A stretch of DNA of 64,000 bases from an uncultured Clostridia bacterium. GTDB taxonomy: Bacteria > Bacillota > Clostridia > Christensenellales > UBA3700. This document shows positions 1 through 64,000 of this stretch, one piece after another. A program made the position numbers and the translations under genes. Position 1 is the stretch's first letter. The number at the start of each line of letters is the position of its first letter. Below the pieces are notes generated by a model that searched no databases, was not told where the DNA came from, and saw only the letters and a list, made by a program, of their open reading frames with translations. The DNA lies in the NCBI GenBank assembly GCA_948471525.1, contig CAOKSY010000006.1, positions 11,646 to 75,645 of the forward strand. The letters are read 5' to 3'.

Positions 1-117
1 AAGGCGATATAAGAAAAAATCGCTCGTACTTGCCGTACGAGTCGACTTTTTTATTATGCCGATTTGGCGGCAAAGATGCTGTTTTACTTTCGCTCAGTCT
101 GCTTTTCCGCCGAACTA
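1..117. repeat. Intergenic modular repeat, copy R1 (terminator-hairpin module plus right arm ending in ccgccgaaCTA)
   Basis: nt 1-56 are identical to 15792-15847. They contain the hairpin ctcgtac-ttgcc-gtacgag flanked by an A-run and a T-run. The distal end ttttccgccgaac matches the ends at 16038-16050, 20727-20739 and 30468-30479. Confidence 0.85.
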
Positions 118-438
118 AAAAAACGATACTCCCGTAAACGTCATAGCTATATAACAGATCATAGCCAAGAACAGTATCAATAAATATACTAGTACTCCGA
201 AAAGCGAAAACTTTCTGACAGCCTTGGATATCAACGGATATTTTTTTCTGATCGAAAAAGCGACTATAATACCTATGAACGGCAACGTCAAAGACAGCAC
301 CATCAACCATCTTATCAAATGGATGCTTACGAATTCAAACTTGTTCTGTTCTTTGGGATCGCGCAACTGCTCGCCGCAAGACGGACATATAATCATGCCG
401 TCTTCGACGGGATTTCCGCATTTGAGACACTTTTTCAT
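115..438 (-). CDS. Zinc-ribbon domain membrane protein (hypothetical)
   Basis: The N-terminus has CLKCGNPV...CPSCGE (CxxC-x11-CxxC), followed by two hydrophobic TM-like segments. The TAG stop lies inside the repeat end. Confidence 0.7.
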   Translation of the reverse strand: MKKCLKCGNPVEDGMIICPSCGEQLRDPKEQNKFEFVSIHLIRWLMVLSLTLPFIGIIVAFSIRKKYPLISKAVRKFSLFGVLVYLLILFLAMICYIAMTFTGVSFF

Positions 439-517
439 AAATACATTTTAGCATCGTCAAATAAATAAGTCAATGCGCAAAATAAGCGTCTGCGTCAAAT
501 GTATGTAATTTATCTTA

Positions 518-2242
518 TCAATCGCAGTCGAGTTCCGCAAGCTGCGCGGCAATTATCGCCTTTACGTCTGCTACGGCATCGGCGCAAGCGACTTTTTTGC
601 TCTCGCCGCTACGGCGAACTGTGATCTCCACCTCGTCGGTAGCAAGGCTCTTGGGCGATACTACGATCCTTATAGGCATACCCATAAGATCGGCGTCGTT
701 GAATTTTACTCCTGCGCCTACGCTTCTGTCGTCATAGAGCACGTCAATACCGGCTTTTTTCAAATCTTCATACAAGCCCGCTGCTCTTTCCGCTACTTTC
801 CCGTCGTCGAGACGCAACGGACAGATATGCACCTGCCACGGAGCTACGGACATAGGAAGCACCAACCCCTTGTCGTCGCCCGACTCCTGCGCGATCGACG
901 CTATAGCCCTGCCTACGCCTATGCCGTAACAACCCATTATCGGATTAAACTCAGCGCCGTCCGCGCCGTGAACCGTCATATCCATAGACTTGGTGTATTT
1001 GGTGCCGAGTTGGAATATATTGCCAATTTCAATACCGTTTTCTATTCTCAAAGTGCCGCCGCACACAGGACATTTGCCGCCGTCCTTGACTTTGGATATA
1101 TCGCAGAACGTCGCGTCAGCGAGATCTCTTTTGAAGTTAAATCCTGTATAGTGATACTCGGGTTTGTTGGCTCCGATCACCAACGCATTTATATTCTCAA
1201 GCGACTTGTCATATACGGCGATCACGCTCTTATTCAGTCCATAGGGACCTATATTTCCGCAGGCGATAATATCGCTTATACCGCCGTCGTAAGGCACAAC
1301 GTCCTTGGAAATAGCCTTCTTGAGTTTCGCCTCGTTGACTTCCAGATCGCCTCTTATAAAGGCTATCACAATCTCGTCGCTCTTGCCTTTGACTGCAAAT
1401 ACGACAGCCTTGCAGGAGAGTTCCTTTGCTATACCTAGACGCGAACAAACCTCTTCGATCGTCTTATCCTGTCCGGTCTCAACGATTTGAAGCGGCTGAA
1501 CTTCGACCTTCGGAGTATCCAAAACACTCTCTGCGACTTCCATATTAGCCCTGTAATCGCAGTCGTTGCAAAGCACAATGCTGTCCTCGCCGACTTCGCT
1601 CAAAAGCATAAATTCGTGAGCTATGCTGCCGCCCATCATACCCGAGTCGGACTTGATGTCGATAAATCTCTTGAGACCTATACGCTTGAAAATCCTGTTG
1701 TACGCATCGAAGACCCTGTAATAATATTTTTCGAGATCTTCCTTAGTCTCGTGGAAAGAATAAGCGTCTTTCATAGTAAACTCTCTCACTCTTATCAAAC
1801 CGCCTCTCGAGCGAGCCTCGTCTCTGAACTTTGTCTGTATCTGATATATCATCATAGGCAGTTGATTATAACTGCTTACGATATGATTGGCGAGATGCAC
1901 TGCGGCTTCCTCGTGCGTCATACCGAGCAGCATATCGCGGTTGTTTCTGTCCTTAAAACGTACCATTTCGCTGCCGATAGTGTTGTATCTGTCGGAAAGT
2001 TCCCATATCTCTCTGGGCATTACGACGGGGAAAAGAACTTCCTGTCCGTCCAGAGCGTCCATCTCCTCTCTGATGATCTTCTGTATCTTGCCGCTCATCT
2101 TCTGGCACGGCATAGTCATAGAGTAGATACCTACCGCTACCTGCTTGATAAATCCCGCTCTCGAAAGAAGTATGTGACTTTTAATCTTTGCGTCTTGCGG
2201 CGCTTCTTTGGTGCGTTCGCAGACCAACTTACTCAACAACAT
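518..2242 (-). CDS. proS: Proline--tRNA ligase (bacterial type with editing insertion)
   Basis: Class II aaRS motifs are present: FRDEARSRGGLIRVREFTMKDAYSF and GCYGIGVGR. Length is about 574 aa counted from MLLSKLV. The ORF-track start at 2350 adds 36 non-conserved residues and is probably too far upstream. The stop codon is TGA. Confidence 0.93.
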   Translation of the reverse strand: MLLSKLVCERTKEAPQDAKIKSHILLSRAGFIKQVAVGIYSMTMPCQKMSGKIQKIIREEMDALDGQEVLFPVVMPREIWELSDRYNTIGSEMVRFKDRNNRDMLLGMTHEEAAVHLANHIVSSYNQLPMMIYQIQTKFRDEARSRGGLIRVREFTMKDAYSFHETKEDLEKYYYRVFDAYNRIFKRIGLKRFIDIKSDSGMMGGSIAHEFMLLSEVGEDSIVLCNDCDYRANMEVAESVLDTPKVEVQPLQIVETGQDKTIEEVCSRLGIAKELSCKAVVFAVKGKSDEIVIAFIRGDLEVNEAKLKKAISKDVVPYDGGISDIIACGNIGPYGLNKSVIAVYDKSLENINALVIGANKPEYHYTGFNFKRDLADATFCDISKVKDGGKCPVCGGTLRIENGIEIGNIFQLGTKYTKSMDMTVHGADGAEFNPIMGCYGIGVGRAIASIAQESGDDKGLVLPMSVAPWQVHICPLRLDDGKVAERAAGLYEDLKKAGIDVLYDDRSVGAGVKFNDADLMGMPIRIVVSPKSLATDEVEITVRRSGESKKVACADAVADVKAIIAAQLAELDCD

Positions 2243-2622
2243 AAATGCACTCCTCGCTGAAGTATATAAATTTATTGTTATTTTATCATAAGGCAAAAAT
2301 AATTGCAAGCAAACGAGTATATTTGACGTCCGATAATACCGCTCCGGCAACCGCCGTTACGGCAATATGCCGGTATGTCCGTATGAATGAATGTCGATAT
2401 GTGAATATGCGCATTTGAACATACGTTGAATTATGCTTTTGCGCATATGCGAAAATATGCAAATATTCAGCGGCGAGGCAAAAGCCCAACGAGTTTTTAC
2501 TGCCATATCGCAATTTTATAGACTGCCAATATACTGTTCCCCGTCGACGGCAAACCGCTATAGCAATTATTAAAACCGCCGCGCTTCCCCCCTGCCGATC
2601 AAAGCGATACGGCATAAGAATA

Positions 2623-2642
2623 CCGCCCGAAAACTCGGACGG
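2623..2642 (-). terminator. Stem-loop about 25 nt downstream of the MATE gene stop
   Basis: The minus strand reads CCGTCCGAG-tttt-CGGGCGG (7-bp stem including one GU pair), followed by the T-rich tattctta. Confidence 0.45.
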
Positions 2643-2666
2643 CAAATCTGAATTACTTTATCGGGG

Positions 2667-4058
2667 TCAAGCCACGCTCTTTCTGTGCTTGTTCGACTTA
2701 ATAGGAGCAATCGATATCCTACGCGCAACGCGCTTATATTTGTTGTGGATAATGACGTAATAACTTGCGATAAACAGTATATCTACGCCCAACCAAGCGC
2801 AAGGATTAGAAAGGCAAAGACCCAAATAGCCCAAAACTTTTACCAAGAAAAGCGAAGCGACTATTCTCATCACGAGTTCTATCACGCCTCCGATCATAGT
2901 AAGCGCGCTGTAGCCCATTCCCTGAAGTCCGTTGCGATAGACGTAGATAACCGCAAGTCCTATATAGAAAACTCCCTGCCAAAATAGATAGCGCTTTGAA
3001 AGCGACAGCATCTGCGCGCTTGGCTCTTTAATAAACAGCCCCGTGAGCAGATCCGATCCGAAATAGACCAAAATTCCGCTGACAAGAGCCAGTCCCACGC
3101 TGACTATCATCGCCTGATTGATACCTTTGTTGATACGGTCGATCTCGCCTGCTCCGTAATTCTGTCCGACGTAAGTAGCGACTGCGCTGCCCATTGCCAC
3201 AAGCGACTGCGTGACTATGCTGTCTATCTTGCTGGCGGCGGTATATGCGCTGACGTAAAGAGTGCCGAAAGTATTGAGAGCGGCTTGTTGAACCATTATT
3301 CCCACAGCTATTATCGAATATTGAAATGCCATCGGAAGACCTACGTATAGATGCTCCCAACAGAATTTTGCGCTCATTTTGAAATGACGCTTGCTAAGCC
3401 TGAGTATCTCATACCTTTTAAACATATAGATCGCGCACGCCAACGCCGAAAGCAACTGAGATATGACCGTAGCCCATCCGGCTCCCGCTACTCCCATATC
3501 GAATACGACGATAAACATCAGGTCGAGACCCACGTTTATGACCGAAGCGATTACCAAAAACAAAAGCGGTATCTTGCTGTCGCCCAAAGCGCGCAGAATA
3601 CTGGAGACGAGATTGTACAGCATCGTCGCGCCTACTCCTGCGAAAACTACAACAATGTAATCGTAAGAATAATTTATTATATCCTCGGGAGTCTGCATAA
3701 GTCTGAGAAGAGGCATCGTCGCAAATACGCTGGCAAGCGTAAGCAATACTGTGACTGCCGCACCGAGAACAAATGAAGACGCGACGCTGCGCTTAACGTT
3801 TTCCACGTCGCCGTTGCCGAAATACTGGCTTGTCTTTACTGCAAAACCCGCGGTAAGCCCCTGAACGAAACCTATTACCAAAAATGCTATCGACGTCGTC
3901 GCTCCCACTCCCGCAAAAGCCTGCTCGCCGAGCGTATTGCCGACGATGATGTTGTCGACCATACTGTATAACTGTTGAAATACATTACCTATGAATATAG
4001 GCAATGCAAAAACCAATATCTGTTTTAAGGGTTTGCCCTTTGTCAAATTTCTGACCAT
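2667..4058 (-). CDS. MATE family efflux transporter
   Basis: 463 aa and polytopic. The N-terminus LPIFIGNVFQQLYSMVDNIIVGNTLG is typical of the MATE/MOP superfamily, and the protein has a 12-TM-like hydrophobic pattern. Confidence 0.9.
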   Translation of the reverse strand: MVRNLTKGKPLKQILVFALPIFIGNVFQQLYSMVDNIIVGNTLGEQAFAGVGATTSIAFLVIGFVQGLTAGFAVKTSQYFGNGDVENVKRSVASSFVLGAAVTVLLTLASVFATMPLLRLMQTPEDIINYSYDYIVVVFAGVGATMLYNLVSSILRALGDSKIPLLFLVIASVINVGLDLMFIVVFDMGVAGAGWATVISQLLSALACAIYMFKRYEILRLSKRHFKMSAKFCWEHLYVGLPMAFQYSIIAVGIMVQQAALNTFGTLYVSAYTAASKIDSIVTQSLVAMGSAVATYVGQNYGAGEIDRINKGINQAMIVSVGLALVSGILVYFGSDLLTGLFIKEPSAQMLSLSKRYLFWQGVFYIGLAVIYVYRNGLQGMGYSALTMIGGVIELVMRIVASLFLVKVLGYLGLCLSNPCAWLGVDILFIASYYVIIHNKYKRVARRISIAPIKSNKHRKSVA

Positions 4059-4195
4059 CGTAATATCTCCGAATAAAGATTCACAATTTTCCCCGTCAGA
4101 ATTCTATGATATTATACAACTTATACAGAAAAAGTAAACTGTTTTGATACACTTTTAAAAATTTTTTTTGAAAAAATCAAAATATATCGAAATTT

Positions 4196-4231
4196 CGCGG
4201 CAGACAGGGACAAATTCGCCCGTCCGCCGCG
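4196..4231 (-). terminator. GC-rich stem-loop downstream of the feo operon
   Basis: CGCGGC...GCCGCG closes an imperfect stem of about 13 bp, 45 nt after the stop of the Cys-rich peptide gene. The U-tract on the minus strand is weak (aaatttcgatatatttt). Confidence 0.35.
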
Positions 4232-4275
4232 AAAAAACATTGATTTATTGCTGATAGAAAGCTGTTTTTTGTATA

Positions 4276-4488
4276 TCAAACGTCTTTCTCATCTCCGTCT
4301 TTTTTCTTTATCGAAAATCCGCATCCGCAGCACGACGAACAGTCTCCGCAACATCCTCCGCCCGACTTGCCGCGCTTTTTCGCGTAGATCTTACGACCGT
4401 AATACGCGCAAAATCCGCCTACCGTCACTGCCGCTACGACAATGCCCACCGCTATTCCCAAAACATCCGCCGACAGAAAACTAATCAT
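4276..4488 (-). CDS. FeoB-associated Cys-rich membrane protein
   Basis: 70 aa with one N-terminal TM segment and the Cys cluster GGGCCGDCSSCCGCG. It overlaps the feoB 3' end by 8 nt, the classic position for this family. Confidence 0.85.
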   Translation of the reverse strand: MISFLSADVLGIAVGIVVAAVTVGGFCAYYGRKIYAKKRGKSGGGCCGDCSSCCGCGFSIKKKDGDEKDV

Positions 4489-6796
4489 AATTTACCTCCT
4501 TTTTTAATGCCGAGCGTTTTTTATACGCAAAATGCGCGGATATCAATACCGCCGCAATTACAGCGGCAAATATAAATACGCTCCACCAATAGGTGCCGAC
4601 GAGATAAATTATCATCGATACCGTGTACGAGACCAGTATCCAAAACAGTATCGCCAACGAAGTGCGTTTTGCAGAACCGAACTCTCCTGCCGCCGCGCCG
4701 ACCGCCGCCATACACGGTACGGTAAGCAAGTTGAATGCCATAAAGGCAAATATTCCCGCAGTGGACACGCCGCTCGTCGATACGAATTCTTCTACGCTTC
4801 CCGCAAGCACTTCTATAGAAGAAATGACCTCTTCTTTTGCGATAAGTCCGCTCACGCAAGCGACGATAAACTTCCAGTCTCCGAATCCCAAAGGTTTGAA
4901 CAGCCACTCAAACCATCCGCCTACGGTAGCGAGTATACTCTCGCTTTCTTCTACCATGCGGAATGCGAAATTAAAGTTGAGAAGATACCATATCACGACC
5001 GTAGAAGCCGCTATTACAGTACCGGCTCTGAACACGAAATGTTTGAGTTTCTGCCATATATGTACGCTCACGCTCTTAAATTGAGGAATATGATACGCGG
5101 GCAGTTCCATTATAAACGGCGTCGCGCCCTTCTGTCCGCTCAACTTCTTGAGCAGCAACGCGGCGATCATAGCGACTGCGATACCCACCAAATATACTGA
5201 AAATACCGTCAGTTCCGCATTCCATCCCACCGTCGTCGCAAGTACTGCGGCAAAAGCATACCATATCGGGCTTTTTGCGCCGCACGAGAAGAATGGCGCA
5301 AGCAATATAGTAGATCTGCGTTCTCTGTCGTTTTCTATCGTACGCGTAGCCATTATACCCGGCACAGCGCATCCGAAACACATAAGCAACGGCATAAAGG
5401 ATTTGCCCGAAAGCCCTATTCTCCTAAAAGCTCTGTCCATTATAAACGCTATACGCGCCATATATCCGCTGTCTTCCAATATTGTCAAAAATATAAACAA
5501 TACCATTATCTGCGGCACGAAAGACAATACTCCGAACACTCCCGCCAATATTCCGTTGCACACAACGCCGTACGCCCAATCGGGAGCATTTTTCAATAGC
5601 CGCGGAATCCAACCTCCATTGATCTGCTCGCTCACCGTGCCGTCTTCGGCGGTTATCTCTTCGACCTCCAGTTCTCCGTTTACCACTTCGGCCAACGCTT
5701 CTACAAGTCCTTGCAGGAACACTCCGGGAGATTTTAGCTTATTGGCTCCGACTATGTTGCCGTCCTCGTCCGTCTCATATTCGCTGTCGACAAACAACTC
5801 CGCCACGGGATTTACGTCCGCAAACGAACCGTCGGGAATTACCGCAGACAAATACAGAAAATTGCCGCTGAATGTGATATGGAATATCGCAAACATTATC
5901 ATCAAGAATATGGGAATGCCCCAAAATCCGTGAGTGAGCACCCTGTCGGCCTTATCGCTCTTGGACATAACTGACCTATCGTTACGCCTTTTGATCACAT
6001 CCGCAAATTTCTCGCTTATTGCCGCGTATCTGCGATCCGCAACGCATCTTTCAAAATCACCGCCGTAATTCTTTGCGACCACAGTATTATTCGACTTTAT
6101 CTCCTCTATCTCTTTTGCCTTATCGCAATATTTCTGAGATACTATTCTGTCGCCTTCGATGAGTTTTATACTGTCGAAAAGACTTTCATCACTCTCGGCA
6201 GTCAGCGGCATAATCCTGTCGATACTGTCTTTTAACTCTCCGTCGCAAATAAAAGATACGGCTTGCCTTTGCCCTCCTGCCTGAGCCTTGACGAGTTGCA
6301 TCAATTCCTTGATGCCTTTTTTCTTGAGCGCGGATATAGATACTACCGGCACGCCGAGACGGGCGGACAGCAAGTCAACGTCTATGCTTTCTCCGTTAGC
6401 CGCAAGACAGTCCGTCATATTCAATGCGACTACGATCGGCGCGCCTATCTCCAAAAGTTGCGTCGTGAGATATAGATTGCGCTCAAGATTGGTCGCGTCG
6501 ACTATATTGAGTATCAAATCGGCGTCTTTGGAAAGTATATAATCTCTGGATATTATCTCCTCGGGAGAATACGGCGACAGCGAATATATCCCCGGCAGAT
6601 CGACGATATCTATCCTCGTATCCGACTTTTTGTCCCTATAGCTTCCCTCGAGTTTCTCGACCGTCACTCCCGTCCAATTGCCTACGTGCGCAGTCGCTCC
6701 TGTAAGCGCATTGAAAAGCGTTGTCTTGCCGCAGTTGGGATTGCCCGCCAAAGCGATCTTTATAGACGCTTTTTCTCTAGTCTTGTTTTTCATCAT
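4481..6796 (-). CDS. feoB: Ferrous iron transporter B
   Basis: The N-terminal G-domain has IALAGNPNCGKTTLFNALTG and DLPGIYSL, followed by a large polytopic permease domain. 771 aa. Confidence 0.95.
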   Translation of the reverse strand: MMKNKTREKASIKIALAGNPNCGKTTLFNALTGATAHVGNWTGVTVEKLEGSYRDKKSDTRIDIVDLPGIYSLSPYSPEEIISRDYILSKDADLILNIVDATNLERNLYLTTQLLEIGAPIVVALNMTDCLAANGESIDVDLLSARLGVPVVSISALKKKGIKELMQLVKAQAGGQRQAVSFICDGELKDSIDRIMPLTAESDESLFDSIKLIEGDRIVSQKYCDKAKEIEEIKSNNTVVAKNYGGDFERCVADRRYAAISEKFADVIKRRNDRSVMSKSDKADRVLTHGFWGIPIFLMIMFAIFHITFSGNFLYLSAVIPDGSFADVNPVAELFVDSEYETDEDGNIVGANKLKSPGVFLQGLVEALAEVVNGELEVEEITAEDGTVSEQINGGWIPRLLKNAPDWAYGVVCNGILAGVFGVLSFVPQIMVLFIFLTILEDSGYMARIAFIMDRAFRRIGLSGKSFMPLLMCFGCAVPGIMATRTIENDRERRSTILLAPFFSCGAKSPIWYAFAAVLATTVGWNAELTVFSVYLVGIAVAMIAALLLKKLSGQKGATPFIMELPAYHIPQFKSVSVHIWQKLKHFVFRAGTVIAASTVVIWYLLNFNFAFRMVEESESILATVGGWFEWLFKPLGFGDWKFIVACVSGLIAKEEVISSIEVLAGSVEEFVSTSGVSTAGIFAFMAFNLLTVPCMAAVGAAAGEFGSAKRTSLAILFWILVSYTVSMIIYLVGTYWWSVFIFAAVIAAVLISAHFAYKKRSALKKEVNYD

Positions 6797-7011
6797 CCCA
6801 CCTCCAAGTCGACAGTCTTCGCCACGTCTTTGTTCAATGCGATCCTACAATCTTTTACTCTCACTATGACGTCTCCGAAATTGCAGCGGATCACTTCCAA
6901 TTCGCCGCCCTCTATTATTCCGACGTTCCTCAATCGGTTGCGCGTCTTTTCGTCTGCGTCTATCTTTCTTACCTTGCCCTCTTTGCCTATAGGGGCGATT
7001 ATCAATCTCAT
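6793..7011 (-). CDS. feoA: FeoA family protein
   Basis: 72-aa small SH3-like protein (LRNVGIIEGGELEV). It overlaps the feoB start by 4 nt. The RBS is aaaaggagag. Confidence 0.85.
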   Translation of the reverse strand: MRLIIAPIGKEGKVRKIDADEKTRNRLRNVGIIEGGELEVIRCNFGDVIVRVKDCRIALNKDVAKTVDLEVG

Positions 7012-7030
7012 ACGCTCTCCTTTTGTTACC

Positions 7031-7105
7031 CTGCGCTAACATTTTAAGCGCAGCGATATTGTTAGTCTTTGCTAACATTATAATATTCGTCAAAGTCTCT
7101 GTCAA
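7031..7105 (-). promoter_or_regulatory. feoAB promoter with an operator-like inverted repeat and a 5'-UTR hairpin
   Basis: On the minus strand, TTGACA (7105-7100), a 17-nt spacer and TATAAT (7082-7077). The perfect inverted repeat TGTTAG-n6-CTAACA (7077-7060) abuts the -10. A 7-bp hairpin CTGCGCT...AGCGCAG (7053-7031) sits just before the RBS. Confidence 0.6.
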
Positions 7106-7340
7106 GTACTTTTACGACGAAATTTCTAATTTTTTTCAAAATTTGTTTAAATCAAACGCTTTAAAATAAAATATCGACGAAACAGTAAAATATCCCATTT
7201 TATAACGTGCGCGTAAAATATAAGGAGTATTTCTTTATCAATATAAGACGTCTTTGGTGAGCACGTAAAAAGGCAAGCGCGATGCGCTTGCCTTGAATTT
7301 CATTGTCAGCAATATCGTCTTTCCTAAGAAAGTCAAATCA

Positions 7341-8888
7341 TTACTTCTTTGCCGCAGGTTTCTTAGCTGCAGGTTTTTTAGCCGCGGCAGTCGCTTTAGC
7401 CGCCGTTGTTTTTTTAGCGGGAGCAGCGGTCTTTGCGGGAGCGGTCTTTGCAGCAGGTTTCTTAGCCGCAGCGGTTGTCTTGGTCGCAGTAGCCTTTGCT
7501 GCGGGCTTCTTTGCCGCAGTCGTTGCCTTAGCCGCAGTTGCTTTTGCGGGAGCCGCTTTCTTTGCCGCCGTTGCAGTAGTCTTAGCCGCAGCCGCCTTTG
7601 TTGCCGGGGCTTTCTTAGCAGGAGCAGCAGCCTTTGCGGGAGCTGCTTTAGCATCGGGTTTCTTTGCCGCAGTCGTTGCTTTAGCCGCCGTCTCTTTCTT
7701 TGCGGGCGCTGCCTTTGCCGCGGTTGCTTTCTTAGCAGGAGCTGCCGCCGCCGTCTTCTTCGCCGCAGTAGTAGCGGTAGTTTTCTTTGTAGTTACTCCG
7801 CTCTTTGCGCTTGTAGTAGCTTTCTTTGCAGGAGCCGCTTTCTTTGCCGCAGGCTTCTTCGCGGGAGCAGGCTCTTCGACTGCTTCTTCCACAGCTTCTG
7901 CCGCAACTTCTTCAACTGCAGGCTCTTCGACAGGTTGTTCTGCAACTTCTTCTACGATTACTTCCTCAACGGGAGCTTCAACCGCCTCTTCCACGACTTC
8001 CTCGACGATCTCTTCAGTTACATCCTCTACAGGCGCTTCCTCGACGACTTCTTCGATCACTTCTTCTACGACTTCTTCCTGTACGGGAGTTTCAGCAGCC
8101 TCTTCTACAACTTCTTCTATGATCTCTTCGGTCACTGCTTCAGCGGGCTGTTGCGCTACAACTTCCTCGACGATCTCTTCTACGACTTCTTCCTGCGCGG
8201 GAGCTTCGGTCTTAACTTCTTCCTCTGCTACTGCGGAAGCCGCTACTTCAGTCGCCACGTCGGACGCTACCGCGTTCTCCGCTGCGCCTTCGGTCGCTAC
8301 TGCGACTTCTGCCTTTCTGTTTTTGCTGAAAAGTTTGTCGTTCATGATCAAAAACTTCTCTGCAAAGAACATAATGATAAGATCAGCGCAAGAAAATGCT
8401 ATTGTCGCAACATTTAATGCCCAGCCTTCCGGATTCTTATTGATAATAGGCAATGTTGACCAAGAAGGAATACCCATAAGCGCATCTCTGATAGGCGCCT
8501 GTATTGCTACAGATCCTACCCAAAGTACTATGCTGAAAATCACATACATAAATATACCGAAAGCAAGATTATGTCTGGGCTTAAATAATACTTTTCTATG
8601 TAAAATGAAATTGATTACTTTACAAACGAATACTGCAACCAAAGTTACGATAAACGTTCCTTTATATTGCTCCATTCCCAAAAACATAAAATTGATCTTA
8701 TCCATTTCTCCGATTGCAGGAATAAATTTCGTACAAACATTTATTATCACTAACTGTACGATAAATCCCGCCATACTGAGGATTATGAACCAGATAAGCT
8801 GCAAAAATGATTTGCCTTTGCTTTTCTTTTTCGGTTGCTCTGCTACCGCCGTCTCTTCGACAGCCGTATTTTGCTTCTTTTCTTCCAT
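7341..8888 (-). CDS. GtrA-like membrane protein with an acidic (E/V) block and a basic Ala/Lys/Thr/Pro tail
   Basis: The N-terminal ~200 aa has 4 TM-like segments and INFILHRKVLFKPR, which resembles the GtrA motif. Residues ~215-335 carry EEVVEE-type repeats. Residues ~335-515 carry AAKKPAAK / KAAPAKK repeats. Confidence 0.75.
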   Translation of the reverse strand: MEEKKQNTAVEETAVAEQPKKKSKGKSFLQLIWFIILSMAGFIVQLVIINVCTKFIPAIGEMDKINFMFLGMEQYKGTFIVTLVAVFVCKVINFILHRKVLFKPRHNLAFGIFMYVIFSIVLWVGSVAIQAPIRDALMGIPSWSTLPIINKNPEGWALNVATIAFSCADLIIMFFAEKFLIMNDKLFSKNRKAEVAVATEGAAENAVASDVATEVAASAVAEEEVKTEAPAQEEVVEEIVEEVVAQQPAEAVTEEIIEEVVEEAAETPVQEEVVEEVIEEVVEEAPVEDVTEEIVEEVVEEAVEAPVEEVIVEEVAEQPVEEPAVEEVAAEAVEEAVEEPAPAKKPAAKKAAPAKKATTSAKSGVTTKKTTATTAAKKTAAAAPAKKATAAKAAPAKKETAAKATTAAKKPDAKAAPAKAAAPAKKAPATKAAAAKTTATAAKKAAPAKATAAKATTAAKKPAAKATATKTTAAAKKPAAKTAPAKTAAPAKKTTAAKATAAAKKPAAKKPAAKK

Positions 8889-9119
8889 AATTACACCATC
8901 CTATGAAATTAATATTTATACTAATTTATTAGTATTATACTATATAATATTTATTTAATCAATAATTTAGAGGGGCTTTTCCTATAAATTTTAACTTAAT
9001 TTATATCCAAATTTTACCTTTATCGGCTTTTTCACTTGAATTTAATTTGTATTTTTTATATGCAATTAGATAAATTACAAATTTTTTTTGAATTATAATA
9101 GATTTTTTAAGCAATTTTG

Positions 9120-9148
9120 TTGAATAATTAATATCTATGTGCTAAAAT
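9120..9148 (+). promoter_or_regulatory. Candidate sigma-A promoter of gdhA
   Basis: TTGAAT (9120-9125), a 17-nt spacer and TAAAAT (9143-9148) preceded by tgc (extended -10 like). It lies 47 nt upstream of the ATG. Confidence 0.5.
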
Positions 9149-9167
9149 GTGTTTGTTAAAAAATTAA

Positions 9168-10532
<1,365 letters not shown>

Positions 10533-10551
10533 TAAGAATTATCTCAAATCG

Positions 10552-10636
10552 AAAAGCCGACCTAAAATAAAAGCACCTCCTTAAGTCTTGTCTAACTTTT
10601 GGGGTGCATTTCAAAAGGTCGGCTTAATTTTTTTAT
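10552..10636. terminator. Bidirectional intrinsic terminator between gdhA and the convergent membrane-protein gene
   Basis: aaaagccgacc (10552-10562) pairs with ggtcggctt (10617-10625). An inner stem gcacctcc/ggggtgc is present, and a T-run follows (aattttttt). Confidence 0.7.
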
Positions 10637-10645
10637 CAAAAATTT

Positions 10646-11188
10646 TTATAAAACAGTTTTGCCGCAAATAGCGCTGTTCTCTTCCTGTCTTCTAAACGCT
10701 TTGGAGAGATTGTAAATCTTCATAGTCGATATTGCCACAGTAAACGCTATTGCCGCGACCGTCAATACCGATATCAAACCGAACCAACCGAATTTTCCGA
10801 GGATCTGATCTTCTACGTCTACGATAAGCGTAGCAAAGGTAAGCAAGTAAAATCCGACTATATCTTCATAGACCAACGCGATATAAGTGGCGCGCTTGAT
10901 AGACTTAATGCGCTCGCAATCTTCCGAATTGGCAAATTTGCGGATCTTGTACCTATCCATAAATATGAGAAAATAAATAGCCATCACAAGGGCAATGCCG
11001 AAACACGAAGTCCAAATACAGTTGGAAAGACTGCCTTTGAAGTCCATTCGCATAATAAACGGCATAGAGACTATCCACAAAAAGAACAGCCACATCGAAA
11101 ATATTATGGAAATTTTCTGTTTTCTGCTGAAATTCACTTTTTTCTCTCCTATTTCGTTTATTATATACTTATAATCAAATGTTGTCAA
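10646..11188 (-). CDS. Hypothetical polytopic membrane protein
   Basis: 180 aa with 4-5 hydrophobic segments. I recognised no family motif. Confidence 0.6.
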   Translation of the reverse strand: MTTFDYKYIINEIGEKKVNFSRKQKISIIFSMWLFFLWIVSMPFIMRMDFKGSLSNCIWTSCFGIALVMAIYFLIFMDRYKIRKFANSEDCERIKSIKRATYIALVYEDIVGFYLLTFATLIVDVEDQILGKFGWFGLISVLTVAAIAFTVAISTMKIYNLSKAFRRQEENSAICGKTVL

Positions 11189-11467
11189 GAATTAAAAGGC
11201 TTTTGTTAAAAAATATACAAAAATTGTAAATTTTGTCGAACTTCGCATACTATATTTTAATAGAATCTATGAACTTTTTATATTGCCGCCGTAAAATCCA
11301 TCGGACCGCTCCTTGCGAAGCAGTCCGACGGAAAGTTTTATAAAAGGTCGTACATTATGAAATAGTCTTTTTTAAGATGAAACGGCGCGCCACATTTATC
11401 ATCACTTATATTTTAACATTTAAAAACATAAAAAGCAATATCTTTTGAAATTTTTGTTTAACAAATG

Positions 11468-13633
11468 TCAAATATCGTTTTGCCCCGCCGCTTCGTCAAT
11501 GCTCACGCCCAAAAACTGCGCATTGTAGAGTTCCGCATAGAATCCGTTGTTTGCAAGCAATTGATTATGCGTGCCCTGCTCTACTATATCTCCATCCTTG
11601 AGTACCAAAATATTGTCGGCGTCTTTTATAGTGGAAAGTCTGTGCGCGATCACAAAACTGGTCCTGCCTTCCATCAGCGCGCGCATTGCCTGCTGTATAA
11701 GCATTTCCGTACGCGTATCGACAAGCGAAGTCGCCTCGTCGAGTATCATAATTTTAGAATCCGCGAGTATTGCTCTGGCAATCGTAAGCAGTTGTTTCTG
11801 TCCTTGCGATATGTTGCCCGCGTCGGCGTTTATAACAAAACCGTATCCGCCAGGAAGCGTCCTGATAAAGTGATCCGCGCAAGCCGTCTTTGCCGCCTCC
11901 ATGACCTCTTCGTCGGTAGCGTCAAGTCTGCCGTAACGAATATTTTCCATTATCGTACCGCGGAAAAGCCAAGTGTCTTGCAATACCATACCGATATGCT
12001 TTCTCAATCCGTCTCTTGAGAATTTTTTGATATCTACGCCGTCGACGAGTATTTCCCCGCCGCCTACGTCGTAATATCTCATCAAAAGTTTGACTAACGT
12101 AGTCTTGCCCGATCCGGTAGGTCCTACGATCGCGATACGTTGACCGCTCTCAACGTGGCTGGAAAAATCTTTGATAATCACTTTATCGGAAGAATAACCG
12201 AATTTTACGTTGACAAAGTCAACTTTGCCTTCGATACGCTCGGGATCGAAATCGCCCGTCTCGCGCTCTTCTTCTCCGTCCAAAAACGAGAATACTCTTT
12301 CCGCCGCGGCTACCGTGGATTGGAAGGTGTTCGCCACGCTGGCAAGTTGCGTTATCGGCTGATTGAACTGACGCACGTATTGTACAAACGACTGTATGTT
12401 GCCCACTCCGAGCGGTCCGTTGATGACTAAAAATCCGCCCAGTATACATACGCTGACAAATCCCAAATTGCCTATTGCCTTTGCGCAAGGTTGCATAAGT
12501 CCCGAGAAAAACTGCGAACTGTAAGACGATCTGCAAAGTTCCGCATTGTACTTATCGAAATCTTCGACGCTCTTTTCCTCGCCGTTGAAAAGTTTGACCA
12601 CGTTATGCCCCGAAAACATCTCTTCTATTTGTCCGTTGACGTGACCGAGATATTCCTGCTGACGCGCAAAATACTTTTGCGATTTTTTGATTATAAGCAT
12701 AGCAACGACCATAAGCACGGGCACGCTCACTACAGAGATCAGCGTCATTAGCGGGCTTATCTTAAGCATCATTATCAGTACGCCGATCACGGTAGTCACC
12801 GAAGTGAGCATCTGAGACAGGCTTTGATTGAGCGACGTCGAAATGGTATCGATATCATTGGTGATAAGACTCATCACCTCGCCGTTTGTGGTCGAATCGT
12901 AGAATTTGAGCGGAAGTTTGTCGATCTTCTCGTCGAGATCTTTTCTGAATCTATAAGATATCTTCTGCGATACGCCGGACAGTAAAAATCCCTGAGCGTA
13001 CGCCATTATTCCGCTTGCCGCGACCAACAGCGTGAGTTTGAGCAAAATATTCATAATTTTGTCAACGTCCACTTGCGGCTCTTGCGTAAGAGATACCGAT
13101 CTTACGTCTTCCAAATACGATTCCGGCACGCTTTCCAACATCTCGTCCATTCTCGCTATGTCCACGAATTCGCCCACCGTCTTTGCTTCGCGCACCGCTT
13201 TTGCTATATTAATCAACGCGACTTTATTCATCTTTGCGGGTATAGCAAGTATCTGCTCGCGCATCTCGTCCGTCAGATTTTTACCCATATCGTTATCGGG
13301 ATCGTCTGCAATATTCTTGAGATCTCCTATCGTGATATATCCCACGCTTTCAAACATCGTCAAAGTCTGCTCGTCGTACTGCGTGACGGGCAGTATGGCT
13401 TTGTATACGGATTTTTGTATTACTCCCGTCATAAGCGTATCGGTAGCTCCGCCCAAAATATCGGGGACGGTTATCGTCGCGACGACTCCGCCGATCGCCA
13501 AAACAAACGCTATGATCATGACCGCCAAATCCTTCTTCATATATGCAAGGAGTTTTTTGACGGTACCTTTAAAATCTTTTGCCTTCTCTCCGCTCATTGC
13601 GCCGCCCATAGGTCCGTGAGGCATCTTTGGCAT
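11468..13633 (-). CDS. ABC transporter ATP-binding/permease (exporter half-transporter with enlarged extracytoplasmic loop)
   Basis: Walker A is GPTGSGKTTL, the signature is ISQGQKQLL and Walker B is ILDEATS. About 130 hydrophilic residues are inserted between TM1 and TM2. Confidence 0.92.
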   Translation of the reverse strand: MPKMPHGPMGGAMSGEKAKDFKGTVKKLLAYMKKDLAVMIIAFVLAIGGVVATITVPDILGGATDTLMTGVIQKSVYKAILPVTQYDEQTLTMFESVGYITIGDLKNIADDPDNDMGKNLTDEMREQILAIPAKMNKVALINIAKAVREAKTVGEFVDIARMDEMLESVPESYLEDVRSVSLTQEPQVDVDKIMNILLKLTLLVAASGIMAYAQGFLLSGVSQKISYRFRKDLDEKIDKLPLKFYDSTTNGEVMSLITNDIDTISTSLNQSLSQMLTSVTTVIGVLIMMLKISPLMTLISVVSVPVLMVVAMLIIKKSQKYFARQQEYLGHVNGQIEEMFSGHNVVKLFNGEEKSVEDFDKYNAELCRSSYSSQFFSGLMQPCAKAIGNLGFVSVCILGGFLVINGPLGVGNIQSFVQYVRQFNQPITQLASVANTFQSTVAAAERVFSFLDGEEERETGDFDPERIEGKVDFVNVKFGYSSDKVIIKDFSSHVESGQRIAIVGPTGSGKTTLVKLLMRYYDVGGGEILVDGVDIKKFSRDGLRKHIGMVLQDTWLFRGTIMENIRYGRLDATDEEVMEAAKTACADHFIRTLPGGYGFVINADAGNISQGQKQLLTIARAILADSKIMILDEATSLVDTRTEMLIQQAMRALMEGRTSFVIAHRLSTIKDADNILVLKDGDIVEQGTHNQLLANNGFYAELYNAQFLGVSIDEAAGQNDI

Positions 13634-13649
13634 ATTGGCTTTTTTCCGC

Positions 13650-15389
13650 TCATAATCCCAATTCCTCCTCCGACAACTGCGACTTTGCGATGTCTAAATA
13701 TGTCGCGCAATTGTTGAGCAGTTCCTCGTGTTTTCCAATACCGACTATCTTTCCGTCGTCAAGGACGATTATTCTATCGGCATTCTTGATAGTGCCCACT
13801 CTTTGCGCTACTATTATCACAGTCGCTTCCGACATCTCTTCCTCTAACGCCATCCTCAATTTTGCATCAGTCTTAAAGTCAAGAGCTGAAAAAGAATCGT
13901 CAAAGATATAGATAGGCGCTTTTTTATTTAGAGCGCGCGCTATCGCCAAACGCTGTTTCTGCCCGCCCGACACGTTGGATCCGCCTTGAGCTATCTCTCT
14001 TGCATAGCCCTGTTCGCTCGAATCGATAAACTCTTTTGCCTGCGCTATCTCGGCGGCTTTGTCTAAATCTTCCTGAAGAGGGTTGTTCGCGCCGTAGCCG
14101 ATATTGCTTGCCACAGTACCCGAAAACAAAGTGTTTTTCTGCGGTACAAACCCGATATTATTGCGCAGATCTTTGAGGTTGATATCCCTTACGTCCACGC
14201 CATCTATGGTGATCTTTCCTCCGCTGACGTCCATAAGTCTGGGAATGAGATTGATCACCGTAGACTTGCCGCTGCCGGTACTGCCTATGATCGCGGTCAC
14301 CTCGCCGCTATTCGCCTCAAACGTTATGCCTTCGACAGCAGGCGCGCCTCCGCCGTAGCTGTAACTCACGTCTTCGAATTTTATATCGCCTTTGAATCTG
14401 ACTCCGCTTTCCGTTTCTTTACCTTCCGCGTTTTTGATACTTATCTCCGTGCCAAGAACTTCGCTCACTCTTTTGATAGACACTACTGCTCTGGGCAATA
14501 TAATGAAGATCATAGATATCATCATAAACGACATTACGACCTGCAATGCATATTGCATAAAAGCCATCATTCCCGCAACCTGTCCGATATCCTCCACTTT
14601 GTTGGCGAATATCCATACGACTGCCAGCATTATACCGTTCATTACCACAGTCATTATCGGCATCAACAGCGCCATAAGCCTCGTAGTAAACAATGATGTA
14701 GACGTGAGATCCCTGTTGGCGTTATCAAAACGCTTCTTCTCATAGGACTGCGTATTGAAAGCTCTGATTACAAGCATACCGTTGAGTTCGTCGTTGGCGA
14801 CTTGATTTACCGTGTCGATCTGCTTTTGCATCTTGATAAATTTAGGTTGAACTACCGAAAGCGCAATAATAATAAGCACTATTATCACCGATATAGCGGC
14901 GACTATCACCCAAGCAAGCGCGGTAATTCCGCTCGAATACTCTATGGCTTTTATCGCTCCGCCTATTCCCATAATCGGAGCAAACATTATCAATCTGAGA
15001 AAAAGTATCGTCAGCAACTGTATCTGCGTAACGTCGTTGGTACTCCTTGTGATAAGCGAAGATACGGAAAACCTGTTATATTCTTCCGAAGCAAAATTCA
15101 TTACCTGCCTAAACAAGTCGCTTCTGAGATCGCGCGATACGTAAGCCGCGACACGCGAAGAGAAAAAGCCGACCATTACCGCGCAAATACACGCTATGAG
15201 CGCAATTACAAGCATTTGCCAACCGTAATGCCATATCGTCGACATATTTCCGCTTCCTACGCCTTCGGTAATTAAATCGGACATATACCCCGGTAGTTGA
15301 AGTTCGCAAATAGCCTCGCCTGTCAAAAATAGTAATGCGGCGATTATCAAAAGAGCGTATTTCCCGTAATATTTGATTAAATGTTTCAC
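13650..15389 (-). CDS. ABC transporter ATP-binding/permease (partner half-transporter)
   Basis: Walker A is GSTGSGKSTV, the signature is VSGGQKQRL and Walker B is IFDDSFS. It has a GTG start with the RBS ggagac, and lies 16 nt upstream of its partner gene. Confidence 0.92.
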   Translation of the reverse strand: MKHLIKYYGKYALLIIAALLFLTGEAICELQLPGYMSDLITEGVGSGNMSTIWHYGWQMLVIALIACICAVMVGFFSSRVAAYVSRDLRSDLFRQVMNFASEEYNRFSVSSLITRSTNDVTQIQLLTILFLRLIMFAPIMGIGGAIKAIEYSSGITALAWVIVAAISVIIVLIIIALSVVQPKFIKMQKQIDTVNQVANDELNGMLVIRAFNTQSYEKKRFDNANRDLTSTSLFTTRLMALLMPIMTVVMNGIMLAVVWIFANKVEDIGQVAGMMAFMQYALQVVMSFMMISMIFIILPRAVVSIKRVSEVLGTEISIKNAEGKETESGVRFKGDIKFEDVSYSYGGGAPAVEGITFEANSGEVTAIIGSTGSGKSTVINLIPRLMDVSGGKITIDGVDVRDINLKDLRNNIGFVPQKNTLFSGTVASNIGYGANNPLQEDLDKAAEIAQAKEFIDSSEQGYAREIAQGGSNVSGGQKQRLAIARALNKKAPIYIFDDSFSALDFKTDAKLRMALEEEMSEATVIIVAQRVGTIKNADRIIVLDDGKIVGIGKHEELLNNCATYLDIAKSQLSEEELGL

Positions 15390-15413
15390 TTTAAGTCTCC
15401 AATCGATATTATT

Positions 15414-15442
15414 ATTTTATAAAAATAAAGGGCAATAGTCAA
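15414..15442 (-). promoter_or_regulatory. Candidate sigma-A promoter of the ABC exporter operon
   Basis: On the minus strand, TTGACT (15442-15437), a 17-nt spacer and TAAAAT (15419-15414), about 25 nt upstream of the GTG start. Confidence 0.5.
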
Positions 15443-15519
15443 TGCCATTTGAAAGCAATCGGTGATTTTTTACATAAATTGTAAATTAGCGAAATTTCTT
15501 TACATTTTTTTAATAATTT

Positions 15520-16052
15520 GGATTAGATCTCTCCGCTTCGGTCGAGATGACATATTTTTGCTAGAGATTACAGAATTACTAAATTATAAAACGTGAGGCG
15601 GAAAGCAAGTATCGCGCGTCTGCCGCGAGTAGAAAACGGCATACTGCTCGAAGAGGAAGTCTAAATATTTATAAGGATGAGATCTCTCCACTGCGGTCGA
15701 GATGACTGATTAATATGTAAGTAACATAAATATAAAAAATTGTGAGGCGGGAAGGCAGCTGAGCGAAAAAGAAAATTGTAGATTTGCCGTCAAGGCGATA
15801 TAAGAAAAAATCGCTCGTACTTGCCGTACGAGTCGACTTTTTTATTACGGTGTATCGGCGGAAATTTTTTTAATCCCAGATAAAACCTCGTGAGGCGGAA
15901 AGCGAGTATCGCGCGTCTGCCGCGAGTAGAAAACGGCATACTGCGCGAAGAGGGAGCGCAGTCGTACTTGCTGTACGACAAGCGACCTCGACAATGCAGT
16001 ATACCGTTTAATGCCGCGCTAGGCGCGTTATATCTCGCTTTCTGCCGAACTA
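15520..16052. repeat. Intergenic modular repeat cluster R2, the most complete copy
   Basis: It holds two 'agatctctcc...cggtcgagatgac' hairpin modules (15520-15552 and 15675-15707), a half unit (15593-15661), the terminator-hairpin module (15792-15847) and a complete 161-nt palindromic unit (15890-16050). That unit differs from 20579-20739 at only about 5 positions. Confidence 0.9.
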
Positions 16053-17855
16053 AAAAATCTTCCTCACGCTATAGCCGTTCTTCTCAAGCACTTTGACCTG
16101 AGTGGTAACGGATTCGATAAATTCTTCGTTGTTTTTTGTTTTCTGCATCATAGTGAGAAGTTGATCGGTCGTCTCCTGCGAATCTCCGCTGGAAAGCATT
16201 TTTCTCAAAGCCCACACGCCCTCCAATTCCTTCTGAGTGAGCAGCAGATCTTCTCTTCTCGTGGAGGATCGGTTGAGATCGATAGCAGGGAAAATACGTC
16301 TCTCGCTGAGTTTTCTGTCCAGCGTGATCTCCATATTGCCCGTACCCTTGAATTCTTCGTAAATAACGTCGTCCATTCTGCTTCCGGTATCGACCAACGC
16401 TGTTGCGATTATTGTGAGCGAACCGCCGTTTTCGATATTTCTAGCCGCTCCGAAGAATTTCTTTGGGCTGGCAAGCGCGCCGGGATCTATACCGCCCGAC
16501 AGCGTTCTGCCGGTAGGCGGAATCGTCAAGTTATACGCTCTTGCAAGTCTCGTCAACGAATCCATCATAATGACTACGTCTTTGCCGAGTTCTACGAGAC
16601 GTTTTGCTCTTTCTATAAGCAACTCTGCGGCTTTGCAGTGATGCTCTGGCATTTCGTCAAAAGTCGAATATACTACCTCGCCTTTTATTGATCTCTTCAT
16701 ATCGGTGACTTCTTCGGGACGCTCGTCTACGAGAAGCACAAACAACGTGACTTCCTTGTGATTTGTCGTAATAGAATTGGCGATCTTCTTGAGAAGCGTT
16801 GTCTTACCAGCCTTTGGAGGCGACACGATCATTGCTCTCTGTCCTTTACCTATCGGAGCAATAAGATCGAGACTGCGTATCGCAAAGTCGCTGCGCGTCA
16901 CGCTCTTTTCCGCCGTGTTGATCTCCAATCTAAGTCTTTCTTGCGGGAATATAGGCGTAAGCGCGTCGAAATGCGGTCTTTTACGCAGATCGTAAAGGTT
17001 CTTTCCGCTCTCGCCGTCAAAAGCAACTAATTTATATTCTCCCGTCGAAGGGATATCGTTGCCGCGCGCGTCTTTTTGATATACGAGTTCGTATCTCATA
17101 TCGGGATTAACTCTGTCCACGCTGATAAGAGCCGGCGGCTTGTTGTCGCTGTTTCTTCTTGCAAGACCTGACACATAATCGCCTGCGCGAAGTCCCATAC
17201 CTTTGATCAATTTGCCGGGGACGTAGACGTCCTTATCTCCGCACTCGCAGTTCTCAGCGCGCAAAAATCCGTATCCGTCAAGCAATTCGAGAATGCCGCT
17301 CTTATATTCGTTTTCTTCTTCTCTGGGTTCTTCTCCGTCCACGGACTGGAATGATTTGGGACACCTGTTTCTATCTCCCTGATTGTCGTAATAATTCTTT
17401 TGCTTACCGTCTTGAGAAGTTACGGAATCGCCGACTTTGCTTACGTAGTCAGGCTTTGGCGGTCTGCCGAGTTGAGGAGCCTTCTTGGAAATTTCGCTCT
17501 CGTCTCCGCTTGACTTTTCCTTTATTATCTGAAAATATTCTTCTATTATCTCGCCTTTCTTCTTTGTCGTAGGCGATTTTATGCCGATATCTCTTGCGAT
17601 CTTTCTGACGGTATGTATCGTCATATTCATAAAATCTTCTTCTGTGTAGATATGGGGATTCTCGGACAATCTGTCCTCAGGATCGACACTTGCCGTCTGC
17701 AACGCATTATCAGAATTTACGCCTAAAATATTTTCGATCAGTTTTTCCTCCGACATATAAGTCGCGTTTTCCACACCGAGTTTTCTAGCCGTATCCCTCA
17801 ACTGAAATAGATTCTTTGTTTTTAACTCTTCCAACGTATAATTCTTCTTTACCAT
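16050..17855 (-). CDS. rho: Transcription termination factor Rho with an extended N-terminus
   Basis: Walker A is PKAGKTTLLKKIA, the RNA-binding domain has GILELLDGYGFLR, and the C-terminus has RIFPAIDLNRSSTRRE. At 601 aa it is about 180 aa longer than the roughly 420-aa length I recall as typical for Rho. Confidence 0.95.
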   Translation of the reverse strand: MVKKNYTLEELKTKNLFQLRDTARKLGVENATYMSEEKLIENILGVNSDNALQTASVDPEDRLSENPHIYTEEDFMNMTIHTVRKIARDIGIKSPTTKKKGEIIEEYFQIIKEKSSGDESEISKKAPQLGRPPKPDYVSKVGDSVTSQDGKQKNYYDNQGDRNRCPKSFQSVDGEEPREEENEYKSGILELLDGYGFLRAENCECGDKDVYVPGKLIKGMGLRAGDYVSGLARRNSDNKPPALISVDRVNPDMRYELVYQKDARGNDIPSTGEYKLVAFDGESGKNLYDLRKRPHFDALTPIFPQERLRLEINTAEKSVTRSDFAIRSLDLIAPIGKGQRAMIVSPPKAGKTTLLKKIANSITTNHKEVTLFVLLVDERPEEVTDMKRSIKGEVVYSTFDEMPEHHCKAAELLIERAKRLVELGKDVVIMMDSLTRLARAYNLTIPPTGRTLSGGIDPGALASPKKFFGAARNIENGGSLTIIATALVDTGSRMDDVIYEEFKGTGNMEITLDRKLSERRIFPAIDLNRSSTRREDLLLTQKELEGVWALRKMLSSGDSQETTDQLLTMMQKTKNNEEFIESVTTQVKVLEKNGYSVRKIF

Positions 17856-18059
17856 TTTACTCTCCCAAAATTGAGTTTGCCCCTAGGCTGCATATAAACA
17901 GTTTATGATTGCGTATATTATTAGCTTATTTAATATTGATGTGAACCGATGTCAGTATATGATTTTAAAATGTAAGTAATTTAATTTTCTACAAAAGAAA
18001 TTTTTTTATACGGCAATTTTGTATTTTATGCAAGAGGCTTTTACGCCTCTTGCGCTCAA

Positions 18060-18716
18060 TCAAAATATTTCGCTTTTAAATACTATTACTTTAGTATTGT
18101 CGCCCTCAAAGTACGCCCTGTCCACCTCAAGCGCCTGAGAATCGATTTCTACTATTTGCTCCTCTTCGAAGAGATCCAAAAACTCGTCGAGTTTGTCGAT
18201 ATCAACCTGTGAAGAAGGAGTTTTGAAATGCATGGGAATAACCACGTCCGGCATGATTATATCCACGTATTCCTTTGCTTGCGCCGCGTCTATAGTATAA
18301 TTGCCGCCGACCGGTATCATCAATACGTTGACCGATCCGATACCTTCGGCAAGTCTGACCGTACACTCTTCGCCTATATCGCCCATATGACAGAGATCCA
18401 CGCCGTCCATACGATATTTAAAAATACAGTTGTCGCCTCTTTTTTTGCCCGACTTATCGTCGTGATAAGAATGCATGGACAGTATCTCTACTCCCTTGAT
18501 CTCCCAAAATCCGCATTCGCTCAATACTATCGGCGCTCCGTCTACGTTGACGACCGCGTTGTGATCTTTGTGCTGATGCGAACAGGTGACGACGTCCGCG
18601 CCGCTTTTCGGCATATCGAAGCCTACTATGGATTTGTCAAAGGGGTCGGCGATTATAGTCGTGCCTGTCGATTCTGTCAACTTAAAGCACGAGTGCCCCA
18701 GCCATTCAATTTTCAT
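18060..18716 (-). CDS. MBL-fold metallo-hydrolase (UPF0173-like)
   Basis: MKIEWLGHSCF at the N-terminus and the HQHKDH (HxHxDH) metal-binding motif. Its start is coupled to the prs-like stop (gaggagTAAAATG). Confidence 0.85.
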   Translation of the reverse strand: MKIEWLGHSCFKLTESTGTTIIADPFDKSIVGFDMPKSGADVVTCSHQHKDHNAVVNVDGAPIVLSECGFWEIKGVEILSMHSYHDDKSGKKRGDNCIFKYRMDGVDLCHMGDIGEECTVRLAEGIGSVNVLMIPVGGNYTIDAAQAKEYVDIIMPDVVIPMHFKTPSSQVDIDKLDEFLDLFEEEQIVEIDSQALEVDRAYFEGDNTKVIVFKSEIF

Positions 18717-18717
18717 T

Positions 18718-19917
18718 TTACTCCTCGCTTATGTTCATTGCCAGCTGTTGAGGTTTGCCGGCATTAAATTTTTCAATAAGTTCGTGAATCTTGTCGTGCG
18801 GGTCGAGCAACTGTCCTACGGACTTGTTTTGGTCTATAGCCGCGATTATATATGCGACGAATTTAGACATATCCGCTTGAACAAACCAATCTTTCTTGAG
18901 CAACTCCTCCGTCGCATAAGTCAAATTGGTAGAAAGCACCGCGTCGAAAAGTCCCGCGTCGTGCGCCTTCTGGAACTTCTCCGGTCCTTCGGTAAACAAC
19001 GCGTAAGTAGCGGAAAGGAATATCCTTCCGCAGCCTGCCGTTTTAAGTTCGGTACACAGTTTGAGCATACTGTCTCCGGTAGCGATAATATCGTCTGCGA
19101 CAAAGATGTCTTTATCCTTGACGTCGTTACCGATATACTCGTGAGCGACTATCGGATTTCTGCCGTTGACTACGTTTGCATAGTCTCTGCGTTTATAGAA
19201 CATTCCGAGATCCGTACCGAGCACGGAAGCATAATATATATTTCTGCTCATTGCGCCTTCGTCCGGACTTACGATCATAAAGTTGTCTTTTTTCATATTG
19301 ATCTCGGGGAACGACTTGAGCAACGCCTTGAGTATCTGATAAGTGGGCATAAAGTTATCGAAGCCCATGATAGGTACGGAATTCTGAACTCTCGGATCGT
19401 GAGCGTCGAAAGTGATGATATCCTTTACGCCCATAAATTCGAGTTCTCTCAACATCTGAGCGCAATCGAGCGATTCTCTCGCCACTCTTCTGTGCTGTCT
19501 TCCTCCGTACAAAAGCGGCATTATTACAGTGATCTTGTTGGCAAGACCCGCGCAAGCGCAGATCATTCTCTTGAGATCCGCATAATGATCGTCAGGCGAC
19601 ATTCTGTTGGGCGTGCCGAACATATTGTATTCGATAGAATAGTTGCCCACGTCGCAAATTATATAAAGATCCTTTCCTCTGATGCTGTCGTTGATAAGTC
19701 CCTTGCCGTCGCCGGTAGTAAATCTGGGGCACTTGTTGCCGACAAGGAAAGTATCTTTGAAGAACTTCTTCCCGTTGGCTTTCGCCTCGTTGTTGTACCA
19801 GTTGACAAGATAATAATCTATCTTTTTACCAATTTCTGCCGCTCCTTCCATTGCCAATAACGCCATATTGGAGGAGTCTTTTTCAAAGTTGAATATAGAC
19901 TCAAAAAACGGTCTCAT
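18718..19917 (-). CDS. Ribose-phosphate pyrophosphokinase family protein (long form)
   Basis: VSPDEGAMSR and the PRPP-binding loop FVADDIIATGDSM. 399 aa. The RBS is ggagg, 5 nt before the ATG. Confidence 0.85.
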   Translation of the reverse strand: MRPFFESIFNFEKDSSNMALLAMEGAAEIGKKIDYYLVNWYNNEAKANGKKFFKDTFLVGNKCPRFTTGDGKGLINDSIRGKDLYIICDVGNYSIEYNMFGTPNRMSPDDHYADLKRMICACAGLANKITVIMPLLYGGRQHRRVARESLDCAQMLRELEFMGVKDIITFDAHDPRVQNSVPIMGFDNFMPTYQILKALLKSFPEINMKKDNFMIVSPDEGAMSRNIYYASVLGTDLGMFYKRRDYANVVNGRNPIVAHEYIGNDVKDKDIFVADDIIATGDSMLKLCTELKTAGCGRIFLSATYALFTEGPEKFQKAHDAGLFDAVLSTNLTYATEELLKKDWFVQADMSKFVAYIIAAIDQNKSVGQLLDPHDKIHELIEKFNAGKPQQLAMNISEE

Positions 19918-20259
19918 CGTTGCCTCCGTATATTAAAAAATTTGTATCCTGTGAATTGTACCAAAAACCAACACAATCGTATGCCATTGTATCGACCCAG
20001 CGAAAAATATTTAATTTTCTACTATGTGAATCCATATAGCCTCACCGAAAGTATTGTGAGCGCTAACCTGCGCTACAATGTAATGATAGCATAAACAAAA
20101 TATAAAATCAAGCATTTTTCCCTGTTAGACGGCTTGAAGTCGAGATTAGTCTATATTTAATCGGAAGAGATTTTTATAATATAGTATATGCGACTGTAAA
20201 GATTATATAGCCGCGCTGACCGGTGCATGAGTAGTAGAACGTGTCTAAACAGATTAAAA

Positions 20260-20740
20260 GGGTTAGATCTCTCGACTACGGTCGAGAGAACGACTTTGTA
20301 TAACGGCGCGCCTTTCGCTTGATCGAAAGATATCCGTCGCTCACCGTGTACAGCAAGTACACTTGTGGCTAGGGTACTTCCGCTAAAACGAAATCCACAC
20401 CGCTCTCCAAAGTCTGCACACATATATAAAGAAAAAATCGCCCTCAGTGAGGCGGAAAGCGAGATGAATAAAAAATGAATAGGTAGATTTTTCGTCGAGT
20501 GAGCGTTTTATGAGCACCGTCGTACGTCCGTACGTCGATGCGAGTAGAATGTTTAATTTTAATCCCAGATAAAACTTCGTGAGGCGGTAAGCGAGTATCG
20601 CGCGTCTGCCGCGAGTAGAAAACGGCATACTGCACGAAGAGGGAGAGCAGTCGTACTTGCCGTACGACAAGCGACCTCGACAATGCAGTATACCGTTTAA
20701 TGCCGCGCTAGGCGCGTTATATCTCGCTTTCCGCCGAACA
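20260..20740. repeat. Intergenic modular repeat cluster R3
   Basis: A hairpin module sits at 20260-20294. The module gtgaggcggaaagcgagatgaataaaaaatgaataggtagatttttcgt at 20445-20505 also occurs at 30318-30368. A complete 161-nt palindromic unit lies at 20579-20739. Confidence 0.9.
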
Positions 20741-20786
20741 AAAACAATGCGAAGCACTTCTGCCCCGCACTGTTTTTTGGGAATGT

Positions 20787-20823
20787 TGCGGTCGGAAGAG
20801 GGATTAGTTCCCGACCGCATTTT
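20787..20823. terminator. 9-bp stem-loop 25 nt downstream of the 1259-aa lipoprotein gene
   Basis: TGCGGTCGG-n15-CCGACCGCA. The T-run lies on the plus-strand side, so orientation relative to the minus-strand gene is atypical. Confidence 0.4.
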
Positions 20824-20843
20824 GACTTATAAGCTTTGTTTGA

Positions 20844-23800
20844 TCACTCAACCGTCTTGTTGTTGATAATCTTTGCGGCCGAGAAATCGTAACCGCCGTA
20901 AGAGAATTCAAACGTGAGAGTGATTTTCTTACCTATCATATCGGCAGAAATTTTGCCGTCTACAAGATCAAACGCATCGCCGATTGCGCTGGAGCTTATC
21001 GCGATATTTGCCTTTACCGTCACTTCGATATCCGCAAGTTTTTCGCCATCGAACGTATCGCTGAGATAGTATTTGCCGTTTTTCCAGACAAGTCTCATAT
21101 CGTGCTTCTCGCCGTTTGTGTCCACTACTTCGAATTTTACAAGATCGTTAAAACGAGTCTCGGAAGCGATTTTACCGTTGTACTTTACATAAGTAAAGTT
21201 AAGCGTTTTCGCCAACGTGATAGCTTTGGTATTTTTGATCGTATTACCGCCGTCAACGATCGTATATTCGATCTCGAAATTAACTGACGGAGACGCATTG
21301 TTGTTTACAGCGCCGGCGCTTACCTTCAGCCATTTGTCGTAGGATATCACGCCGTTTTCCAAGATATCGGTCTTGGTCGAATCGTTTTTATCGTAAACTG
21401 TAACTTTTGCCTCGCGTTTTACGGTAGGATTATTCAAATCGTCGACCATATAGTACTTGCCGTCTTCAAACTTAAGCGTGAGAGTTCTCACCGGAGCAAA
21501 ATCGCCGTCGTCTTCCGCCCAATAGTATACATTGTATGCGCCGTCGATCTGAGAGCCGAGCTTGTCGATGCTAAACGATGAACTCCATACTTCTTCTCCG
21601 TTATTATACTTTCTGAACGAAATGCCGTATTTCTTAGTTTCCGACTTTGTGCCGTCCGCATATACGAGATTGAAGTGCAGGTATACGGAGCTGATCTTTG
21701 CTATATCCTTCTTGAAATTCATCTGAATATCGTCGACGGAATCAATGAGATTGATAAGTTCCTGTCCTTCCGTAGCGAGATTGATCTCACTCAAGGTCTT
21801 GCCCTTTATCTTCAATTCATAATCGCTCGCGTCCAGTATAGCTGACGTATTCAAACTTCCCTTTCTTGCCACTACTTCTATACTCAAATTTTCGGTCGCT
21901 CCGTAGGCAGCTACCTTTACCGAACCGTCGCTGTTGACTATGAGCGAAGGCATTTCGGGATTAACCGCTCTGAAAGTATATCTCTTATTGAACTCAGGCG
22001 CTTTATCATAATAGAATTCGATATAATACTCGTTTCCGTCGTTGACAAGGTACTTTCCGTCGACAAGGTTTGTATCGACAGACGCACCTACGGTCTGAAC
22101 CGTTCCGTCAGTTAGGGTAAGAGTAATCTGTGCGCCCATATATTCTTTGCTCAAATCGAGTTTTGCAGTAGAATCGTATTCGTAAGGGGTCAATTCAAAC
22201 GTCTCGGGAACCTCTTTATCGACTGCGAATTCCGCAGAATCGACTTCCGCAATCGTGAGTTTCAACTCAATCGCGTCCGCTCTTATCGGCAACGCTATAT
22301 GCGCAGGCAGGAATCCTCCTACGAGCGGAGCCTTATAGATATTTTTCAATACGTTGAACAAACCGTCGCTGAGCAATCCGCCCTGTCCGTCCATCGGCAA
22401 TACGTATCCGATAACTGTCTGCTCTTGATTGAGCAAAGTGGTATCGAGTCCGTTGATCGCTACAAGCTGGGTCACAGCCGTGTAAGTCTTTCCGTCCATA
22501 GCGGTATAAGTATACTCAATGTTCTTACCTATAATCTTATCGAGATCGTTGGCAAGTATATGGATGCCGTCCTCAGCGGTGAAATCAACTATATTTTGTT
22601 TTGTATTGAATACTTTGCCGGTAGCCTTGGGATCTGCATTTTCCAAAGCAAGCGGCTTGCTGTTGTTGAACGTACGCGCAACGTTTGCGTCGGTGGGCAG
22701 ATTGAGGATAGCTTCTTTACAGTTGAAATCGCTTGCTACGCCGAATTCTACGGTAGGAGCGTTAAATCTCAAAGTGTTAAACTGAGCGTCCGTATCTGCA
22801 GCGTCGTCGGGACTGAGAAGTCCTTTTATTATTCCGTCGCGGATATTTGCAGTATTGATCTTTATAAGATTTTCCAGATTTACATCGATCAAAGCATCGA
22901 GATTGAATACTTGATTGAGGAAATCGTAAGTCTGCTCTACGTCGAGCGCAAGACCGTTTTCATCTATAGTTATGCATTTGGTTATCAATGATACCAACGG
23001 ATCGAGCATAGTATTTACGTCGAATTGGAATTCTTCCTCGGAATCCGTCGGATCGTCGGGATCTTCGGACGAATCGGCATTCAGAAGGATTTCAAGATCC
23101 AAAGACGTGAATATGCTGTAAGTCTTTACCTCGGAGATCTGCTTCATAAGCATGCTTGCGAGGCTGACGACTTGCGTGACCGTAGTCTCGAAAGATTTAT
23201 CGGAAAACAGTCTGCTCAAGTTTGCCGCCACATATATTTTGGAAGTGCCGAAGTTCTGCGGATCGAACGCTACGTCAAGTATAGAAGTATCCGCCTGTCC
23301 GCCTACTCTCGTCGGGCACATAACGTCGGTACATACGACGCCGTCGGCGCCCGGAGTATGCTCGTGATATACGGAGAAATAGAGTTTCATCTGCTTGACC
23401 GCTTCATCGTTCATCCAACCCTTAGGATTTGTAGTGATAGCCGTGATAAGAGCAAACGGATCGATATCGGCTACGAGTTTATAAGAGAGATGTTCGTAAG
23501 TCTTACCGGTACGGTCGATAAGCTCAAAAGTTCCGTTGACTTCTACGTTGGCGAGATTGATATCTATAGCGCCGTCGATAGCTTCCTGAGAAAGTTTTCC
23601 GCTGACTGAATCATAGAAACCGTCTGCGATCTCGAACGCCTTCAAAGAAGCCGAACCGCCTTCTACTTCTACGCCCGCAGTTGCGCTTCCGCTCTGCGTG
23701 AGATCTATAGTAAAGTCAAAAGAAATCTCATTTTCAGCAAAGAATTTGCCGAAAATTTCAAGATTCTCTTCGCTGATCATATTGCCGATCAGTCCTCTGC

Positions 23801-24623
23801 CGAATTCGCTGTCGAGAACGCTCCAGATATGATTGAGACTGAGCGTAACGCTGTACACACCACCGTCGCTTCTTTGAATATCGTTTTCGCGGAAAAGCAC
23901 GCCCGGCAAAATAGTCTTGACTATCGCCAAGATCTTTTCGTCTGCGTTTATTTCCGGCAGCTTATCGCTTACGGACGACAGTATACTTGCAAGATTGCTG
24001 TTGTTGATAGCAAAAAGCTGCTCGCCTACCGCAAGATACATTGCTCCGTCTTGATAATAAAGTCCAAAAGACTGCTCGCCTACTCCGATTACCGCGTGGA
24101 ACAACGTAGCATTGTTGACCGCGTCGCTGAAATCGATATTGCCGGTCACGTCAACGCCCAACTTGGTTGTCTTACCGCCGGTCTTCACGTTTCCTTCGGC
24201 ATTGAGGCTGAGTCTTACCTTATCTTTGCCCGCAAGTGAAAAAGTATCTATCACTTCATCCAAAAGATCTCCCCAAAGCTGCGACATCGTGGGAGCCGGA
24301 GCTTCTTCGATACGGAGTATTACCTTGGTAGATACCGCCTTATAATTTTCAGTCTCGGGAGCGGATATAGTAATCTCGTATTCGCCGATCTCGGTATATC
24401 CTTTTGCAGGACTGTATGTCAACTCGGCTTCCGTATGGTTGAGCGAAGCCTTAACGTCGTGTTGTTGTCCGTCATAGATGAAAGTCTGTTCGGGAACTGC
24501 GCTTATAAAGCCTGCTTTCTTTTCTGTCTCCACGTCGTCTTTACAGCCGACCAAGAAAACACCGACAGACATTACTACGACAAGCAGTAGCGCAAACAAC
24601 ACTGTGAGTCTGTTTCGTTTCAT
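20844..24623 (-). CDS. Large lipoprotein of unknown function (1259 aa), N-terminal YDG-type domain, paralogue of 24828-27854
   Basis: Signal peptide plus lipobox (VFLVGC). TFIYDGQQH...ENYKAVSTKVILRI matches the YDG-type repeats of the giant proteins. It shares the motif ILDVAFDPQNFGTSKIYVAANLSRLF with the 1008-aa protein. The RBS is aaggagg. Confidence 0.85.
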   Translation of the reverse strand: MKRNRLTVLFALLLVVVMSVGVFLVGCKDDVETEKKAGFISAVPEQTFIYDGQQHDVKASLNHTEAELTYSPAKGYTEIGEYEITISAPETENYKAVSTKVILRIEEAPAPTMSQLWGDLLDEVIDTFSLAGKDKVRLSLNAEGNVKTGGKTTKLGVDVTGNIDFSDAVNNATLFHAVIGVGEQSFGLYYQDGAMYLAVGEQLFAINNSNLASILSSVSDKLPEINADEKILAIVKTILPGVLFRENDIQRSDGGVYSVTLSLNHIWSVLDSEFGRGLIGNMISEENLEIFGKFFAENEISFDFTIDLTQSGSATAGVEVEGGSASLKAFEIADGFYDSVSGKLSQEAIDGAIDINLANVEVNGTFELIDRTGKTYEHLSYKLVADIDPFALITAITTNPKGWMNDEAVKQMKLYFSVYHEHTPGADGVVCTDVMCPTRVGGQADTSILDVAFDPQNFGTSKIYVAANLSRLFSDKSFETTVTQVVSLASMLMKQISEVKTYSIFTSLDLEILLNADSSEDPDDPTDSEEEFQFDVNTMLDPLVSLITKCITIDENGLALDVEQTYDFLNQVFNLDALIDVNLENLIKINTANIRDGIIKGLLSPDDAADTDAQFNTLRFNAPTVEFGVASDFNCKEAILNLPTDANVARTFNNSKPLALENADPKATGKVFNTKQNIVDFTAEDGIHILANDLDKIIGKNIEYTYTAMDGKTYTAVTQLVAINGLDTTLLNQEQTVIGYVLPMDGQGGLLSDGLFNVLKNIYKAPLVGGFLPAHIALPIRADAIELKLTIAEVDSAEFAVDKEVPETFELTPYEYDSTAKLDLSKEYMGAQITLTLTDGTVQTVGASVDTNLVDGKYLVNDGNEYYIEFYYDKAPEFNKRYTFRAVNPEMPSLIVNSDGSVKVAAYGATENLSIEVVARKGSLNTSAILDASDYELKIKGKTLSEINLATEGQELINLIDSVDDIQMNFKKDIAKISSVYLHFNLVYADGTKSETKKYGISFRKYNNGEEVWSSSFSIDKLGSQIDGAYNVYYWAEDDGDFAPVRTLTLKFEDGKYYMVDDLNNPTVKREAKVTVYDKNDSTKTDILENGVISYDKWLKVSAGAVNNNASPSVNFEIEYTIVDGGNTIKNTKAITLAKTLNFTYVKYNGKIASETRFNDLVKFEVVDTNGEKHDMRLVWKNGKYYLSDTFDGEKLADIEVTVKANIAISSSAIGDAFDLVDGKISADMIGKKITLTFEFSYGGYDFSAAKIINNKTVE

Positions 24624-24827
24624 AATTTACCTCCTTGAATTAAATTCAATTATTCTTCAGTATCATTGTGGAGCGGCATACTGAATTCTAACTGAATTAT
24701 CGAAAAATTTTAGGAAGTTTTAATGATTTTTGACGCAAAATAATTTGACGTACCGATAAGGTCAAAATAATTAAAATGTATTGATATATAAAAATAAATA
24801 TTTATTTAAAATATTACGGCGATCAAC

Positions 24828-27800
24828 CTAATTGACCGCCGCTACGTCGACTTTGATCCGTATTACCGAAGATGCAGATCCCAAATTGACCGCTATCTCA
24901 TAAAAACCGCTTTGCTTAAACATGAGTTTGAACGAGACGGAAATATTTTTGTATATAGTAGCGGGAAGGACTATGTTATACGGAAACTCTATAGCCTGCC
25001 TGTCTATACGTGCGTCCGACAAAACGTAATGTCCGTCGGGATCGTCAATAATGCTGTACGATAAACCTCCGAAAGAATTCACACGTCCTACCCTTATCCT
25101 TACGCTGAGACCGAACGTCCCGCCTTCGTCTCCGTGATAGGTGTTGAAAATCTCCGCCGCGAAAGAATAATTATAGTCCTTAAAATAATATTCTCTCGAG
25201 GGAGTAGCGTCGACTATATCGTACTTGCTCTTATCTACCTGCGGTTCTTTTGGCGAGATATAGAGCGCCACGTCTGCCGACAAACCGTCGAATTGATACG
25301 TCAGCGAATATTTTCCCGTGCGTTTGAAATATATTCCCTCGTTTATTCGAGTAGGATCTGTATAAAAAATATCGTTGGGAGTATAAATATCAAACCCGTT
25401 GATCTTCATATATTTGAGCGGAAGCGTCGCTCTAGTCACCGTGCCGTCGGTGAGCGTCCACACTATTTCCGCCACGCGCAGTTTGGAATAGTACAGTTCC
25501 TCTTTGAACTCTAGCGTAAGCTCGTCCGTACTAGTCGCCAGTCGAACGTCGCTCGCAGGAGTTATCGCGAGTTTATATCCTTTGTAATGACCGTACAAAT
25601 AGAAGTTGAGCACCGTATCGGAAGAAGACTTGATAAACCGTCTGGAAGAGGAACTTTCGCTTTCTTTAAAAATCACGTCAGACGCATTGGTCGCATAAAC
25701 GTATCTCGTCTTGATCTTTCCGTTATCAAAATGTATATCCGCGCTGATCCTATCGGGAATATCTCCCGTAGACAGTCTCTCGCCTTGCATATAAGAAGTC
25801 TTTTGAGGGCGTGAAAATTCCACGCTGTCCACATCGTCAAGTTTTATATATGTTTCTACGCATACGCAAAGCCATTTTCTCCACTCGTAATTACCTATCT
25901 CTTCCCATATTAATTTCCACAGTTCTTTGCCTACAGGCAGACAATAAAGTTTGACCTTCTGCCAATCGTTGCTTGCCAAATCTATTTCGCTGTGATCTAC
26001 TATGCGCAACTTACAATCGGAAGTCTCTCCGTAGATATTCTCTCCTTGTGCATTTATATAAGATCCGGACAAATCGTCGATCTCCTGCCGCGACATAGGC
26101 ACAAAGGAATCGAAGAGCACACCGTCTTCATAAATATCGTTATATATCGGCGCAGTCTCGCCAACTCCGTCCACTGTATCAGTATCAAGTTTATAAGAGA
26201 TATTAGGAGCGGATAGCAATGTCGCCGTATATTGTTTTGTACCCGCGACGTCGTTGCCGTAGAGATGAACGGCGCTGCGCTTTACGTCGTAATCGGACAC
26301 GTTCCATCTTAGATATTCTTGCTCTACGGAAACCGTATCTATATAATACGCATCGCCTTTGAACAACGTCATAAACGTTTTTATGCTTTCGCCGTCAAAC
26401 CCCGCAAGAGCCAATATTCTCTCTATAGACGCGGAGATAGAACCGTCGGAATAGATGAGAGACATAAGTATCTCCTCCGCAAGCGTGCTTCCCGATTCCT
26501 GTCCGTAGGTTGCGACGGCGTCGACATTCTGTCTCGACAGCGTGTCGGACGATATGACTGCGAGGAAGTATTCTGGGATGAAATTAGATACGATAGATTC
26601 CGCGCTCGTAAACGAAGATACAAATCTTTTGCTCAAAAAAGCCCTCGCGCCCACGCTCACGTAGACGTCGTAAGTGCCGAAGTCGTCGGGAGAAAAAGCC
26701 ACGTCCAGTACGGCGCCCTTTGCTCTGTCGTATTTGTCGGAACAAAATGCGGCGCACTTATCAGAACATCGATGCGACATTCTGAAATGAAAGAAGTTGT
26801 CGCTCTCGAGGCTTTTGAGATCGCCGCCTCCTGCAAAAAGATCGAGTATATCTATCTTTGCTCTGAATTCATAATCGTATTCCATCTCCGTCCGCTCCGC
26901 AGAGGAATTTTCCAATTTGACTTTTCCCACAGTAGTTACGTCGGTAAGTCTGCCCGCTTCGTAAAGGGACTCGTCGGGTATATATTTAGAGAGATCCTTG
27001 CGTCCGTTAGAAATGGTGTATTCCGGAACAATTACGCCCAACTCCTTTTCAGTATCGTCGCGATCGTTTCTATAATAAAGACTTTGACAATCTACAGAAC
27101 TTATCTTACCGCCTTCCAGAGCGATACATATCTCGCCCTTTAAAGAGGGAGTGCGATCGAGCATATCAGAATAATTTTCCACTTTTGCCAATGAGAAAAA
27201 TACCTTTTGCAGCACTTCGGGAAGAGAGAGAAACATATCCTTTGATACAGCGTTGTCAAGACCTTTTTTCAAATCGAAATCAAAATAATACTTAGTGCCG
27301 TCGGCATTGACGTTGCCGTCGGTAAAAAATATTCCGCCAAGCGCAACGAAAAGCGCTCCCGGCGTGGAATAATCCACTCCGCCGCCCATAGCTTTTGCCG
27401 CCGTAGTCAATGTATATATAAGAGGCGCGTGATCGAATACGTTGCGTTGATATTCGCCCGCGTCGTCCTGCCACAGACTCCAATATAGAGTGTCGTCGCA
27501 AGAATATACGTCAAGCAATATCTTACTTTCCCCGTCGCGGACACGTTCTATTCTAAGCGCTCCCTGCTGTCCTGAGCGCGAATTCAAATCGAGATTTAAT
27601 TCAAGAGCGCATTCATATCCATCTCCCGTATTTTTATCCTCGGCTTGAGCGCGAATAGAAAAAACAACGGGTTTCTCTGTAGATATATTCATATACTGCC
27701 TGTCGAGCGCAGCCGCGATATCGACCAAAAAATCTTGCCAAGGAGTGATGGGAAGATTTTCGTCGTTTCTTTTCGAGCCGTCGCAAGCCGTCGCGCATAC

Positions 27801-27854
27801 AAATAACGAGATCAACAGCAATATCGATAATATCACAAAAACTCTGCGACGCAT
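24828..27854 (-). CDS. Large lipoprotein of unknown function (1008 aa), co-transcribed with the two-component system
   Basis: Signal peptide plus lipobox (VCATAC). VLDVAFSPDDFGTYDVYVSVGARAFLSKRF is homologous to the 1259-aa protein. The ATG lies 1 nt after the histidine kinase TAG stop. Confidence 0.85.
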   Translation of the reverse strand: MRRRVFVILSILLLISLFVCATACDGSKRNDENLPITPWQDFLVDIAAALDRQYMNISTEKPVVFSIRAQAEDKNTGDGYECALELNLDLNSRSGQQGALRIERVRDGESKILLDVYSCDDTLYWSLWQDDAGEYQRNVFDHAPLIYTLTTAAKAMGGGVDYSTPGALFVALGGIFFTDGNVNADGTKYYFDFDLKKGLDNAVSKDMFLSLPEVLQKVFFSLAKVENYSDMLDRTPSLKGEICIALEGGKISSVDCQSLYYRNDRDDTEKELGVIVPEYTISNGRKDLSKYIPDESLYEAGRLTDVTTVGKVKLENSSAERTEMEYDYEFRAKIDILDLFAGGGDLKSLESDNFFHFRMSHRCSDKCAAFCSDKYDRAKGAVLDVAFSPDDFGTYDVYVSVGARAFLSKRFVSSFTSAESIVSNFIPEYFLAVISSDTLSRQNVDAVATYGQESGSTLAEEILMSLIYSDGSISASIERILALAGFDGESIKTFMTLFKGDAYYIDTVSVEQEYLRWNVSDYDVKRSAVHLYGNDVAGTKQYTATLLSAPNISYKLDTDTVDGVGETAPIYNDIYEDGVLFDSFVPMSRQEIDDLSGSYINAQGENIYGETSDCKLRIVDHSEIDLASNDWQKVKLYCLPVGKELWKLIWEEIGNYEWRKWLCVCVETYIKLDDVDSVEFSRPQKTSYMQGERLSTGDIPDRISADIHFDNGKIKTRYVYATNASDVIFKESESSSSRRFIKSSSDTVLNFYLYGHYKGYKLAITPASDVRLATSTDELTLEFKEELYYSKLRVAEIVWTLTDGTVTRATLPLKYMKINGFDIYTPNDIFYTDPTRINEGIYFKRTGKYSLTYQFDGLSADVALYISPKEPQVDKSKYDIVDATPSREYYFKDYNYSFAAEIFNTYHGDEGGTFGLSVRIRVGRVNSFGGLSYSIIDDPDGHYVLSDARIDRQAIEFPYNIVLPATIYKNISVSFKLMFKQSGFYEIAVNLGSASSVIRIKVDVAAVN

Positions 27855-27855
27855 T

Positions 27856-29091
27856 CTAACCCCGCTCAGGCAGCGTAGCGGTTATGACTATACCGCTGGG
27901 CACGTTGTGCATAGCGTATATCCTGCCGCCGACTTCCTCGACTATATTTTTGGCAATAGCAAGTCCCAGACCGGTTCCCTGCGTACTCTTTGCGTTTTCA
28001 CCCCTGAAAAATCTATCGAATATCTTTTCCTCGTCGCCGTCGGCAATACCTATGCCTGTATCGGCAACGCTGAGTATACATCCGCCGTCGCCGCGCTTGA
28101 GAGTAACCTTTATCCTATCCCCCTCTCGAGTATACTTGACGGAGTTTTCCAATAGAATGATGACAAGCTGCTTTAGTTTTTCCGCGTCTATGTTCGCGGG
28201 CGCGGATTGAATATTTGCGATAAGCGTACGGTTGGACTCGCCTATTATCTCGCTGTATATCTCGAGTACTCCGGATACGGTTTCTCCCGCGTCGGACACC
28301 TTGTCCGTCTTTGCAGACGGCGTAGAAACGCTGCGCATAAGATCCTGAGACAGAGAAGTTATGTGCTCTACTTCGCTTATAGTATTCTCAAGCAGATCGC
28401 TAACTTGCAAGACCGTGCTGTCGGGCGAAGCCAAAATATTTTCCATATTGCCGCGTATCACGGTCAACGGAGTGCGTATCTCGTGAGTCATCTCGTGAAT
28501 AAACTGCTTTTGCTGATTTATCGCGCGCACCACGGGACGTCCCATCAAAAAGGCAAATGCGGTATATATACCCATTACCGTTACGAACGCGACAGGGAAA
28601 AACCATACGAACGGCGTAACTTTATCGTATTCTTCAAGCAAGTCCGCCTGCATCAAAAGTTTGATATATACGCCGTCTCCATAGACGAACGTGTAAGTCT
28701 TATAAGAGTAATCGCCGATCTTTTCCGATACGACTTTATTGAAATAAGAGGGCAAGCCTGTAATATTTTTTTCGAGATAATCATTGGACGTATAGGCTCC
28801 CAAAGTGCTGTTGTCGTCGCGCCTCTTGTACATTACGATATCTATATTTTCTCTATACAGAAAATGATCGCCGTCGTTTTCTTCTAGCAGCGTCTCTATC
28901 GACGACAGTTGACTTTCGCCCAATCTGTCGGCATATTCGCGCATTATTCTGTCAGCCGTCTTATCTCCGACAGCCAAAGCCTGACATACCAATCCCGCTC
29001 CGAGAATTATAAGTATCGCAAGCGTGACGAATCCTGCAATCCAAGCTCTGCTCTGCCAACTCTTTGTAGTAATGATATGACTGCTGTTCAT
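27856..29091 (-). CDS. Sensor histidine kinase (two TM segments, ~130-aa extracytoplasmic loop)
   Basis: The H-box is HEIRTPLTVIRGN, the N-box is LLENSVKYT and the G-box is GTGLGLAIAKNIVE. It overlaps the response regulator gene by 4 nt. Confidence 0.93.
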   Translation of the reverse strand: MNSSHIITTKSWQSRAWIAGFVTLAILIILGAGLVCQALAVGDKTADRIMREYADRLGESQLSSIETLLEENDGDHFLYRENIDIVMYKRRDDNSTLGAYTSNDYLEKNITGLPSYFNKVVSEKIGDYSYKTYTFVYGDGVYIKLLMQADLLEEYDKVTPFVWFFPVAFVTVMGIYTAFAFLMGRPVVRAINQQKQFIHEMTHEIRTPLTVIRGNMENILASPDSTVLQVSDLLENTISEVEHITSLSQDLMRSVSTPSAKTDKVSDAGETVSGVLEIYSEIIGESNRTLIANIQSAPANIDAEKLKQLVIILLENSVKYTREGDRIKVTLKRGDGGCILSVADTGIGIADGDEEKIFDRFFRGENAKSTQGTGLGLAIAKNIVEEVGGRIYAMHNVPSGIVITATLPERG

Positions 29092-29789
29092 TGTCTATCC
29101 TCTCCGCCGTCCGATCTGTATCCGCTTTCCGTCCATCGATAGCCCACCGTCTTCAACGTCTGCAGACAGTCCTGCATACCTATCGACGAAAGCAACTTCC
29201 TCAATCTGTATACGTAGACCTCAATAACGTTCTGAATAGTGTCGCTGTAAAATCCGCATACACTGTCAAAAAGCTGTTGCTTAGTGACCGTGATCTCTTT
29301 ATTTTTAATCAAGGTCTCCAGCACCTCGTACATTTTTCCGTTGATCGGCAATTCCTTATCTCTGTACGTAACGCTCTTGCTCTTATAATCGACGTTTAAA
29401 TCGCCGAGCTTGTACCTCAACGCACGGAAATCCCTGTGATATCTGCGCATAGTCGCCTGAACCCTAGCAAGCAATTCCTCTCTGGAAAATGGCTTGACCA
29501 TATAGTCGTCCGCTCCGAGATTGAGGAATTCTACTTTACGTTCGAGCTGACCTATAGCGGATAGAATTATTATAGGCGTAAGCTTCTGTTTGCGCACGCT
29601 TCTCAATACTTCTTCCCCGTTCATTTTCGGCAACATAATATCGAGTATGACGATGTCGTATTCTTCAGTAAGAATTTTATTCAATCCGCTCTCTCCGTCA
29701 TAAGCCGCATCGGTATCGGCAATTCCCGCCAACATAAGTCTCAACGCGTCCGACAACGGCTTGTCGTCTTCGATAACAAGCGCTCTCAT
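29088..29789 (-). CDS. OmpR-family response regulator
   Basis: The receiver domain has DIVILDIMLPKMNG and the pattern K..PIIILSA. The winged-helix C-terminus has IEVYVYRLRKLL. The RBS is aaggagaggg. Confidence 0.93.
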   Translation of the reverse strand: MRALVIEDDKPLSDALRLMLAGIADTDAAYDGESGLNKILTEEYDIVILDIMLPKMNGEEVLRSVRKQKLTPIIILSAIGQLERKVEFLNLGADDYMVKPFSREELLARVQATMRRYHRDFRALRYKLGDLNVDYKSKSVTYRDKELPINGKMYEVLETLIKNKEITVTKQQLFDSVCGFYSDTIQNVIEVYVYRLRKLLSSIGMQDCLQTLKTVGYRWTESGYRSDGGEDRQ

Positions 29790-30090
29790 AGTATCCCTCT
29801 CCTTGTATGTATATACGTATGCGTAATTTATATATTTATTCGCAGTGCCCGAAAAGCACTGCCTTTTTAGTCAATAAACCTATAGTTTTACTGACTTTGC
29901 AGCATTTTCTAAAAAACGCGCTTTCGTCGGTTATTTCTACACAATAAGTATACCCTAAAGCCCTGTCTAATTCAATATCTTTGGGTCAAATAATGTATAC
30001 TTTTCTTAGAATAAATCGTTATTTGTCGACAGTATATTGCAAATCGAGCCTTATTATCGCGCGGCAACTAAATCTCTCGATCATTTATTT

Positions 30091-30482
30091 GGATGAGATT
30101 TCTCGACTATGCTCGTAAGGAGCGAAGCGACGGCATAGCGAGCAAGCAGGTGCGTCTCGTGCGAGCGTCAATGACAAGTCATAAAGTCGTCATATTGAGC
30201 GTAACGTAGTGCAGTCGAAATATCTAATCAATTTGATTAATAGGATTAGATCTCTCCGCTACGGTCGAGATGACAGCTTTTTTGCTAGAAATTACAGAAT
30301 TATTAAATTATAAAAACGTGAGGTGGGAAGCGAGATGAATAAATAAGGAATAGGTAGATTTTTCGTTGAGACGCTATAAGAAAAAAATCGCTCGTACTTG
30401 ACGTACGAGTCGACTTTTTTATTACAGTGTATCGGCGGAGATGCCTATTTACTTTTATTCAGCCTCGCTTTCCGCCGAAATC
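30091..30482. repeat. Intergenic modular repeat cluster R4
   Basis: Hairpin modules sit at 30091-30120 and 30243-30275. A 63-nt module at about 30113-30175 is the reverse complement of 47116-47178. The terminator-hairpin module is at 30371-30426. The right arm ends in ctcgctttccgccgaaa, 3 nt before the ypeB stop. Confidence 0.9.
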
Positions 30483-31844
30483 CTACATCAACAGTTCGCC
30501 TTCGTCGCTATCGATGACCTGCATTACGCGCACTTCTTTACCGGTGAGAGCGTCGACGAATATATAGAAATTGTAACCGTCCATACTTCCGAAGACCTCA
30601 TAGGTCAAAAGTTCGTTGCCGCCGCGCATAGGGATAAGCGCGAGCCTTACCGAAGTTACGCTCATTCCGCCGAAATCCATATTGGTTATCTCGCCCTCGG
30701 TCACTTTGGGAGTATCGAGTTCTCGAGCAGTGTGATTGTGGATATAATTCAATCCCTCGAATCCCACTATCTTGCCGTCGTCGAGCGAAACTTTGACCTT
30801 TATCATATCGGGATAAAGTATTACGCCGTCTTGTTTATAGCACATATTGACGAATAGAATACCGTCGGTCACGCAGGCATATACTCCTTCCATATTTTCA
30901 TAGCCCTGCTTGGACATATACTGTTCGGCAAGAGTTACGCCTTCTTCCACGCTGAGTTTAGGTTCTTGGGAATCGAACGAACAATCCCACATAACTATCG
31001 CCCCGCCTTTTTTCGCCAACTGTACGCTTGCAATATTGCCGTCTTTCATAGTCACTTGATATAGATAAGAATCAAAGCCGTTGCTGTTTTCGGTAATAAA
31101 CTCTACGCCGCTGACTTCGTAATCGCAAAGTATTCCTTTTATGCGATCTTCCTGACCGTCTTTTGAAACATCTTCTCCGCTCAAGCCCTTGACTTCTCTG
31201 TCAGTAAGCGAATCGCTGAACGCTCCGTCGTATATCAATGACGGATATTCTATCGTGCCGTCTCCGAGCGACGTTGCGATATTGACGAAATCCACATTCA
31301 ATTTTTCTATTCCGCCGACTATCTTCTTGCCCGCTACGAGACTCTCTTTTACTCCGCCGAGGCTTTTGCCGAGTTTGTAAGTCGCCTGATAAAGTCCGTC
31401 GAGATTATTTCTGTCTTCGTCGGTAAGATCGATCCCGTTGGCAATCTTCTGCGCAAGATACTTGCAGTAATCTCCCACCTGATTGCAGTACTTTATCACC
31501 GCGGACATGTCGTAACCGTTATACGACAGCGTAGTCAGATTTGCTACTGCCGTCTGCGAATTCATTGCGATCTCTATCAGCATCTCGTTGACAAGACTTT
31601 GCGTCCTGGTCACGCGGAGTTTTGACAATCCGTTTTCCATATTAAGCAGACTGTCTGTAAGAGTATAATACGCATTCTCGTAATTATACTCGCTGTTTGC
31701 CATCCATTTGGCTTCCTGAGACTTGGATATTCCCAAGAATACCGACAGCACCGTTATCGCGGCTATGACAATTATAGCCATCGTTATCAAAAATGCTTTC
31801 CAGCCCTTTGTCATTACAATTCTGCCGGACGCGTCTCTCAACAT
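30483..31844 (-). CDS. ypeB: Germination protein YpeB-like
   Basis: 453 aa with an N-terminal TM segment. It sits directly downstream of sleB and has PepSY-like C-terminal repeats. The RBS is gaggtg. Confidence 0.8.
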   Translation of the reverse strand: MLRDASGRIVMTKGWKAFLITMAIIVIAAITVLSVFLGISKSQEAKWMANSEYNYENAYYTLTDSLLNMENGLSKLRVTRTQSLVNEMLIEIAMNSQTAVANLTTLSYNGYDMSAVIKYCNQVGDYCKYLAQKIANGIDLTDEDRNNLDGLYQATYKLGKSLGGVKESLVAGKKIVGGIEKLNVDFVNIATSLGDGTIEYPSLIYDGAFSDSLTDREVKGLSGEDVSKDGQEDRIKGILCDYEVSGVEFITENSNGFDSYLYQVTMKDGNIASVQLAKKGGAIVMWDCSFDSQEPKLSVEEGVTLAEQYMSKQGYENMEGVYACVTDGILFVNMCYKQDGVILYPDMIKVKVSLDDGKIVGFEGLNYIHNHTARELDTPKVTEGEITNMDFGGMSVTSVRLALIPMRGGNELLTYEVFGSMDGYNFYIFVDALTGKEVRVMQVIDSDEGELLM

Positions 31845-31856
31845 AATTTCACCTCA

Positions 31857-32552
31857 CTAAACCGCAAACCTATGTTTGCCTATCGTCAATTTGACTTTTC
31901 TCGACCAGATCCAAGAACTCGTTGCGGTTGCCGGATTGTAATAATATATACAACCGTTGGTCGGATCCCATCCGTTCATAGCGTCTCTCGCCGCGTTATA
32001 TGCGCTTGTATTCGGTTCAAGATTGATTTGCCCGTCAGCTACAGCCGTAAACGCATAGGGCTGATAAATTACTCCTGAAATGGAATTGGGGAAGGAACTG
32101 CTGCGCACTCTGTTGAGTACAACCGCGCCTACCGCGACCTGCCCGAGATAAGGCTCCCCTCTCGCTTCCGCATAAATGCACTTTGCGAGCAAATAGATGT
32201 CAGACGAGTTATACGAACTGTTGCTGCTGCTTCCCGACGAAAGCGTCATACCCAGCGCCGCAGCCGTCTTTGCGCCTACGATACCGTCGACGACAAGTCC
32301 GTTTTTCTGCTGAAATCTCTTGACCGCCGCTACAGTTTTTGAACCGTAAATACCGTCCACGGTGCCGCAGTTATAGCCCCATCTGTTGAGCTTTGTCTGC
32401 AAAGTACGCACCTGAGAACCGCTCGATCCGCTCTTGAGTACGGCAACTTCTTCAGTAGGTTCTACGTAGTAAAACGATACCAGTCCGACCGTCAAAGTCA
32501 CCAAAAGCATGAGCGCGACAAGGCTTGTCTTGATAATAACTTTCTTATCCAT
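31857..32552 (-). CDS. sleB: Spore cortex-lytic enzyme SleB
   Basis: The PG-binding repeat is GSQVRTLQTKLNRWGY...VDGIYGSKT. The hydrolase core is YAEARGEPYLGQVAVGAVVLNRV. The start is set at MDKK (RBS aaaggag, 6 nt spacing) rather than the ORF-track start at 32591. Confidence 0.9.
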   Translation of the reverse strand: MDKKVIIKTSLVALMLLVTLTVGLVSFYYVEPTEEVAVLKSGSSGSQVRTLQTKLNRWGYNCGTVDGIYGSKTVAAVKRFQQKNGLVVDGIVGAKTAAALGMTLSSGSSSNSSYNSSDIYLLAKCIYAEARGEPYLGQVAVGAVVLNRVRSSSFPNSISGVIYQPYAFTAVADGQINLEPNTSAYNAARDAMNGWDPTNGCIYYYNPATATSSWIWSRKVKLTIGKHRFAV

Positions 32553-32868
32553 AATTTCTCCTTTTTGCATATTCGATAGGATTATTTCCACGGCAAAAAG
32601 TTTTTATACGCACAAGAAAAAATCAGGACGGTGGCGCAGTATTTTTTGCGTAATCAACCTTCTATAAAATTATTGTATATTTGCTATCTTACGTCTTTTT
32701 TATCAATCGCTTCTCGCGATTTAAATCGACTTAAAATACCGTTGGATAAATAATCTTAGAATTAATCGTATTATATTGCAGTATGACACGACATATTTTG
32801 TTATTATGTTGACATAATATTAATGTTGTTATAAAATAATAATATAAACGAATAAGGAGGTCGAAATA

Positions 32869-33102
32869 ATGTCAATCAATAACAGCTTCAAAAGTTTACC
32901 CAGACTCGTACAGATCATTCTTCTTCTGATACCCGGCGTAAACTGGATCACCGAGATCGTCGTCCGCGCTTCCGCGGCTATGCACGGCAAGGCTTTGAAA
33001 CAAATCATCGTGCTTATTTTTGCAATTCTTCCTACCGGCGTACTGCTCGGCTGGATCGACTTGTTCTCTTGCCTGATACAGAAGAAACTTATTTTAACCT
33101 GA
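32869..33102 (+). CDS. Small two-TM membrane protein (hypothetical)
   Basis: 77 aa with the strong RBS aaggagg and a clean terminator immediately downstream. Confidence 0.65.
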   Translation: MSINNSFKSLPRLVQIILLLIPGVNWITEIVVRASAAMHGKALKQIIVLIFAILPTGVLLGWIDLFSCLIQKKLILT

Positions 33103-33115
33103 TGTTAAAAAATCT

Positions 33116-33146
33116 AAGCCCCGAGAAAATCGGGGCTTACTTTTTC
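33116..33146 (+). terminator. Intrinsic terminator
   Basis: aagccccg-agaaaat-cggggctt, followed by actttttc. Confidence 0.8.
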
Positions 33147-33177
33147 ATATTTAATCTTACTATCGAAATTACTCAAC

Positions 33178-33693
33178 CTATCTGTTAAAGACGTCTTTGA
33201 ACCACGACTTGTACTCAAAGTTTTCGCTCTCTTCTCCCACAAAACAAAGAGGGGGAAATACCACGCACCACCAGTTGTCTCCCTTGCCGCTGCCCAATTC
33301 TATTATCAGCGCGTCGTATACTCCGCTCTCCAAAGTCAGATCGCCGTAAGTACGAACGGGAAATTCTTCTTTTCTGATGCTTACTCTCGACGTATAACCG
33401 TAGCCGTTTTTGGAAAGCACGCCGTCTGCGACTTTGGTCATCGCGGCAATATTATCGCCGAGTATTTCCATCGCCTGCTTTTTGTCGGCAACTCCCTCGA
33501 GTTTCGGGCTCATATATTCGACAATACTCTCTTTTACTTTATATTTGACGCTTTGATCTACAGCGTCGTTGCTGTTCGCTCTTATATGTATCCTAAGGTA
33601 TGTGTCTTCGGGACTTTGAGTCTGGGTTTTTGCGACCATTATCACCGCTCCCAATAGTATTACGCACAAAATTATTACTGCCGCGACCTTCAT
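33178..33693 (-). CDS. spoIIR: Stage II sporulation protein R
   Basis: LRIHIRANSN and GDNWWCVVFPPLCF are SpoIIR hallmarks. An N-terminal signal/TM segment is present. Confidence 0.9.
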   Translation of the reverse strand: MKVAAVIILCVILLGAVIMVAKTQTQSPEDTYLRIHIRANSNDAVDQSVKYKVKESIVEYMSPKLEGVADKKQAMEILGDNIAAMTKVADGVLSKNGYGYTSRVSIRKEEFPVRTYGDLTLESGVYDALIIELGSGKGDNWWCVVFPPLCFVGEESENFEYKSWFKDVFNR

Positions 33694-33720
33694 TGTTCAC
33701 CTCTTCGATCAAGATATTTC

Positions 33721-33750
33721 GATTATTGCCAAAAATAACGTTTTGATACA
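33721..33750 (-). promoter_or_regulatory. Candidate sigma-F-type promoter upstream of spoIIR
   Basis: The minus strand reads tGTATC, a 14-nt spacer, then GGCAATAATC. This is close to the B. subtilis sigma-F -10 pattern GGnRAnAnTW as I recall it. It lies 27 nt upstream of the ATG. Confidence 0.35.
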
Positions 33751-34061
33751 CGGTCAAATGGATTTCTCAGAAAAATCTTTCACAGTTGTCAAATTATTAT
33801 TTGCCGTAATCAAAATACCGGAGCGTATTTATCGTCACATCATAGCAAACCGACAGTTTCCATATTTTCGCGCGTATCGTAACAGTTATGATATTTATTG
33901 CGCAGTTTGTGATCCAATCGCCTTTATTGTATGCCGGCTAATCGATCGCGCCGAGAGTATCCGCACCGAAAAGTAGTATTCGCGAACGATTGACAAATCG
34001 CTTATTTTTAGTATAAAATATTAATTAACATTAAATAGACGGGAATCAAGAGGATTTTTAA

Positions 34062-35432
34062 ATGGCATTAAAAGACGTAGAGACAGGAAGATATATAAGC
34101 AATCTCAGCGAAAAGTGTCTCGCAAACAGCGTGATAGAACCTGAATTGTTTATACAGCACAAGGTAAATAAAGGATTGAGAGACCAAAAAGGTAAAGGCG
34201 TGCTTACCGGACTTACCAACATAAGCGACGTCATCGCCAAAAAAGTGGTCAACGGCGAAGAAATACCCTGCGAGGGAAAACTCTATTATCGCGGTTACAA
34301 CATCAACGATCTGTGCGCTGATTTTCTTTCCAACGACAGATACGGATTTGAAGAAGTTGTATATCTTTTGCTGTTCGGCGAACTGCCTGATGACAAAGAA
34401 CTCTCCAACTTCAAGACCGTGCTTGCCAAAAACAGAAAATCTCTCCCCAACTCTTTTGTAAGAGATATAATAATGAAAGCGCCGAGCAACGATATGATGA
34501 ACTCGCTTGCGAGAAGCGTGCTGACGCTCTATTCCTATGACGATAAGGCAAACGACACTTCGATACGCAACGTACTCAATCAGTGTCTGCAACTCATTGC
34601 GCTTTTCCCTCTTCTTTCGGTATACGGATATCAAGCGTACGATTATTATATAAAGGAAAATCATTCTTTCTTCATTCACGAACCGAAAGACGATCTTTCC
34701 ACTGCAGAAAATATTCTGCATATGTTGAGAATCGACAGTAAATATACCAAGCTCGAAGCTAGAGTGCTCGACCTCGCGCTCGTTCTCCATGCGGAACACG
34801 GCGGCGGCAACAACTCTACTTTTACTGCGCGCGCGGTATCGTCTTCCGGCACTGATACTTATTCCGCGATCGCGGCTGCTATAGGCTCGCTCAAAGGACC
34901 TAAGCACGGCGGAGCGAATATAAAGGTATCTCAGATGTTTGCGGACATAAAGAAAAACGTAGCTGACTGGAACGACGACGAAGAAATAGCCGCATATCTC
35001 AATAAGATCCTCAACAAAGAAGCCTTTGACAAGAGCGGTCTTATATACGGTATAGGTCACGCGGTATACTCGCTGTCCGATCCCAGAGCTCTCCTGCTCA
35101 AGAAATCTACAAAAAATCTCAGCGAAGAAAAAGGACTTGACAAAGATTTCAATCTCTATTCCAAAGTAGAGGAAATCGCGATAAAACTCATCTCCGATCA
35201 GCGTCACATATATAAGGGCGTAAGCGCAAACATAGATTTCTACAGCGGATTTATATACGATATGCTAGGCTTGCCGCAGGAACTCTATACCCCGATATTC
35301 GCTATATCGAGAATCGCCGGTTGGTCGGCCCACAGACTTGAGGAACTGATAAATTCTTCCAAGATAATGCGTCCTGCGTACAACTGCGCTCAACCTGCGC
35401 TCGAATACATACCTATGTCTAAACGTAATTGA
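34062..35432 (+). CDS. Citrate synthase family protein
   Basis: LHAEHGGGNNSTF, GPKHGGAN and GIGHAVY are catalytic His-containing motifs. 456 aa. Confidence 0.92.
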   Translation: MALKDVETGRYISNLSEKCLANSVIEPELFIQHKVNKGLRDQKGKGVLTGLTNISDVIAKKVVNGEEIPCEGKLYYRGYNINDLCADFLSNDRYGFEEVVYLLLFGELPDDKELSNFKTVLAKNRKSLPNSFVRDIIMKAPSNDMMNSLARSVLTLYSYDDKANDTSIRNVLNQCLQLIALFPLLSVYGYQAYDYYIKENHSFFIHEPKDDLSTAENILHMLRIDSKYTKLEARVLDLALVLHAEHGGGNNSTFTARAVSSSGTDTYSAIAAAIGSLKGPKHGGANIKVSQMFADIKKNVADWNDDEEIAAYLNKILNKEAFDKSGLIYGIGHAVYSLSDPRALLLKKSTKNLSEEKGLDKDFNLYSKVEEIAIKLISDQRHIYKGVSANIDFYSGFIYDMLGLPQELYTPIFAISRIAGWSAHRLEELINSSKIMRPAYNCAQPALEYIPMSKRN

Positions 35433-35447
35433 TAGATATACTCAACT

Positions 35448-35482
35448 AAATGCCTGCGACAAAATCGCAGGCATTTTCTTTT
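35448..35482 (+). terminator. Intrinsic terminator of citrate synthase
   Basis: aaatgcctgcg-acaaaat-cgcaggcatttt, followed by ctttt. Confidence 0.8.
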
Positions 35483-35494
35483 ACTCAATAAGTA

Positions 35495-35516
35495 AGGCGA
35501 CCGCTTACGGTCGCCT
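35495..35516 (-). terminator. Stem-loop after the nfeD-floA operon
   Basis: AGGCGACCG-ctta-CGGTCGCCT is a perfect 9-bp stem, 8 nt after the stop at 35524. The trailing sequence on the minus strand is only moderately T-rich. Confidence 0.5.
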
Positions 35517-35523
35517 ATTTGAC

Positions 35524-36081
35524 TTAACGTCTGACGTTGTTACGTCTGAATGCGGGGTTGTTGATCACTTCGCCGTACACGATCGCTTTTTGCAGATCTG
35601 TGAGTTCCTTAGTCTGCACGTCGTTTGAATCGAGTTTTACAAAACGCACGTCATAATGATCTTCGCATCCTTCGGTAGATTTTCCGCCGATGCTGTTCAT
35701 CACGGGAACGTACTCTACTCTATAACGGTCTTTGGATTCGTGAGGCACCGCGCAGTGCGACTGATGATGACCTCCCGCCTGCGTAGCGCGAACCGTCCTC
35801 GAGTCGTCGGGTCTTTGACCCGACGACCTATTTGCACCGTAATCCCGCGCTCTGTTCGCAAAGTCTTCCGAGCGCTGAGTATTCCTGTCTGCAAGCTGCC
35901 TGGGCGACTGCTGTCTGTCTGAGGCAGAATTTTCCGACTGTTTTAACTCGTTCATCTTCTCGTCAAACTTTTTGACCGCTTGAGCAGATTCTTCTTTCTT
36001 TTTCTGTTGTTTGACTTCTTTCATTACCGACGCTATTATAGCGATCGCCACTATCGGAATGAAGACTAATGCAAATCCCAT
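35524..36081 (-). CDS. Hypothetical membrane-anchored protein, third gene of the nfeD-floA operon
   Basis: 185 aa with an N-terminal TM segment, a charged linker, and His/Cys residues in the C-terminal part (HHQSHCAVPHE...GCEDHYD). Its start overlaps the floA stop (TAATG). Confidence 0.7.
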   Translation of the reverse strand: MGFALVFIPIVAIAIIASVMKEVKQQKKKEESAQAVKKFDEKMNELKQSENSASDRQQSPRQLADRNTQRSEDFANRARDYGANRSSGQRPDDSRTVRATQAGGHHQSHCAVPHESKDRYRVEYVPVMNSIGGKSTEGCEDHYDVRFVKLDSNDVQTKELTDLQKAIVYGEVINNPAFRRNNVRR

Positions 36082-37118
36082 TATTTCTTATCCTTCTTCT
36101 TCGACGAAGACTCTATTGTCTGCGACGGCTGTTCAACATTTCCTATAGCGTTACGCATATTGGTATCTGCCATCATATTCTGCATATTGTAATAGTCCAT
36201 TACGCCGAGTTTGCCGCTTTTGAGCGCTTCCGCCATAGCCTTGGGGACTTGAGATTCCGCTTCGATAACCAATGCCTTCATCTCCTGCGTCTTCGCTTTC
36301 ATTTCCTGTTCGAGAGCGACTGCCATCGCGCGTCTTTCTTCCGCTTTCGCTTCCGCTATGCGCTTATCCGCTTCCGCCTGATCCATCTGAAGTTGAGCGC
36401 CTATATTTCTTCCTACGTCGATATCCGCGATATCTATGGACAGAATTTCATAAGCCGTGCCGCTGTCAAGACCTTTGTTGAGGACGGTCTTGGAGATAGC
36501 GTCTGGATTTTCAAGAACGTCTTTATGCGTTTCTGCAGAACCTACCGTAGTGACGATACCTTCGCCGATACGCGCAATTATCGTATCCTCGCCTGCGCCG
36601 CCGATAAGACGGGTGATGTTGGCTCTTACGGTCACTCTTGCCTTAACTCTCAATTCGATACCGTTTTTGGCGATAGCCGAAATTGCCGGAGTCTCGATAA
36701 CTTTGGGATTGACGGACACTTTTACCGCATTGAGAACGTCTCTGCCCGCGAGGTCGATAGCTCTTGCTGTCTCAGCCGTCAATTCCATATTTGCCGAGTG
36801 AGCGGAAATAAGAGCGTTGACAACTTTAATAACGTCACCTCTTGCAAGCACGTGACTTTCGAGCTCGTCTATCGAGATATCAAGTCCCGCTTTTTTTGCG
36901 GAAATGTAAGCGTCCACGAGAGGAATAACTTTGATGCCTCTCCACTTCATTCCTATGAGTCTCGCCATAGAGATCTTGACGCCCGATACCAAGGCACGGA
37001 ACCAGATCCTGATAGGCAAAAGACCGAAGAGTAAAGCTATTAATAAAAGCAATACTACTGCGACCACCACGATTGCTATAATACCGCCGGTAGTTATAGC
37101 CAATGCTGATAAGATCAT
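36081..37118 (-). CDS. floA: Flotillin-like protein FloA (UPF0365/YqfA family)
   Basis: N-terminal TM hairpin, then [27 protein letters not shown]... and an Ala/Glu-rich coiled C-terminus. The start is set at MILSAL (RBS aaggag), not at 37169. Confidence 0.88.
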
Positions 37119-37197
37119 TTCTTTTCTCCTTTTAAAAATTGATTTTTGATTTATCGCGCCGCCGCGCATATTACGCGGCAGCGGTCTTTACTATTTG

Positions 37198-37752
37198 TTA
37201 CGCTACTTCGCGAACGATGATCTTCACGCCCTCTACAGAAACGACTTCGATATTTCTGCCGCTCTCGATGAGCGCCGACTGAGCAACCACACTGTATATC
37301 TTGCCTTCTATCGTCGCGTTGCCACCCGGACGCAAAACGCTGCTTGCGACACCGCTCTTTCCGACAAGATCGCTATAGTCTTCCGTACCTTTGGTGATAC
37401 CCGTCGGAACGGCTGTGGACGACTGAACCAACGACGTGCGAGACAGTCTTCCCTTGCGCATAGAATGTACCATTATGATCAATGCTACGCCCACTACGAC
37501 GGTGACCGACAGCAACATCACGAAAAACTGTATTATAGGATTTCCGCTCTTGCTGGTATAAAGTCTCACCGCTATACCCAAAATAACGAGTATTGCTCCG
37601 CATATTCCGAAGAAACCGAAGCCGGGTTGAAATATCTCCACAATAATAAATACCGTGCCGAGTATCAGCAATATGGCAGGAATTATACCTATCTCTCCGA
37701 ACGCTATACGCAATTCTTCCCAAAATGTAAGTCCGTTACTTGCCAATAACAT
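37198..37752 (-). CDS. NfeD family membrane protein
   Basis: TM-rich N-terminus plus a C-terminal OB-like segment, GVASSVLRPGGNATIEGKIYSVVAQ...VEGVKIIVREV. The start is at MLLASN (RBS aaggagg, 8 nt spacing). Confidence 0.85.
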   Translation of the reverse strand: MLLASNGLTFWEELRIAFGEIGIIPAILLILGTVFIIVEIFQPGFGFFGICGAILVILGIAVRLYTSKSGNPIIQFFVMLLSVTVVVGVALIIMVHSMRKGRLSRTSLVQSSTAVPTGITKGTEDYSDLVGKSGVASSVLRPGGNATIEGKIYSVVAQSALIESGRNIEVVSVEGVKIIVREVA

Positions 37753-38016
37753 TTTCGTCACCTCCTTGATACTATTATATCTCAACAGCCGAGATAAATC
37801 AACTGCCTATTTCGTCCGATTATACGCAAATGCTGTAATTTTTACAAAATTGCACATTTGTTATATATATCAATATAATACGTACCTGCATATTTATTTC
37901 ATCAATACCGATATATGCAAAAGATCCCGCCGCAAAAAGCAACGGGATCTGTCGAATTTTGATTTCATCCGTCGAAATGACTTGATTCCCGTCGGATATT
38001 GTCGGAGCGCGTCGGT

Positions 38017-41000
38017 TTACGCCGATTGCTTTCCGCCTTTCTTTTTCTTGACTACGATCACTGCAACGACCGCAGCTGCCGCAAGGATAACGACCGGTAT
38101 GATTATTCCGAGTACCAAACCTACGTTGGATCCCGACTTAACTTCTACCTCGAATACCTTGCTGATACCGTCGTAGTTCTGGTTGCCGTCTACGGTCACC
38201 ACCACGTAATACTTGCCCTTGGGCGCGTCGGCGAGGTTTTCGGTATATTCCTGCGTGAGCGCCGCGTCGGTGTAATACTTGACGGTAGCGTTGCCGTACT
38301 TGGACGATACGGAAGCAAAGTCAGCCAATGCAGGCAAACCTCCGTCCAAATCGGGCAATACTATTTCGCCGATAAAGCTGTTGGCAGCCTTTGTGATATT
38401 GAACGAAACGGAAGTATTGGACGCCGTCGGACTGAGCGTATAGTTGGGGTTCTTGACCGTAAACGCTCTTGCGGTATAGCTTCCGACGTTGATAGCAACG
38501 CCCTCGTCTATTATTACATCAAATTCTACTACGTCTCCGTTGATTGCGCCTACGCCGCTTGCTATAGGAGCCTGCGACTGCGGCGTATTGTTGAGTTCTT
38601 TATACTCAAGCGTCGTGTTGGACCATACGATAGCTGTGATCACCTTGGGACTGATCGCAAATTCGCAAGTTGCGCCTTCCTCGGGAAGTCTGTAATTCTT
38701 GTTGAGTAATTCTACTACCGTAGCGATATGCGTACCTGCATTTGCATTTGCTCCGCCTACTACTACTTCGCATACGTCGGAACCGAAGAGCGATGCCTGA
38801 TCGACGTGAGCCGTCGGGCACTGCGGATTGCCGTTATAGGCAAACGACGCTACATCCCATACGATATTGACTTCCGCAGGAAGAATAGTGAATTCCTGAG
38901 TGGAGACAGCCTTATAGTTGCTGTTGGTAAGCGAAGTGATGCTTGCAGTATGCGTGCCCGCGCTGAACTGCGGAGCGCTTACGGTAACGTCGCACTCGTC
39001 GCCGAAGAGCAATCCGCCTACCGTCGCTGTAAGTCCGTGCGCCTCGCCGTCGTATACGAACGTCGTCTGCGAAGACCAAGTGATCTCTACTTCTCTGGGA
39101 AGAATCTCGTAGGTTACCGTTCTGCTCTCTTCGGATACTTTATAGTTGGGGTTGTTGGAAAGCACTACTATAGTTACTTCGTACTTACCCACGTCCTTCT
39201 GCGAATGGTTGATATATGTGGGCGCTTCGATCCTGTCGTTGCCTACCAAGCCTTCGAATCCCGCTACTTTAAGCAACTGATAGTCGCCGTTGTAGACTAC
39301 GCTTGCCGTACCCCAATCCGCTGTTATCGTCTTGGGTACTATATGGTACGGAGTAGGATCCTGAGCGGAAGAATCGTCGAGCGCAATTTCGATATAGGAG
39401 TTTTCGTATTCCAATACGAGAGCGTATCTGCCTGCGTCTACGGCGTTTTCTCTTATCGAGAATTTGACGATATCCTTTAGGTCTACCGCGAGAGTTCCGC
39501 TCTTGACGGAAATATTCATTCTTTCATAGATCTCATCGGACGTGAGCGCTGTCTGTCCGTATTCTACTTCGACGGGATCCGCGCTGTAGACTACTCTGGC
39601 CTTGTTGACTACAAGCGTAAATCTGCCGTATTTGGTATTGTGGTTGGCGATAGTTATCTCATAATATATGATTGCTCCTTCCGCGCCGGTAACGCCTTCT
39701 ATACCGGGAAGAGTATCGGTGTATTCGCCGTCTGCTCTATCGGAGTATTTGACTGTAGCCGTATTCCACTTGGATCCCATATCTCCGGCGAGAGTTATTC
39801 TCTCTTCTACGTTTTCCGCAATGTAAGACTTGAGATCGACCGTCTGAACGGATCCGTCGTAAGTAACGGTATTGCGCTGTACGTTGACGGTGATGTCTGC
39901 CGGTACAACGTGGAGATATGCCTCGCTGAACTCGATGTCGTAGTCCAAATTGGTCCACTCAGCCGCAATCCTGTAATCTTTTACCGGAACGTATCCGGAA
40001 GTCGGCAAGCCCTGCAGAGAAAGCGTTATGCCGGGATTGGAAAGGTCTACGCCTTCCGCTTGCCAAGCCGCGTTGGACTTATCCCATACTGGCTCACCTA
40101 CAAATCCGTACGTCACCTGCTGAGTATTGAAGATAGTCACGTTTACCTTGAGCGGAACGATCTTATAGTCGATACTGATATTGGATTCAAGCTGATAGTT
40201 CGCCGTAGTTTCGCCGCTCTGCAATACTGCCTCCGCGGTATATTTTTCTATGCCTGCGCTGAGATTAGTGTGCACGTGTTCGATACCCAATGCGCCGAGT
40301 TTTATCCAATCCTCTACCTGTTGCGAACCGTCCCATTTCGTGCCCTGTATGTAAGCGTTGATCGTAAGCGGTCTTCCGGTATAGGTAAATTCGTATCCGT
40401 CGCCGATTGCCTGACCGGTGATATGATCTCCGTCAAACCACTGAACGCTGATCTTCTGCGGAGTGATGACAAACGCGCTTGCGTTACATCTTGCTCCGTC
40501 TACGACCGCATACTCTACTATGTAGTTGCGACGTTCGTCCTCTTCGTTGCCGTCGAGTTTTGCAAACTTGTGATATACGCGGTAATTGCCTACGCTGTTG
40601 GCAAAGTTATTTGCCTCTGTGGGATCGCCGCCGTCGGCGCCCTGCTCTCCGCCTGCTACTACGTAGAAGATGAAAGAGTCTCCGATATTGGCTATGGTCA
40701 CGGGCTTGCCGCCTGCGGTGACCGTATACGTCACGCCCGTGCCGCGTTTGATATGATCGGATATATCTTTCTCGGTCCTGTCGCCGATAGGTCTGCCGTA
40801 TTCCTTGGTCGCCTTGCCCGGCATATTTATTGTTACGTTTACGGCTCTAATCTCAAACGTGAGGTTTGTTCTGATCCTTGCCTTGTGGTTGGGAGCATTT
40901 ACTCTTACCGCAAACTCGTACAAGCCTGCGTTTCTAAACTTAAAGTCTGCTCCGCTCACCCATCCGGTTTCGTCTTCGATATCGGAACTTACGTTGATGA

Positions 41001-44000
41001 GTTTGTACTCTACCGTTCTGTTATCGAAAGCATACTTTTGCTCCGCTTCGCCGCCTCTGAACTGATAAACGAGCGCCGATCCGTCCGCCAAAGGCGAATG
41101 TTGATTTCCGTCGAAGTATACGGACGGGAAAGTTATAGACGAGATCGTAAACTCTGCGGGAGTTACTGTCAGCGTTCCTTCTTCCGCGTTGCCGCTCTCG
41201 TTGACGAAAGTCACGTTGTAGTTTGAATTCAATACCGTGCCTACGATAGCGTAAGTGTCGGCTTCGATATAGTTGAAACCGCTCTGCGGAAGTCCTTCCG
41301 CGCTGAGACTAAACACCTTGGACGCGCTGTCGGCTCTGTAAAGTCCGTCGCCGCCGATAGTATATGACGCCGTCGAATTGAGGTAGGAGACTATATTGTT
41401 TGCTCCCGTGCCGGTAACCGCCTGTCTTCTTGCGTCTGCAGAACCGTACTCAAGCGTTCTGTCCTTGATAGTTACGGTAATCTGTCTCTGAGATATAACG
41501 AAATCGCATTGCAGATCGCTCTCCTGAACGGTGTACGGATCTCCTCCGTCTATGCTGTATATTACGTCTCCGACGTTGGCTACTCTATAGTTTTGATGCG
41601 TTACTCCTGTGAGTACTGCTCTGTATTTGCCCACGTCGTGTATGTGATTACCCAACTTGCCGCCGTTCTCGAGAATATCGTATCTTATAGTTGCTCTAAT
41701 GTCGTCGTCGCCTATGATATTGCTTACAGTATAGTTTGTATGGCTCTCGCTTTGATCGCCGTGATTGCCGTAAACTTCGTCAAGACCGTGCCATTGTATC
41801 CATACGGGTCTCGAAATTACTTCGTAAACGTCGATATTGGACGTTTTGCCCGAACCTATAACGTCGCCGACAAAACGGAAGTGGAGATCGTCGTTGCCGC
41901 TAGGCACGCCTGCCTTGAGTTGCATAAATACCGAATAGAAAGCTACTCTTTCGTTGGTATCGAGCGCGCCGGTTGTGCTGCCGTCTCCTACGAACAGCGT
42001 TATATAGTCTTTCTGAAGTTTTTCCCAAGCAGCCTGATCGTCAAGTTCGTCATTGCCGGTATCGTTCATCATTCCGTTTACGGAAACAAGGTTTTCGCCG
42101 AGTTTTTCAAACAGTTCGTCGGAAGTGAGAACTCTGTCGCCGTAATTTACTTGAATAGCGCTGCCGAGTTTTATGTCTACCCAGTTGGTAAGATAATTGA
42201 TATTTACCTTTGTCTCAAAAGGCTCGTAGTTGCTGTTTGCCAAACTTACCCAGACGTACCATCTGCCGGCATTTGGAGCGTGAACTTCCGTCTGCGACAT
42301 ATCCAAGTCCGTCGGTCTGGTATCAGTCTCCTCGTCCTTATTGATGATGACCGACATCTGAACGTTGATGTCATCGGCTTTGGTGCCGCCTACGAATTTG
42401 AGGATACTCTTCAGATCGTTGGCGATATTTATGCCGTCGGGTTCGTTTTTCTCGGGATCGGCGTCAAAGTTGAATTCTCTGCGCGTAAGTCCGAGTTCTG
42501 TAGACTTCTCGATCATAAACGTAGCTACGTTGCCGTGATCGGAAGAAAGTATATACTCGTATTTGCCGCCCCCCAAAGGTTTAGCTCTGTATACCGTGAT
42601 ATCGTAATTGCGGACTATCTCTCCGTCAGCCGATACCCCGTCTTTAAAGCCGAGTACGATAGGATAACCGCCCTCTCTGTAATTCTGATACACACCGTCC
42701 TTGCCGGTCTGCGCTGTGGAAGTGAGCGTCCAGTTCATATAATGGTCGAGGATAAACTTATTGTCGGCGTTGTCGGTATGGTACTTCCAGTTTGCACCCG
42801 CCGCGCCGGCAGCAACAAGCTGTCCCATAGCAACGGTGCTTGCAAGACCATATTCTTTGCTTATATCGAATACGTCTATTATGACCTCTCTCTTCTTGAT
42901 ATGGAATACGTCGGACGCATTGAAGAGTCTGTAATTTTCTACATTGTCGGGATTTATCAACGACGTCTCTGCCGTCGGATAACCGCCCTCTTTATAGACA
43001 TAGCCGCCCATATCCTGCTCTGCAAGCACGATAGTATCGTCGTAAACTACGTTCTCTACCCAATCGTCGCCGACCTTGACGTCGGAAGTATCGACAAACT
43101 GACCGTCGACTATCTTGACGTATTTTCTTACGTGAGGATAGATCTTGGGAAGCGTGCCGTCATAGAGCCACGTCTTTCCGTCTTCAAGCCATCCGTCGCT
43201 TGTCTGCTGTCTCCAATCTACGTACACCGTCTTGGGAGATACGCTATAAGCTTCGACGTTGGAATCATTTGTATAATCGATATTATAGTTGTAGAGATAT
43301 TCTCCGCTCATCGCTTTGTGATTGAGAGAATATGCGCCTACTCCAAGTTGATTTGCGTCGGTAACTTCGTTGCCGGAATGAGAAAGGAAAAATGCGATAC
43401 GTCCGTCGATAGAGAACTTGTATCCGTCCTTGTCTATACTCGTGCTGTACGTGATACCGAACTTTTCTTCCATCTCGCCCGCCGTCGGAAGTTTGTCTCC
43501 GTAGGTTGCGCCGTACTTATTTACGTTGATAGTAACGTCTAGTTTGTTGATGATAGCCTGGAAGTTGCCTGCTTTCTCTACGTGGTTGGGAGCGGAAATT
43601 TTATAGTAGACCGTTCTGTTTTCGTTGGCGTTATTATAATCGCGCCAGGTTCTTAGAACCTCGGTATAATTTCCGTTGAGAGTAGACGAGTACGTGATAG
43701 TGATGTCGTCTCTGTTTTTAGCCTCGTAGCCGCGCATTTCTATGACGCCCTGCACGTTGGGAAGCGCAAATCCCTGCTCTTCGCCGTTAAACGTAAGCTG
43801 CACGTCTTCTCTAGTCGAACGGATAGTAGCGGGATTTACCGTAAACGTTCCGTCGGTAGCGGTAATGCTATAGCTGTTGACCACGTAATCCAATACTCTT
43901 GAACTGTCAACCTTTGCCGGCTTCACTTTCAGCGCGCCGGTATAGGTGCCGACTACGTAGTAATGATCGTCGGGATCTGCGGACGCTCCGCCCGTTGTGG

Positions 44001-46749
44001 GCACTCCTACTATGTCGAGCATAAATACCTGATCGGGAGCGTCGCCGCCGGCAAGAGTACCGGAGGTTATCTCATACACCTTATCCGCTTCTTCCGCCTT
44101 ATCGTTGCCGTTGAAAAGCGTATGCTGATATTCGTACAAGAACTGCGAGGAGTTCATAGACTGCGCATAAGTCCTTGTCTTGTCTTTTGCCGTAATAGCC
44201 AAGTCGCGCGGAATTATATCAAACGATACCGTTTCGTCGCCCTTACGTACCGTATAATTATTGCTATGATAGTCGGCCTTGAGCCAATATTTGCCCGCCC
44301 ATACGGCGTTGCCTCCGTCACTGAGAGGCACAAAATGATTTTCGCCGTCGATATTACGCACGCCGGCAAAACCGTCGGGGATCGCCACGGTATTGCCGTT
44401 GGCAGCCGTAGCGTCTTGACCCGTAAGGATAACTCTCGACGCATTTATATCGAGCGTGTCTCCTCCGCTGACGAGTCCGTTTACGGTCGCAGACGGCCTG
44501 TGTCCGCTCTGTCCGTTGTAGTATTTATCCGCATTTTCAGTCCAAGTAAGAGTGACTTCTTTCTTGCCTATAACGTAAGCGTTGTCGGGATTGGAGAACG
44601 AAAGAATCATTCTATCGCCCCAGTTGTTGATAGTCTTACCGTCGAGAACGGTAGATTTATCGACCGCTTTATACTGATTGCGTGCAATCGAATATGATCC
44701 TGCCGGAACAAGATTGCCGGAAAGGAATTCACCGTTGGAGTATACGCCTGCCGTTATCATTGAGGAAATATTAGACTTCGTTACAAATCCCGCATCGTTG
44801 CTGCCGTTTATTGTGATACCCGATACTCCCAGAGACAGTATATCTTCGGAAGAGAGCAACGGATCGCCGTAAGTCAGCGTTTTTCCGCTGCCGTTGGCGA
44901 TTATGCGGTCGAGCGTAACCGAAACGTTGGCTTTGCTTATTTCTACCTGATAATTGACAAGCTGAGGATTGTGATTTTTTACTTCTACTCTTCCGTAAAC
45001 AGTATGCGTTCCTACTTCGGTAAACGATACGGTATCGCCTTTGCTGTTCCAATCGTTGTTATTAAGCGCAAGCGAAGCGGATGAAAGTTTTATTACCAAT
45101 TTACTGGAAGGATCGGTAGCTTGCATACCGTCTTTAAGCTCAACGGTAGCGTTTGTGACAAGCATAGAATAAGCTTGCGGGGAAGCCGTATACGGTCTCG
45201 CCGCCTCTACCGCAGGCGAAAGTATCATCTGCGCCCTCGCTATAGACAAGGTCATCTTTGACGTCGCATTATCCTTATCCGCGGACCAAATGACTTTATG
45301 ATATATTCCGTTATTGAGGTCTACCGCTTTGGGCGTGAACGTGATCTCGTAATTTCCCGCGTCGCGGACTACGGCGTCCGAATAAGAATTGACGGGGGTG
45401 TTGACGACCTCTTTTTCGTTTTCGTTGAGAGGATTGACTACCGTATTATTTATGGTTACGTCGAAATATTTGGAACTAACTTTGTTATATGTATTCCAGA
45501 GAACGTTCAAAGACGTCGCGCCTTTATGATCGTCGGCGCCGTACTGCCAGCCTGTAGCCGTGGTATTGGGTCTTGTGATCTTAAACTCAAACTCATTGAT
45601 CAATTTTGTCAAAGCCTTTATTGCTTCGTCATTCGTCTCTCTTGTTCTTAGTATCGACTTTGCAGAAGCGATAAGATCCTCTGCTCCGTACTCGACGACT
45701 TGACCGTCGTTGCCGACCACGTTCTTTTTATTGAGCGTAAAATCTTTGAGATCGTTGTACGAACTTTCGAGTCTGGTCAGCGCCTCCAAAAGCGGAGTCT
45801 TGTCATAGATATGGATCTTTATCTCCATATCCGGAGTAGTCTTTGTCGTATCGGAATTTTCCGCAGGCAATTTCTTGGGGATTTCTACAGAAGAATTGTC
45901 CCCCAATCTTACGTAATTACCCTCTTCGTTCAAATAATATGTCCAGCATTTATTTATAGTGCTTGTAGAAGCAACGGTAAAGTCGGAAGCAAGACCTCTT
46001 TTTCTATTGAAAGACAACGATCCCACTTTATACCATATTTCGTAAAGTGCAACTTTAGAATTGGACAAGTCGCTCTGCGGATGCGTCGCTGTCTTATAGT
46101 TATACTCGCCTACGCTATTGGGAGTACCGTTGAGAAAGACAGTAAATTCAGGATTTTCGTTCTTGCTTGCAACTCCCAAAAATACGTTGTTGTACATATC
46201 GGAATTTCCGCCGCCGGGAGTTGCGCTATCATTTCCGTTAAAAGACTTAAACGAACCGCTAGCAGCCATAGCGTTTAAACCGTAACCGGAAAAGTTATCT
46301 TCAAACGCCTTGGCATCCGCCCCGACGTTATTTCTCATACTCTCGGAGTGTTTTCCCAAAGCGTTGTGGAAAAACAGCTGCTGAGCATTGTCGTTTGTCT
46401 TTGCTTTAACCTGGAAATAGAAGTAATAACCGGCAGACTGAAGCGTCTCGGTAGTGTCGAGATAGATATCGGTAGGATACCATATGTCTGCGCCTCGGCT
46501 GTTATCTTCTTGATCGGCAATGCGGATAACTTTGGAATTTTGGGCATTGTACAAACCTACCCTGCCGACTTTATAGTCGCCTCCGTAAGCATCGTATGCC
46601 GTATTTGCAATATTAAGTTCTCCGTTTTCTTTGAATTTATTCAGATCGGGAGCGCACAATATGCCCGTCGCAACCACCGCGACTATAAGCATAAGCGACA
46701 CCGCAACAGCAGTAATCTTGCGCTTTGTCATAGATTTCATAAAAAACAT
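38017..46749 (-). CDS. Giant surface protein (2910 aa): signal peptide, unknown ~350-aa N-domain, alternating MBG-like (xYGx) and YDG-like repeats, C-terminal TM anchor
   Basis: At least 10 'K.YG(D/x)..L' units and at least 9 '(F/V)(Y/F)(D/N)G..(H/Q)' units. It ends in VGLVLGIIIPVVILAAAAVVAVIVVKKKKGGKQSA. I saw no LPXTG. An alternative start is at 46740 (MKS). Confidence 0.9.
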   Translation of the reverse strand: MFFMKSMTKRKITAVAVSLMLIVAVVATGILCAPDLNKFKENGELNIANTAYDAYGGDYKVGRVGLYNAQNSKVIRIADQEDNSRGADIWYPTDIYLDTTETLQSAGYYFYFQVKAKTNDNAQQLFFHNALGKHSESMRNNVGADAKAFEDNFSGYGLNAMAASGSFKSFNGNDSATPGGGNSDMYNNVFLGVASKNENPEFTVFLNGTPNSVGEYNYKTATHPQSDLSNSKVALYEIWYKVGSLSFNRKRGLASDFTVASTSTINKCWTYYLNEEGNYVRLGDNSSVEIPKKLPAENSDTTKTTPDMEIKIHIYDKTPLLEALTRLESSYNDLKDFTLNKKNVVGNDGQVVEYGAEDLIASAKSILRTRETNDEAIKALTKLINEFEFKITRPNTTATGWQYGADDHKGATSLNVLWNTYNKVSSKYFDVTINNTVVNPLNENEKEVVNTPVNSYSDAVVRDAGNYEITFTPKAVDLNNGIYHKVIWSADKDNATSKMTLSIARAQMILSPAVEAARPYTASPQAYSMLVTNATVELKDGMQATDPSSKLVIKLSSASLALNNNDWNSKGDTVSFTEVGTHTVYGRVEVKNHNPQLVNYQVEISKANVSVTLDRIIANGSGKTLTYGDPLLSSEDILSLGVSGITINGSNDAGFVTKSNISSMITAGVYSNGEFLSGNLVPAGSYSIARNQYKAVDKSTVLDGKTINNWGDRMILSFSNPDNAYVIGKKEVTLTWTENADKYYNGQSGHRPSATVNGLVSGGDTLDINASRVILTGQDATAANGNTVAIPDGFAGVRNIDGENHFVPLSDGGNAVWAGKYWLKADYHSNNYTVRKGDETVSFDIIPRDLAITAKDKTRTYAQSMNSSQFLYEYQHTLFNGNDKAEEADKVYEITSGTLAGGDAPDQVFMLDIVGVPTTGGASADPDDHYYVVGTYTGALKVKPAKVDSSRVLDYVVNSYSITATDGTFTVNPATIRSTREDVQLTFNGEEQGFALPNVQGVIEMRGYEAKNRDDITITYSSTLNGNYTEVLRTWRDYNNANENRTVYYKISAPNHVEKAGNFQAIINKLDVTINVNKYGATYGDKLPTAGEMEEKFGITYSTSIDKDGYKFSIDGRIAFFLSHSGNEVTDANQLGVGAYSLNHKAMSGEYLYNYNIDYTNDSNVEAYSVSPKTVYVDWRQQTSDGWLEDGKTWLYDGTLPKIYPHVRKYVKIVDGQFVDTSDVKVGDDWVENVVYDDTIVLAEQDMGGYVYKEGGYPTAETSLINPDNVENYRLFNASDVFHIKKREVIIDVFDISKEYGLASTVAMGQLVAAGAAGANWKYHTDNADNKFILDHYMNWTLTSTAQTGKDGVYQNYREGGYPIVLGFKDGVSADGEIVRNYDITVYRAKPLGGGKYEYILSSDHGNVATFMIEKSTELGLTRREFNFDADPEKNEPDGINIANDLKSILKFVGGTKADDINVQMSVIINKDEETDTRPTDLDMSQTEVHAPNAGRWYVWVSLANSNYEPFETKVNINYLTNWVDIKLGSAIQVNYGDRVLTSDELFEKLGENLVSVNGMMNDTGNDELDDQAAWEKLQKDYITLFVGDGSTTGALDTNERVAFYSVFMQLKAGVPSGNDDLHFRFVGDVIGSGKTSNIDVYEVISRPVWIQWHGLDEVYGNHGDQSESHTNYTVSNIIGDDDIRATIRYDILENGGKLGNHIHDVGKYRAVLTGVTHQNYRVANVGDVIYSIDGGDPYTVQESDLQCDFVISQRQITVTIKDRTLEYGSADARRQAVTGTGANNIVSYLNSTASYTIGGDGLYRADSASKVFSLSAEGLPQSGFNYIEADTYAIVGTVLNSNYNVTFVNESGNAEEGTLTVTPAEFTISSITFPSVYFDGNQHSPLADGSALVYQFRGGEAEQKYAFDNRTVEYKLINVSSDIEDETGWVSGADFKFRNAGLYEFAVRVNAPNHKARIRTNLTFEIRAVNVTINMPGKATKEYGRPIGDRTEKDISDHIKRGTGVTYTVTAGGKPVTIANIGDSFIFYVVAGGEQGADGGDPTEANNFANSVGNYRVYHKFAKLDGNEEDERRNYIVEYAVVDGARCNASAFVITPQKISVQWFDGDHITGQAIGDGYEFTYTGRPLTINAYIQGTKWDGSQQVEDWIKLGALGIEHVHTNLSAGIEKYTAEAVLQSGETTANYQLESNISIDYKIVPLKVNVTIFNTQQVTYGFVGEPVWDKSNAAWQAEGVDLSNPGITLSLQGLPTSGYVPVKDYRIAAEWTNLDYDIEFSEAYLHVVPADITVNVQRNTVTYDGSVQTVDLKSYIAENVEERITLAGDMGSKWNTATVKYSDRADGEYTDTLPGIEGVTGAEGAIIYYEITIANHNTKYGRFTLVVNKARVVYSADPVEVEYGQTALTSDEIYERMNISVKSGTLAVDLKDIVKFSIRENAVDAGRYALVLEYENSYIEIALDDSSAQDPTPYHIVPKTITADWGTASVVYNGDYQLLKVAGFEGLVGNDRIEAPTYINHSQKDVGKYEVTIVVLSNNPNYKVSEESRTVTYEILPREVEITWSSQTTFVYDGEAHGLTATVGGLLFGDECDVTVSAPQFSAGTHTASITSLTNSNYKAVSTQEFTILPAEVNIVWDVASFAYNGNPQCPTAHVDQASLFGSDVCEVVVGGANANAGTHIATVVELLNKNYRLPEEGATCEFAISPKVITAIVWSNTTLEYKELNNTPQSQAPIASGVGAINGDVVEFDVIIDEGVAINVGSYTARAFTVKNPNYTLSPTASNTSVSFNITKAANSFIGEIVLPDLDGGLPALADFASVSSKYGNATVKYYTDAALTQEYTENLADAPKGKYYVVVTVDGNQNYDGISKVFEVEVKSGSNVGLVLGIIIPVVILAAAAVVAVIVVKKKKGGKQSA

Positions 46750-46780
46750 TCCCCCACTTTAATTAAAATTTAACAATTAT

Positions 46781-46809
46781 ATTGTACACCCTACATATAG
46801 CGGTGTCAA
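46781..46809 (-). promoter_or_regulatory. Near-consensus sigma-A promoter of the 2910-aa gene
   Basis: On the minus strand, TTGACA (46809-46804), a 17-nt spacer and TACAAT (46786-46781), about 35 nt upstream of the start codon. Confidence 0.6.
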
Positions 46810-46965
46810 GATTAATTTTTTATTTTTTTGTTACCCAACAAGACTATAACTGTCACAATTTGACTGCCAAGACCGGTAAATAAGCCGTCCGGAGCACAAG
46901 CGCAGGTAAAATACCATACGTCTATTTGTTATCTAAACAGTGTGGAGAGATATTCGATAAAAAAG

Positions 46966-47250
46966 ATATAGATTTCTCGACTACGCTCGAAATGACAATG
47001 GTATTATCGTCATATTGAACGAAACGCAGTGAAGTCGAAATATCTAAGTCAATTAATAATCGAGTTCTCTCCACGTTGATCGAGATGACGATAAAAGTGC
47101 AATTCAAGTCTAAGTCGTCATTGACGCTCGCACGAGACGCATATGCTTGCTCGCTACACCAATGCTTCGCTCCTTACGACTGTAATGGAAATTTCTAAAT
47201 TCGGTCATTTCGACTGAAGCGCAGCGTAATGGAGAAATCTCATCCGATAA
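46966..47250. repeat. Intergenic modular repeat cluster R5, between the two giant genes
   Basis: Hairpin modules include agatttctcgactacgctcgaaatgaca, cgtcatattgaacgaaacgcagtgaagtcgaaatatct and gagttctctccacgttgatcgagatgac. The 63-nt module at 47116-47178 is inverted relative to R4. Confidence 0.85.
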
Positions 47251-47278
47251 AAAAACTTTGCGCGTCGATCGACGCGCA
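47247..47278 (-). terminator. Intrinsic terminator built on a 20-nt perfect palindrome
   Basis: TGCGCGTCGATCGACGCGCA (47259-47278), followed on the minus strand by aaagttttttt. Confidence 0.6.
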
Positions 47279-47443
47279 GTGTCATATTGATAAATTTTTA
47301 AAATTTAGAATTACTCGCTGTAGGCGGGAAGATCAAGTTTCGGTCCCGCATAATTGAGATAATATGCAAAATCCTTCCCGTCGCGGTTGGAGATCTTGGT
47401 TATTCTGCCCTTAGTGATCTGCACGATAAGATAATCGGTGTTT

Positions 47444-47478
47444 ACAAAAAATTTACGGCGGATCTTTCGACCCGCCGC
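47444..47478 (-). terminator. Intrinsic terminator of the ~2700-aa gene
   Basis: The minus strand reads CGGCGG-gtcgaaagat-CCGCCG, followed by taaatttttt, 22 nt after the stop at 47500. Confidence 0.7.
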
Positions 47479-47499
47479 ATTCAACGCCGTTGAGTATTA

Positions 47500-50400
47500 T
47501 TACGCTTTAGCGCCTTTCTTTTTCTTGACAAGAACGATCGCTACGACCGCGCCCGCCGCTATGAGAATTACCGGAATGAGTATTCCGAGGATCAGTCCTA
47601 CGTTGGCTCCGCCCTTGACTTCTACGGTAAATACCTGATTGAGACCGTCGTAGTTGTCGTTGCCTTCTACGGATACGACTACGTAGTACATACCTGCAGG
47701 AGCTTTGGACGTATCGCCGGTGTATTCGTCGGTGAGAGCTTCGTCGCGATAATACTTGACCGTTACTTCGCCGAACTTAGCCGATATCGCGTTGTTGCCC
47801 GAGAAATCGGGAAGTCCGCTGCCCTTTTCTACCGTTGTGGGAACGCTGACCGTGCCGTTGAAATCATTTGCGGCTTTTGCGATAGTCATCGTCTTGCCTG
47901 CGCCGTCTGCCACTGTATAGTTATCGTTGGAGAGCGAAGCTACGGTGACAAAGTGCTCGCCCGCGTCGGTGAACGACGTCGTCGTAACGGTGCAGGTATC
48001 GCTTCCTACGAGGCTATCCGCCTTGACGCTCGCGCTGAGCGTATGAGCGTTACCGTCATAGGTAAACGTCTCGCTGCCCCATTCGATCTCCACTGTCTTC
48101 TTGCCTATAGCAAACGTCTTGCTTGCCAATTCGTCAGCGATCTTATAGTTGGAGTTGCCTTCTACTTTTGCCGTAGCGGTATGCGTGCCTGCATTGACCT
48201 GCGCGCCGCCTACTGCTATAGATATCGACTGAGCGTCTTGTTCCGTTATTGCGCCGGATACGTATTCGGCGGAGATAACGTGTTCGCTTCCGTCGTAAGT
48301 AAACGTCGCGTCGTTCCACTTGATCGTCACGTCCTTGGGAAGTATTGCAAACGTATATTCCGCTCTGTCGTTTTCGAGCGCATAGTTCTTCGACGCCTCT
48401 TCGCTCAATCCCACGATCACAGCCTTGTAATCGTCTGCCGCGTTGACGCCGGTGTTGCTGTTGACATCAAATACGAAGATGTTTTCAGCCAAAGCTTCGT
48501 CGCCCTCAATAAGATTTGTCGCCGTAGCGGTCTGAGTCTTGACAGTGCCGTCGTAGATCAGCACATCCTTATTCCATTCTACCGCGATAGTCCTCTTGGT
48601 GATCTCGTATGCTCCGTGCTGAGGATCGACATCTCCGTCTGCGTTGACGAATTTGACGTCGTAATTAGCGCTTTCGCTCTCGTTCTTCCATCTGTAATTA
48701 ATGTTGTGGAAACCTGCGTTTTTAGCTTCGCCGTCAACATAGAATTCAAACAGATCTTTGATATTCACGTCTACAGTCGTTCCGTCGCCGAGTGAAATAT
48801 ATCCGCCGTCGATCATTTCGTCGGACGTCAGCAACTTGTTGCCGTATACGCTCGACATAGCTTTTACGTCTAGCTCTATCTTCGCAACTGTGACGTTTAC
48901 GGTCATAGTGTACTCTTTATCTTCATTATGGTTGGCAAGTATGACTCTATAAGTGATCACAGTGCTGTCGCCTACGTCTTTCACGGAAGGCAATTCGCTA
49001 GAATACGTTCCGTCAGCCTGTTTGTATTCTACCGTCGCGTCCGCCCAGTTCATTGCTCCGGCAACGGTGACCGAGCCGCTTTCGCCTGCAAGGATATCCT
49101 TGACGTTGACGCTCTGCACGCTGCCGTTGTAGTTGAGCTTAAGCGTAGACTTCTTTATACTGACTTCTGCTTTTTCGACGTTGTACTTAGCGTAGTCCTT
49201 ATCGCTGTTTTCGCCTTTGAATATAAAGTTATAGTTGCTGTCGGTGCCACTGCCCACGATGCGGTAATTTCCGCCCGCCGCAAGATATCCGTCGGTCAGT
49301 TCCGCCTCGAGACTGAGCACTACTTTATCCCCTCCCGTAGTCGGGAACTCGAAATTCTCGTCCTCGAACTTCCAGTCGTCGCCGCGATACGAAGTGATCT
49401 CGGGCATTCCCGCAACTATTCCGTATACCGCAGATTTGTCGAATATTACGACCGTCACGTCTCTCTGTACGATACTGTACTCGTAAGTATCGTTGTCGGT
49501 GAGAAGATTGTAGTTCTTCGCAAACGTATCCGCGTCGAGATCGTCAAACTGCGCTACAGCCTGATAATCGCCTACCGCGTAACCGTTTGCAGTCGCGCTG
49601 TTTGTGAACGTAATCGCTTGGAGTTTCGTCGAGCCGTCCGCTTTGTCCGTATCGACTACTGTCACATATGCTTTGAGCGCCGGCGCTTTACCTGTGTATA
49701 CCCAGTTGTGCGCGTCTTTCCAATCTGCGGTCTCGTCGATCTGCCATATTACCGAAGTGTCTCTCTTGGTGATCTCGTACGCTTTAGCGTTGACCGTATC
49801 GCCGTCGGAAGACTTCGCGTAGCTTACCGAATAGTTGTTCATAGCCGCAAGATCGGTCTTGTGGTAAACGCGATAGAAACCTACCGGATTAGCCCAGCCG
49901 CTCAGCTGATCGCCGCCCTCGGCTATATTGACTACGTAGAACTCGAAGTCGGCTGCTATTCCCTCGATATCGGCAACTTCACCGTTTTTATCGAGATATA
50001 CTATATTACACTTATCTTTGAGCCAATCGGAGAGACTTCCGCTTATCGCGTCGCCGTACGTCTTGCTTGTAGCAGTCATATCGATGACGATCTCCGCCTT
50101 GTTGACTTTTACTTCTCTGTCGGTGACGGTCTTCACTTCGTGATTATCCGCGGTGATTCTTACCGAGAACTTATGCGTACCGTAATCTTTAAAAGAAATG
50201 CCGTCGCTCCAGTTGGTTCCGTCCTTGCTGTATTCAACTTTCGCACTGCTCATAGCCATATCGCCGCGAAGAGTGAATATCATCTCCGACGGATGAATTG
50301 TCTGCTCTCTTCCGTTGAACGTCAACGGGTTCATCGTCACGCGGTCAAAAGTGATCTCCGCTTTATTTACGGTGAGTTCCGCAACGTTGCCGCTGCCGTC

Positions 50401-53400
50401 CGCTATATTCTGTCCGCTCTCGTTGACAAAAGTCAGACTGTAGTTGGCGTTGAGCGCCGTAGCGGATATCGAATAGGAGTCTGCGGATATATAACCGTTC
50501 TGACCGTTCATATCGACTGCCAAATTGAATACTTCGGAAGCGACGTCGCCCGCCGCCAATGTCTTGCTGAGCGAATAAGCCGCGTCGTTCGTATTGGTAT
50601 TGAGGTATGCCGCAACGGTATCCGTCTGCGCGTCGTAATCGCCGTAAGTGAGTTGATTGCGGTTCTTTACGGTAACGGTGATCTCTCTTTGAGCGATAGC
50701 GAACGTCTTGGACAGAGCGTCTGCGCCTGCTATCGTATAACGGTCGCTGGAAACGCCCTCAACAGTTGCGATATATGTGCCTACGTCGTGCACGTGACCG
50801 TCTTTAAAGCCTTGCTTGCCGCCGTCTGCATCGGTGTAACCTATTATAAGTTTTACATTGTCTTGAGCCGAAGTATCGGGATCGGTAACTACGTTGCCTA
50901 TCGTGATATTGGTATGACTCTTGCTGTTTTCGCCATGCTCGCCGTACTCTTCGTCGATATCGCCCCATACTATCTCTACTTTTCTGGGTACTACCGTGTA
51001 TACGTCTATATTGGACGCCGCCGAAGAACCTGCCTTGGGCATAAAGCGAATATTGTAATCAAGACCTTCGTTAAGTCTGTAGTATACTGAATAAGATCCG
51101 ATATTCTTGTTCCAACCAAGCGGAGAGATGTCGCCGCTTGCGCCCGATCCTACAAACAACGTGCCGTTGTTCTTGAGCCAAGCCAAAGCAGTCGCGAAAT
51201 CGCTTGCATCGGGAGCGCCTGCGATATCCGAACCGTCCGCAAACAATGCGTCAAACAATGCGCCTGAATCGAGCACGCTTTCGCCGTATTCTACGCTGAT
51301 ATTGCCGCCGACCGTGATGCTGATATAATTGGACAAAGCGTTGATATAGATGATCGCTTCGAGCGTACCGTGGTTGGCTGCGCTAGCCTGTATCCATACA
51401 AAGTATTTGCCCTCTGCGGAGATAGCAACGTCGCTCTCCGACCAAGTCTCGCCGTCCGCGCCCGCGCTTTCGCCTTCGTTATGCAAAGCGCCGACCTTCA
51501 CGGTGACTGCGGCGGACTGATCGCCTTTGAGCGTAATTCTCTTTGCGATATCCGAAAGGAGTACCGTCAAGCCGCCTTCCTGCCATTCGAGGTCGAAATA
51601 TCTGCCCGATACCGAAAGAGCAGCCTCGGTGATCTCAAAGTTACCGTAACCGGTGTTGTTTGCACCTGCGGGAACGCCGCTCGTATCCGAGCCTTCAGCC
51701 AAAGTATTGACTACGGTCACGTTGTAATTGGATACTACGCTTTCGCTGCCCGCTACAGGCTGCAGATATATCGGATAATTTCCCACGTTGCGGAAACCTT
51801 CCGACGCATGCGCCGTGGTCTCCAAAGTATAGTTGGCAAAATGATCGCCTATAAAGTTTTTGCTGCCTTCCGCATACTTCCAGTTTGCGGCGGGAGAGCC
51901 CTGAGATACGAGCAATCCGAGGGCAACGTCCTTAGCGCTGCCGTAAGTCGCAGTCTTGGGAAGTATCTCTATCGTAACGTTGCGCGCAACGATATGATAG
52001 GTATGCGAAAGATCCGATTCTACAATATAGTAGTTGCGTTGATTTTTGGGATTCGTAAGCCCGCTTGTCGCAACCTGATAATCTCCGACGTTGGAACCGC
52101 TCAAAGTGATCGGCGCGAGAACTATGGTGTCGCCCGCAACTACGTCTTCCGCATTTGCTTTAGGCTGAACGGTGGGATTTGCGGCATTATAGGTAAAGTT
52201 GTCTCCGTCCCAACCATCTGCACTCTGCGTCCAATCTACTCTCAACGCCTTGGGAGCTATTCCGTAAGCGTTGACGTTGCACGATTCGTTGTAGTTAATA
52301 TTGTAATTTTCAATAGAGTCGTCTACTCCGTCTTTGATCCTTGCGCGCACCGTATAGTCGCCGGCATCGGCGTTGCCCGCCGTCAAAGACAGTCCCTCAT
52401 CGTCTATAAGATAGAATTCTATATAATTCAACACTTCGAATCTATCCTCTTCCTTATCGAATACGGTCTGAACGGAAAGTCTGTCGACGATTTCTGCGGA
52501 AGACGGAACGCCGTCGCCGTAAGTCGAAGCCGACTTGTTTGCCGTCAAATCGAAATGCACGTGAGCGATATCGATCATTACGCTTAGCGTCTTGGATTGA
52601 ACGTTAACGTGGTTGGCAGCGGTAACTCTGACGTACAGAGTGTGCGTACCTACGTCTTTAAAACCGACGGGATCAACGCCCCAAGCAATACCGTCTTTGC
52701 TGTATTCTACCTTAACTTCGGTATCTCTGTGTTCCGCCTCATAGCCGGAAATTCCGGTGATATTGCTGTCGCTGAGAGCAAAAGTCTGCTCTGCTCCCTT
52801 ATATCTTGCGTTAAACTGTTGCAAAGTGATATCTATCGGCGCGGCATTTACCGTAAACTTACCGTTCTGATGTTTTACTATATCATAGTTGGTATTGAGC
52901 GCGTCGGGCACGGTCATAGAAAGAGTATGCTCTCCCGCCGTAAAGAAGTCGTCCGAAGCGCCGTTGGTCGAAGTTGTCGTACCGATTATCTCCACTCCGA
53001 AAACGCTCGCCACGCTATCCCCTGCAACGATCGCTCCGTAACCGTCCGTTACATTTGTAATTACCGAATAGACGCTGGCAGGCTGTGTCTCAAACAACTG
53101 CTGATAGTATCTTCTTATTGCCGCAGCGCCCTTGGAATTGTCGCTGTATACTGCTCCGTAAGTTCTCGTTCTGTCGAGTATAGTGACCTCGATGGGACGG
53201 GCGGAGATCGTAAATTCCTCGCTGTCGTTGGAAATTACGTAGTTTGCGCTGGAAAGCGTAGCTTTGGCGGTATACGTAGCCGCGTTTACCGCGTTGCCGG
53301 ACGCGTCGAGTTCTATCTCCTGTCCGTTCAGAATACCTTTTCCTTCTATACCCACCGTTACGTTTATATCGGCGGCGTCGCCCGTTACGAGTTGAGCCGT

Positions 53401-55602
53401 ATCGAAAGTAACTTTGGGTCTGTGTCCGACATGACCGTCGTAGTAGATCTTGCCGCTGTCGGAAGGATCGTCCCAATCTACCGTTATCGCTTTCGGAGCG
53501 ATAACGTATGCGCCCTCGTTGCTCGCGATGTCGCCGTTATTAGCGACGGCAAGATTTATTCTATCCGACCATGGACGCTCGCTCTCGCCGTCGTTGAAAG
53601 TCTTTGCGCTTATATTCACGGTATAATTTCCTACGGACGTAAGAATACCGATCAGTACTTCGTTGGTGCTGTTGACGGGCGCAAACGTAAAGTATTTTGC
53701 TACTTCAGCGCGCGCGGCGTCCAAAGACATTCCGTCAAACAATCCGTTGCCGTTGATCTCTTTCAACGTAGCCGCTATTGCGTCCGAAGAAAGCACGCTG
53801 TCGCCGAAGCGTCTCTGTATCGCGTCGAAAGTCACCGTAACGTCCGCCTTGCTCACTTCGACCTCAAACGAACCCGTTGCGTCGTTGTGATTTGCGGCGC
53901 TTACTTTATAATATACGGTATATTTGCCTACTTCTTCAAAACTTACCGCGCTCGGAGATGAGGGGAATACCCCTTCCTGAGCACTCATATATACCTGCGC
54001 GGCAGTCGCCTGTGTGCCCGCCATTCGACCTTTAAGGGTTACGTAGGCCCCCGGGTCGAGAGCAAAATCCTGAATTGCGCCCGTATACGGCTTGGTCACA
54101 GCCGACAACTGAGGCGTATTTACTATCATATCCGCAGGAGTTATCTGCAATCTTACGTTCTTCGGAGTTGCGTCTTCCCACTCGATCACAGAAGATTTCT
54201 CGTCTTTTATAGTAAACTGTATTATATATCTGTTGCTTACGTCGTAGATATCGTTCCACGAATTAAGCGCGGTATTGCCCGATTTGGGAGTTGCGTCAAA
54301 ATAAGACTCGTGATATCCGCTCCAAAAATCAGCCGGTCCGTAAGATTCTTTTTCCCCATAGACTCTGTTGGGTATACTCGGATTGGGACTTCCGATCTTG
54401 AGTTTGAAATTCTTTATCTCCTGCTCGCAAGCGTCTATATTGGTTTGATTGACTGCCGTGCCGTCGGAAGTTTTCTCTCTGCTTGAAAGCATATCGTTTA
54501 CTTTTGCCATAAGAGCGTTGTATTCGTCGATATTCGTAAAAGTAACTCTGTCTTTCAGATCGTTATATACTTTTAGAAGATCTTCTTTTGCGGAATACAG
54601 ATTGCTTTTATCATAGATCATTATATTGATCGTCATACCTGCGGAAGAATTGATGACAAATGTGCCGCTGTAATTATCGTCTGTCGCGTCCGTAGTGGCA
54701 TTGCCGACTCGATCACCGTTAATCGAAACAGTCTCGGGGAGATTTTCCGTCTTAAATGAAGCCACGACTTCGGCATCCGCATATTCGCTCTTCCAACCTC
54801 CGCCAAAAAAACCTTTATCAACTCTGTTGCCTATTTGCGTAGCAATAAGCGGAGCCTTTGAATCACACATAGGCGAGAATTTTACGTTATCTGCCGTTTT
54901 CGTAGCTTTTCCGCGCATCGGCATCGTAAAGCCGTAATCCCACGCTCTATTGCCGGCGACTACGTTGCCGTTTGTCAAATAACCGCTGGGAGTCCAAGAG
55001 TTAGAGTCGTTCTGTCCCTCTCTGCCAATACCTCTGTCTTCGGAATACAGTCCGTAAGAATTGCCGGAAGCATTAAAGGTGTCAACCATAGCCATAGATC
55101 CGTTGGACTCATAGTTTTTTGCCAATTTGACTAAATCGTTATCTTCGCCGTAAGCGCTGAATGAAGATTTTGCGGTTGTTCCGTAATATCCCAGCGTGGT
55201 ATTGTACATAATTACCTTACCTATCTCGCCGGCGGATTTGTTTAATTCATTTTCCCTGAACCAACCGGTATAATGGAAATAATAACCGACGTCCTGAAGC
55301 GACTCGGATATATCCAATACTATGCTTGTAGGATACCATATAGCGACATAGTGCGAATCGTCGTTGTCGGGAGTAGCGATAATAGCTACTCTGGAATTGT
55401 CGTTGGTATACGCTCCTATCGCCGACATCCCGTATTTTTTTCCGGTCTCCGAGTTATAATTAAGATTACTCGTCGGAGTATCGGTTTTATCATATTTTTC
55501 GGACAAAGGCGAAACAAACACGCAAGCGGTAATTATAGACGCTATCAGCATCACCGCCACGACAGAAATCGCCGTTATCCTTTTTCTTATAATTGATTTC
55601 AT
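47500..55602 (-). CDS. Giant surface protein (~2700 aa), collinear paralogue of 38017-46749
   Basis: It has the same architecture and the same order of repeat units as its paralogue, for example EEYGEHGENSKSHTN versus EVYGNHGDQSESHTN. The C-terminus is VGLILGILIPVILIAAGAVVAIVLVKKKKGAKA. The start is set at MKSIIRK (RBS gggagg, 7 nt spacing), because the ORF-track start at 55674 lies inside the predicted -35 box. Confidence 0.9.
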   Translation of the reverse strand: MKSIIRKRITAISVVAVMLIASIITACVFVSPLSEKYDKTDTPTSNLNYNSETGKKYGMSAIGAYTNDNSRVAIIATPDNDDSHYVAIWYPTSIVLDISESLQDVGYYFHYTGWFRENELNKSAGEIGKVIMYNTTLGYYGTTAKSSFSAYGEDNDLVKLAKNYESNGSMAMVDTFNASGNSYGLYSEDRGIGREGQNDSNSWTPSGYLTNGNVVAGNRAWDYGFTMPMRGKATKTADNVKFSPMCDSKAPLIATQIGNRVDKGFFGGGWKSEYADAEVVASFKTENLPETVSINGDRVGNATTDATDDNYSGTFVINSSAGMTINIMIYDKSNLYSAKEDLLKVYNDLKDRVTFTNIDEYNALMAKVNDMLSSREKTSDGTAVNQTNIDACEQEIKNFKLKIGSPNPSIPNRVYGEKESYGPADFWSGYHESYFDATPKSGNTALNSWNDIYDVSNRYIIQFTIKDEKSSVIEWEDATPKNVRLQITPADMIVNTPQLSAVTKPYTGAIQDFALDPGAYVTLKGRMAGTQATAAQVYMSAQEGVFPSSPSAVSFEEVGKYTVYYKVSAANHNDATGSFEVEVSKADVTVTFDAIQRRFGDSVLSSDAIAATLKEINGNGLFDGMSLDAARAEVAKYFTFAPVNSTNEVLIGILTSVGNYTVNISAKTFNDGESERPWSDRINLAVANNGDIASNEGAYVIAPKAITVDWDDPSDSGKIYYDGHVGHRPKVTFDTAQLVTGDAADINVTVGIEGKGILNGQEIELDASGNAVNAATYTAKATLSSANYVISNDSEEFTISARPIEVTILDRTRTYGAVYSDNSKGAAAIRRYYQQLFETQPASVYSVITNVTDGYGAIVAGDSVASVFGVEIIGTTTSTNGASDDFFTAGEHTLSMTVPDALNTNYDIVKHQNGKFTVNAAPIDITLQQFNARYKGAEQTFALSDSNITGISGYEAEHRDTEVKVEYSKDGIAWGVDPVGFKDVGTHTLYVRVTAANHVNVQSKTLSVMIDIAHVHFDLTANKSASTYGDGVPSSAEIVDRLSVQTVFDKEEDRFEVLNYIEFYLIDDEGLSLTAGNADAGDYTVRARIKDGVDDSIENYNINYNESCNVNAYGIAPKALRVDWTQSADGWDGDNFTYNAANPTVQPKANAEDVVAGDTIVLAPITLSGSNVGDYQVATSGLTNPKNQRNYYIVESDLSHTYHIVARNVTIEILPKTATYGSAKDVALGLLVSQGSPAANWKYAEGSKNFIGDHFANYTLETTAHASEGFRNVGNYPIYLQPVAGSESVVSNYNVTVVNTLAEGSDTSGVPAGANNTGYGNFEITEAALSVSGRYFDLEWQEGGLTVLLSDIAKRITLKGDQSAAVTVKVGALHNEGESAGADGETWSESDVAISAEGKYFVWIQASAANHGTLEAIIYINALSNYISITVGGNISVEYGESVLDSGALFDALFADGSDIAGAPDASDFATALAWLKNNGTLFVGSGASGDISPLGWNKNIGSYSVYYRLNEGLDYNIRFMPKAGSSAASNIDVYTVVPRKVEIVWGDIDEEYGEHGENSKSHTNITIGNVVTDPDTSAQDNVKLIIGYTDADGGKQGFKDGHVHDVGTYIATVEGVSSDRYTIAGADALSKTFAIAQREITVTVKNRNQLTYGDYDAQTDTVAAYLNTNTNDAAYSLSKTLAAGDVASEVFNLAVDMNGQNGYISADSYSISATALNANYSLTFVNESGQNIADGSGNVAELTVNKAEITFDRVTMNPLTFNGREQTIHPSEMIFTLRGDMAMSSAKVEYSKDGTNWSDGISFKDYGTHKFSVRITADNHEVKTVTDREVKVNKAEIVIDMTATSKTYGDAISGSLSDWLKDKCNIVYLDKNGEVADIEGIAADFEFYVVNIAEGGDQLSGWANPVGFYRVYHKTDLAAMNNYSVSYAKSSDGDTVNAKAYEITKRDTSVIWQIDETADWKDAHNWVYTGKAPALKAYVTVVDTDKADGSTKLQAITFTNSATANGYAVGDYQAVAQFDDLDADTFAKNYNLLTDNDTYEYSIVQRDVTVVIFDKSAVYGIVAGMPEITSYRGDDWKFEDENFEFPTTGGDKVVLSLEAELTDGYLAAGGNYRIVGSGTDSNYNFIFKGENSDKDYAKYNVEKAEVSIKKSTLKLNYNGSVQSVNVKDILAGESGSVTVAGAMNWADATVEYKQADGTYSSELPSVKDVGDSTVITYRVILANHNEDKEYTMTVNVTVAKIELDVKAMSSVYGNKLLTSDEMIDGGYISLGDGTTVDVNIKDLFEFYVDGEAKNAGFHNINYRWKNESESANYDVKFVNADGDVDPQHGAYEITKRTIAVEWNKDVLIYDGTVKTQTATATNLIEGDEALAENIFVFDVNSNTGVNAADDYKAVIVGLSEEASKNYALENDRAEYTFAILPKDVTIKWNDATFTYDGSEHVISAEYVSGAITEQDAQSISIAVGGAQVNAGTHTATAKVEGNSNYKIADELASKTFAIGKKTVEIEWGSETFTYDGNAHTLSASVKADSLVGSDTCTVTTTSFTDAGEHFVTVASLSNDNYTVADGAGKTMTIAKAANDFNGTVSVPTTVEKGSGLPDFSGNNAISAKFGEVTVKYYRDEALTDEYTGDTSKAPAGMYYVVVSVEGNDNYDGLNQVFTVEVKGGANVGLILGILIPVILIAAGAVVAIVLVKKKKGAKA

Positions 55603-55645
55603 AAATTTTCCTCCCAAAAGAAAATATTTATTATAAGTCAATGAT

Positions 55646-55674
55646 ATTTTATCATTAGACAAATTGCATGTCAA
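55646..55674 (-). promoter_or_regulatory. Sigma-A promoter of the ~2700-aa gene
   Basis: On the minus strand, TTGACA (55674-55669), a 17-nt spacer and TAAAAT (55651-55646). Confidence 0.55.
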
Positions 55675-55929
55675 TATGTGTTCGAATTTTTATAAAGGTA
55701 AATAATGTAAAACTTTGATTAAGAAATTGACGAATGTCGTCGAAAATATCAATAATAGTATATTTATATATAGGTTAAACGCATTTGAGACGGTCGGTCT
55801 TTAATTAAGACAATAACCGTCTCAATATTACAGAAGAGCGCATAAAAAACCCGAAAATCACAATTGATACCGAAAAGTCTTTATTTCCGCGCTTTTGTCT
55901 GCGCCTTATTTCATATTATATAATATTAT

Positions 55930-56613
55930 TTAGCGCGCTGGCATCTTAAAACCTTTCAAAGCCCTATTCAAATAATCGTTGAACGGTTTCATTGCCTTGA
56001 ATATTTCGACGGACTTTTTCAAGAAACGCTCGCTGTCGCGGACTTCTTCGCCCGACATAAAATATTCCAGATACCACGATTTGTATTTCAAATATTCTGC
56101 TTGGGGATGTTCTTTGTCATATCCCGACGGAACGTTTTTCAAAGCGGTTCCCTTTACAGCAAAATATTTCTTGAATTCCGCGTCGGATATTATACCCTGC
56201 CATTCGTCGGGATGCTCGACTATGTAATCGCGCACCATAGCAGTAGCGTTTGAAAACATATCCGCAAACAATCCGCCTCCTAAAAACGTGCCGTCATTTG
56301 GCTTTATCATTAAATAATATCCTACGGGGATAGGAAGTTTGCCCAGCGAAGAAATATGCGCCCTGAACGACGGATTGTACGGAGATTTGTCGTGGCTGAA
56401 TCTCGTATCGCGCACAAGTTTGAAAGTCAACTCCTTGGGGACGTTGTGCAATACGCTCGGATCGAATTCGCCTATTCCGTAGATAAGTTCCTGCACAAGT
56501 TGCTCAAAGACAGCGGTTGCCTCTTTGTTTTCTTTCTTGTGCCCGTGATATCATTCGCGATCGTTGTTTGCAGAAAGATCGGATAAGTAATCGAGTATAA
56601 TTTCGCTGTTTAT
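55930..56613 (-). pseudogene. DUF2461 (TIGR02453-like) gene with an in-frame TGA and no canonical start codon
   Basis: The frame reads ...ILDYLSDLSANNDRE-TGA-YHGHKKENKEATAVFEQLVQELIYG..., and the TGA (56553-56551) replaces the conserved Trp of the NNxxxW motif. The only start-like codon after the RBS gaggga is ATA (56613-56611). The downstream part carries RDTRFSHDKSPY. Confidence 0.55.
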
Positions 56614-56688
56614 TTTTCCCTCAATTTATTAAATATAAAAGCAATCGTTTCGTAATTTTTAAATATTGCTCGATACAAACGTTTATTG

Positions 56689-58047
56689 CTATTGTTTGCG
56701 TTTGAGACAGACCAAAGTCTCTATATGTTTTGTATGCGGAAACATATCGTACGGCGTAATAGAAACGGGCTCGTATTCCGACAAAAGATATTTCATATCC
56801 CTTGCGAGCGTCGCGGGATTGCATGAGATATAGATAATTCTGTCGGGCTTCGCTTTGAGCAAACTCTCCAATACGCGCGTATCGCAACCTTTGCGCGGAG
56901 GATCGAGTACTACGGCGGATCCGTCCATCCGAGCGATCAACTCGGGAAGTCTTTGAGCGCAGTCGCCGCAAATATTGACGATCTTATCGCCATTGCCGTT
57001 GAGTTTTGCCAGACGGCGCGCGTCCTCGACAGCCTGCTCGACTATCTCTATCGCATATACTCTGTCGCAATACGCGGCAAAGATATTGCTCATTATTCCT
57101 ATGCCGCTGTAAGCGTCGATAACATTGGAGATGCCGCTCTCCTTTATGATCTCGCCCACTCGGGAATATATCAGATCGCGCACTTTGTCGTTGACTTGCA
57201 TAAAAGATTGCGGCGACACAGAGTATTTGACGCCCATAGCATCGCCCTCGACGCGCTCGTTGCCGACAAGAAGTCTCACGGTATCGCCCATTATCACGTT
57301 GGTGCGTTTTTTATTGGACGAAATATATAGCGAGAAATTCACTCCCGCTTCTTCCAGTTTGCGCGCAAAAGCCTTGTATTCGGGCAGGCCGTCGCCGTTG
57401 ATTACTGCGCAGACGGAAAACTTATCTCCTACTTTGCGCACGACGAGATGTCTAATCAATCCCGAATGGGAAGTCTCGTCGTATACTTCTATGCCAAATC
57501 GCTGTATATGATCCAAAAAACAGTCTACTATCAGCTGTATCCCCTCGGCGTTCAACGCGCAACCGCCGCCCTCGCCTTGAACGCTGTTGGCGACAGCCTT
57601 ATGCGTATTGGACGCAAAATAGCCGCCTACTATCTTTCCGTCGACTTTGGAAATAGGCAATTGGATCTTGTTTCGATACCCGTAAATATCGGGGGACGGA
57701 ACCGTAGAATCGACGGGGAAATCTATACCGCACTCCCTGTCTATGCAATTCTTTACCGTATTGCGCTTTATAGCGAGTTGGGTATCGTACTTTATATGCT
57801 GCATTTCGCAACCGCCGCATTTAAAACACAGTTTGCATAGCGGCCGGGCCCTGTCTTCGCTCGCGCGCAGGAGTTTGATGACTTTTCCGAACGCATACGC
57901 TTTCTTTACCTGCGTGATCTCTACGATCGCCCGTTCTCCCTGAAGAGTATACGGAACAAACACTACCATTCCGTCAACTTTCGCAACGCCCTCGCCGTTC
58001 ATACCGACCGAAGTTATTTCTACGGTTATTTTATCTCTTGCTTTCAT
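56689..58047 (-). CDS. 23S rRNA (uracil-5-)-methyltransferase, RlmD/RumA family
   Basis: An N-terminal TRAM-like domain, the Fe-S Cys cluster CKLCFKCGGCEMQH and the SAM methyltransferase motif VLDPPRKG. 452 aa. Confidence 0.9.
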   Translation of the reverse strand: MKARDKITVEITSVGMNGEGVAKVDGMVVFVPYTLQGERAIVEITQVKKAYAFGKVIKLLRASEDRARPLCKLCFKCGGCEMQHIKYDTQLAIKRNTVKNCIDRECGIDFPVDSTVPSPDIYGYRNKIQLPISKVDGKIVGGYFASNTHKAVANSVQGEGGGCALNAEGIQLIVDCFLDHIQRFGIEVYDETSHSGLIRHLVVRKVGDKFSVCAVINGDGLPEYKAFARKLEEAGVNFSLYISSNKKRTNVIMGDTVRLLVGNERVEGDAMGVKYSVSPQSFMQVNDKVRDLIYSRVGEIIKESGISNVIDAYSGIGIMSNIFAAYCDRVYAIEIVEQAVEDARRLAKLNGNGDKIVNICGDCAQRLPELIARMDGSAVVLDPPRKGCDTRVLESLLKAKPDRIIYISCNPATLARDMKYLLSEYEPVSITPYDMFPHTKHIETLVCLKRKQ

Positions 58048-58155
58048 ACTGATATTTTAAGCCGTCCGACGGCAAAAGTCAAACCGAGCGACGGAAGTTA
58101 TCTATATTGTATAATAATATATATTTTATCAATAATAATTACAAAGGAGAGCCGT

Positions 58156-58278
58156 ATGCAGAAAAAGAATATTCAAAAAATCAAAACTCAAAAAATATCC
58201 GACAGACGGGTAAAGATGAGACAGATAGATCTCGACAATATGAAAATGTCTCTCAAAGACGAGGACAACGGACTGTAA
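58156..58278 (+). CDS. Possible 40-aa basic small protein
   Basis: Absent from the ORF track because it is under 60 aa. The RBS aaaggagag lies 5 nt before the ATG. It reads MQKKNIQKIKTQKISDRRVKMRQIDLDNMKMSLKDEDNGL and is followed immediately by a terminator. Confidence 0.4.
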   Translation: MQKKNIQKIKTQKISDRRVKMRQIDLDNMKMSLKDEDNGL

Positions 58279-58280
58279 AT

Positions 58281-58313
58281 AAAAAAATCTCAACTTTTGT
58301 TGAGATTTTTTTA
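58281..58313. terminator. Bidirectional intrinsic terminator
   Basis: aaaaaaatctcaac-tttt-gttgagattttttt has an A-run and a T-run on either side. It serves the convergent small ORF and the gene at 58311-58697. Confidence 0.75.
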
Positions 58314-58697
58314 TTTGCTCTTGGATATTCCTCTGTCTTTCATCATAATATCTATGACTTCCGTGACTTTCTTTACGCAGAGGTCCGATTTGATAGGGAT
58401 CATTGCCGGAACTTCCGCATACGAAGGAGACGACGACAGATCTCTGAAATGAAGTCTCTTCGCCGCGACGTCATCTCTGGAAGGATCGACCGCCAAGCAT
58501 ATCTTCAACGTCTTGCCGCCTATAGCGATCTTGCAAATCAAATCGCCGTTTATCCTATAACTGGCGCATCTGTTGCTCAATCTCAATTTTACTTTTTTAT
58601 AAGTCAGCAAGTAATCGCTGAGTTGGGTATAATATCGCAAAACGTCGCCGCCCATGACCTGAGCGCGGTCGGCGAAACTTAATCTTTGGTCTTCCAC
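58311..58697 (-). CDS. Hypothetical protein (128 aa)
   Basis: An uninterrupted ORF ending at the bidirectional terminator. I recognised no motif. Confidence 0.55.
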   Translation of the reverse strand: MEDQRLSFADRAQVMGGDVLRYYTQLSDYLLTYKKVKLRLSNRCASYRINGDLICKIAIGGKTLKICLAVDPSRDDVAAKRLHFRDLSSSPSYAEVPAMIPIKSDLCVKKVTEVIDIMMKDRGISKSK

Positions 58698-58915
58698 AAC
58701 CTTTACCTCCGAAATAGAGCGCGATCAAAAGACCGCATTTTCTCCATTATAATAAAAATGTCTCTTTTTGTCAATACTAAAAATTATAATGATTAAAATA
58801 AATTTAAAAAAATTCTTAGCATTAATGCTTTTGACCGCAAAAATACGCCTTTTATAATCAAAATTAGTAAAATGCGGTTTTTACGCACAGTAGAGCCTGT
58901 CCGTCACGGCGATTA

Positions 58916-59164
58916 CTATTCGCCTATAGACTTGCGAAGAGCCTTTGCCAGTTGGTCGGGACATGACGTAGAGCGCACTCCGCATTTTATCCCATCCAGT
59001 CTTGCTATCACTTCGTCGACTTTCATACCTTCGACGAGTTTTCCTATACCCTGGAGATTGCCGTTGCATCCTCCTGTATAGACGACGTTTTTGACGACGC
59101 CGTCTTCGACGTCAAAACTTATATTTCGCGAGCATACTCCGCTCGGCTTAAACTCATAACGCAT
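58916..59164 (-). CDS. TSCPD domain protein (TIGR03905 family)
   Basis: 82 aa with TGGCNGNLQGI and the eponymous TSCPDQLAKAL. Confidence 0.85.
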   Translation of the reverse strand: MRYEFKPSGVCSRNISFDVEDGVVKNVVYTGGCNGNLQGIGKLVEGMKVDEVIARLDGIKCGVRSTSCPDQLAKALRKSIGE

Positions 59165-59180
59165 TTTTTCTCCTTTACGC

Positions 59181-60095
59181 TCACAGCATGCGCTTGGGCG
59201 CGAAATCCTTGCCGTACATCAATTCTATGTAGTCTTCTATGTCCTTTCTGCCGCCCTTGTAAGGTCCGGGAGCTTCCATTTTCGCAGACACGGTCGCAGT
59301 CGCCCAAAGCAGAGCCTCGGACATGCTCTTGCGCTGTCTCTCCGTGATATACGCCGCAAAAGTAGTATCGCCGCGTCCGCTTCTGCCCGACAGATTGCGC
59401 GCCTTTATCGGACAGGTGTACATCTGATTGCCGTCGTAAGCCAATACTTCAGCGGAATTGGTGATCACTACCTCTTTAGCGCCCCATTCATGCAGCATCT
59501 TCGCCGCGACGAATCTATCCGTCTGTCCCGTAAGTATCTCTGCCTCCGCCGTATCAGTCTTGAGATAATCTATATACGGCAAGATCTCCTTCTTATCTTT
59601 CCAGTCCTCGAAATACATTTCTCCCGTCCGTCTGTCGGCGTGGCGAAGCAACGCCTGCACGTCGACGGCTATCTTGCCCTTCTTTGACATATCTATCATC
59701 AGCTGCCCGTCGAAATCTCCGTATATCAATCCCGCAAAATGGTATACGTCACAGTCTACGTCGGGTATATCGGCGGCGGTAAAGGGATCGCCTTGACCTA
59801 TGCAGGTGCACGTCCTGCGCTCTTTGTCAGCCGTGTGATATTTGTTGCGTATCGAAGTGGATTCCTTGCTCGGGACGTAGAACACGTCTTCCTTATCAAT
59901 GACGAAAGTATCCAGTCTGTCCTTATCTTGAGGCGCGACTTTTGTCACTACTCCCACTTTGTATCCGCCCGCATAGGCAGACGCCGACGAATAGATCACC
60001 GCGCCGCCTACTTCTATTATCTGATGATCGAGATAATCTATATTGTAATCAAGCGATATGTGTCCTATAGTCAAAGTATCGTAATGTTTTTTCAT
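59181..60095 (-). CDS. PfkB family carbohydrate/nucleoside kinase
   Basis: 304 aa with an N-terminal GG dipeptide region (IIEVGGAVIY) and a C-terminal GRGDTTFAAY anion-hole motif. Confidence 0.85.
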   Translation of the reverse strand: MKKHYDTLTIGHISLDYNIDYLDHQIIEVGGAVIYSSASAYAGGYKVGVVTKVAPQDKDRLDTFVIDKEDVFYVPSKESTSIRNKYHTADKERRTCTCIGQGDPFTAADIPDVDCDVYHFAGLIYGDFDGQLMIDMSKKGKIAVDVQALLRHADRRTGEMYFEDWKDKKEILPYIDYLKTDTAEAEILTGQTDRFVAAKMLHEWGAKEVVITNSAEVLAYDGNQMYTCPIKARNLSGRSGRGDTTFAAYITERQRKSMSEALLWATATVSAKMEAPGPYKGGRKDIEDYIELMYGKDFAPKRML

Positions 60096-60149
60096 ATAAT
60101 TCTCCTTTGTCGAGTTTGTAATATATTTTGCGCATATACCGCGTATCCG

Positions 60150-63100
60150 TCAGTTCAATCCCACGTTGATATTGAGCGCGCCGACGCCGACGACCACACC
60201 GTCATTCTTACCGCTTACGTTGCCTATCGGGATAGCTGCAACCGATCCGTCGGATGAACTCATAGCATTGAAAAGTCTGCCGAGAGTCAGGCTTGTGCCC
60301 GATATAAGCGCGGTATCGAGAATCTGAGTCTTCACCTTATCCAAATTGCTCGGATCCGTAAAACTCGAAGCCCCGTCCGCGTTTGCGTTCATAAGTTTTG
60401 AAAGCGTGGCGATCTGCTCGTCGGAAAGCGCATTGTATACTATTTGCAACTCGTTGTCCGCGCTGTCCATATCGACAATCACCGTGATATAAACGCTCTC
60501 GGGCAACATCGTCATAGACGCGCCTATCGCCGCCTGCATCTTTGCTTCAAGCGTAAGCAGATAATAGTTGCGTCCGCCGTTCAGTCTTTCTCTTTGTCCG
60601 TCGACGTAGCCCAGCGACTTTCTCAACGCGTCGAAAGAACTCTCTCCCGCGCTTACCAACGCCGACTGTGCTACTCTAAGAGCGTTAGGATCGGACGAAG
60701 AAATGCCCATATTGGATCTGAGCGCATTCGCGTCTATCTTTGCGGATATATTTCCGTCGCCGATCGCGCCTGTAACTGTGCCTGCGCCCAAGTCTGTACA
60801 GAGGTTGTAATCCGCCGCCTGACTTTCGAGCGGAGTTACGGTGATATCCTTGCTTGCTCCAGTATAGCCGTGTAAATCAAGTCCCGCAAACAGCGATTCG
60901 AGAGTATCTTTTATACCCTGCGCGTTTACGCCGCTCTGCGCGCCTGCATTGATCTTGTCTGCCGCCACTTCATATATTCCGTCCATCACCATTCTGCCGC
61001 CCTTGTCTCCGTCAGTACGGAAGGTCAGTTCCATATTGTCGGTAAGAGACTTGAGCGTATTCTTGACGCTGTCGGAACACTGCGCGTTGGACTGATCCAG
61101 TCCGCCCGCTCCCGGAGCCTGCTGATCTCCGCCTATCTTTACGCGCACGGCATCCAATGCGGATACCTCGCTATGTCTTAGATCGTTGATGTTTATCTCG
61201 GTGCAGACGTCTTCGCCTACTAGCTTGGATATATCTATATTTACAAGCATAGCTATATCGCTTGGCAACAGCGCGGAATACTTGCCGCCCGACGACTTTA
61301 TCTTGCTTTTATACACCATCGTCATATCATTCTCATCGACGATATACAGTCCCAGCATCTGAGTATCCTGATATCCTTCGGCAGTTATCTTGACGCTGTT
61401 CTCCAAGAAATTGAGGAGTTCTCCTTCCAATACTTCGGGACGCATATTTTCCAAAGTCTTCTTTGTTCCGTCCGCAAAGTCGGAAGTGAGTTTTGCGCCG
61501 TCTATTGCATTGGCGTAATCGGAGACTTTGTTGCCTATATCGCTCAACACCGCAGTAAGATCGTCGGCATTGAGTTTGCTCGATTCGTTGAGCGCGTATT
61601 TCTCGTTTATTTCGTCGACTGCGTTCTTAGCGTCAAGTTTGTTGCTCTCGGTAAGACTTATGCTTTTGCCGTTCACTTCAACCGCGTCGGGCATATTGTT
61701 TACCTTACATATAGCGTTTCTGAAATCGATCTCGCTCGGTATCGAATCGTCTACGCTCTCGCCGTCCTTGACAATGCCTCTCGCGTCTGCGCCGTAAATA
61801 GAATTGAGAGCGACCTGATATACCGTCTGATCTATCCTAAATCCGCCGCCGTCAACAAACGTTACTGTGAATACGCTGTTGTGTATCTTATCCTTAAAGC
61901 CCTCTTCTCCCGCGATTACGTTGCCCGCGCCGTCTTTCTTGCCGTTGAGTTTTACCTCTATATCGGATATTATCTTATCCAAAGAATAAGTCTGCGACGG
62001 TTGCGGTTCCTGCGGCAGCTGATCGCCTTCGGGAGCTGATGAGGACGATTTTCCGTTTATTCTGTCGACAAGCATAAGCAAAAGCTGAAGTTCCTGATCC
62101 TTGCCTTCCGCCGCTCCGTCGCGATCGTAAGACACCGCGTTGACGTCCATATAGAATACGCTCATATCGCTGCGCAGTCCGTCGGACGTCACTTTGCCCA
62201 GATCCACTTTGACGTCGATATACAGATACTCGGGCAATAGCGAAGCCGCGTTTGCGTTGGAGATCGATCCCTTGCCCTTGATCTTAAGTTCTAGATAGTC
62301 GCTGTCGCCCGCGTTGTAATTTTTGGCAAACACAACTTTAGCGTCGCTCATAAAAGACAGGTTTTGAACAAAATTGACTTGAGTGCCGAGCAGATATCCC
62401 AACTCCTCTACCGAAAGCACGGGATTGAATTTCTCTGTTATCTCTGCCATTATACGATCGAGTTCCACTCCGTCCTCGCCTACGGAAGATATATCCGTCA
62501 CGTTAAACCTGGATTTAAGTCCGCGCGAAACGAGCGCGCCGCTCTCCGGATCGTAAATATCTTCGAGACGCACTTGCGACATATCGAAGTTTTCGCCTCC
62601 GATACTCATAAACGAATCGAGTATCGTATTATTGGTCATAGCCGTCCTGAGACGTTCTCTGTAAGAATCGCTGATAAAGTATTTGTCGTAAAGCTGATCG
62701 ATAAATCCTTCCATATTCTCGGCAGGCTGATAGCCGTCCGCGTTTTCGTCAAATGAATAGGTATAGAGATTTTTTAAAAGCATACGTATCTCGCCAGGAC
62801 TGAAATAATGATCGCCTTCGGCAAGATCGCCGTTGACGAGCGAATTGCCGCTTACGACCTCGTAAAGACTGGGCAGATACGCCCCTCTTTCGTCGAAAGT
62901 CAGCGCGCAGCCAATCTGTTCCTCCACCTTGGCAAGTCCCTGTTTGATACCGTCGTCGACTTTTTGACAAAGCGAAGAATAGTCGAGCGACGACACGTTC
63001 ATAGAGAAAGACTTGGCAATAGACATAAGCGTCTCGAGATGTTTTTGCGAATTTTGCACGCCGGCTTTATTTATTTCCACGGTGGTGGCTACGTCGAGAT

Positions 63101-64000
63101 TTTTATCCACGCAGATACCCGCCGTAACGAATATGCTCTGCGGTATAAGCTGGGATATGAGATGAGACATCGCGTCGTCCTTGTTCATACCGAGCATATG
63201 CGCAACGTCGACTTTTATATCTATATTGAGCAGCGATTTGGAAGGAACGTATGACATATTGACTATCTCCGCCTTGAGATCACCGAGCATCTGCTGAGAA
63301 TTCACGTACGTAGAAAGCATATTGGACATCGCCTGGAAAGTCGACGCTACTTTGAGTCTCTTCTCGTCGTATTCGCCCGAATAATCGATAGCTTTCAGAT
63401 CGACTTTGTTGAGCACGTCCTGTCCCTGCGCAAAATTCATTACGTCGGCGATAGTGTTCTCCGCGGTGATCTTGTTGTCGGAATTGTCAATGCCGTACTT
63501 GGAGCTTATCTCTCCGATAAATTCTTGGGTATCGCGCAACTTTATTTCAGGCGTAAATACGTCGAAGCCGAGCGACTGCTCTGTCGGGAGTTTGATATCC
63601 CTCAGCATATAGAGGAAAGCCTCTTCGCTCACTTCGATCTTCATTGTATTCATAAGCGTTTCTATAGGATACATATCCACGCTGCCGCTCGCGACAAACG
63701 CGAGAGGTATTTTGCTCTGCGCTTTCTCTATTACGTCCACTACCTTTGCGTTGACGTCGATAAGCATATCCGACAGCGACTTTCCCGCTCCCGATTTTTT
63801 CATTATTACGTCGGCGATGCGCACTACCTTATCCAATTCCGCCTCGCCCGCGGCGTTGAGCGCAACCTGTATTCCGCGCGCTCTGTCGCACGGATATACC
63901 GTAGCCGACGCGTAAATATTCTTGGGCATGACGCTCTTGAGGATAGCCGGCAGTTTTTTTGCGTCTACGATACCGCTCATCATATCTCTGAGTTTGACGT
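60150..64000 (-). CDS. Large protein of unknown function (over 1277 aa, 5' end outside the window) with four internal repeats
   Basis: The frame stays open to the window edge (..VKLRDMMSG). A recurring anchor reads LIPQSIFVTAGICVD / LLPEYLYIDVKVDLG / LLPSDIAMLVNIDIS / MLPESVYITVIVDMD. No TM segment is visible in the part present. Confidence 0.8.
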   Translation of the reverse strand, partial: VKLRDMMSGIVDAKKLPAILKSVMPKNIYASATVYPCDRARGIQVALNAAGEAELDKVVRIADVIMKKSGAGKSLSDMLIDVNAKVVDVIEKAQSKIPLAFVASGSVDMYPIETLMNTMKIEVSEEAFLYMLRDIKLPTEQSLGFDVFTPEIKLRDTQEFIGEISSKYGIDNSDNKITAENTIADVMNFAQGQDVLNKVDLKAIDYSGEYDEKRLKVASTFQAMSNMLSTYVNSQQMLGDLKAEIVNMSYVPSKSLLNIDIKVDVAHMLGMNKDDAMSHLISQLIPQSIFVTAGICVDKNLDVATTVEINKAGVQNSQKHLETLMSIAKSFSMNVSSLDYSSLCQKVDDGIKQGLAKVEEQIGCALTFDERGAYLPSLYEVVSGNSLVNGDLAEGDHYFSPGEIRMLLKNLYTYSFDENADGYQPAENMEGFIDQLYDKYFISDSYRERLRTAMTNNTILDSFMSIGGENFDMSQVRLEDIYDPESGALVSRGLKSRFNVTDISSVGEDGVELDRIMAEITEKFNPVLSVEELGYLLGTQVNFVQNLSFMSDAKVVFAKNYNAGDSDYLELKIKGKGSISNANAASLLPEYLYIDVKVDLGKVTSDGLRSDMSVFYMDVNAVSYDRDGAAEGKDQELQLLLMLVDRINGKSSSSAPEGDQLPQEPQPSQTYSLDKIISDIEVKLNGKKDGAGNVIAGEEGFKDKIHNSVFTVTFVDGGGFRIDQTVYQVALNSIYGADARGIVKDGESVDDSIPSEIDFRNAICKVNNMPDAVEVNGKSISLTESNKLDAKNAVDEINEKYALNESSKLNADDLTAVLSDIGNKVSDYANAIDGAKLTSDFADGTKKTLENMRPEVLEGELLNFLENSVKITAEGYQDTQMLGLYIVDENDMTMVYKSKIKSSGGKYSALLPSDIAMLVNIDISKLVGEDVCTEININDLRHSEVSALDAVRVKIGGDQQAPGAGGLDQSNAQCSDSVKNTLKSLTDNMELTFRTDGDKGGRMVMDGIYEVAADKINAGAQSGVNAQGIKDTLESLFAGLDLHGYTGASKDITVTPLESQAADYNLCTDLGAGTVTGAIGDGNISAKIDANALRSNMGISSSDPNALRVAQSALVSAGESSFDALRKSLGYVDGQRERLNGGRNYYLLTLEAKMQAAIGASMTMLPESVYITVIVDMDSADNELQIVYNALSDEQIATLSKLMNANADGASSFTDPSNLDKVKTQILDTALISGTSLTLGRLFNAMSSSDGSVAAIPIGNVSGKNDGVVVGVGALNINVGLN

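Follow-up and report, generated by a model that had tools for sequence, protein, structure and literature searches.

What kind of DNA fills the longest gaps between genes in this window, the 64-kb stretch from an uncultured Clostridia bacterium that is analysed here? Self-BLAST and a repeat finder linked positions 1-117, 15520-16052, 20260-20740, 30091-30482 and 46966-47250 as one repeat set, and these are the four largest intergenic regions of the window plus a truncated region at its start. The original prediction, that modular dispersed repeats occupy five intergenic regions and make up ~1.8 kb (~3% of the window and about one fifth of its non-coding DNA), was thus borne out: the modules cover 1793 nt, or 2.8% of the window and 23% of its ~7.7 kb of non-coding DNA. 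Its statement that every cluster lies 3' of a minus-strand gene and 5' of the next one fails for region 1, which sits between convergent genes. To the modules already listed we add a 41-nt spacer (s1), a third long palindrome (f) and two expanded hairpin-type units of 80-85 nt (Table 1). The arrays are short, 0.3-0.5 kb, and their neighbours include surface-protein genes. Our reading, which we regard as probable, is that the five regions are mosaic intergenic arrays assembled from two unrelated repeat families, hairpins of the SRM class (Ssn-related motifs) and MITE-like palindromes. The kinds of element involved, SRM hairpins, MITE-like palindromes and NIME- or BIME-like mosaics, are already known.

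Table 1. Repeat modules of the five intergenic regions, in window coordinates. TIR, terminal inverted repeat. For hairpin-type units the strand is that of the unit.
Feature	Positions	Strand	Remarks
Apex c (1-56) and e arm of TIR palindrome, cut by window start	1..114		Self-BLAST; palindrome end CCGCCGAA abuts the stop codon of a Zn-ribbon gene (115-117)
a1, SRM-type hairpin type 1	15520..15551	-	GTCATCTCGACCGAAGCGGAGAGATCT on minus strand
s1, spacer module (41 nt)	15552..15593		Recurs at 30275-30317
Truncated left arm of (b)	15594..15661		95-97% to 15889-15953 and 20578-20642
a2, SRM-type hairpin type 1	15675..15706	-	Hairpin pattern match
d arm, c apex (hairpin 15813-15833) and shortened e arm, TIR palindrome	15742..15867		Repeat finder, self-BLAST
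(b) palindrome (15890-16046) with 22-nt leader	15868..16049		Directly after rho stop codon (16050-16052)
a3, SRM-type hairpin	20260..20291	-	Degenerate head GTTCT; the only perfect 9-bp stem
Module f, third long palindrome	20292..20414		Apex GTGTAC-TTGCT-GTACAC; lacks GGCGGAAAGCGAG ends; z -3.3
d arm and c' apex (GTCGTACGTCCGTACG) of TIR palindrome	20447..20556		e arm replaced by (b)
Second (b) palindrome with leader	20557..20739		Repeat finder; terminal-repeat pair pattern
a4, expanded hairpin-type unit	30091..30175	-	Head GTCATTGAC..., tail ...GAGAAATCTCATCC
Heads-out doublet, a5 + 17-nt linker + a6	30189..30274		Type-4 unit, then type-1 unit
a5, type 4	30189-30225	+ (GTCAT strand)	Left half of doublet
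a6, type 1	30243-30274	- (GTCAT strand)	Right half of doublet
s1, second copy	30275..30317		Self-BLAST
Complete e-c-d TIR palindrome	30318..30479		Ends 3 nt from ypeB stop codon (30483-30485)
a7, SRM-type hairpin type 2	46970..46996	-	GTCATTTCGAGCGTAGTCGAGAAATCT on minus strand
a8, SRM-type hairpin type 4	47009..47045	+	Head-to-head with a7
a9, degenerate type-1 unit	47060..47089	-	Read directly in sequence
a10, expanded unit, inverted copy of a4	47117..47196	+	89% to 30113-30175, inverted
a11, SRM-type hairpin type 3	47204..47245	+	GTCATTTCGACTGAAGCGCAGCGTAATGGAGAAATCTCATCC

The short hairpin described earlier as module (a) is real, and its tally of at least 8 variants now stands at 11 hairpin-type units, each of them oriented. 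Seven fit the head/stem/tail descriptor, and the other four are degenerate or expanded. In a unit, the conserved head GTCAT is followed by an imperfect stem-loop and then by the tail ATC(T); the size range of the class is 20-50 nt. The hairpin pattern matched the window at four exact copies and one near copy, where none was expected. As single-stranded DNA the common type is predicted to be weak (-4.5 kcal/mol, z -1.4), as are most of the units. The GTCAT strand is the leading-strand sequence in 7 units and not in 4, a bias that is not significant within the window. We also found that AGATCTCTCCGCTTCGGTCGAGATGAC translates to RSLRFGRDD, the string that the original prediction connected with spurious mini-ORFs, and that spurious ORFs carrying it occur in other genomes. 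The spacer s1, both here and in conspecific strains, always has a TIR palindrome on one side and a type-1 hairpin on the other.

We found that the hairpin is not the peculiarity of Firmicutes that had been supposed. A pattern scan with free core positions recovered the sharply bordered block AGATCTCTCC-R-CT-N-CGGTCGAGATGAC from about ten phyla, in at least 117 genome stretches among the matches listed. Four bases that were absent from the search pattern, TGAC, were 91-95% conserved between random flanks on both sides (116 loci among these matches), and one exact 27-nt sequence, which can point either way with respect to genes, was common to about ten phyla. Only 19% of the copies listed lie in stop-free stretches of at least 150 aa, though such stretches make up 79% of the loci. 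The other unit types also recur: a4 has 93-95% matches in two loci of Clostridia MAGs (L001 and L035), and a11 has 86-97% matches in loci of SR1, Saccharimonadales, Pedobacter, Flavobacteriaceae and Acidobacteriaceae. Local duplication, which the original prediction had named as one outcome that would undo it, does not account for the elements: the hairpin occurs in about ten phyla among the matches listed, and in conspecific strains the short-read contigs end within modules. With one match to the type-1 motif in the IMG/VR viral contigs, an origin from phages is improbable. A CRISPR-like reading was rejected since there are no regular arrays bearing unique spacers. A sequencing-adapter artefact was likewise rejected: the loop and R positions vary, complete isolate genomes hold several copies each, and copies bracket a gene.

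That gene encodes a putative small nuclease. Among the matches listed, the commonest protein family shared by the neighbourhoods was a single-domain GIY-YIG protein of 91-106 aa, in which Pfam places one GIY-YIG domain over the whole length; the nearest PDB entry is UPF0213 BH0048 (1zg2), and NCBIfam gave sub-threshold matches only, with no specific model. GTCAT-type hairpins directly flank 7 of 9 such genes, heads-out in 6 of the 7. The YhbQ-like GIY-YIG genes of L050 and L116 were left out of the hairpin-flanked set because they lack flanking hairpins. Units of type 1, type 2 and type-4-like form directly bracket genes with PF01541 as their only domain in L012, L020, L029, L056, L068 (where the units include the type of a7) and L091. 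The seventh, L052, has motifs on both flanks that match the published SRM search sequence, and its product is 48% identical to the Ssn-like protein of L029; the other five proteins are 48-60% identical to L029. The window itself (tblastn; profile HMM at E<=10) and the conspecific contigs searched yielded no Ssn-like gene.

These neighbours lead to a described system. Chenal et al. (2025, Nat Commun 16:2388, PMC11893778) present SRM/NTS as single-stranded DNA sites that are bound and cut by single-domain GIY-YIG nucleases. In their account, binding and cleavage by Ssn are strand-specific, the cut falls upstream of the motif, and double-stranded DNA and RNA are not acted on; a homolog of SsnA is reported for 81% of SRM-rich genomes, and the system is described mainly from Neisseria and other Gram-negative bacteria. 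Compared with SRM as set out there, including the Neisseria NTS/dRS3, our units have the same head GTCAT, imperfect stem, apical CG-NAG-CG-like loop and tail ATC; they are 27-45 nt long, multi-copy, intergenic and clustered; their types bracket ~95-aa GIY-YIG genes in several phyla; and the clusters adjoin surface-protein genes, as in N. meningitidis. There are also differences. With their TCGAG- and TCGAC-type stems, the units of the window miss the degenerate sequence that was published for searches. Their host is a Bacillota bacterium that forms spores, and PMC11893778 does not discuss this group. An ssn gene was not found in this organism's window or in conspecific contigs, and the main text of that paper, so far as consulted, makes no mention of 80-85-nt expanded units or cross-phylum heads-out doublets. 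The published sequence, HGTCWYN(0-2)YYVSBRHN(0-5)WNVSBRGN(0-2)RNCYNB, gave 0 matches on either strand of the window (random sequence, ~0.2), which places the TCGAG-type hairpins outside the motif as published; it finds canonical SRMs in 8 of the 117 listed loci, including both flanks in L052.

By anatomy and gene association, we assign the hairpins to the Ssn-related motifs (SRM/NTS), and the enzyme to seek is consequently an Ssn (cd10448 GIY-YIG) and not the TnpA(REP)/IS200-like transposase that had been proposed, the gene bracketed elsewhere being GIY-YIG. The earlier verdict that the function of such elements is unresolved now stands only in part, as the hairpin portion can provisionally be placed with the single-stranded DNA sites of PMC11893778, as that paper describes them. 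By this analogy, the eleven units would be recognition sites of small single-domain GIY-YIG nucleases. The GTCAT strand would become single-stranded at replication or in transforming DNA, and an Ssn, perhaps the organism's own, would bind the hairpin and nick the strand a few nucleotides 5' of the head.

One pair of units is conserved as a pair. Six lineages from four phyla carry the heads-out doublet of region 4 in a form that aligns over its full length. Compensatory changes affect 3 of the 6 base pairs of its second stem, where 100% of cells are paired, and the observed score was reached by 0 of 500 shuffles. The doublet looks like a gene-less miniature of an SRM-ssn-SRM unit.

The second family consists of long palindromes. 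We found that modules (c) and (d), previously treated as separate, belong to a single ~160-nt palindrome, e-c-d, as its apex and one of its arms. It shares with (b) its termini (GGCGGAAAGCGAG; ends GT..GGCGGAAAGCGAG), which form terminal inverted repeats of 13-17 bp, and the apex CGTAC-TTGCY-GTACG; the core GTAC-TTGCY-GTAC is common to (b), e-c-d and f, in palindromes of ~125-160 nt (f 123 nt). The terminal-repeat pair pattern matched the window three times against none expected. In all, the window holds three complete units and four partial copies, without coding capacity. As had been foreseen, (b) folds as a single long hairpin (z -5.9 to -7.1 for (b) and e-c-d; -3.3 for f), and 1-56 and 15792-15847 are 100% identical; 15868-16055 and 20557-20744 are 96% identical. 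The same apex adjoins hairpin units in related Clostridia MAGs, and f has a 69% match in L001, again beside a hairpin unit. The suggestion that (c) is a bidirectional terminator also gained support: with an A-run on one side and a T-run on the other, the e-c-d apex is terminator-like on both strands by consensus match (15813-15833, plus; 15832-15814, minus), and intrinsic termination in both directions is predicted there, immediately beyond the stop codons of rho, ypeB and the Zn-ribbon gene. After the apex of (b) there is no T-run.

Bacterial MITEs built as long imperfect palindromes include Correia/CREE, ERIC, RUP and similar elements. Our palindromes resemble such MITEs (PMC3184786) in being ~160 nt long (f 123 nt), folding as one hairpin, lacking an ORF and lying between genes, and also in forming several subfamilies, varying in presence between strains and being able to carry terminator-like structures. 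For (b) and e-c-d, inverted repeats, size, non-coding character, multiple copies and strain polymorphism all agree with a MITE; a target-site duplication and a parent IS were not found. We saw no duplicated flank at six left and four right palindrome ends, no IS with matching ends in the window, PLSDB plasmids or JGI metagenomes, and, in line with the original prediction, no transposase-like ORF in the window. PLSDB plasmids searched in distant mode gave no match to the elements, a 145-aa ORF over (b) used as a protein query for further copies returned its own cluster only, and the JGI metagenomes gave 0 matches both to the TIR-pair pattern and to the s1+hairpin pattern, so that extra copies of (b), (c) and (d) were not obtained. 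Unlike in known palindromic MITEs, (b) is always inserted in place of the outer arm of an element already present, and the apex hairpin is conserved across otherwise different subfamilies and species.

Comparison of conspecific strains revealed independent presence/absence variation of (b) at three loci, with flanks that are otherwise near-identical. The copy at 15868..16049 is present in some strains and absent in others, and that at 20557..20739 is absent in strain L120, which carries the 20447..20556 palindrome in intact form. The 15742..15867 palindrome is intact at the same locus in L119 and L122, and conspecific contigs L137-L141 hold the full element of region 1 together with s1 and a type-1 hairpin. 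At the site of a3, L120 has a canonical type-1 unit, and L119 has a deletion with TAT microhomology at its borders. For region 5, a search of other strains for proteins identical to its 195-aa and 2910-aa neighbours returned no record. The 96% identity of the (b) copies, combined with their polymorphism at three loci among near-identical strains, indicates recent events. In each case the outer e arm of the resident element has been replaced, and recombination or gene conversion between copies explains this pattern as well as transposition does. The arrays would turn over quickly, through insertion or through cassette-like exchange between copies.

Such mosaics have a precedent in Neisseria, where NIME arrays have RS elements between their dRS3 repeats and also contain Correia elements (Bentley et al. 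2007, PMC1797815); they were stated there as not observed outside Neisseria. Here too, other repeated modules stand between the short hairpin repeats, the arrays include long TIR palindromes and adjoin surface-protein genes, and their content at syntenic positions differs from strain to strain. The likeness is architectural only: the dRS3 repeat ATTCCCN8GGGAAT had 0 matches, allowing up to 1 mismatch, the modules are unrelated in sequence, and the arrays here are only 0.3-0.5 kb.

We considered whether the modules are RNA-level elements only, that is, transcript 3'-end structures such as terminators, stabilisers or small RNAs, without DNA recognition or mobility. The two-strand terminator likeness of (c), the three TIR palindromes that begin 0-3 nt after a stop codon and the high stability of the long palindromes as RNA folds would all suit this account, and stem covariation alone cannot separate RNA from single-stranded DNA. 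We nonetheless judge it improbable. Rfam gave 0 matches at gathering scores and, at E<=1, three weak ones, all outside the five regions; T-runs are missing from the short hairpins, which are also of low thermodynamic stability, and (b) has no T-run past its apex. Furthermore, an exact 27-nt sequence found in about ten phyla (among the matches listed), in either orientation and bracketing a nuclease gene, is unlike local RNA structures, and the Ssn enzyme, as described in PMC11893778, leaves RNA untouched. A different account keeps the DNA-level origin and denies present activity: the arrays would be decaying relics, inert remnants of past invasions, whose strain variation reflects only slippage and homologous recombination between repeats. 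The absence of an enzyme gene from the window and the conspecific contigs searched, the degenerate a3 and a9, the truncated copy at 15594-15661, the TAT microhomology in L119 and the constant relative position of (b), as homologous-end recombination would give, all fit. Set against them are the four type-1 copies that retain the full conserved block, head included, and the 96% identical, polymorphic copies of (b), and we give this account, too, a low probability.

Much the least likely is that the hairpins are REP/REPIN elements spread by an IS200/IS605-like HUH tyrosine transposase. The head of a REP is GTAG, not the GTCAT seen here. The repeatedly bracketed gene is GIY-YIG and not Y1 HUH, and no RAYT-like ORF occurs among the shared neighbours of the 117 listed loci. 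What speaks for this reading is a similar architecture (oriented heads, imperfect palindromes, doublets in inverted arrangement, BIME-like mosaic clusters), an analogy that PMC11893778 itself draws. As in the REP/REPIN-RAYT systems and BIMEs of Proteobacteria (PMC3116915), short oriented palindromes form inverted doublets that resemble a mobilisable unit, repeats also flank the enzyme gene, and clusters are mosaic; unlike in those systems, mobilisation by Ssn is a proposal. The candidates originally named (MITE, REP/BIME-like element, terminator) were the right kinds, and the reading we favour remains that of SRM-class hairpins and MITE-like palindromes in mosaic arrays.

For this organism, that reading would mean that the Ssn/SRM system reaches an uncultured, spore-forming Bacillota bacterium, and that mosaic NIME-like arrays beside surface-protein genes, thought peculiar to Neisseria, also occur outside that genus and differ from strain to strain. 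A large TCGAG-type branch, present in about ten phyla among the matches listed, escapes the published search motif. In practical terms, the repeats produce spurious mini-ORFs and break short-read assemblies, as in the conspecific contigs that end inside modules. Whether SRM-ssn-SRM is, or formerly was, a mobile element is a question raised in PMC11893778, and a gene-less doublet in four phyla with compensatory changes bears on such mobility, present or past. We speculate, while considering it unlikely, that heads-out doublets, and perhaps also the combination of TIR palindrome, s1 and type-1 hairpin, are mobile but non-autonomous, with Ssn moving them in trans, and that SRM-ssn-SRM represents an unrecognised class of single-stranded DNA transposon with a ~95-aa GIY-YIG enzyme and its own MITE/REPIN-like derivatives. 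If this is true, horizontal spread would account for the identical 27-nt sequence in about ten phyla.

We found that five regions of the window are built from common modules, as the original prediction held, and direct reading, a repeat finder and self-BLAST of the intergenic DNA agreed on this and on the confinement of repeat links to those regions, the rest of the window being unconnected. The copies at 1-56 and 15792-15847 were identical, as predicted, and 15868-16055 and 20557-20744 shared 96% identity. The short-hairpin pattern had four exact copies and one near copy in the window, and a pattern with both terminal repeats 115-140 nt apart had three matches; shuffles gave none of either. 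Computed with a simple gene list, modules covered 1793 nt, which amounts to 2.8% of the window and to 23% of the ~7.7 kb in it that is non-coding, in agreement with the expected ~1.8 kb, ~3% and about one fifth. They fill the window's four longest intergenic regions and the truncated one at its start. The repeats are dispersed and not a local duplication, and the repeat finding is real and well described.

Repeat features, neighbouring genes and strain differences (L-numbers, fetched loci)
Feature	Position or number	Remarks
Repeat regions	1-117, 15520-16052, 20260-20740, 30091-30482, 46966-47250	common modules
Type 1 hairpin units	four in window	
Degenerate type 1	one in window	
Perfect-hairpin variant	one in window	degenerate head
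Type 2 unit	one in window	
Type 3 unit	one in window	
Type 4 units	two in window	
Expanded units, 80-85 nt	two in window	inverted copies of each other
Doublet, 86 nt	30189-30274	type 1, 17-nt linker, inverted type 4; heads outward
Palindrome (b)	15890-16046	
Palindrome e-c-d	30318-30479	
Palindrome f	20292-20414	
Stop codons beside CCGCCGAA end	115-117, 16050-16052, 30483-30485	Zn-ribbon gene, rho, ypeB
(b) after rho	present: window and most strains	absent: L119, L122, with intact e-c-d in place
(b) upstream of prs	present: window, L118, L119, L121	absent: L120
(b) after Zn-ribbon gene	present: L145	absent: window and nine other contigs
Giant proteins, 2910 and 2724 aa	38017-46749, 47500-55674	signal peptide and C-terminal membrane anchor, KKKK tail; no Pfam match
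Lipoprotein-like proteins, 1259 and 1008 aa	20844-24623, 24828-27854	lipoprotein-type signal peptides; no Pfam match
Tandem type-1 arrays	L115 4570-7650; L104 4680-4930; L091 1220-2360	BIME/NIME-like

A scan for module (a), the short hairpin, with the pattern AGATCTCTCNNCTNCGGTCGAGA and one genome per species returned at least 117 genome stretches with at least 147 copies. By record title, the matches listed came from Bacillota, Chloroflexota, Bacteroidota, Patescibacteria, Pseudomonadota, Acidobacteriota, Planctomycetota, the Verrucomicrobiota/Kiritimatiellota group, Cloacimonadota and Marinisomatota; the hairpin, first linked to Firmicutes assemblies, is instead pan-bacterial. Viral contigs were nearly free of the motif, with 1 match in IMG/VR. 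In a logo of one copy per locus from the matches listed, the hairpin was a sharply bounded block with random sequence on both flanks. Its two free positions were C (99%) and R, its loop base was free, and the TGAC directly after the pattern was 91-95% conserved though absent from the search pattern. Among the matches listed, only 19% of copies lay inside stop-free stretches of at least 150 aa, which make up 79% of those loci. An artefact reading is excluded, as the hairpin occurs in complete isolate genomes, in several copies per genome and with varying loop bases. In other phyla, the type-1 subtype also takes turns with a second type of hairpin in regular tandem arrays whose period is 109-150 nt. 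At L016 (2035-2090), L017 and L116, two units are fused tail to tail via a palindromic AGATCT, heads outward, making one longer palindrome, GTCATCTCGAG...GAGAGATCTCTCC...GAGATGAC.

Clustering of every ORF lying no more than 2.5 kb from the motif in the loci listed showed that the most widely shared family (9 of the 117) was a ~90-105-aa protein with a GIY-YIG domain only. Hairpins of the module (a) class directly flanked seven of these nine genes, all seven in different genomes, and six of the seven were bracketed heads-out, the upstream unit in GTCAT and the downstream unit in ATGAC orientation; the remaining two genes were YhbQ-like, with no flanking hairpins. This association reproduces a published result (PMC11893778). 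Chenal et al. 2025 showed that the Neisseria dRS3 repeat lies within a longer motif of defined orientation, NTS (CGTCATTCCCGCGMAVGCGGGAATCYRG), and that, in many phyla, homologs of ssnA are flanked by NTS-like "Ssn-related motifs" (SRM). SsnA (94 aa, single-domain GIY-YIG, family cd10448) binds the motif as single-stranded DNA only and on one strand only, cleaves just upstream of it, and leaves dsDNA and RNA untouched; its action on the motif modulates natural transformation in N. meningitidis, the role elsewhere being stated as unknown, and the authors compare NTS-ssnA-NTS with an insertion sequence and with REP/RAYT (PMC11893778).

Like NTS, the window units have a GTCAT head, a stem, an apical CG-NAG-CG-like loop and an ATC tail; they differ from the published SRM motif in falling outside its degenerate search sequence, which matched no unit in the window. 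On the fetched loci, the same search sequence found canonical SRMs in 8, including both flanks of the L052 GIY-YIG gene. The L029 Ssn-like protein shared 48% identity with the L052 protein and 48-60% with the proteins whose genes TCGAG-type hairpins flank. On the grounds of anatomy and of gene association, we therefore filed module (a) in the SRM class, as a member that falls outside the motif as published. No Ssn gene was found in the 64-kb window or in the fetched conspecific contigs.

Of the 11 hairpin units in the window, types 2, 3 and 4 also had matches in distant phyla, and the expanded unit matched Clostridia MAGs only among the fetched loci. Single hairpins were weak as predicted ssDNA (type 1, -4.5 kcal/mol, z -1.4), and in the predicted type-1 fold a GA/A internal loop separates an outer stem of 5 bp from an inner stem of 3 bp. 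Mismatches were conserved as strongly as pairs, a pattern that fits base-specific protein recognition. The doublet could be aligned end to end with doublets in one Clostridia, one gammaproteobacterial, one Flavobacteriaceae and two Patescibacteria MAGs. In its second hairpin, both sides had changed in three of six pairs with all cells still paired, and no shuffle or slid register came near; this covariation across phyla indicates that the stem matters. At the Flavobacteriaceae locus, the doublet's two hairpin types bracket an Ssn-like gene, so the doublet looks like an Ssn-bracketing unit minus its gene. This gene-less doublet is the best hint that the SRM-Ssn unit may be, or may once have been, mobile.

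Module (b) folds as the one long imperfect palindrome proposed for it (DNA -48 kcal/mol, z -5.9; RNA z -7.1). Modules (c) and (d), described as separate, together with a stretch we call e, form one long imperfect hairpin (z -7.1), with e and d as arms and c as apex. This unit shares with (b) the ends GTGAGGCGGAAAGCGAG ... CTCGCTTTCCGCCGAA and the apex CGTAC-TTGCY-GTACG, which makes (c) and (d) components of a single (b)-family element. A third palindrome, f, has the same apex and different ends, and in related Clostridia MAGs the apex was found again at three loci, next to hairpin units. As anticipated for (c), the e-c-d apex, with an A-run on one side and a T-run on the other, has a terminator score on either strand. 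The terminal-repeat palindromes, (b) or e-c-d, start 0-3 nt after a TAG stop codon in three of four cases, with the CCGCCGAA end adjoining, and one recurrent composite joins such a palindrome to the 41-nt spacer s1 and a type-1 hairpin.

Conspecific contigs, obtained by exact-protein look-ups, had flanks near-identical to the window and different arrays. L119 also lacked 123 nt, including hairpin a3 (20260-20291), and L120 carried a canonical type-1 hairpin and s1 in place of the window's f and a3. Many short-read contigs ended inside modules, as expected of dispersed repeats. In every case of this comparison, (b) replaced the outer e arm; its turnover could thus reflect either targeted insertion or exchange between copies via their shared ends. 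The (b) sites showed no target duplication across strains, and no transposase was found, as in the original prediction. Two genes are split in some strains, a sensor-kinase gene in L128, L134 and L136 (1057-2290; 102 + 325 aa versus 411 aa) and the second ABC-transporter gene in L122 (6550-8719); both look like strain-level frameshifts.

Nearly all window genes lie on the minus strand, and the plus-strand GC skew, negative along the whole window (-0.08), marks the minus strand as the one with the leading-strand sequence. The arrays are flanked by rho, an ABC transporter, prs, ypeB, a response regulator, a Zn-ribbon protein and four large proteins without a Pfam match; the presence of ypeB indicates a spore-forming host. 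The host is uncultured; ENA assemblies and the NCBI MAGs GCA_949746665.1 and GCA_949088765.1 carry these genes too, and its closest relatives among the fetched loci were Clostridia MAGs. The two giant proteins are paralogous, their 3' ends being 76% identical, and both adjoin repeat arrays, as do both lipoprotein-like proteins. Elsewhere, the gene at 7341-8888 encodes a long Ala/Lys-rich C-terminal tail from 15-nt periodic repeats, which dominates the direct-repeat output (D1-D5). A motif beginning GTTTTGATACAC is common to three other intergenic regions (4141-4178, 24778-24815 and 33740-33777; repeat finder, D19) and may be a regulatory site.

The nearest known system to module (a) is SRM/NTS-Ssn; (b), e-c-d and f come closest to long palindromes of MITE type, Correia elements for example, and the whole arrangement to the Neisseria intergenic mosaic elements (NIMEs). 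In Neisseria arrays, other repeat modules separate dRS3 repeats, Correia elements lie inside, content varies between strains and surface-protein genes adjoin; NIME arrays were stated as not seen outside Neisseria (PMC1797815). SRM clusters were later shown in other Gram-negative bacteria, in the Ssn paper, which makes no mention of Bacillota, Bacteroidota or MITEs (PMC11893778). The window contains no dRS3 sequence, and its likeness to NIME is therefore architectural. The finding is not new in category, since the biochemistry of the class to which its most conspicuous module belongs was established in 2025. It contributes a widespread TCGAG-type hairpin branch missed by the published motif; a gene-less doublet across phyla, showing covariation in its stem; a new family of MITE-like palindromes whose conserved apex doubles as a predicted terminator; and a NIME-like array turning over between strains of a Clostridia-like bacterium.

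Follow-up and report, generated by a model that had tools for sequence, protein, structure and literature searches.

A conserved unit of a two-component system and two paralogous giant lipoproteins in an uncultured gut Clostridia bacterium

In the MtrA-MtrB-LpqB system, the lipoprotein LpqB interacts with the kinase and damps its activity (PMC5845573, citing Hoskisson & Hutchings 2006 and Nguyen et al. 2010). In C. difficile, the lipoprotein WalA is encoded in the wal operon and has been proposed as a modulator of WalK (PMC9210968), while SaeP of S. aureus is an auxiliary lipoprotein from the two-component system (TCS) operon saePQRS (PMC5083920). Here we describe an uncultured gut Clostridia bacterium that carries a conserved four-gene unit, consisting of an OmpR/PhoB-family response regulator (RR), a sensor histidine kinase (HK) and two paralogous lipoproteins, LP_A and LP_B (Table 1), which by analogy may be akin to 'three-component' systems such as MtrAB-LpqB.

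As in MtrA-MtrB-LpqB, an OmpR-type RR, a kinase and a lipoprotein share an operon, with the lipoprotein gene directly after the kinase gene. However, there is no sequence relationship: LP_A had no Pfam, NCBIfam or PDB sequence match, the RR scored 142 bits against the MtrA cut-off of 300, and the HK 92 bits against the MtrB cut-off of 450. LpqB has roughly 580 aa, LP_A being about twice its size, and MtrAB-LpqB, whose hosts are Actinobacteria and not Clostridia, has no counterpart to a second paralogous lipoprotein under a putative dedicated RR-box promoter. With WalR-WalK the locus shares the arrangement of a Firmicutes OmpR-type TCS and co-transcribed extracytoplasmic accessory proteins, such as YycH and YycI of Bacillus, a structurally related pair that controls the kinase. 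The differences are again clear, since the RR scored 128 bits against the YycF cut-off of 340 and the HK 126 bits against the WalK cut-off of 725, the kinase has neither HAMP nor PAS and differs in its loop, YycH and YycI are far smaller than LP_A and LP_B and anchored by TM segments, and one paralog here, LP_B, is probably a regulated target and not an operon member. The SaePQRS operon is similar in including an auxiliary lipoprotein gene, but SaeP, a small protein, acts together with the membrane protein SaeQ, and that system shows no sequence similarity to ours and lacks both a giant ectodomain and a pair of paralogs.

Table 1. Features of the locus; positions refer to the window, i.e. the whole 64-kb stretch of DNA analysed.
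Feature	Position	Strand	Basis or remark
RR gene, OmpR/PhoB-family response regulator (233 aa)	29088..29789	-	Pfam
HK gene, sensor histidine kinase (411 aa)	27856..29091	-	Pfam, sequence-read topology
LP_A (LP1008), 1008-aa predicted lipoprotein	24828..27854	-	undescribed family
LP_A family core, residues 28-684	25803..27773	-	MAFFT alignment of both families with P0029 and P0030
LP_A segment of highest conservation, residues 354-398, FFHFRMSHRCSDKCAAFCSDKYDRAKGAVLDVAFSPDDFGTYDVY	26661..26795	-	alignments A1, A7
LP_B (LP1259), 1259-aa predicted lipoprotein, LP_A paralog	20844..24623	-	lipobox LVGC
LP_B family core, residues 108-793	22245..24302	-	collinear with LP_A core
LP_B YDG/MBG-like N-terminal module, about residues 36-105	24309..24518	-	matches to PF18887 proteins
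RR-gene sigma-70-like promoter, TTGAAT-17-TATACT	29947..29975	-	consensus scan
12-bp hairpin overlapping LP_A stop, candidate rr-hk-lpA terminator	24816..24842	-	consensus scan
Putative RR box of LP_B promoter, AATTCAGT-TAG-AATTCAGT	24680..24698	-	11-bp-period direct repeat
-10-like element TGATACT, 15 nt downstream of box	24659..24665	-	conserved fixed spacing

Organization and synteny of the four genes

The initial annotation had placed four ORFs in the stretch 20844-29789, and we found them as stated, all on the minus strand. Direct reading of the sequence likewise bore out the overlap of the RR and HK genes by 4 nt (ATGA) and the single base between the HK stop codon (TAG) and the LP_A ATG, and the distance between the two lipoprotein genes measured the same 204 nt. 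Both lipoboxes are also real; in LP_A (ATAC), the Cys, C24, was unchanged across sets of 18 and 44 diverse relatives. The RR showed the Pfam domains Response_reg (6e-24) and Trans_reg_C (3e-15), was below the cut-off for all NCBIfam equivalogs, and was 77-86% identical within the close clade. In the HK, Pfam identified HisKA and HATPase_c, while sequence and alignment predicted two TM segments enclosing an extracytoplasmic loop of ~120 aa (about residues 42-159), whose conservation (0.47-0.72) was lower than that of the cytoplasmic part (0.8-0.94).

RR, HK, LP_A and LP_B adjoin one another at each of the 11 species-level loci that make up the close clade, with unrelated flanks, and in six of the seven complete distant loci (23-26% identity), with differing neighbourhoods; distant lineages with all four genes together include L023, L024, L032, L034 and L035. 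The seventh complete distant locus, L031, has RR-HK-LP_A and no LP_B within 6 kb, and in L012 the lipoprotein directly follows the HK. The proposal that the TCS and the lipoproteins belong together thus held when homologues were compared, and the conservation of gene order supports the view that they constitute one functional unit. The opposite reading, that the adjacency is fortuitous or peculiar to one genome, is extremely improbable and already refuted by synteny, as a TCS gene immediately precedes a family member at 18 loci with unrelated neighbourhoods and 23-100% identity.

The distance from the HK stop to the LP_A start was -11 to +3 nt in the 11 close-clade species; of six distant RR-HK-LP_A loci, five had 1-16 nt and one, L031, had 96 nt, and at the sequence level the LP_A gene is translationally coupled to the HK gene. 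LP_B orthologs, on the other hand, are convergent to RR-HK-LP_A in six of the 11 close species. The lipoproteins (39-55% identity) evolve faster than RR and HK (64-86%). In L009, a deletion took most of the RR gene, the entire HK gene and two thirds of LP_A from its N-terminus on, leaving LP_B and its box intact, so that LP_A was lost along with the TCS.

The lipoprotein superfamily

LP_A and LP_B are members of one undescribed superfamily. The initial annotation could name no family for them, and searches of Pfam, NCBIfam, PADLOC, PHROGs and PDB sequences with the lipoproteins gave no match. Their paralogy, which had been proposed from a shared motif, extends well past it: BLASTP of LP_A against LP_B gave E 4e-6 across 68 aa, hhalign of the two ortholog families gave E 6.8e-5 (probability 63.5%, 386 columns), the LP1259-family HMM matched LP_A at 1e-16, and a broad family HMM without LP1259-clade members matched LP_B at 1.7e-83. 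The relative P0029 serves as a bridge, joining an LP_B-type N-terminus to an LP_A-type HxCx3Cx3C core. With core profile A5 and 1.84 billion representatives, the superfamily comprised about 126 clusters at 50% identity, whose members have an alpha/beta core of ~650 aa and, as a tail, Ig-like domains. Only the lipobox Cys is invariant throughout, and many members, distant ones included, carry H-x-C-x3-C-x3-C followed by LD[IV]AF[SD]P.

In LP_A, conservation reached its maximum (0.75) in the segment with this motif, where H356, H361, C363, C367, C371 and D384-A-F-S-P..F-G are invariant, and which might form a metal site. The AF2 model of LP_A (pLDDT 76.7) predicted a core of helices mixed with long beta strands, and that of LP_B residues 100-1259 (pLDDT 70.3) had the same core secondary-structure pattern; the conserved residues of the LP_B core are H420, H422, C431, C436 and LDVAFDPQNFG. 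Compared with LP_A, LP_B has an additional module at its N-terminus, and its Ig-like tail is longer. The YDG-type module said to open LP_B is a tentative assignment: it aligned at 32% identity (E 4e-6) with part of the 2910-aa protein encoded at 38017-46749 (residues 2556-2618) and resembles proteins with PF18887, which we take to be an MBG-type domain model, but matched Pfam MBG_2 with an E value of only 0.079. The add-on modules of the superfamily are of adhesin type, MBG-like or Flg_new (7 of 44 relatives).

The best Foldseek matches were the Gram-positive S-layer proteins SbsC, EA1 and Sap together with integrin and complement chains, at a TM of about 0.1. These matches reflect only chains of Ig-like domains, the likeness lying in the beta-sandwich chains predicted for the C-terminal halves of LP_A and LP_B. 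Unlike SbsC, EA1 and Sap, the two proteins are lipid-anchored, Pfam detected no SLH or other cell-wall-binding domain in them, and Foldseek returned no structural match for the N-terminal core of ~650 aa. Distant members without a neighbouring TCS (L025, L027) show that the family fold is not kinase-dependent.

Transcription units and the repeat box

The promoter predicted before the RR gene is also conserved in L006 and L021, species of convergent layout have TTGACA-17-TATAAT at the equivalent place, and the rr promoter carries no repeat box. In the gap after LP_A, in which the initial annotation had seen no convincing terminator, a hairpin of -19.7 kcal/mol (z -4.8) was predicted, with equal stability in 0 of 200 shuffles. 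Its tail is A/U-rich without a clean U run, and L006, L021 and L023 have cleaner hairpin and T-run terminators at the same place. We regard the hairpin as a candidate terminator of the rr-hk-lpA transcript, possibly a leaky one, since without a clean U tract read-through from lpA to lpB is possible in collinear species.

The repeat AATTCAGT-N3-AATTCAGT is invariant before all 11 LP_B orthologs, in collinear and convergent layouts alike, with its proximal half-site at the -35 position. It had one exact match in the window (0.18 expected even at three mismatches) and occurred exactly once per locus in the about 20 kb searched per genome, so that further copies, and with them a wider regulon, are possible. 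Downstream, AATGATA(G/C/A)T is near-invariant at fixed spacing in the 11 species, and an SD sequence, AAGGAGG (24637..24631), precedes the LP_B ATG at 24623; box, -10-like element and SD keep fixed spacing within otherwise unalignable DNA. Direct repeats of 10- to 11-bp period over the -35 position typify winged-helix regulators of the OmpR/PhoB type, and, as in PhoB/OmpR-activated promoters, 11-bp-period tandem repeats here replace the -35 hexamer with the -10 at a fixed distance; to our knowledge, the AATTCAGT half-site is neither the pho box nor the WalR consensus. The convergent layout in six of 11 species, the hairpin or terminator after LP_A, the single box and the invariant box, -10 and SD indicate that LP_B is transcribed independently, as a separate unit that is probably controlled by the RR. 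The single operon initially proposed for both lipoproteins therefore stands for rr-hk-lpA but not for LP_B, which has its own predicted promoter.

The repeat might instead be the operator of a regulator encoded elsewhere, the adjacent TCS controlling different genes. Such an arrangement would agree with a box-free rr promoter, which bears no autoregulation signature, but we think it unlikely given the OmpR/PhoB-type layout of the repeat and the fact that the box-bearing gene always adjoins the RR, inversion included. Moreover, the half-site tracks the recognition helix of the adjacent RR. Before LP_B, distant clades have the 11-bp-period repeats TTAAGGTA-N3-TTAAGGTA and TTTAATTT-N3-TTTAATTT and the 10-bp-period repeat GATTAAGG-N2-GATTAAAG, and the RR helices differ accordingly (DT[IVL]Q.VIEVY[VI]Y, TTG..VI[ED]INIF and DTVQTVIEINIF), being constant inside each clade. 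We infer that the adjacent RR is the box-binding protein, and that at this position it would activate and not repress.

Possible roles of the two lipoproteins

The best explanation of these data is a self-contained surface-signalling module of two transcription units, a model to which we give about even chances. The first, rr-hk-lpA, would be expressed constitutively from an ordinary sigma-70-type promoter, with LP_A translated in step with the kinase and lipid-anchored on the outside of the membrane, its core followed by the Ig-like tail. There LP_A could join the 120-aa loop of the kinase in sensing or could modulate the kinase, much as LpqB does for MtrB and as proposed for WalA with WalK; this step is less well supported than the constitutive expression of the operon and the induction of LP_B, which have sequence evidence behind them. 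In the second unit, lpB alone, the phosphorylated RR would bind the box at the -35 position and switch on LP_B, the paralog with the additional adhesin-type module. In favour of this model we count the conservation of the module with its HK-to-LP_A coupling, the separate transcription of LP_B, the change of box half-site and RR helix in step between clades, the natural deletion in L009, and the precedents of LpqB and WalA. Against it count the TCS-less members, the possible read-through into lpB, and the fact that translational coupling also occurs between genes with non-interacting products.

Ig-like tails and MBG-like or Flg_new modules are typical of adhesins and S-layer-like proteins, which would fit LP_A as cargo and not as a sensor. 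Both lipoproteins might then be mere TCS-controlled envelope proteins, LP_A riding the transcript with no part in signalling, and the S-layer, integrin and complement matches, the rapid divergence expected of exposed surface proteins and the members lacking a TCS are consistent with this possible, if doubtful, account. It does not explain why the HK/LP_A junction is kept to a few nucleotides in nearly all lineages while LP_B is free to switch strand, why LP_A lies behind a constitutive-looking promoter and not the box, or why L009 lost LP_A together with the TCS while LP_B survived; the TM of about 0.1 and the lack of SLH or other wall-binding domains in Pfam searches also speak against it.

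The TCS could also monitor envelope quality, sensing the assembly or load of LP_A and LP_B with no external ligand, like NlpE-Cpx and RcsF-Rcs, so that LP_B induction would be homeostatic and the paralogs would form a hetero-oligomer. Lipoprotein-based envelope monitoring is reportedly established for Cpx, the single box per locus suggests a self-contained module, and the pair is retained in all TCS-bearing lineages but L031. This we consider quite unlikely, as L031 has LP_A with no LP_B within 6 kb and the monitors known so far belong to the outer membrane of Gram-negative bacteria.

The initial annotation had offered an accessory sensing partner or a regulated envelope structure. Under the two-unit model these are probably not alternatives, the evidence being consistent with LP_A as sensing partner and LP_B as regulated output. 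A further point for that model is that the HK loop (18-29% identity) and the LP_A core (about 23%) diverge at similar rates, against 45-55% for the cytoplasmic part of the HK.

The four genes and the lipoprotein family

The four consecutive ORFs described by the initial annotation were all found on the minus strand, and direct reading of the sequence bore out the two junctions that it had claimed, namely an ATGA at which the response regulator (RR) and histidine kinase (HK) genes overlap, and a single base between the HK TAG stop codon and the ATG of the first lipoprotein, LP_A (LP1008, 1008 aa). In the window, a gap of 204 nt separates LP_A from the second lipoprotein, LP_B (LP1259, 1259 aa). 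The flanking genes, which include sleB, ypeB, PRPP synthetase, an MBL-fold hydrolase and rho, show that the host is a spore-forming member of the Clostridia.

Features of the RR-HK-lipoprotein module in the window
Feature	Position	Strand	Remarks
Sigma-70-like promoter of rr-hk-lpA	29975..29947	minus	TTGAAT-17-TATACT
RR	29789..29088	minus	233 aa
HK	29091..27856	minus	411 aa
LP_A (LP1008)	27854..24828	minus	
Hairpin after LP_A	24842..24816	minus	−19.7 kcal/mol, z −4.8
Box	24698..24680	minus	direct repeat, putative RR site
−10-like element	24665..24659	minus	TGATACT
SD	24637..24631	minus	
LP_B (LP1259)	24623..20844	minus	

RR belongs to the OmpR/PhoB family, with an N-terminal receiver (Response_reg, PF00072, 6e-24) and a C-terminal winged helix (Trans_reg_C, PF00486, 3e-15), both above the Pfam gathering score, and HK is a class I kinase carrying HisKA (PF00512, 4e-9) and HATPase_c (PF02518, 1e-25), with an H-box, HEIRTPL, that does not change across clades. 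Two hydrophobic stretches of HK, read by eye at residues ~16–41 and ~160–185, enclose a loop of ~120 aa, and this architecture is conserved. Neither HAMP nor PAS was found in HK by the Pfam scan; only ~18 residues (185–203) lie between the second hydrophobic segment and the phospho-accepting His, and all distant orthologs retain this short spacing without a detected HAMP. When RR and HK were compared with the NCBIfam equivalogs (WalRK, PhoBR, MtrAB, BaeSR and others), none came near its cut-off, and an identity of the two-component system (TCS) with a known ortholog such as WalRK, PhoPR, MtrAB or BaeSR was rejected on these scores. At one related locus, L006 (8027–9997), RR and HK form a single 656-aa ORF (Response_reg, Trans_reg_C, HisKA and HATPase_c), which is either a genuine fusion or an assembly frame error; its close relative L021 has them in two genes.

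The proposal that neither lipoprotein belongs to a named family held up in profile searches: LP_A and LP_B gave zero matches in Pfam and NCBIfam (E ≤ 0.01), PADLOC and PHROGs, and PDB sequences compared with four family profiles (A1, A2, A5 and A8) returned noise alone (E ≥ 0.039). Literature searches found no description of the family or the module. The claimed homology of the two lipoproteins is faint in one-to-one alignments (BLASTP E 4e-6 across 68 aa; hhalign of the ortholog alignments E 6.8e-5, probability 63.5%), and is firm on three other grounds. P0029, the LP_B of locus L009, bridges the two types, having an LP_B-type N-terminal module and an LP_A-type core (ISHICDDTCGAYCAAKY..., AIPEYTAITADL...); LP_A 28–684 is collinear with LP_B 108–793 in a joint alignment; and the HMMs cross-match, that of the LP_B family retrieving LP_A at 1e-16 and a broad family HMM built without any LP_B-clade sequence retrieving LP_B at 1.7e-83.

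A profile of the core shared by both lipoproteins (A5) matched 126 clusters among 1.84 billion cluster representatives, 109 of them at E ≤ 1e-10, and all 10 representatives looked up were unnamed metagenome proteins. These ~126 clusters, counted at 50% identity, define a superfamily of ~1000-residue lipoproteins, all from uncultured gut Clostridia. Nearly all full-length members have 650–2000 aa and a signal peptide with L-[VAS]-[AG]-C near residue 25. Because signal peptides ending in this motif are common and the lipobox Cys is, together with the initiator Met, the sole invariant column when 44 diverse members are aligned, the superfamily is one of predicted lipoproteins; the lipoboxes of LP1259 (L-V-G-C) and LP1008 (A-T-A-C) both have the sequence of SPase II substrates, predicting lipidation. 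Many members carry H-x-C-x3-C-x3-C ~20 residues N-terminal to LD[IV]AF[SAD]P..FG, and H356, H361, C363, C367 and C371 are invariant in the LP_A-type members (n=18). LP_B-type proteins have H-x-H ... C-x4-C in its place, and some members, such as P0030, lack any Cys; a structural metal site at the His/Cys motif is our guess. Since Pfam matches in the 44 members were limited to N-terminal add-ons (Flg_new in 7/44, PKD in 1/44), the core lies outside Pfam, and the superfamily, present in neither Pfam nor PDB, is a candidate for curation as a domain family and for structural study.

AF2 models of LP_A (pLDDT 76.7) and of LP_B residues 100–1259 (pLDDT 70.3) share a common plan, in which a helix is followed by long antiparallel strands and helices (the ~650-aa core) and then by a chain of beta-sandwiches. 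Foldseek searches of these near-full-length models in PDB and BFVD matched only chains of Ig-like domains, among them the S-layer proteins SbsC, EA1 and Sap, integrins, complement C3/C5 and phage Big-domain proteins, at TM ~0.1, and on the predicted folds these matches are to generic Ig-like chains. The likeness to S-layer proteins is of this kind, and no SLH or CWB match was found by Pfam.

LP_B had been said to open with a YDG-type module of the kind that builds the giant proteins elsewhere in the window. This kinship is weakly supported. The extra N-terminal module (~36–105) is 32% identical (E 4e-6) to one repeat of the 2910-aa neighbour protein and retrieves proteins bearing PF18887, which we take to be an MBG-type domain model; the MBG_2 model itself scored 14 bits (E 0.079) against a Pfam gathering cut-off of 25 bits. 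The giant minus-strand ORFs themselves, at 38017–46749 (2910 aa) and 47500–55674 (2724 aa), had no Pfam match at E ≤ 1e-3. Modules of the YDG/MBG-like type found in LP_B are present at least in the 2910-aa ORF, and the giant ORFs may be built from a divergent, uncurated type of repeat.

Conservation of the gene order

The initial annotation had staked its case in part on homologs lying beside an RR-HK pair in other genomes, and such synteny was found for the LP_A and LP_B clades, as the adjacency holds in the close clade and at distant loci. In the close clade, RR, HK, LP_A and LP_B are adjacent at 11/11 species-level loci amid varying surrounding genes, with identities of 39–55% for the lipoproteins, 64–72% for HK and 77–86% for RR. 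Two layouts occur, one collinear (RR-HK-LP_A-LP_B in the window, L004, L006, L020 and L021; LP_A–LP_B gaps of 151–714 nt) and one convergent, with LP_B facing LP_A-HK-RR (L008, L014, L015, L017, L019 and L022; gaps of 109–473 nt). Without exception in this clade, the LP_A start lies −11 to +3 nt from the HK stop. The order RR-HK-LP_A-LP_B recurs in relatives with 23–26% identity (L023, L024, L032, L034 and L035), the second lipoprotein of the distant loci being a family member by the FAM6 HMM (1e-14 to 1e-73). L031 has RR-HK-LP_A and no LP_B within 6 kb, L012 has a lipoprotein gene directly after HK, and L033 has LP_A-LP_B on a truncated contig. Two more distant members (L025 and L027) have no TCS nearby, and the contig of L026 is too short to judge.

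Locus L009 (8581–13351) holds a decayed module, seen on four contigs, in which RR residues 1–60 run, across a deletion, straight into the final third of an LP_A resembling P0030; LP_B (P0029) is undamaged, as is the direct-repeat promoter before it. This locus is a natural experiment on the dependence of LP_B expression on RR.

Other neighbours were also observed. The TCS-less member at L027 (6001–12643) adjoins a fused ABC_tran+FtsX (MacB-like) gene, and the LP_A/LP_B pair at L024 (12583–14932) is followed by two multi-pass membrane proteins that lack Pfam matches; the family may have partners besides the kinase. In two distant lineages, a pseudouridine synthase gene (PseudoU_synth_2) lies directly 5' of the RR gene (L008, 19159–20025; L023, 3047–3766). 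A pseudouridine synthase gene of another family, truA2, belongs to the wal operon of C. difficile as well (PMC9210968), and the parallel is possibly a coincidence.

Predicted transcription units and the lpB promoter

The four genes had been read as one operon with no convincing terminator in the 204-nt gap. The sequence argues against both points: LP_B is probably a separate unit, having its own predicted direct-repeat promoter in both layouts, and a stable hairpin, a candidate terminator, follows LP_A in the window, with clean hairpin and T-run terminators at the LP_A 3' end in L006, L021 and L023. The rr-hk-lpA unit has its own sigma-70-like promoter, which in the convergent species reads TTGACA-17-TATAAT.

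All LP_B orthologs, whether collinear or convergent, are preceded by the direct repeat AATTCAGTTA(G/A)(A/G)ATTCAG (the box), in which a AATTCAGT half-site occurs twice at an 11-bp period. At a fixed distance downstream come AATGATA(G/C/A)T and then AGGAGG-N6-8-ATG, and the DNA further 5' of the box is not alignable among orthologs. This is the promoter layout of the OmpR/PhoB type (AATTCAGT-N3-AATTCAGT, 15 nt, GATACT), with spacing invariant in 11 species, and the location of the −10-like TGATACT places the proximal half-site at the position expected for a −35 hexamer. The box was found once per locus, further copies having been sought in ~20 kb per genome. The 64-kb window likewise has a single copy, against an expectation of 0.18 even at three mismatches. 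RR autoregulation was rejected, the RR gene having no upstream box.

Outside the close clade, the repeat 5' of LP_B takes other forms, TTAAGGTA-N3-TTAAGGTA in L023 and TTTAATTT-N3-TTTAATTT in L024 and L032–L035, both with an 11-bp period, and GATTAAGG-N2-GATTAAAG with a 10-bp period in L009. The RR recognition helix reads DT[IVL]Q.VIEVY[VI]Y, TTG..VI[ED]INIF or DTVQTVIEINIF according to clade and does not vary inside a clade. Box and helix thus vary together, a pattern that regulator–site co-evolution would produce.

Proposed mechanism and comparison with known systems

The best-supported reading has three parts: rr-hk-lpA would be expressed constitutively, with its products in fixed proportion; RR would activate lpB at its pho-box-like promoter; and LP_A would act with the predicted extracytoplasmic loop of HK as a co-sensor or modulator. 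The predicted constitutive unit and the existence of a separate lpB promoter rest on direct sequence evidence from many genomes. From the promoter layout and the joint variation of box and helix, we infer that the adjacent RR is the protein that would bind the box, and that it would be an activator. A role of LP_A with the kinase loop is suggested by the hk-lpA junction, tight in nearly every lineage, by the loss of LP_A along with the TCS in L009, and by the similar rates at which the HK loop (18–29% identity) and the LP_A core (~23%) diverge, the cytoplasmic part of HK retaining 45–55%. Precedents for a lipoprotein partner, LpqB-MtrB (PMC5845573), WalA-WalK (PMC9210968) and SaeP (PMC5083920), point the same way. 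The adhesin-like architecture of LP_A and the existence of family members without a TCS speak for the main alternative, in which LP_A would be simply co-transcribed cargo.

A more far-reaching possibility, which we consider rather doubtful, is that the giant lipoproteins are true extracellular receptors of a dedicated kinase, forming a new class of lipoprotein-receptor signalling with paralogs as sensor and output. The 650-aa core of LP_A, with a His/Cys metal site and borne on an Ig-like stalk, would then bind a ligand from the host, the diet or a cell surface at a long distance from the membrane, and the signal would pass through the HAMP-less kinase to induce the paralogous, adhesin-tipped lipoprotein. 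If true, this would be a new signalling class conserved across many uncultured gut lineages.

Turning back to the three-part reading, the module may work like the actinobacterial MtrAB-LpqB 'three-component system', whose RR-HK-lipoprotein gene order in one operon is matched here in layout alone. Homology places the module outside that system, for RR and HK and for the lipoprotein alike. RR and HK are not orthologs of MtrA (142 bits, NCBIfam cut-off 300) and MtrB (92 bits, cut-off 450), and LP1008 and LP1259, with no Pfam or NCBIfam match at E ≤ 0.01, are not homologs of LpqB. Orthology with WalRK likewise fails (YycF 128 bits, cut-off 340; WalK 126 bits, cut-off 725; NCBIfam), and the Pfam models of YycH and YycI had no match in LP_A or LP_B. 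What are new here are the lipoprotein superfamily itself, a partner of at least 1000 aa, and the use of a paralog of that partner as what seems to be the only local target, its operator being conserved exactly.

Kinases that depend on an accessory lipoprotein are represented by few model systems (MtrAB-LpqB, SaePQRS and WalA) and, to our knowledge, signal delivery by such lipoproteins is poorly understood. The module offers a clean natural case, with one kinase, one tightly coupled lipoprotein and one apparent target gene, which has an exactly conserved operator and encodes a paralog of the coupled lipoprotein. Christensenellales-like gut bacteria are widely interesting and almost uncharacterised molecularly. 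For work on their sensing of the gut environment, an inducible switch of a surface protein would be a helpful entry point.

Lastly, modular dispersed repeats are common to the intergenic regions 20150–20843, 29990–30482 and 15400–16049. Segments 20447–20499 and 30318–30370 are 91% identical, and ~170 nt at ~20560–20740 are nearly identical to the region after rho. A search of 15–33 kb in Rfam gave no match. The 145-aa ORF predicted by gene callers at 20820..20383 lies wholly within these repeats and is probably spurious. The flanking direct repeats were ruled out as a sign of a mobile island, because the same modules recur after rho at 15.4–16.0 kb, which makes them dispersed intergenic elements; their hairpin motif TTAGATCTCTCnnCTACGGTCGAGA occurs at 15523, 15678, 20263 and 30246.

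Follow-up and report, generated by a model that had tools for sequence, protein, structure and literature searches.

Ebh of S. aureus and Embp of S. epidermidis are giant Gram-positive surface fibres that end in a C-terminal membrane-spanning segment and a charged tail, without sortase; their stalks are mostly helical, of the FIVAR/GA type. Firmicutes also produce fibrillar adhesins with MBG/YDG stalk domains; Monzon, Lafita and Bateman defined this class (PMC8286594, PMC9210967), and both YDG and MBG appear in the published list of fibrillar adhesin stalk domains (PMC9210967). In Apilactobacillus kunkeei, consecutive genes encode Giant1-5, extracellular proteins of 3,000-8,000 aa that occupy a considerable part of the small genome (PMC12863079). 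The Giant proteins are elongated, have a special N-terminal domain and are paralogs with differing histories; the heads of Giant1-4 are beta-solenoids, and, having no transmembrane (TM) segment, the proteins are proposed to attach through SH3b-like domains at their C termini (PMC12863079).

The window analysed here is a stretch of 64,000 nucleotides from an uncultured Clostridia bacterium of the rodent gut, which forms spores, has a small genome and lacks sortase. Two intact giant ORFs lie on its minus strand, 38017..46749 (2910 aa) and 47500..55674 (2724 aa when read from a TTG), which we call A and B. Their products are probably giant fibres of the familiar, adhesin-like kind. Like fibrillar adhesins, each is a single giant chain that carries a distinct N-terminal domain distal to the anchor, a stalk of the YDG/MBG_2 type and a C-terminal anchor; each also begins with a putative export signal. 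They differ from that class in using a TM helix with a poly-Lys tail rather than LPXTG, SLH or another listed anchor, in having a head outside the known adhesive families and folds, in stalk modules diverged below Pfam thresholds, and in a 4 x 4-module super-repeat that is fixed across species rather than a variable count of near-identical repeats. This fixed length and module order are unlike classic adhesins with variable repeat number. In their giant size and in a C-terminal anchor that spans the membrane and ends in a charged tail, without sortase, A and B recall Ebh and Embp, whose helical stalks, however, contrast with the beta-sandwich modules found here; we detected no sequence relationship to either, and the helical linker of A resembles FIVAR by eye only and is not called by Pfam. 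A and B share with the Giant proteins the consecutive genes that fill a sizeable part of a small genome, the elongated form, the special N-terminal domain and the differing histories of the paralogs, but the head of A is modelled as a beta-sandwich and both proteins have a C-terminal TM helix. No search that we ran found homology between the two groups.

The listed starts of both genes probably need to be moved. The start of A is probably the ATG at 46740, about 10 nt after a GGGGG, as the ATG at 46749 follows it by only 1 nt. For B, we considered the TTG at 55674 and rejected it as spurious: it is the first base of a -35 hexamer (TTGACA) and thus overlaps the B promoter-like site. The B start is probably the ATG at 55602, 8 nt after a GGGAGG, which gives the same 2700 aa as the gene call of a second assembly. 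The genes and their putative signals are as follows.

38017..46740, minus strand: gene A, giant surface protein of clade I (2907 aa; from the ORF, ribosome-binding site and start)
47500..55602, minus strand: gene B, paralog with the module order of A and its own divergent head (2700 aa; from the ORF, translation and collinearity)
46781..46809, minus strand: promoter-like site of A, TTGACA-17-TACAAT (11 of 12 matches)
55646..55674, minus strand: promoter-like site of B, TTGACA-17-TAAAAT with an upstream TG (extended -10; 11 of 12 matches)
47454..47479, minus strand: intrinsic-terminator-like hairpin just 3' of B, 11-bp stem and T run
47259..47278, minus strand: second intrinsic-terminator-like hairpin, between B and A

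The first-pass annotation, made from the sequence alone, had described a near-consensus promoter for each gene and two intrinsic terminators between them, and we found all of these. In the second assembly, which is 99% identical, A and B are both intact, the counterpart of A being a 99% identical protein (P0003); nonsynonymous and synonymous differences in the two genes are similar in number.

We then divided the proteins into the following parts.

46651..46740, minus strand: putative export signal of A, KRK followed by ~20 hydrophobic residues and a conserved A/I-T-A/G site (read from the sequence)
45805..46650, minus strand: orphan beta-sandwich head of A, residues 34-315 (~280 aa; AF2 model)
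45574..45804, minus strand: helical linker of A, residues 316-392, IYDK...YNDLKD motif (helices at model residues 285-353)
44932..45573, minus strand: first stalk block of A, about two modules, residues 393-606 (hhalign)
39586..44931, minus strand: super-repeats SR1-SR4 of A, residues 607-1068, 1069-1530, 1531-1966 and 1967-2388 (M-Y-M'-H each)
38404..39585, minus strand: one M module and four canonical YDG-type modules of A, residues 2389-2782 (HMM)
38017..38403, minus strand: conserved membrane-proximal module of A (residues 2783-2870), TM helix, KKKKGGKQSA tail and stop
54373..55512, minus strand: head and helical linker of B, approximately residues 31-410 (alignment to A)
47500..47622, minus strand: TM helix of B, KKKKGAKA tail and stop

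The stalk follows the formula [M-H] + 4 x [M-Y-M'-H] + M + 4 Y + a conserved C-terminal module, that is, ~24 modules of three kinds, with super-repeats of ~420-460 aa each, rather than the roughly 20 plainly alternating units described at first. Pairs of super-repeats match end to end in hhalign (probability 99.5-99.9%, E 6e-23 to 1e-36), and the first stalk block matches the last ~115-180 positions of each of them (probability 90-98.7%). In an alignment of 20 copies the YG and NY positions are invariant, yet the super-repeats are just ~20% identical to one another. The AF2 model of SR1 (pLDDT 75.4) places its strands in four beta-sandwich blocks, and Foldseek likens it to tandem Ig/cadherin-like rods (GhpA, cadherins, SraP). 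The best of these matches, GhpA of Aureispira (PDB 9fly, 9flp) and cadherin ectodomains, have E values of 9e-5 to 1e-3 and TM-scores of just 0.14-0.26, a likeness of module type and arrangement and not evidence of common descent or shared function. Thus hhalign, AF2, Foldseek and HMM homology all describe a stalk of tandemly repeated beta-sandwiches.

The first assignment of the repeats to the MBG and YDG families stood at the level of the superfamily while failing the Pfam scan. Pfam gave no match on A and only a below-threshold MBG_2 match on B (17.3 bits against a 25-bit cut-off), and YDG (PF18657) was never reported; across the family, MBG_2 appeared at E<=0.01 in just 4 of 17 members (best 3e-6). 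However, HMMs built from units of nine proteins, all with a precomputed PF18676 annotation and three also with PF18657, matched both A (full-sequence E 6.7e-35 and 1.9e-26) and B (1.1e-17 and 7.7e-32), most strongly in the Y modules. With these HMMs, derived from Pfam-annotated YDG/MBG_2 proteins only, the four Y units of A had domain E values of 3e-15 to 3e-8. Conversely, the family profile retrieves proteins annotated with PF18676/PF18657, at up to E 3e-169. The M modules reach canonical MBG models weakly. Judged by these profiles, the Y modules are true members of the MBG/YDG superfamily that Pfam's own models barely detect; YDG and MBG_2 are indistinguishable here, because both seeds converge on the same units.

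The N-terminal domain had been set down as one that could not be assigned, and so it proved. No match to the head was found in Pfam or PDB by sequence, or in PDB or BFVD by structure at E<=1e-3, using an AF2 model of moderate confidence (pLDDT 70.7, pTM 0.76) that forms a beta-sandwich. The domain is distinct, and no recognised adhesive domain was found at the anchor-distal end. Among 1.84 billion proteins the head matches just 15 cluster representatives; most of those long enough to judge are giants of similar size. It is also the least conserved region, with a mean pairwise identity of 26.6% compared with 33-37% in the super-repeats, and the heads of A and B are 23% identical. In residues 1-300 of B, 10 of the 11 codon differences from a second strain are nonsynonymous. 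The linker region contains the invariant residues Y312, K314, L317 and R367.

Both ends of the proteins are conserved in kind. A KRK n-region and a hydrophobic segment of ~20 residues recur in all members (19 homologs read). The segment is long (~20-22 residues), and A has no textbook AXA site, although the conserved A/I-T-A/G that closes a core of ~15 residues resembles a site for signal peptidase I. The sequences IITAC of B and VATAC of clade III match the lipobox pattern of PROSITE; in clade I the Cys is part of ILC, and clade II is without one. At the C terminus, a TM helix and K-rich tail are present in 21 of 21 family members, and we count them as a cell-surface anchor, though one outside the catalogued anchor domains. 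A regular-expression search of the last 120 residues of A, B and 18 relatives found no LPXTG-type sorting motif, the single hit being a chance LPWTG inside a conserved module, and a search for sortase (PF04203) gave no match in this genome, which is 96.4% complete, while control genomes do match. The earlier description of tail anchoring by a TM helix and KKKKG in place of a sorting signal therefore applies to both proteins, and we rejected a sortase-anchored LPXTG (MSCRAMM type) identity, as neither the motif nor a sortase gene was found. A third YDG-repeat protein of this genome has a TM helix followed by RRRRR and by a further tail of ~190 residues.

As the first reading had proposed, A and B are collinear and have diverged for long, with both copies kept. 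BLASTP gives a single collinear HSP (2870 columns, 29% identity) and global MAFFT 34.8% identity over 2551 aligned columns, or about 35% protein identity end to end; both proteins contain the anchors IWYPT, GYYF and YNDLKD noted at first. The 3' ends, estimated by eye at roughly 70% identity in DNA, give an HSP of 281 nt at 72.6%. We saw no gene-conversion tracts among the DNA HSPs, since none exceeds 87.5% identity and that one is just 32 nt long.

The family to which they belong was seen in a single family of small-genome Clostridia only, mostly in one genus. Its members (2,700-3,070 aa) fall into three clades and two unplaced lineages, keep the same module order and are collinear throughout, with invariant columns along the full length. 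The membrane-proximal end is among the best-conserved regions, and its module is the best-conserved folded one (identity 44.7% across all pairs and 60% in clade I). A genome has one or two of the paralogs, and their heads are very different. The head of A has no match in 6 of 22 genomes of the genus, two of which match the head of B, so the protein may be dispensable in a few of them.

The adjacency of A and B had been explained by duplication of the whole gene. Both genes lie on the same strand with the same module order, and the 72.6% DNA identity of their best-conserved 281 nt would fit a local tandem duplication followed by long divergence in place. However, the tree unites A with the orthologs of five other species in clade I (SH-aLRT 100), whereas B falls outside clade I, beside a protein of another genus. 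A is the positional ortholog of the single giant gene of related species, with nfeD-floA downstream as in the relatives. In none of five related species was a B-type gene found beside the A-type gene, and we found no B ortholog in 60 related genomes: the best matches to the B N-domain there (24-38% identity) lie in giant genes already found with the head of A, and A itself matches at 29%, within the same range. The left flank (TRAM methyltransferase) has other neighbours in relatives. Finally, the spacer between the two genes retains a trace of the ancestral neighbour of A.

47314..47442, minus strand: 3'-terminal relic of a 254-aa gene, in the A-B spacer (tblastx, BLASTP)

In a relative, the 254-aa gene is the direct upstream neighbour of the clade-I giant gene; the relic is collinear with that locus in tblastx (L044, 5067-5992) and 61% identical to residues 218-252 of 254 in BLASTP (E 4e-13). 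Since A is in clade I and the relic lies in the spacer, B was brought beside A later. An in-situ tandem duplication is thus highly improbable, and we disfavour it; on the evidence of the tree and the spacer, A and B are old paralogs juxtaposed secondarily. A would be the ancestral resident of the locus, and B an old divergent paralog placed upstream by rearrangement.

Taken together, the paralogs A and B probably form tail-anchored fibres of the fibrillar-adhesin type on the cell surface, with export, topology, rod length and binding deduced rather than observed. Each would be transcribed from its own strong promoter and exported via Sec by the N-terminal signal. The single C-terminal helix would hold the protein in the cytoplasmic membrane, its short poly-lysine tail staying cytoplasmic; as the genome is without sortase, this membrane anchor would replace LPXTG wall anchoring. 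The ~24 beta-sandwich modules of the MBG/YDG superfamily would form a rod of ~100 nm, enough to cross the wall, and display the lineage-specific ~280-aa head, on its helical linker, at the far end. Because variability is highest in the head, and A and B have strongly different heads, the pair would most likely give the cell two binding specificities, with host mucus or glycans, food particles or other cells as the targets. No known adhesive domain or fold matched the head, and its model is only moderately confident; we therefore infer binding from the position and variability of the head.

The proteins might instead be structural envelope fibrils or spacers, forming a layer for protection or spacing, such as a fibrillar coat or wall ruler, with the head serving lateral or self contacts instead of binding an external ligand. 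The conservation of length (2700-3070 aa), module order and invariant columns over three clades and two unplaced lineages would suit such a role, as would the low identity of the super-repeats (only ~20%), which makes repeat number hard to change, the housekeeping position beside nfeD-floA in clade I and the presence of homophilic cadherins among the Foldseek matches. However, the fastest-evolving head and paralogs with very different heads fit changing external ligands better, and the 6 of 22 genomes that do not match the head of A suggest dispensability in a few, so we regard this role as unlikely. Even less probable, in our view, is that both ends are tethered, the N-terminal one through a signal anchor that stays uncleaved or, in B, through a lipoprotein anchor. 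The N-terminus would then be retained in the membrane and the head would therefore not be distal, leaving a loop or arch of ~2,650 residues with no free tip. The long hydrophobic region of A without an AXA site and the lipobox-like sequences of B and clade III point this way, but the Cys position is not conserved, the A/I-T-A/G at the end of the core resembles a signal peptidase I site, and a ~100-nm rod of rigid modules with both ends fixed is difficult to square with a cell wall.

If A and B are, as we favour, adhesin-type fibres with a free head, one may tentatively go further, to a possibility that we consider rather doubtful: fixed-length, tail-anchored rods of 4 x 4 modules, each with a fast-evolving orphan head, might be the main attachment organelle of these Clostridia, with swapped or added heads of paralogs tuning the niche and A and B an example with two specificities. 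In that case, the head would be a new ligand-binding fold, and the length of the rod would be set by the thickness of the envelope.

The ORF listing and the translations confirm both giant surface-protein genes as intact minus-strand genes, in the frames 38017..46749 (A) and 47500..55674 (B). The regulatory signals match the first-pass annotation, in which each gene had its own promoter and two terminators lay between them:

38017-46740, minus strand: gene A, probably 2,907 aa
46809-46781, minus strand: promoter of A, TTGACA-17-TACAAT, 11/12
47500-55602, minus strand: gene B, 2,700 aa
55674-55646, minus strand: promoter of B, TTGACA-17-TAAAAT, 11/12, with TG upstream
47479-47454 and 47278-47259, minus strand: intrinsic-terminator-like hairpins after B

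In A, the first ATG (46749) is separated by 1 nt from a Shine-Dalgarno-like GGGGG upstream of it, and the second (46740) by ~10 nt; this spacing, together with the N-termini of homologs, which read M-N/K-S-x-x-K-R-K, suggests that translation starts at the second ATG. The listed TTG start of B (55674) falls where the -35 hexamer of its own promoter begins; the real start is the ATG at 55602, 8 nt downstream of GGGAGG, and the gene call in a second assembly also gives 2,700 aa. No terminator-like hairpin was found 3' of A, and transcription from A may read through into nfeD-floA.

A and B are collinear, as had been proposed: a single BLASTP HSP spans 2,870 columns, and in the global alignment 34.8% of the 2,551 aligned columns are identical. 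The 3' ends, estimated by eye as ~70% identical in DNA, are 72.6% identical over the last ~280 nt, which is the sole recognisably similar DNA stretch. No tract of at least 90% DNA identity was found between the two genes (top HSP 87.5% over 32 nt), and so nothing points to gene conversion between them.

The consensus of the protein family suggested a periodicity, which we tested by aligning profiles of column blocks with each other (hhalign). Four blocks of A (607-1068, 1069-1530, 1531-1966 and 1967-2388; the super-repeats SR1-SR4) align mutually end to end with a probability of 99.5-99.9% and E 6e-23 to 1e-36; the 214 residues before the first block correspond to the closing part of one, and the 480 residues after the fourth match too. 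In an alignment of 20 super-repeat copies from five proteins, the YG and NY positions are invariant. The AlphaFold2 model of SR1 of A, built with those 20 rows (pLDDT 75.4), has strands in four blocks, which we read as four beta-sandwich modules:

M module: YG motif and a long insert
Y module: YDG-like
M' module: second YG/YA module
H module: Y-N/D-G...Q, ending in NH/NY

In Foldseek the SR1 model retrieved tandem Ig/cadherin-like rods (GhpA, cadherins, protocadherins and SraP) at E 9e-5 to 1e-3 with low TM-scores. The single match of the super-repeat profile among PDB sequences (E 0.011) was judged to be due to chance. The whole protein follows the plan signal, head (~34-315), helical linker (316-392), [M-H], 4 x [M-Y-M'-H], M, 4 x Y, a conserved C-terminal module, TM helix and KKKK tail. 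With ~24 modules in total, the rod would measure roughly 100 nm at ~4 nm per module.

The repeat units had been labelled MBG- and YDG-like. Pfam itself lends the labels hardly any support: Pfam and NCBIfam searches of the full proteins gave essentially no matches (none in A; MBG_2 in B at 17.3 bits versus the 25-bit cut-off), and MBG_2 reached E<=0.01 in 4/17 family members. Searches with the family profile, however, bring up giant proteins with PF18657 and PF18676 among their precomputed Pfam domains. Custom HMMs made from the units of nine such proteins alone (PF18676 in 9/9, PF18657 in 3/9) match A and B with full-sequence E of 1e-17 to 1e-35, most strongly in the four C-terminal Y modules and in the Y of each super-repeat. 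These matches to Pfam-annotated units identify the Y modules as diverged members of the superfamily; M and H are more distant relatives, to go by hhalign within the family and weak matches. Separate typing of units as YDG or MBG_2 was rejected, as iterated HMMs from both seeds ended up with the same units; here both labels stand for a single superfamily. The Pfam MBG/YDG models thus overlook a whole branch of their superfamily.

The head is an orphan. Its AlphaFold2 model (14-row alignment; pLDDT 70.7, pTM 0.76) shows a beta-sandwich of ~265 residues followed by helices. Foldseek found no counterpart of this model in PDB or BFVD at E<=1e-3 (TM-scores <=0.21), head sequence profiles had no match in PDB or Pfam, and no relative outside the family was found among 1.84 billion representatives, PDB or BFVD. 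Adhesin beta-sandwiches (PrgB, Als3, AgI/II, ClfB and MyfA) are frequent among the weak PDB matches, a pattern that we did not count as evidence. The head is also the least conserved region, with a mean pairwise identity of 26.6% versus 33-37% for the four super-repeats and 44.7% for the membrane-proximal module; within clade I, the clade of the family tree that holds A, the values are 28.7% versus 40-48% and 60%. The helical linker (IYDK...YNDLKD) we had presumed to be FIVAR-like, an assignment rejected after Pfam gave it no support in 14/14 members. A lipobox was likewise rejected as a family trait, its Cys not being conserved.

Matches to the head of A (residues 30-420) were found in 19/36 genomes of its own taxonomic family, mostly in its own genus (16/22 genomes), and in 0/24 from the order's other families; where the contig allows, they sit in open frames of 2,750-3,077 aa. 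An exhaustive HMMER scan for the head in the 1.84 billion cluster representatives returned 15 matches, seven of them in proteins of 1,448-3,085 aa with the matched region at the N-terminus; the other eight, of 218-774 aa, are probably pieces cut by contig ends. A locus search seeded with three close head sequences gave only two loci. The 19 full-length relatives that were extracted are collinear with A and B, with invariant columns scattered over the whole length. In all 21 proteins the C-terminus is a hydrophobic helix plus a K-rich tail of 5-15 residues, and none carries a credible sortase motif. A search for sortase (PF04203) in the source genome (1.72 Mb, 23 contigs, 96% complete) detected nothing, while control genomes do match.

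The first-pass annotation explained the pair by duplication of the whole gene in situ, for which the collinearity had been the argument. The family tree does not bear this out. A maximum-likelihood tree (2,456 columns) has three clades with SH-aLRT 100 each; A is nested in clade I alongside single giant genes of five other species, and B falls outside it, unresolved with a protein from another genus. A genome has one or two paralogs, frequently at separate loci, and a search with the B head in 60 related genomes found nothing closer than A's lineage. In clade I the giant genes precede nfeD-floA and follow an ABC pair or ABC-MFS-254-aa genes; by this synteny A is the positional ortholog. The spacer between A and B also speaks against local duplication. 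Between the two terminators, an open frame (47314-47442, minus strand) is a 3' relic, the last ~40 codons, of the 254-aa gene (61% identity, E 4e-13), whose intact copy (L044 4428-5192) lies just upstream of a relative's clade-I giant gene; beyond the relic, the spacer is collinear with the sequence upstream of that gene. The left-flank genes (the 1277-aa gene, pfkB and a TRAM methyltransferase) have different downstream neighbours in relatives. Together, these observations argue that B with its terminator was joined by rearrangement to a truncated neighbour of A. The history of the pair is therefore corrected from a local tandem duplication to old paralog lineages, differential loss and later juxtaposition. 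The spacer (46750-47260) bears hairpin and palindromic repeat modules, possible mediators of the rearrangement by which B arrived. The same pair is present, at 99.0% DNA identity, in the second assembly, which comes from another sample, with 38 synonymous and 38 nonsynonymous differences in A and 37 and 47 in B, counts consistent with relaxed but real constraint.

The pair's neighbours include spoIIR, ypeB, a sleB-like gene, citrate synthase and nfeD-floA, and close relatives of the genome are NCBI 'Clostridiales/Clostridia bacterium' MAGs, Mgla_MAG bins among them. In relatives, giant genes of clades I and II (L017-L035) are usually directly downstream of an ABC exporter pair (ABC_membrane and ABC_tran). 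Further genes were noted upstream of B:

55930-56625, minus strand: broken DUF2461 gene, with ATT for ATG and TGA for a conserved TGG Trp
58305-58775, minus strand: remnant with in-frame stops, from a protein family without Pfam match
60150-63983, minus strand: 1277-aa protein without Pfam match

The DUF2461 gene is intact (231 aa) in the 99%-identical second assembly (L048 116-811), and its breakage here reflects either strain-specific decay or assembly errors. Intact relatives of the remnant (625-742 aa) are encoded immediately 3' of clade II/III giant genes in related genomes, in frames that overlap or abut the end of the giant gene, and paralogs are dispersed on contigs C5 and C9 of the source genome; since this genome has only those and the broken remnant, the ORF was rejected as a component of the locus. 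Three related species have the 1277-aa protein at 52-57% identity and in unchanged order relative to pfkB and the TRAM methyltransferase.

The source genome encodes a third YDG-repeat surface protein (1174 aa; contig C1, L004 103-3627, minus strand). It combines a signal, a GLUG-motif region, some five YDG modules and a TM helix with RRRRR, followed by a tail of ~190 residues whose last ~75 weakly match phage gp30.3 (PF08010). A membrane helix plus basic residues is thus also used elsewhere in the sortase-less genome.

The best-supported reading is that A and B are tail-anchored, fibrillar adhesin-like fibres with different tips. It draws on the topology signals, the stalk, a conservation that declines from the membrane-proximal end towards the tip, the lack of sortase, the anchor of the 1174-aa protein (with its longer tail), and the known layout of Gram-positive fibrillar adhesins (PMC8286594, PMC9210967). 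Export, topology, length and binding of A and B are what we infer from these features, and the same proteins might, with less probability, be structural spacers or coat fibrils, or be tethered at both ends. The A. kunkeei Giant1-5 cluster offers a useful analogy, although it differs in head, anchor and ancestry.

This kind of protein is already known, and no new biological principle is revealed. What is unusual is the orphan head, the fixed super-repeat of 4 x 4 modules common to the family, and anchoring by a TM tail in a spore-former that lacks sortase. The results supply a concrete domain map and an orphan head domain that can be tested in two divergent forms, and the pair exemplifies membrane tail-anchoring in place of sortase anchoring. 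The host is an uncultured rodent-gut Clostridia bacterium and, given that A and B take up ~1% of its ~1.7-Mb genome, the fibres probably matter for the cells' hold in the gut.
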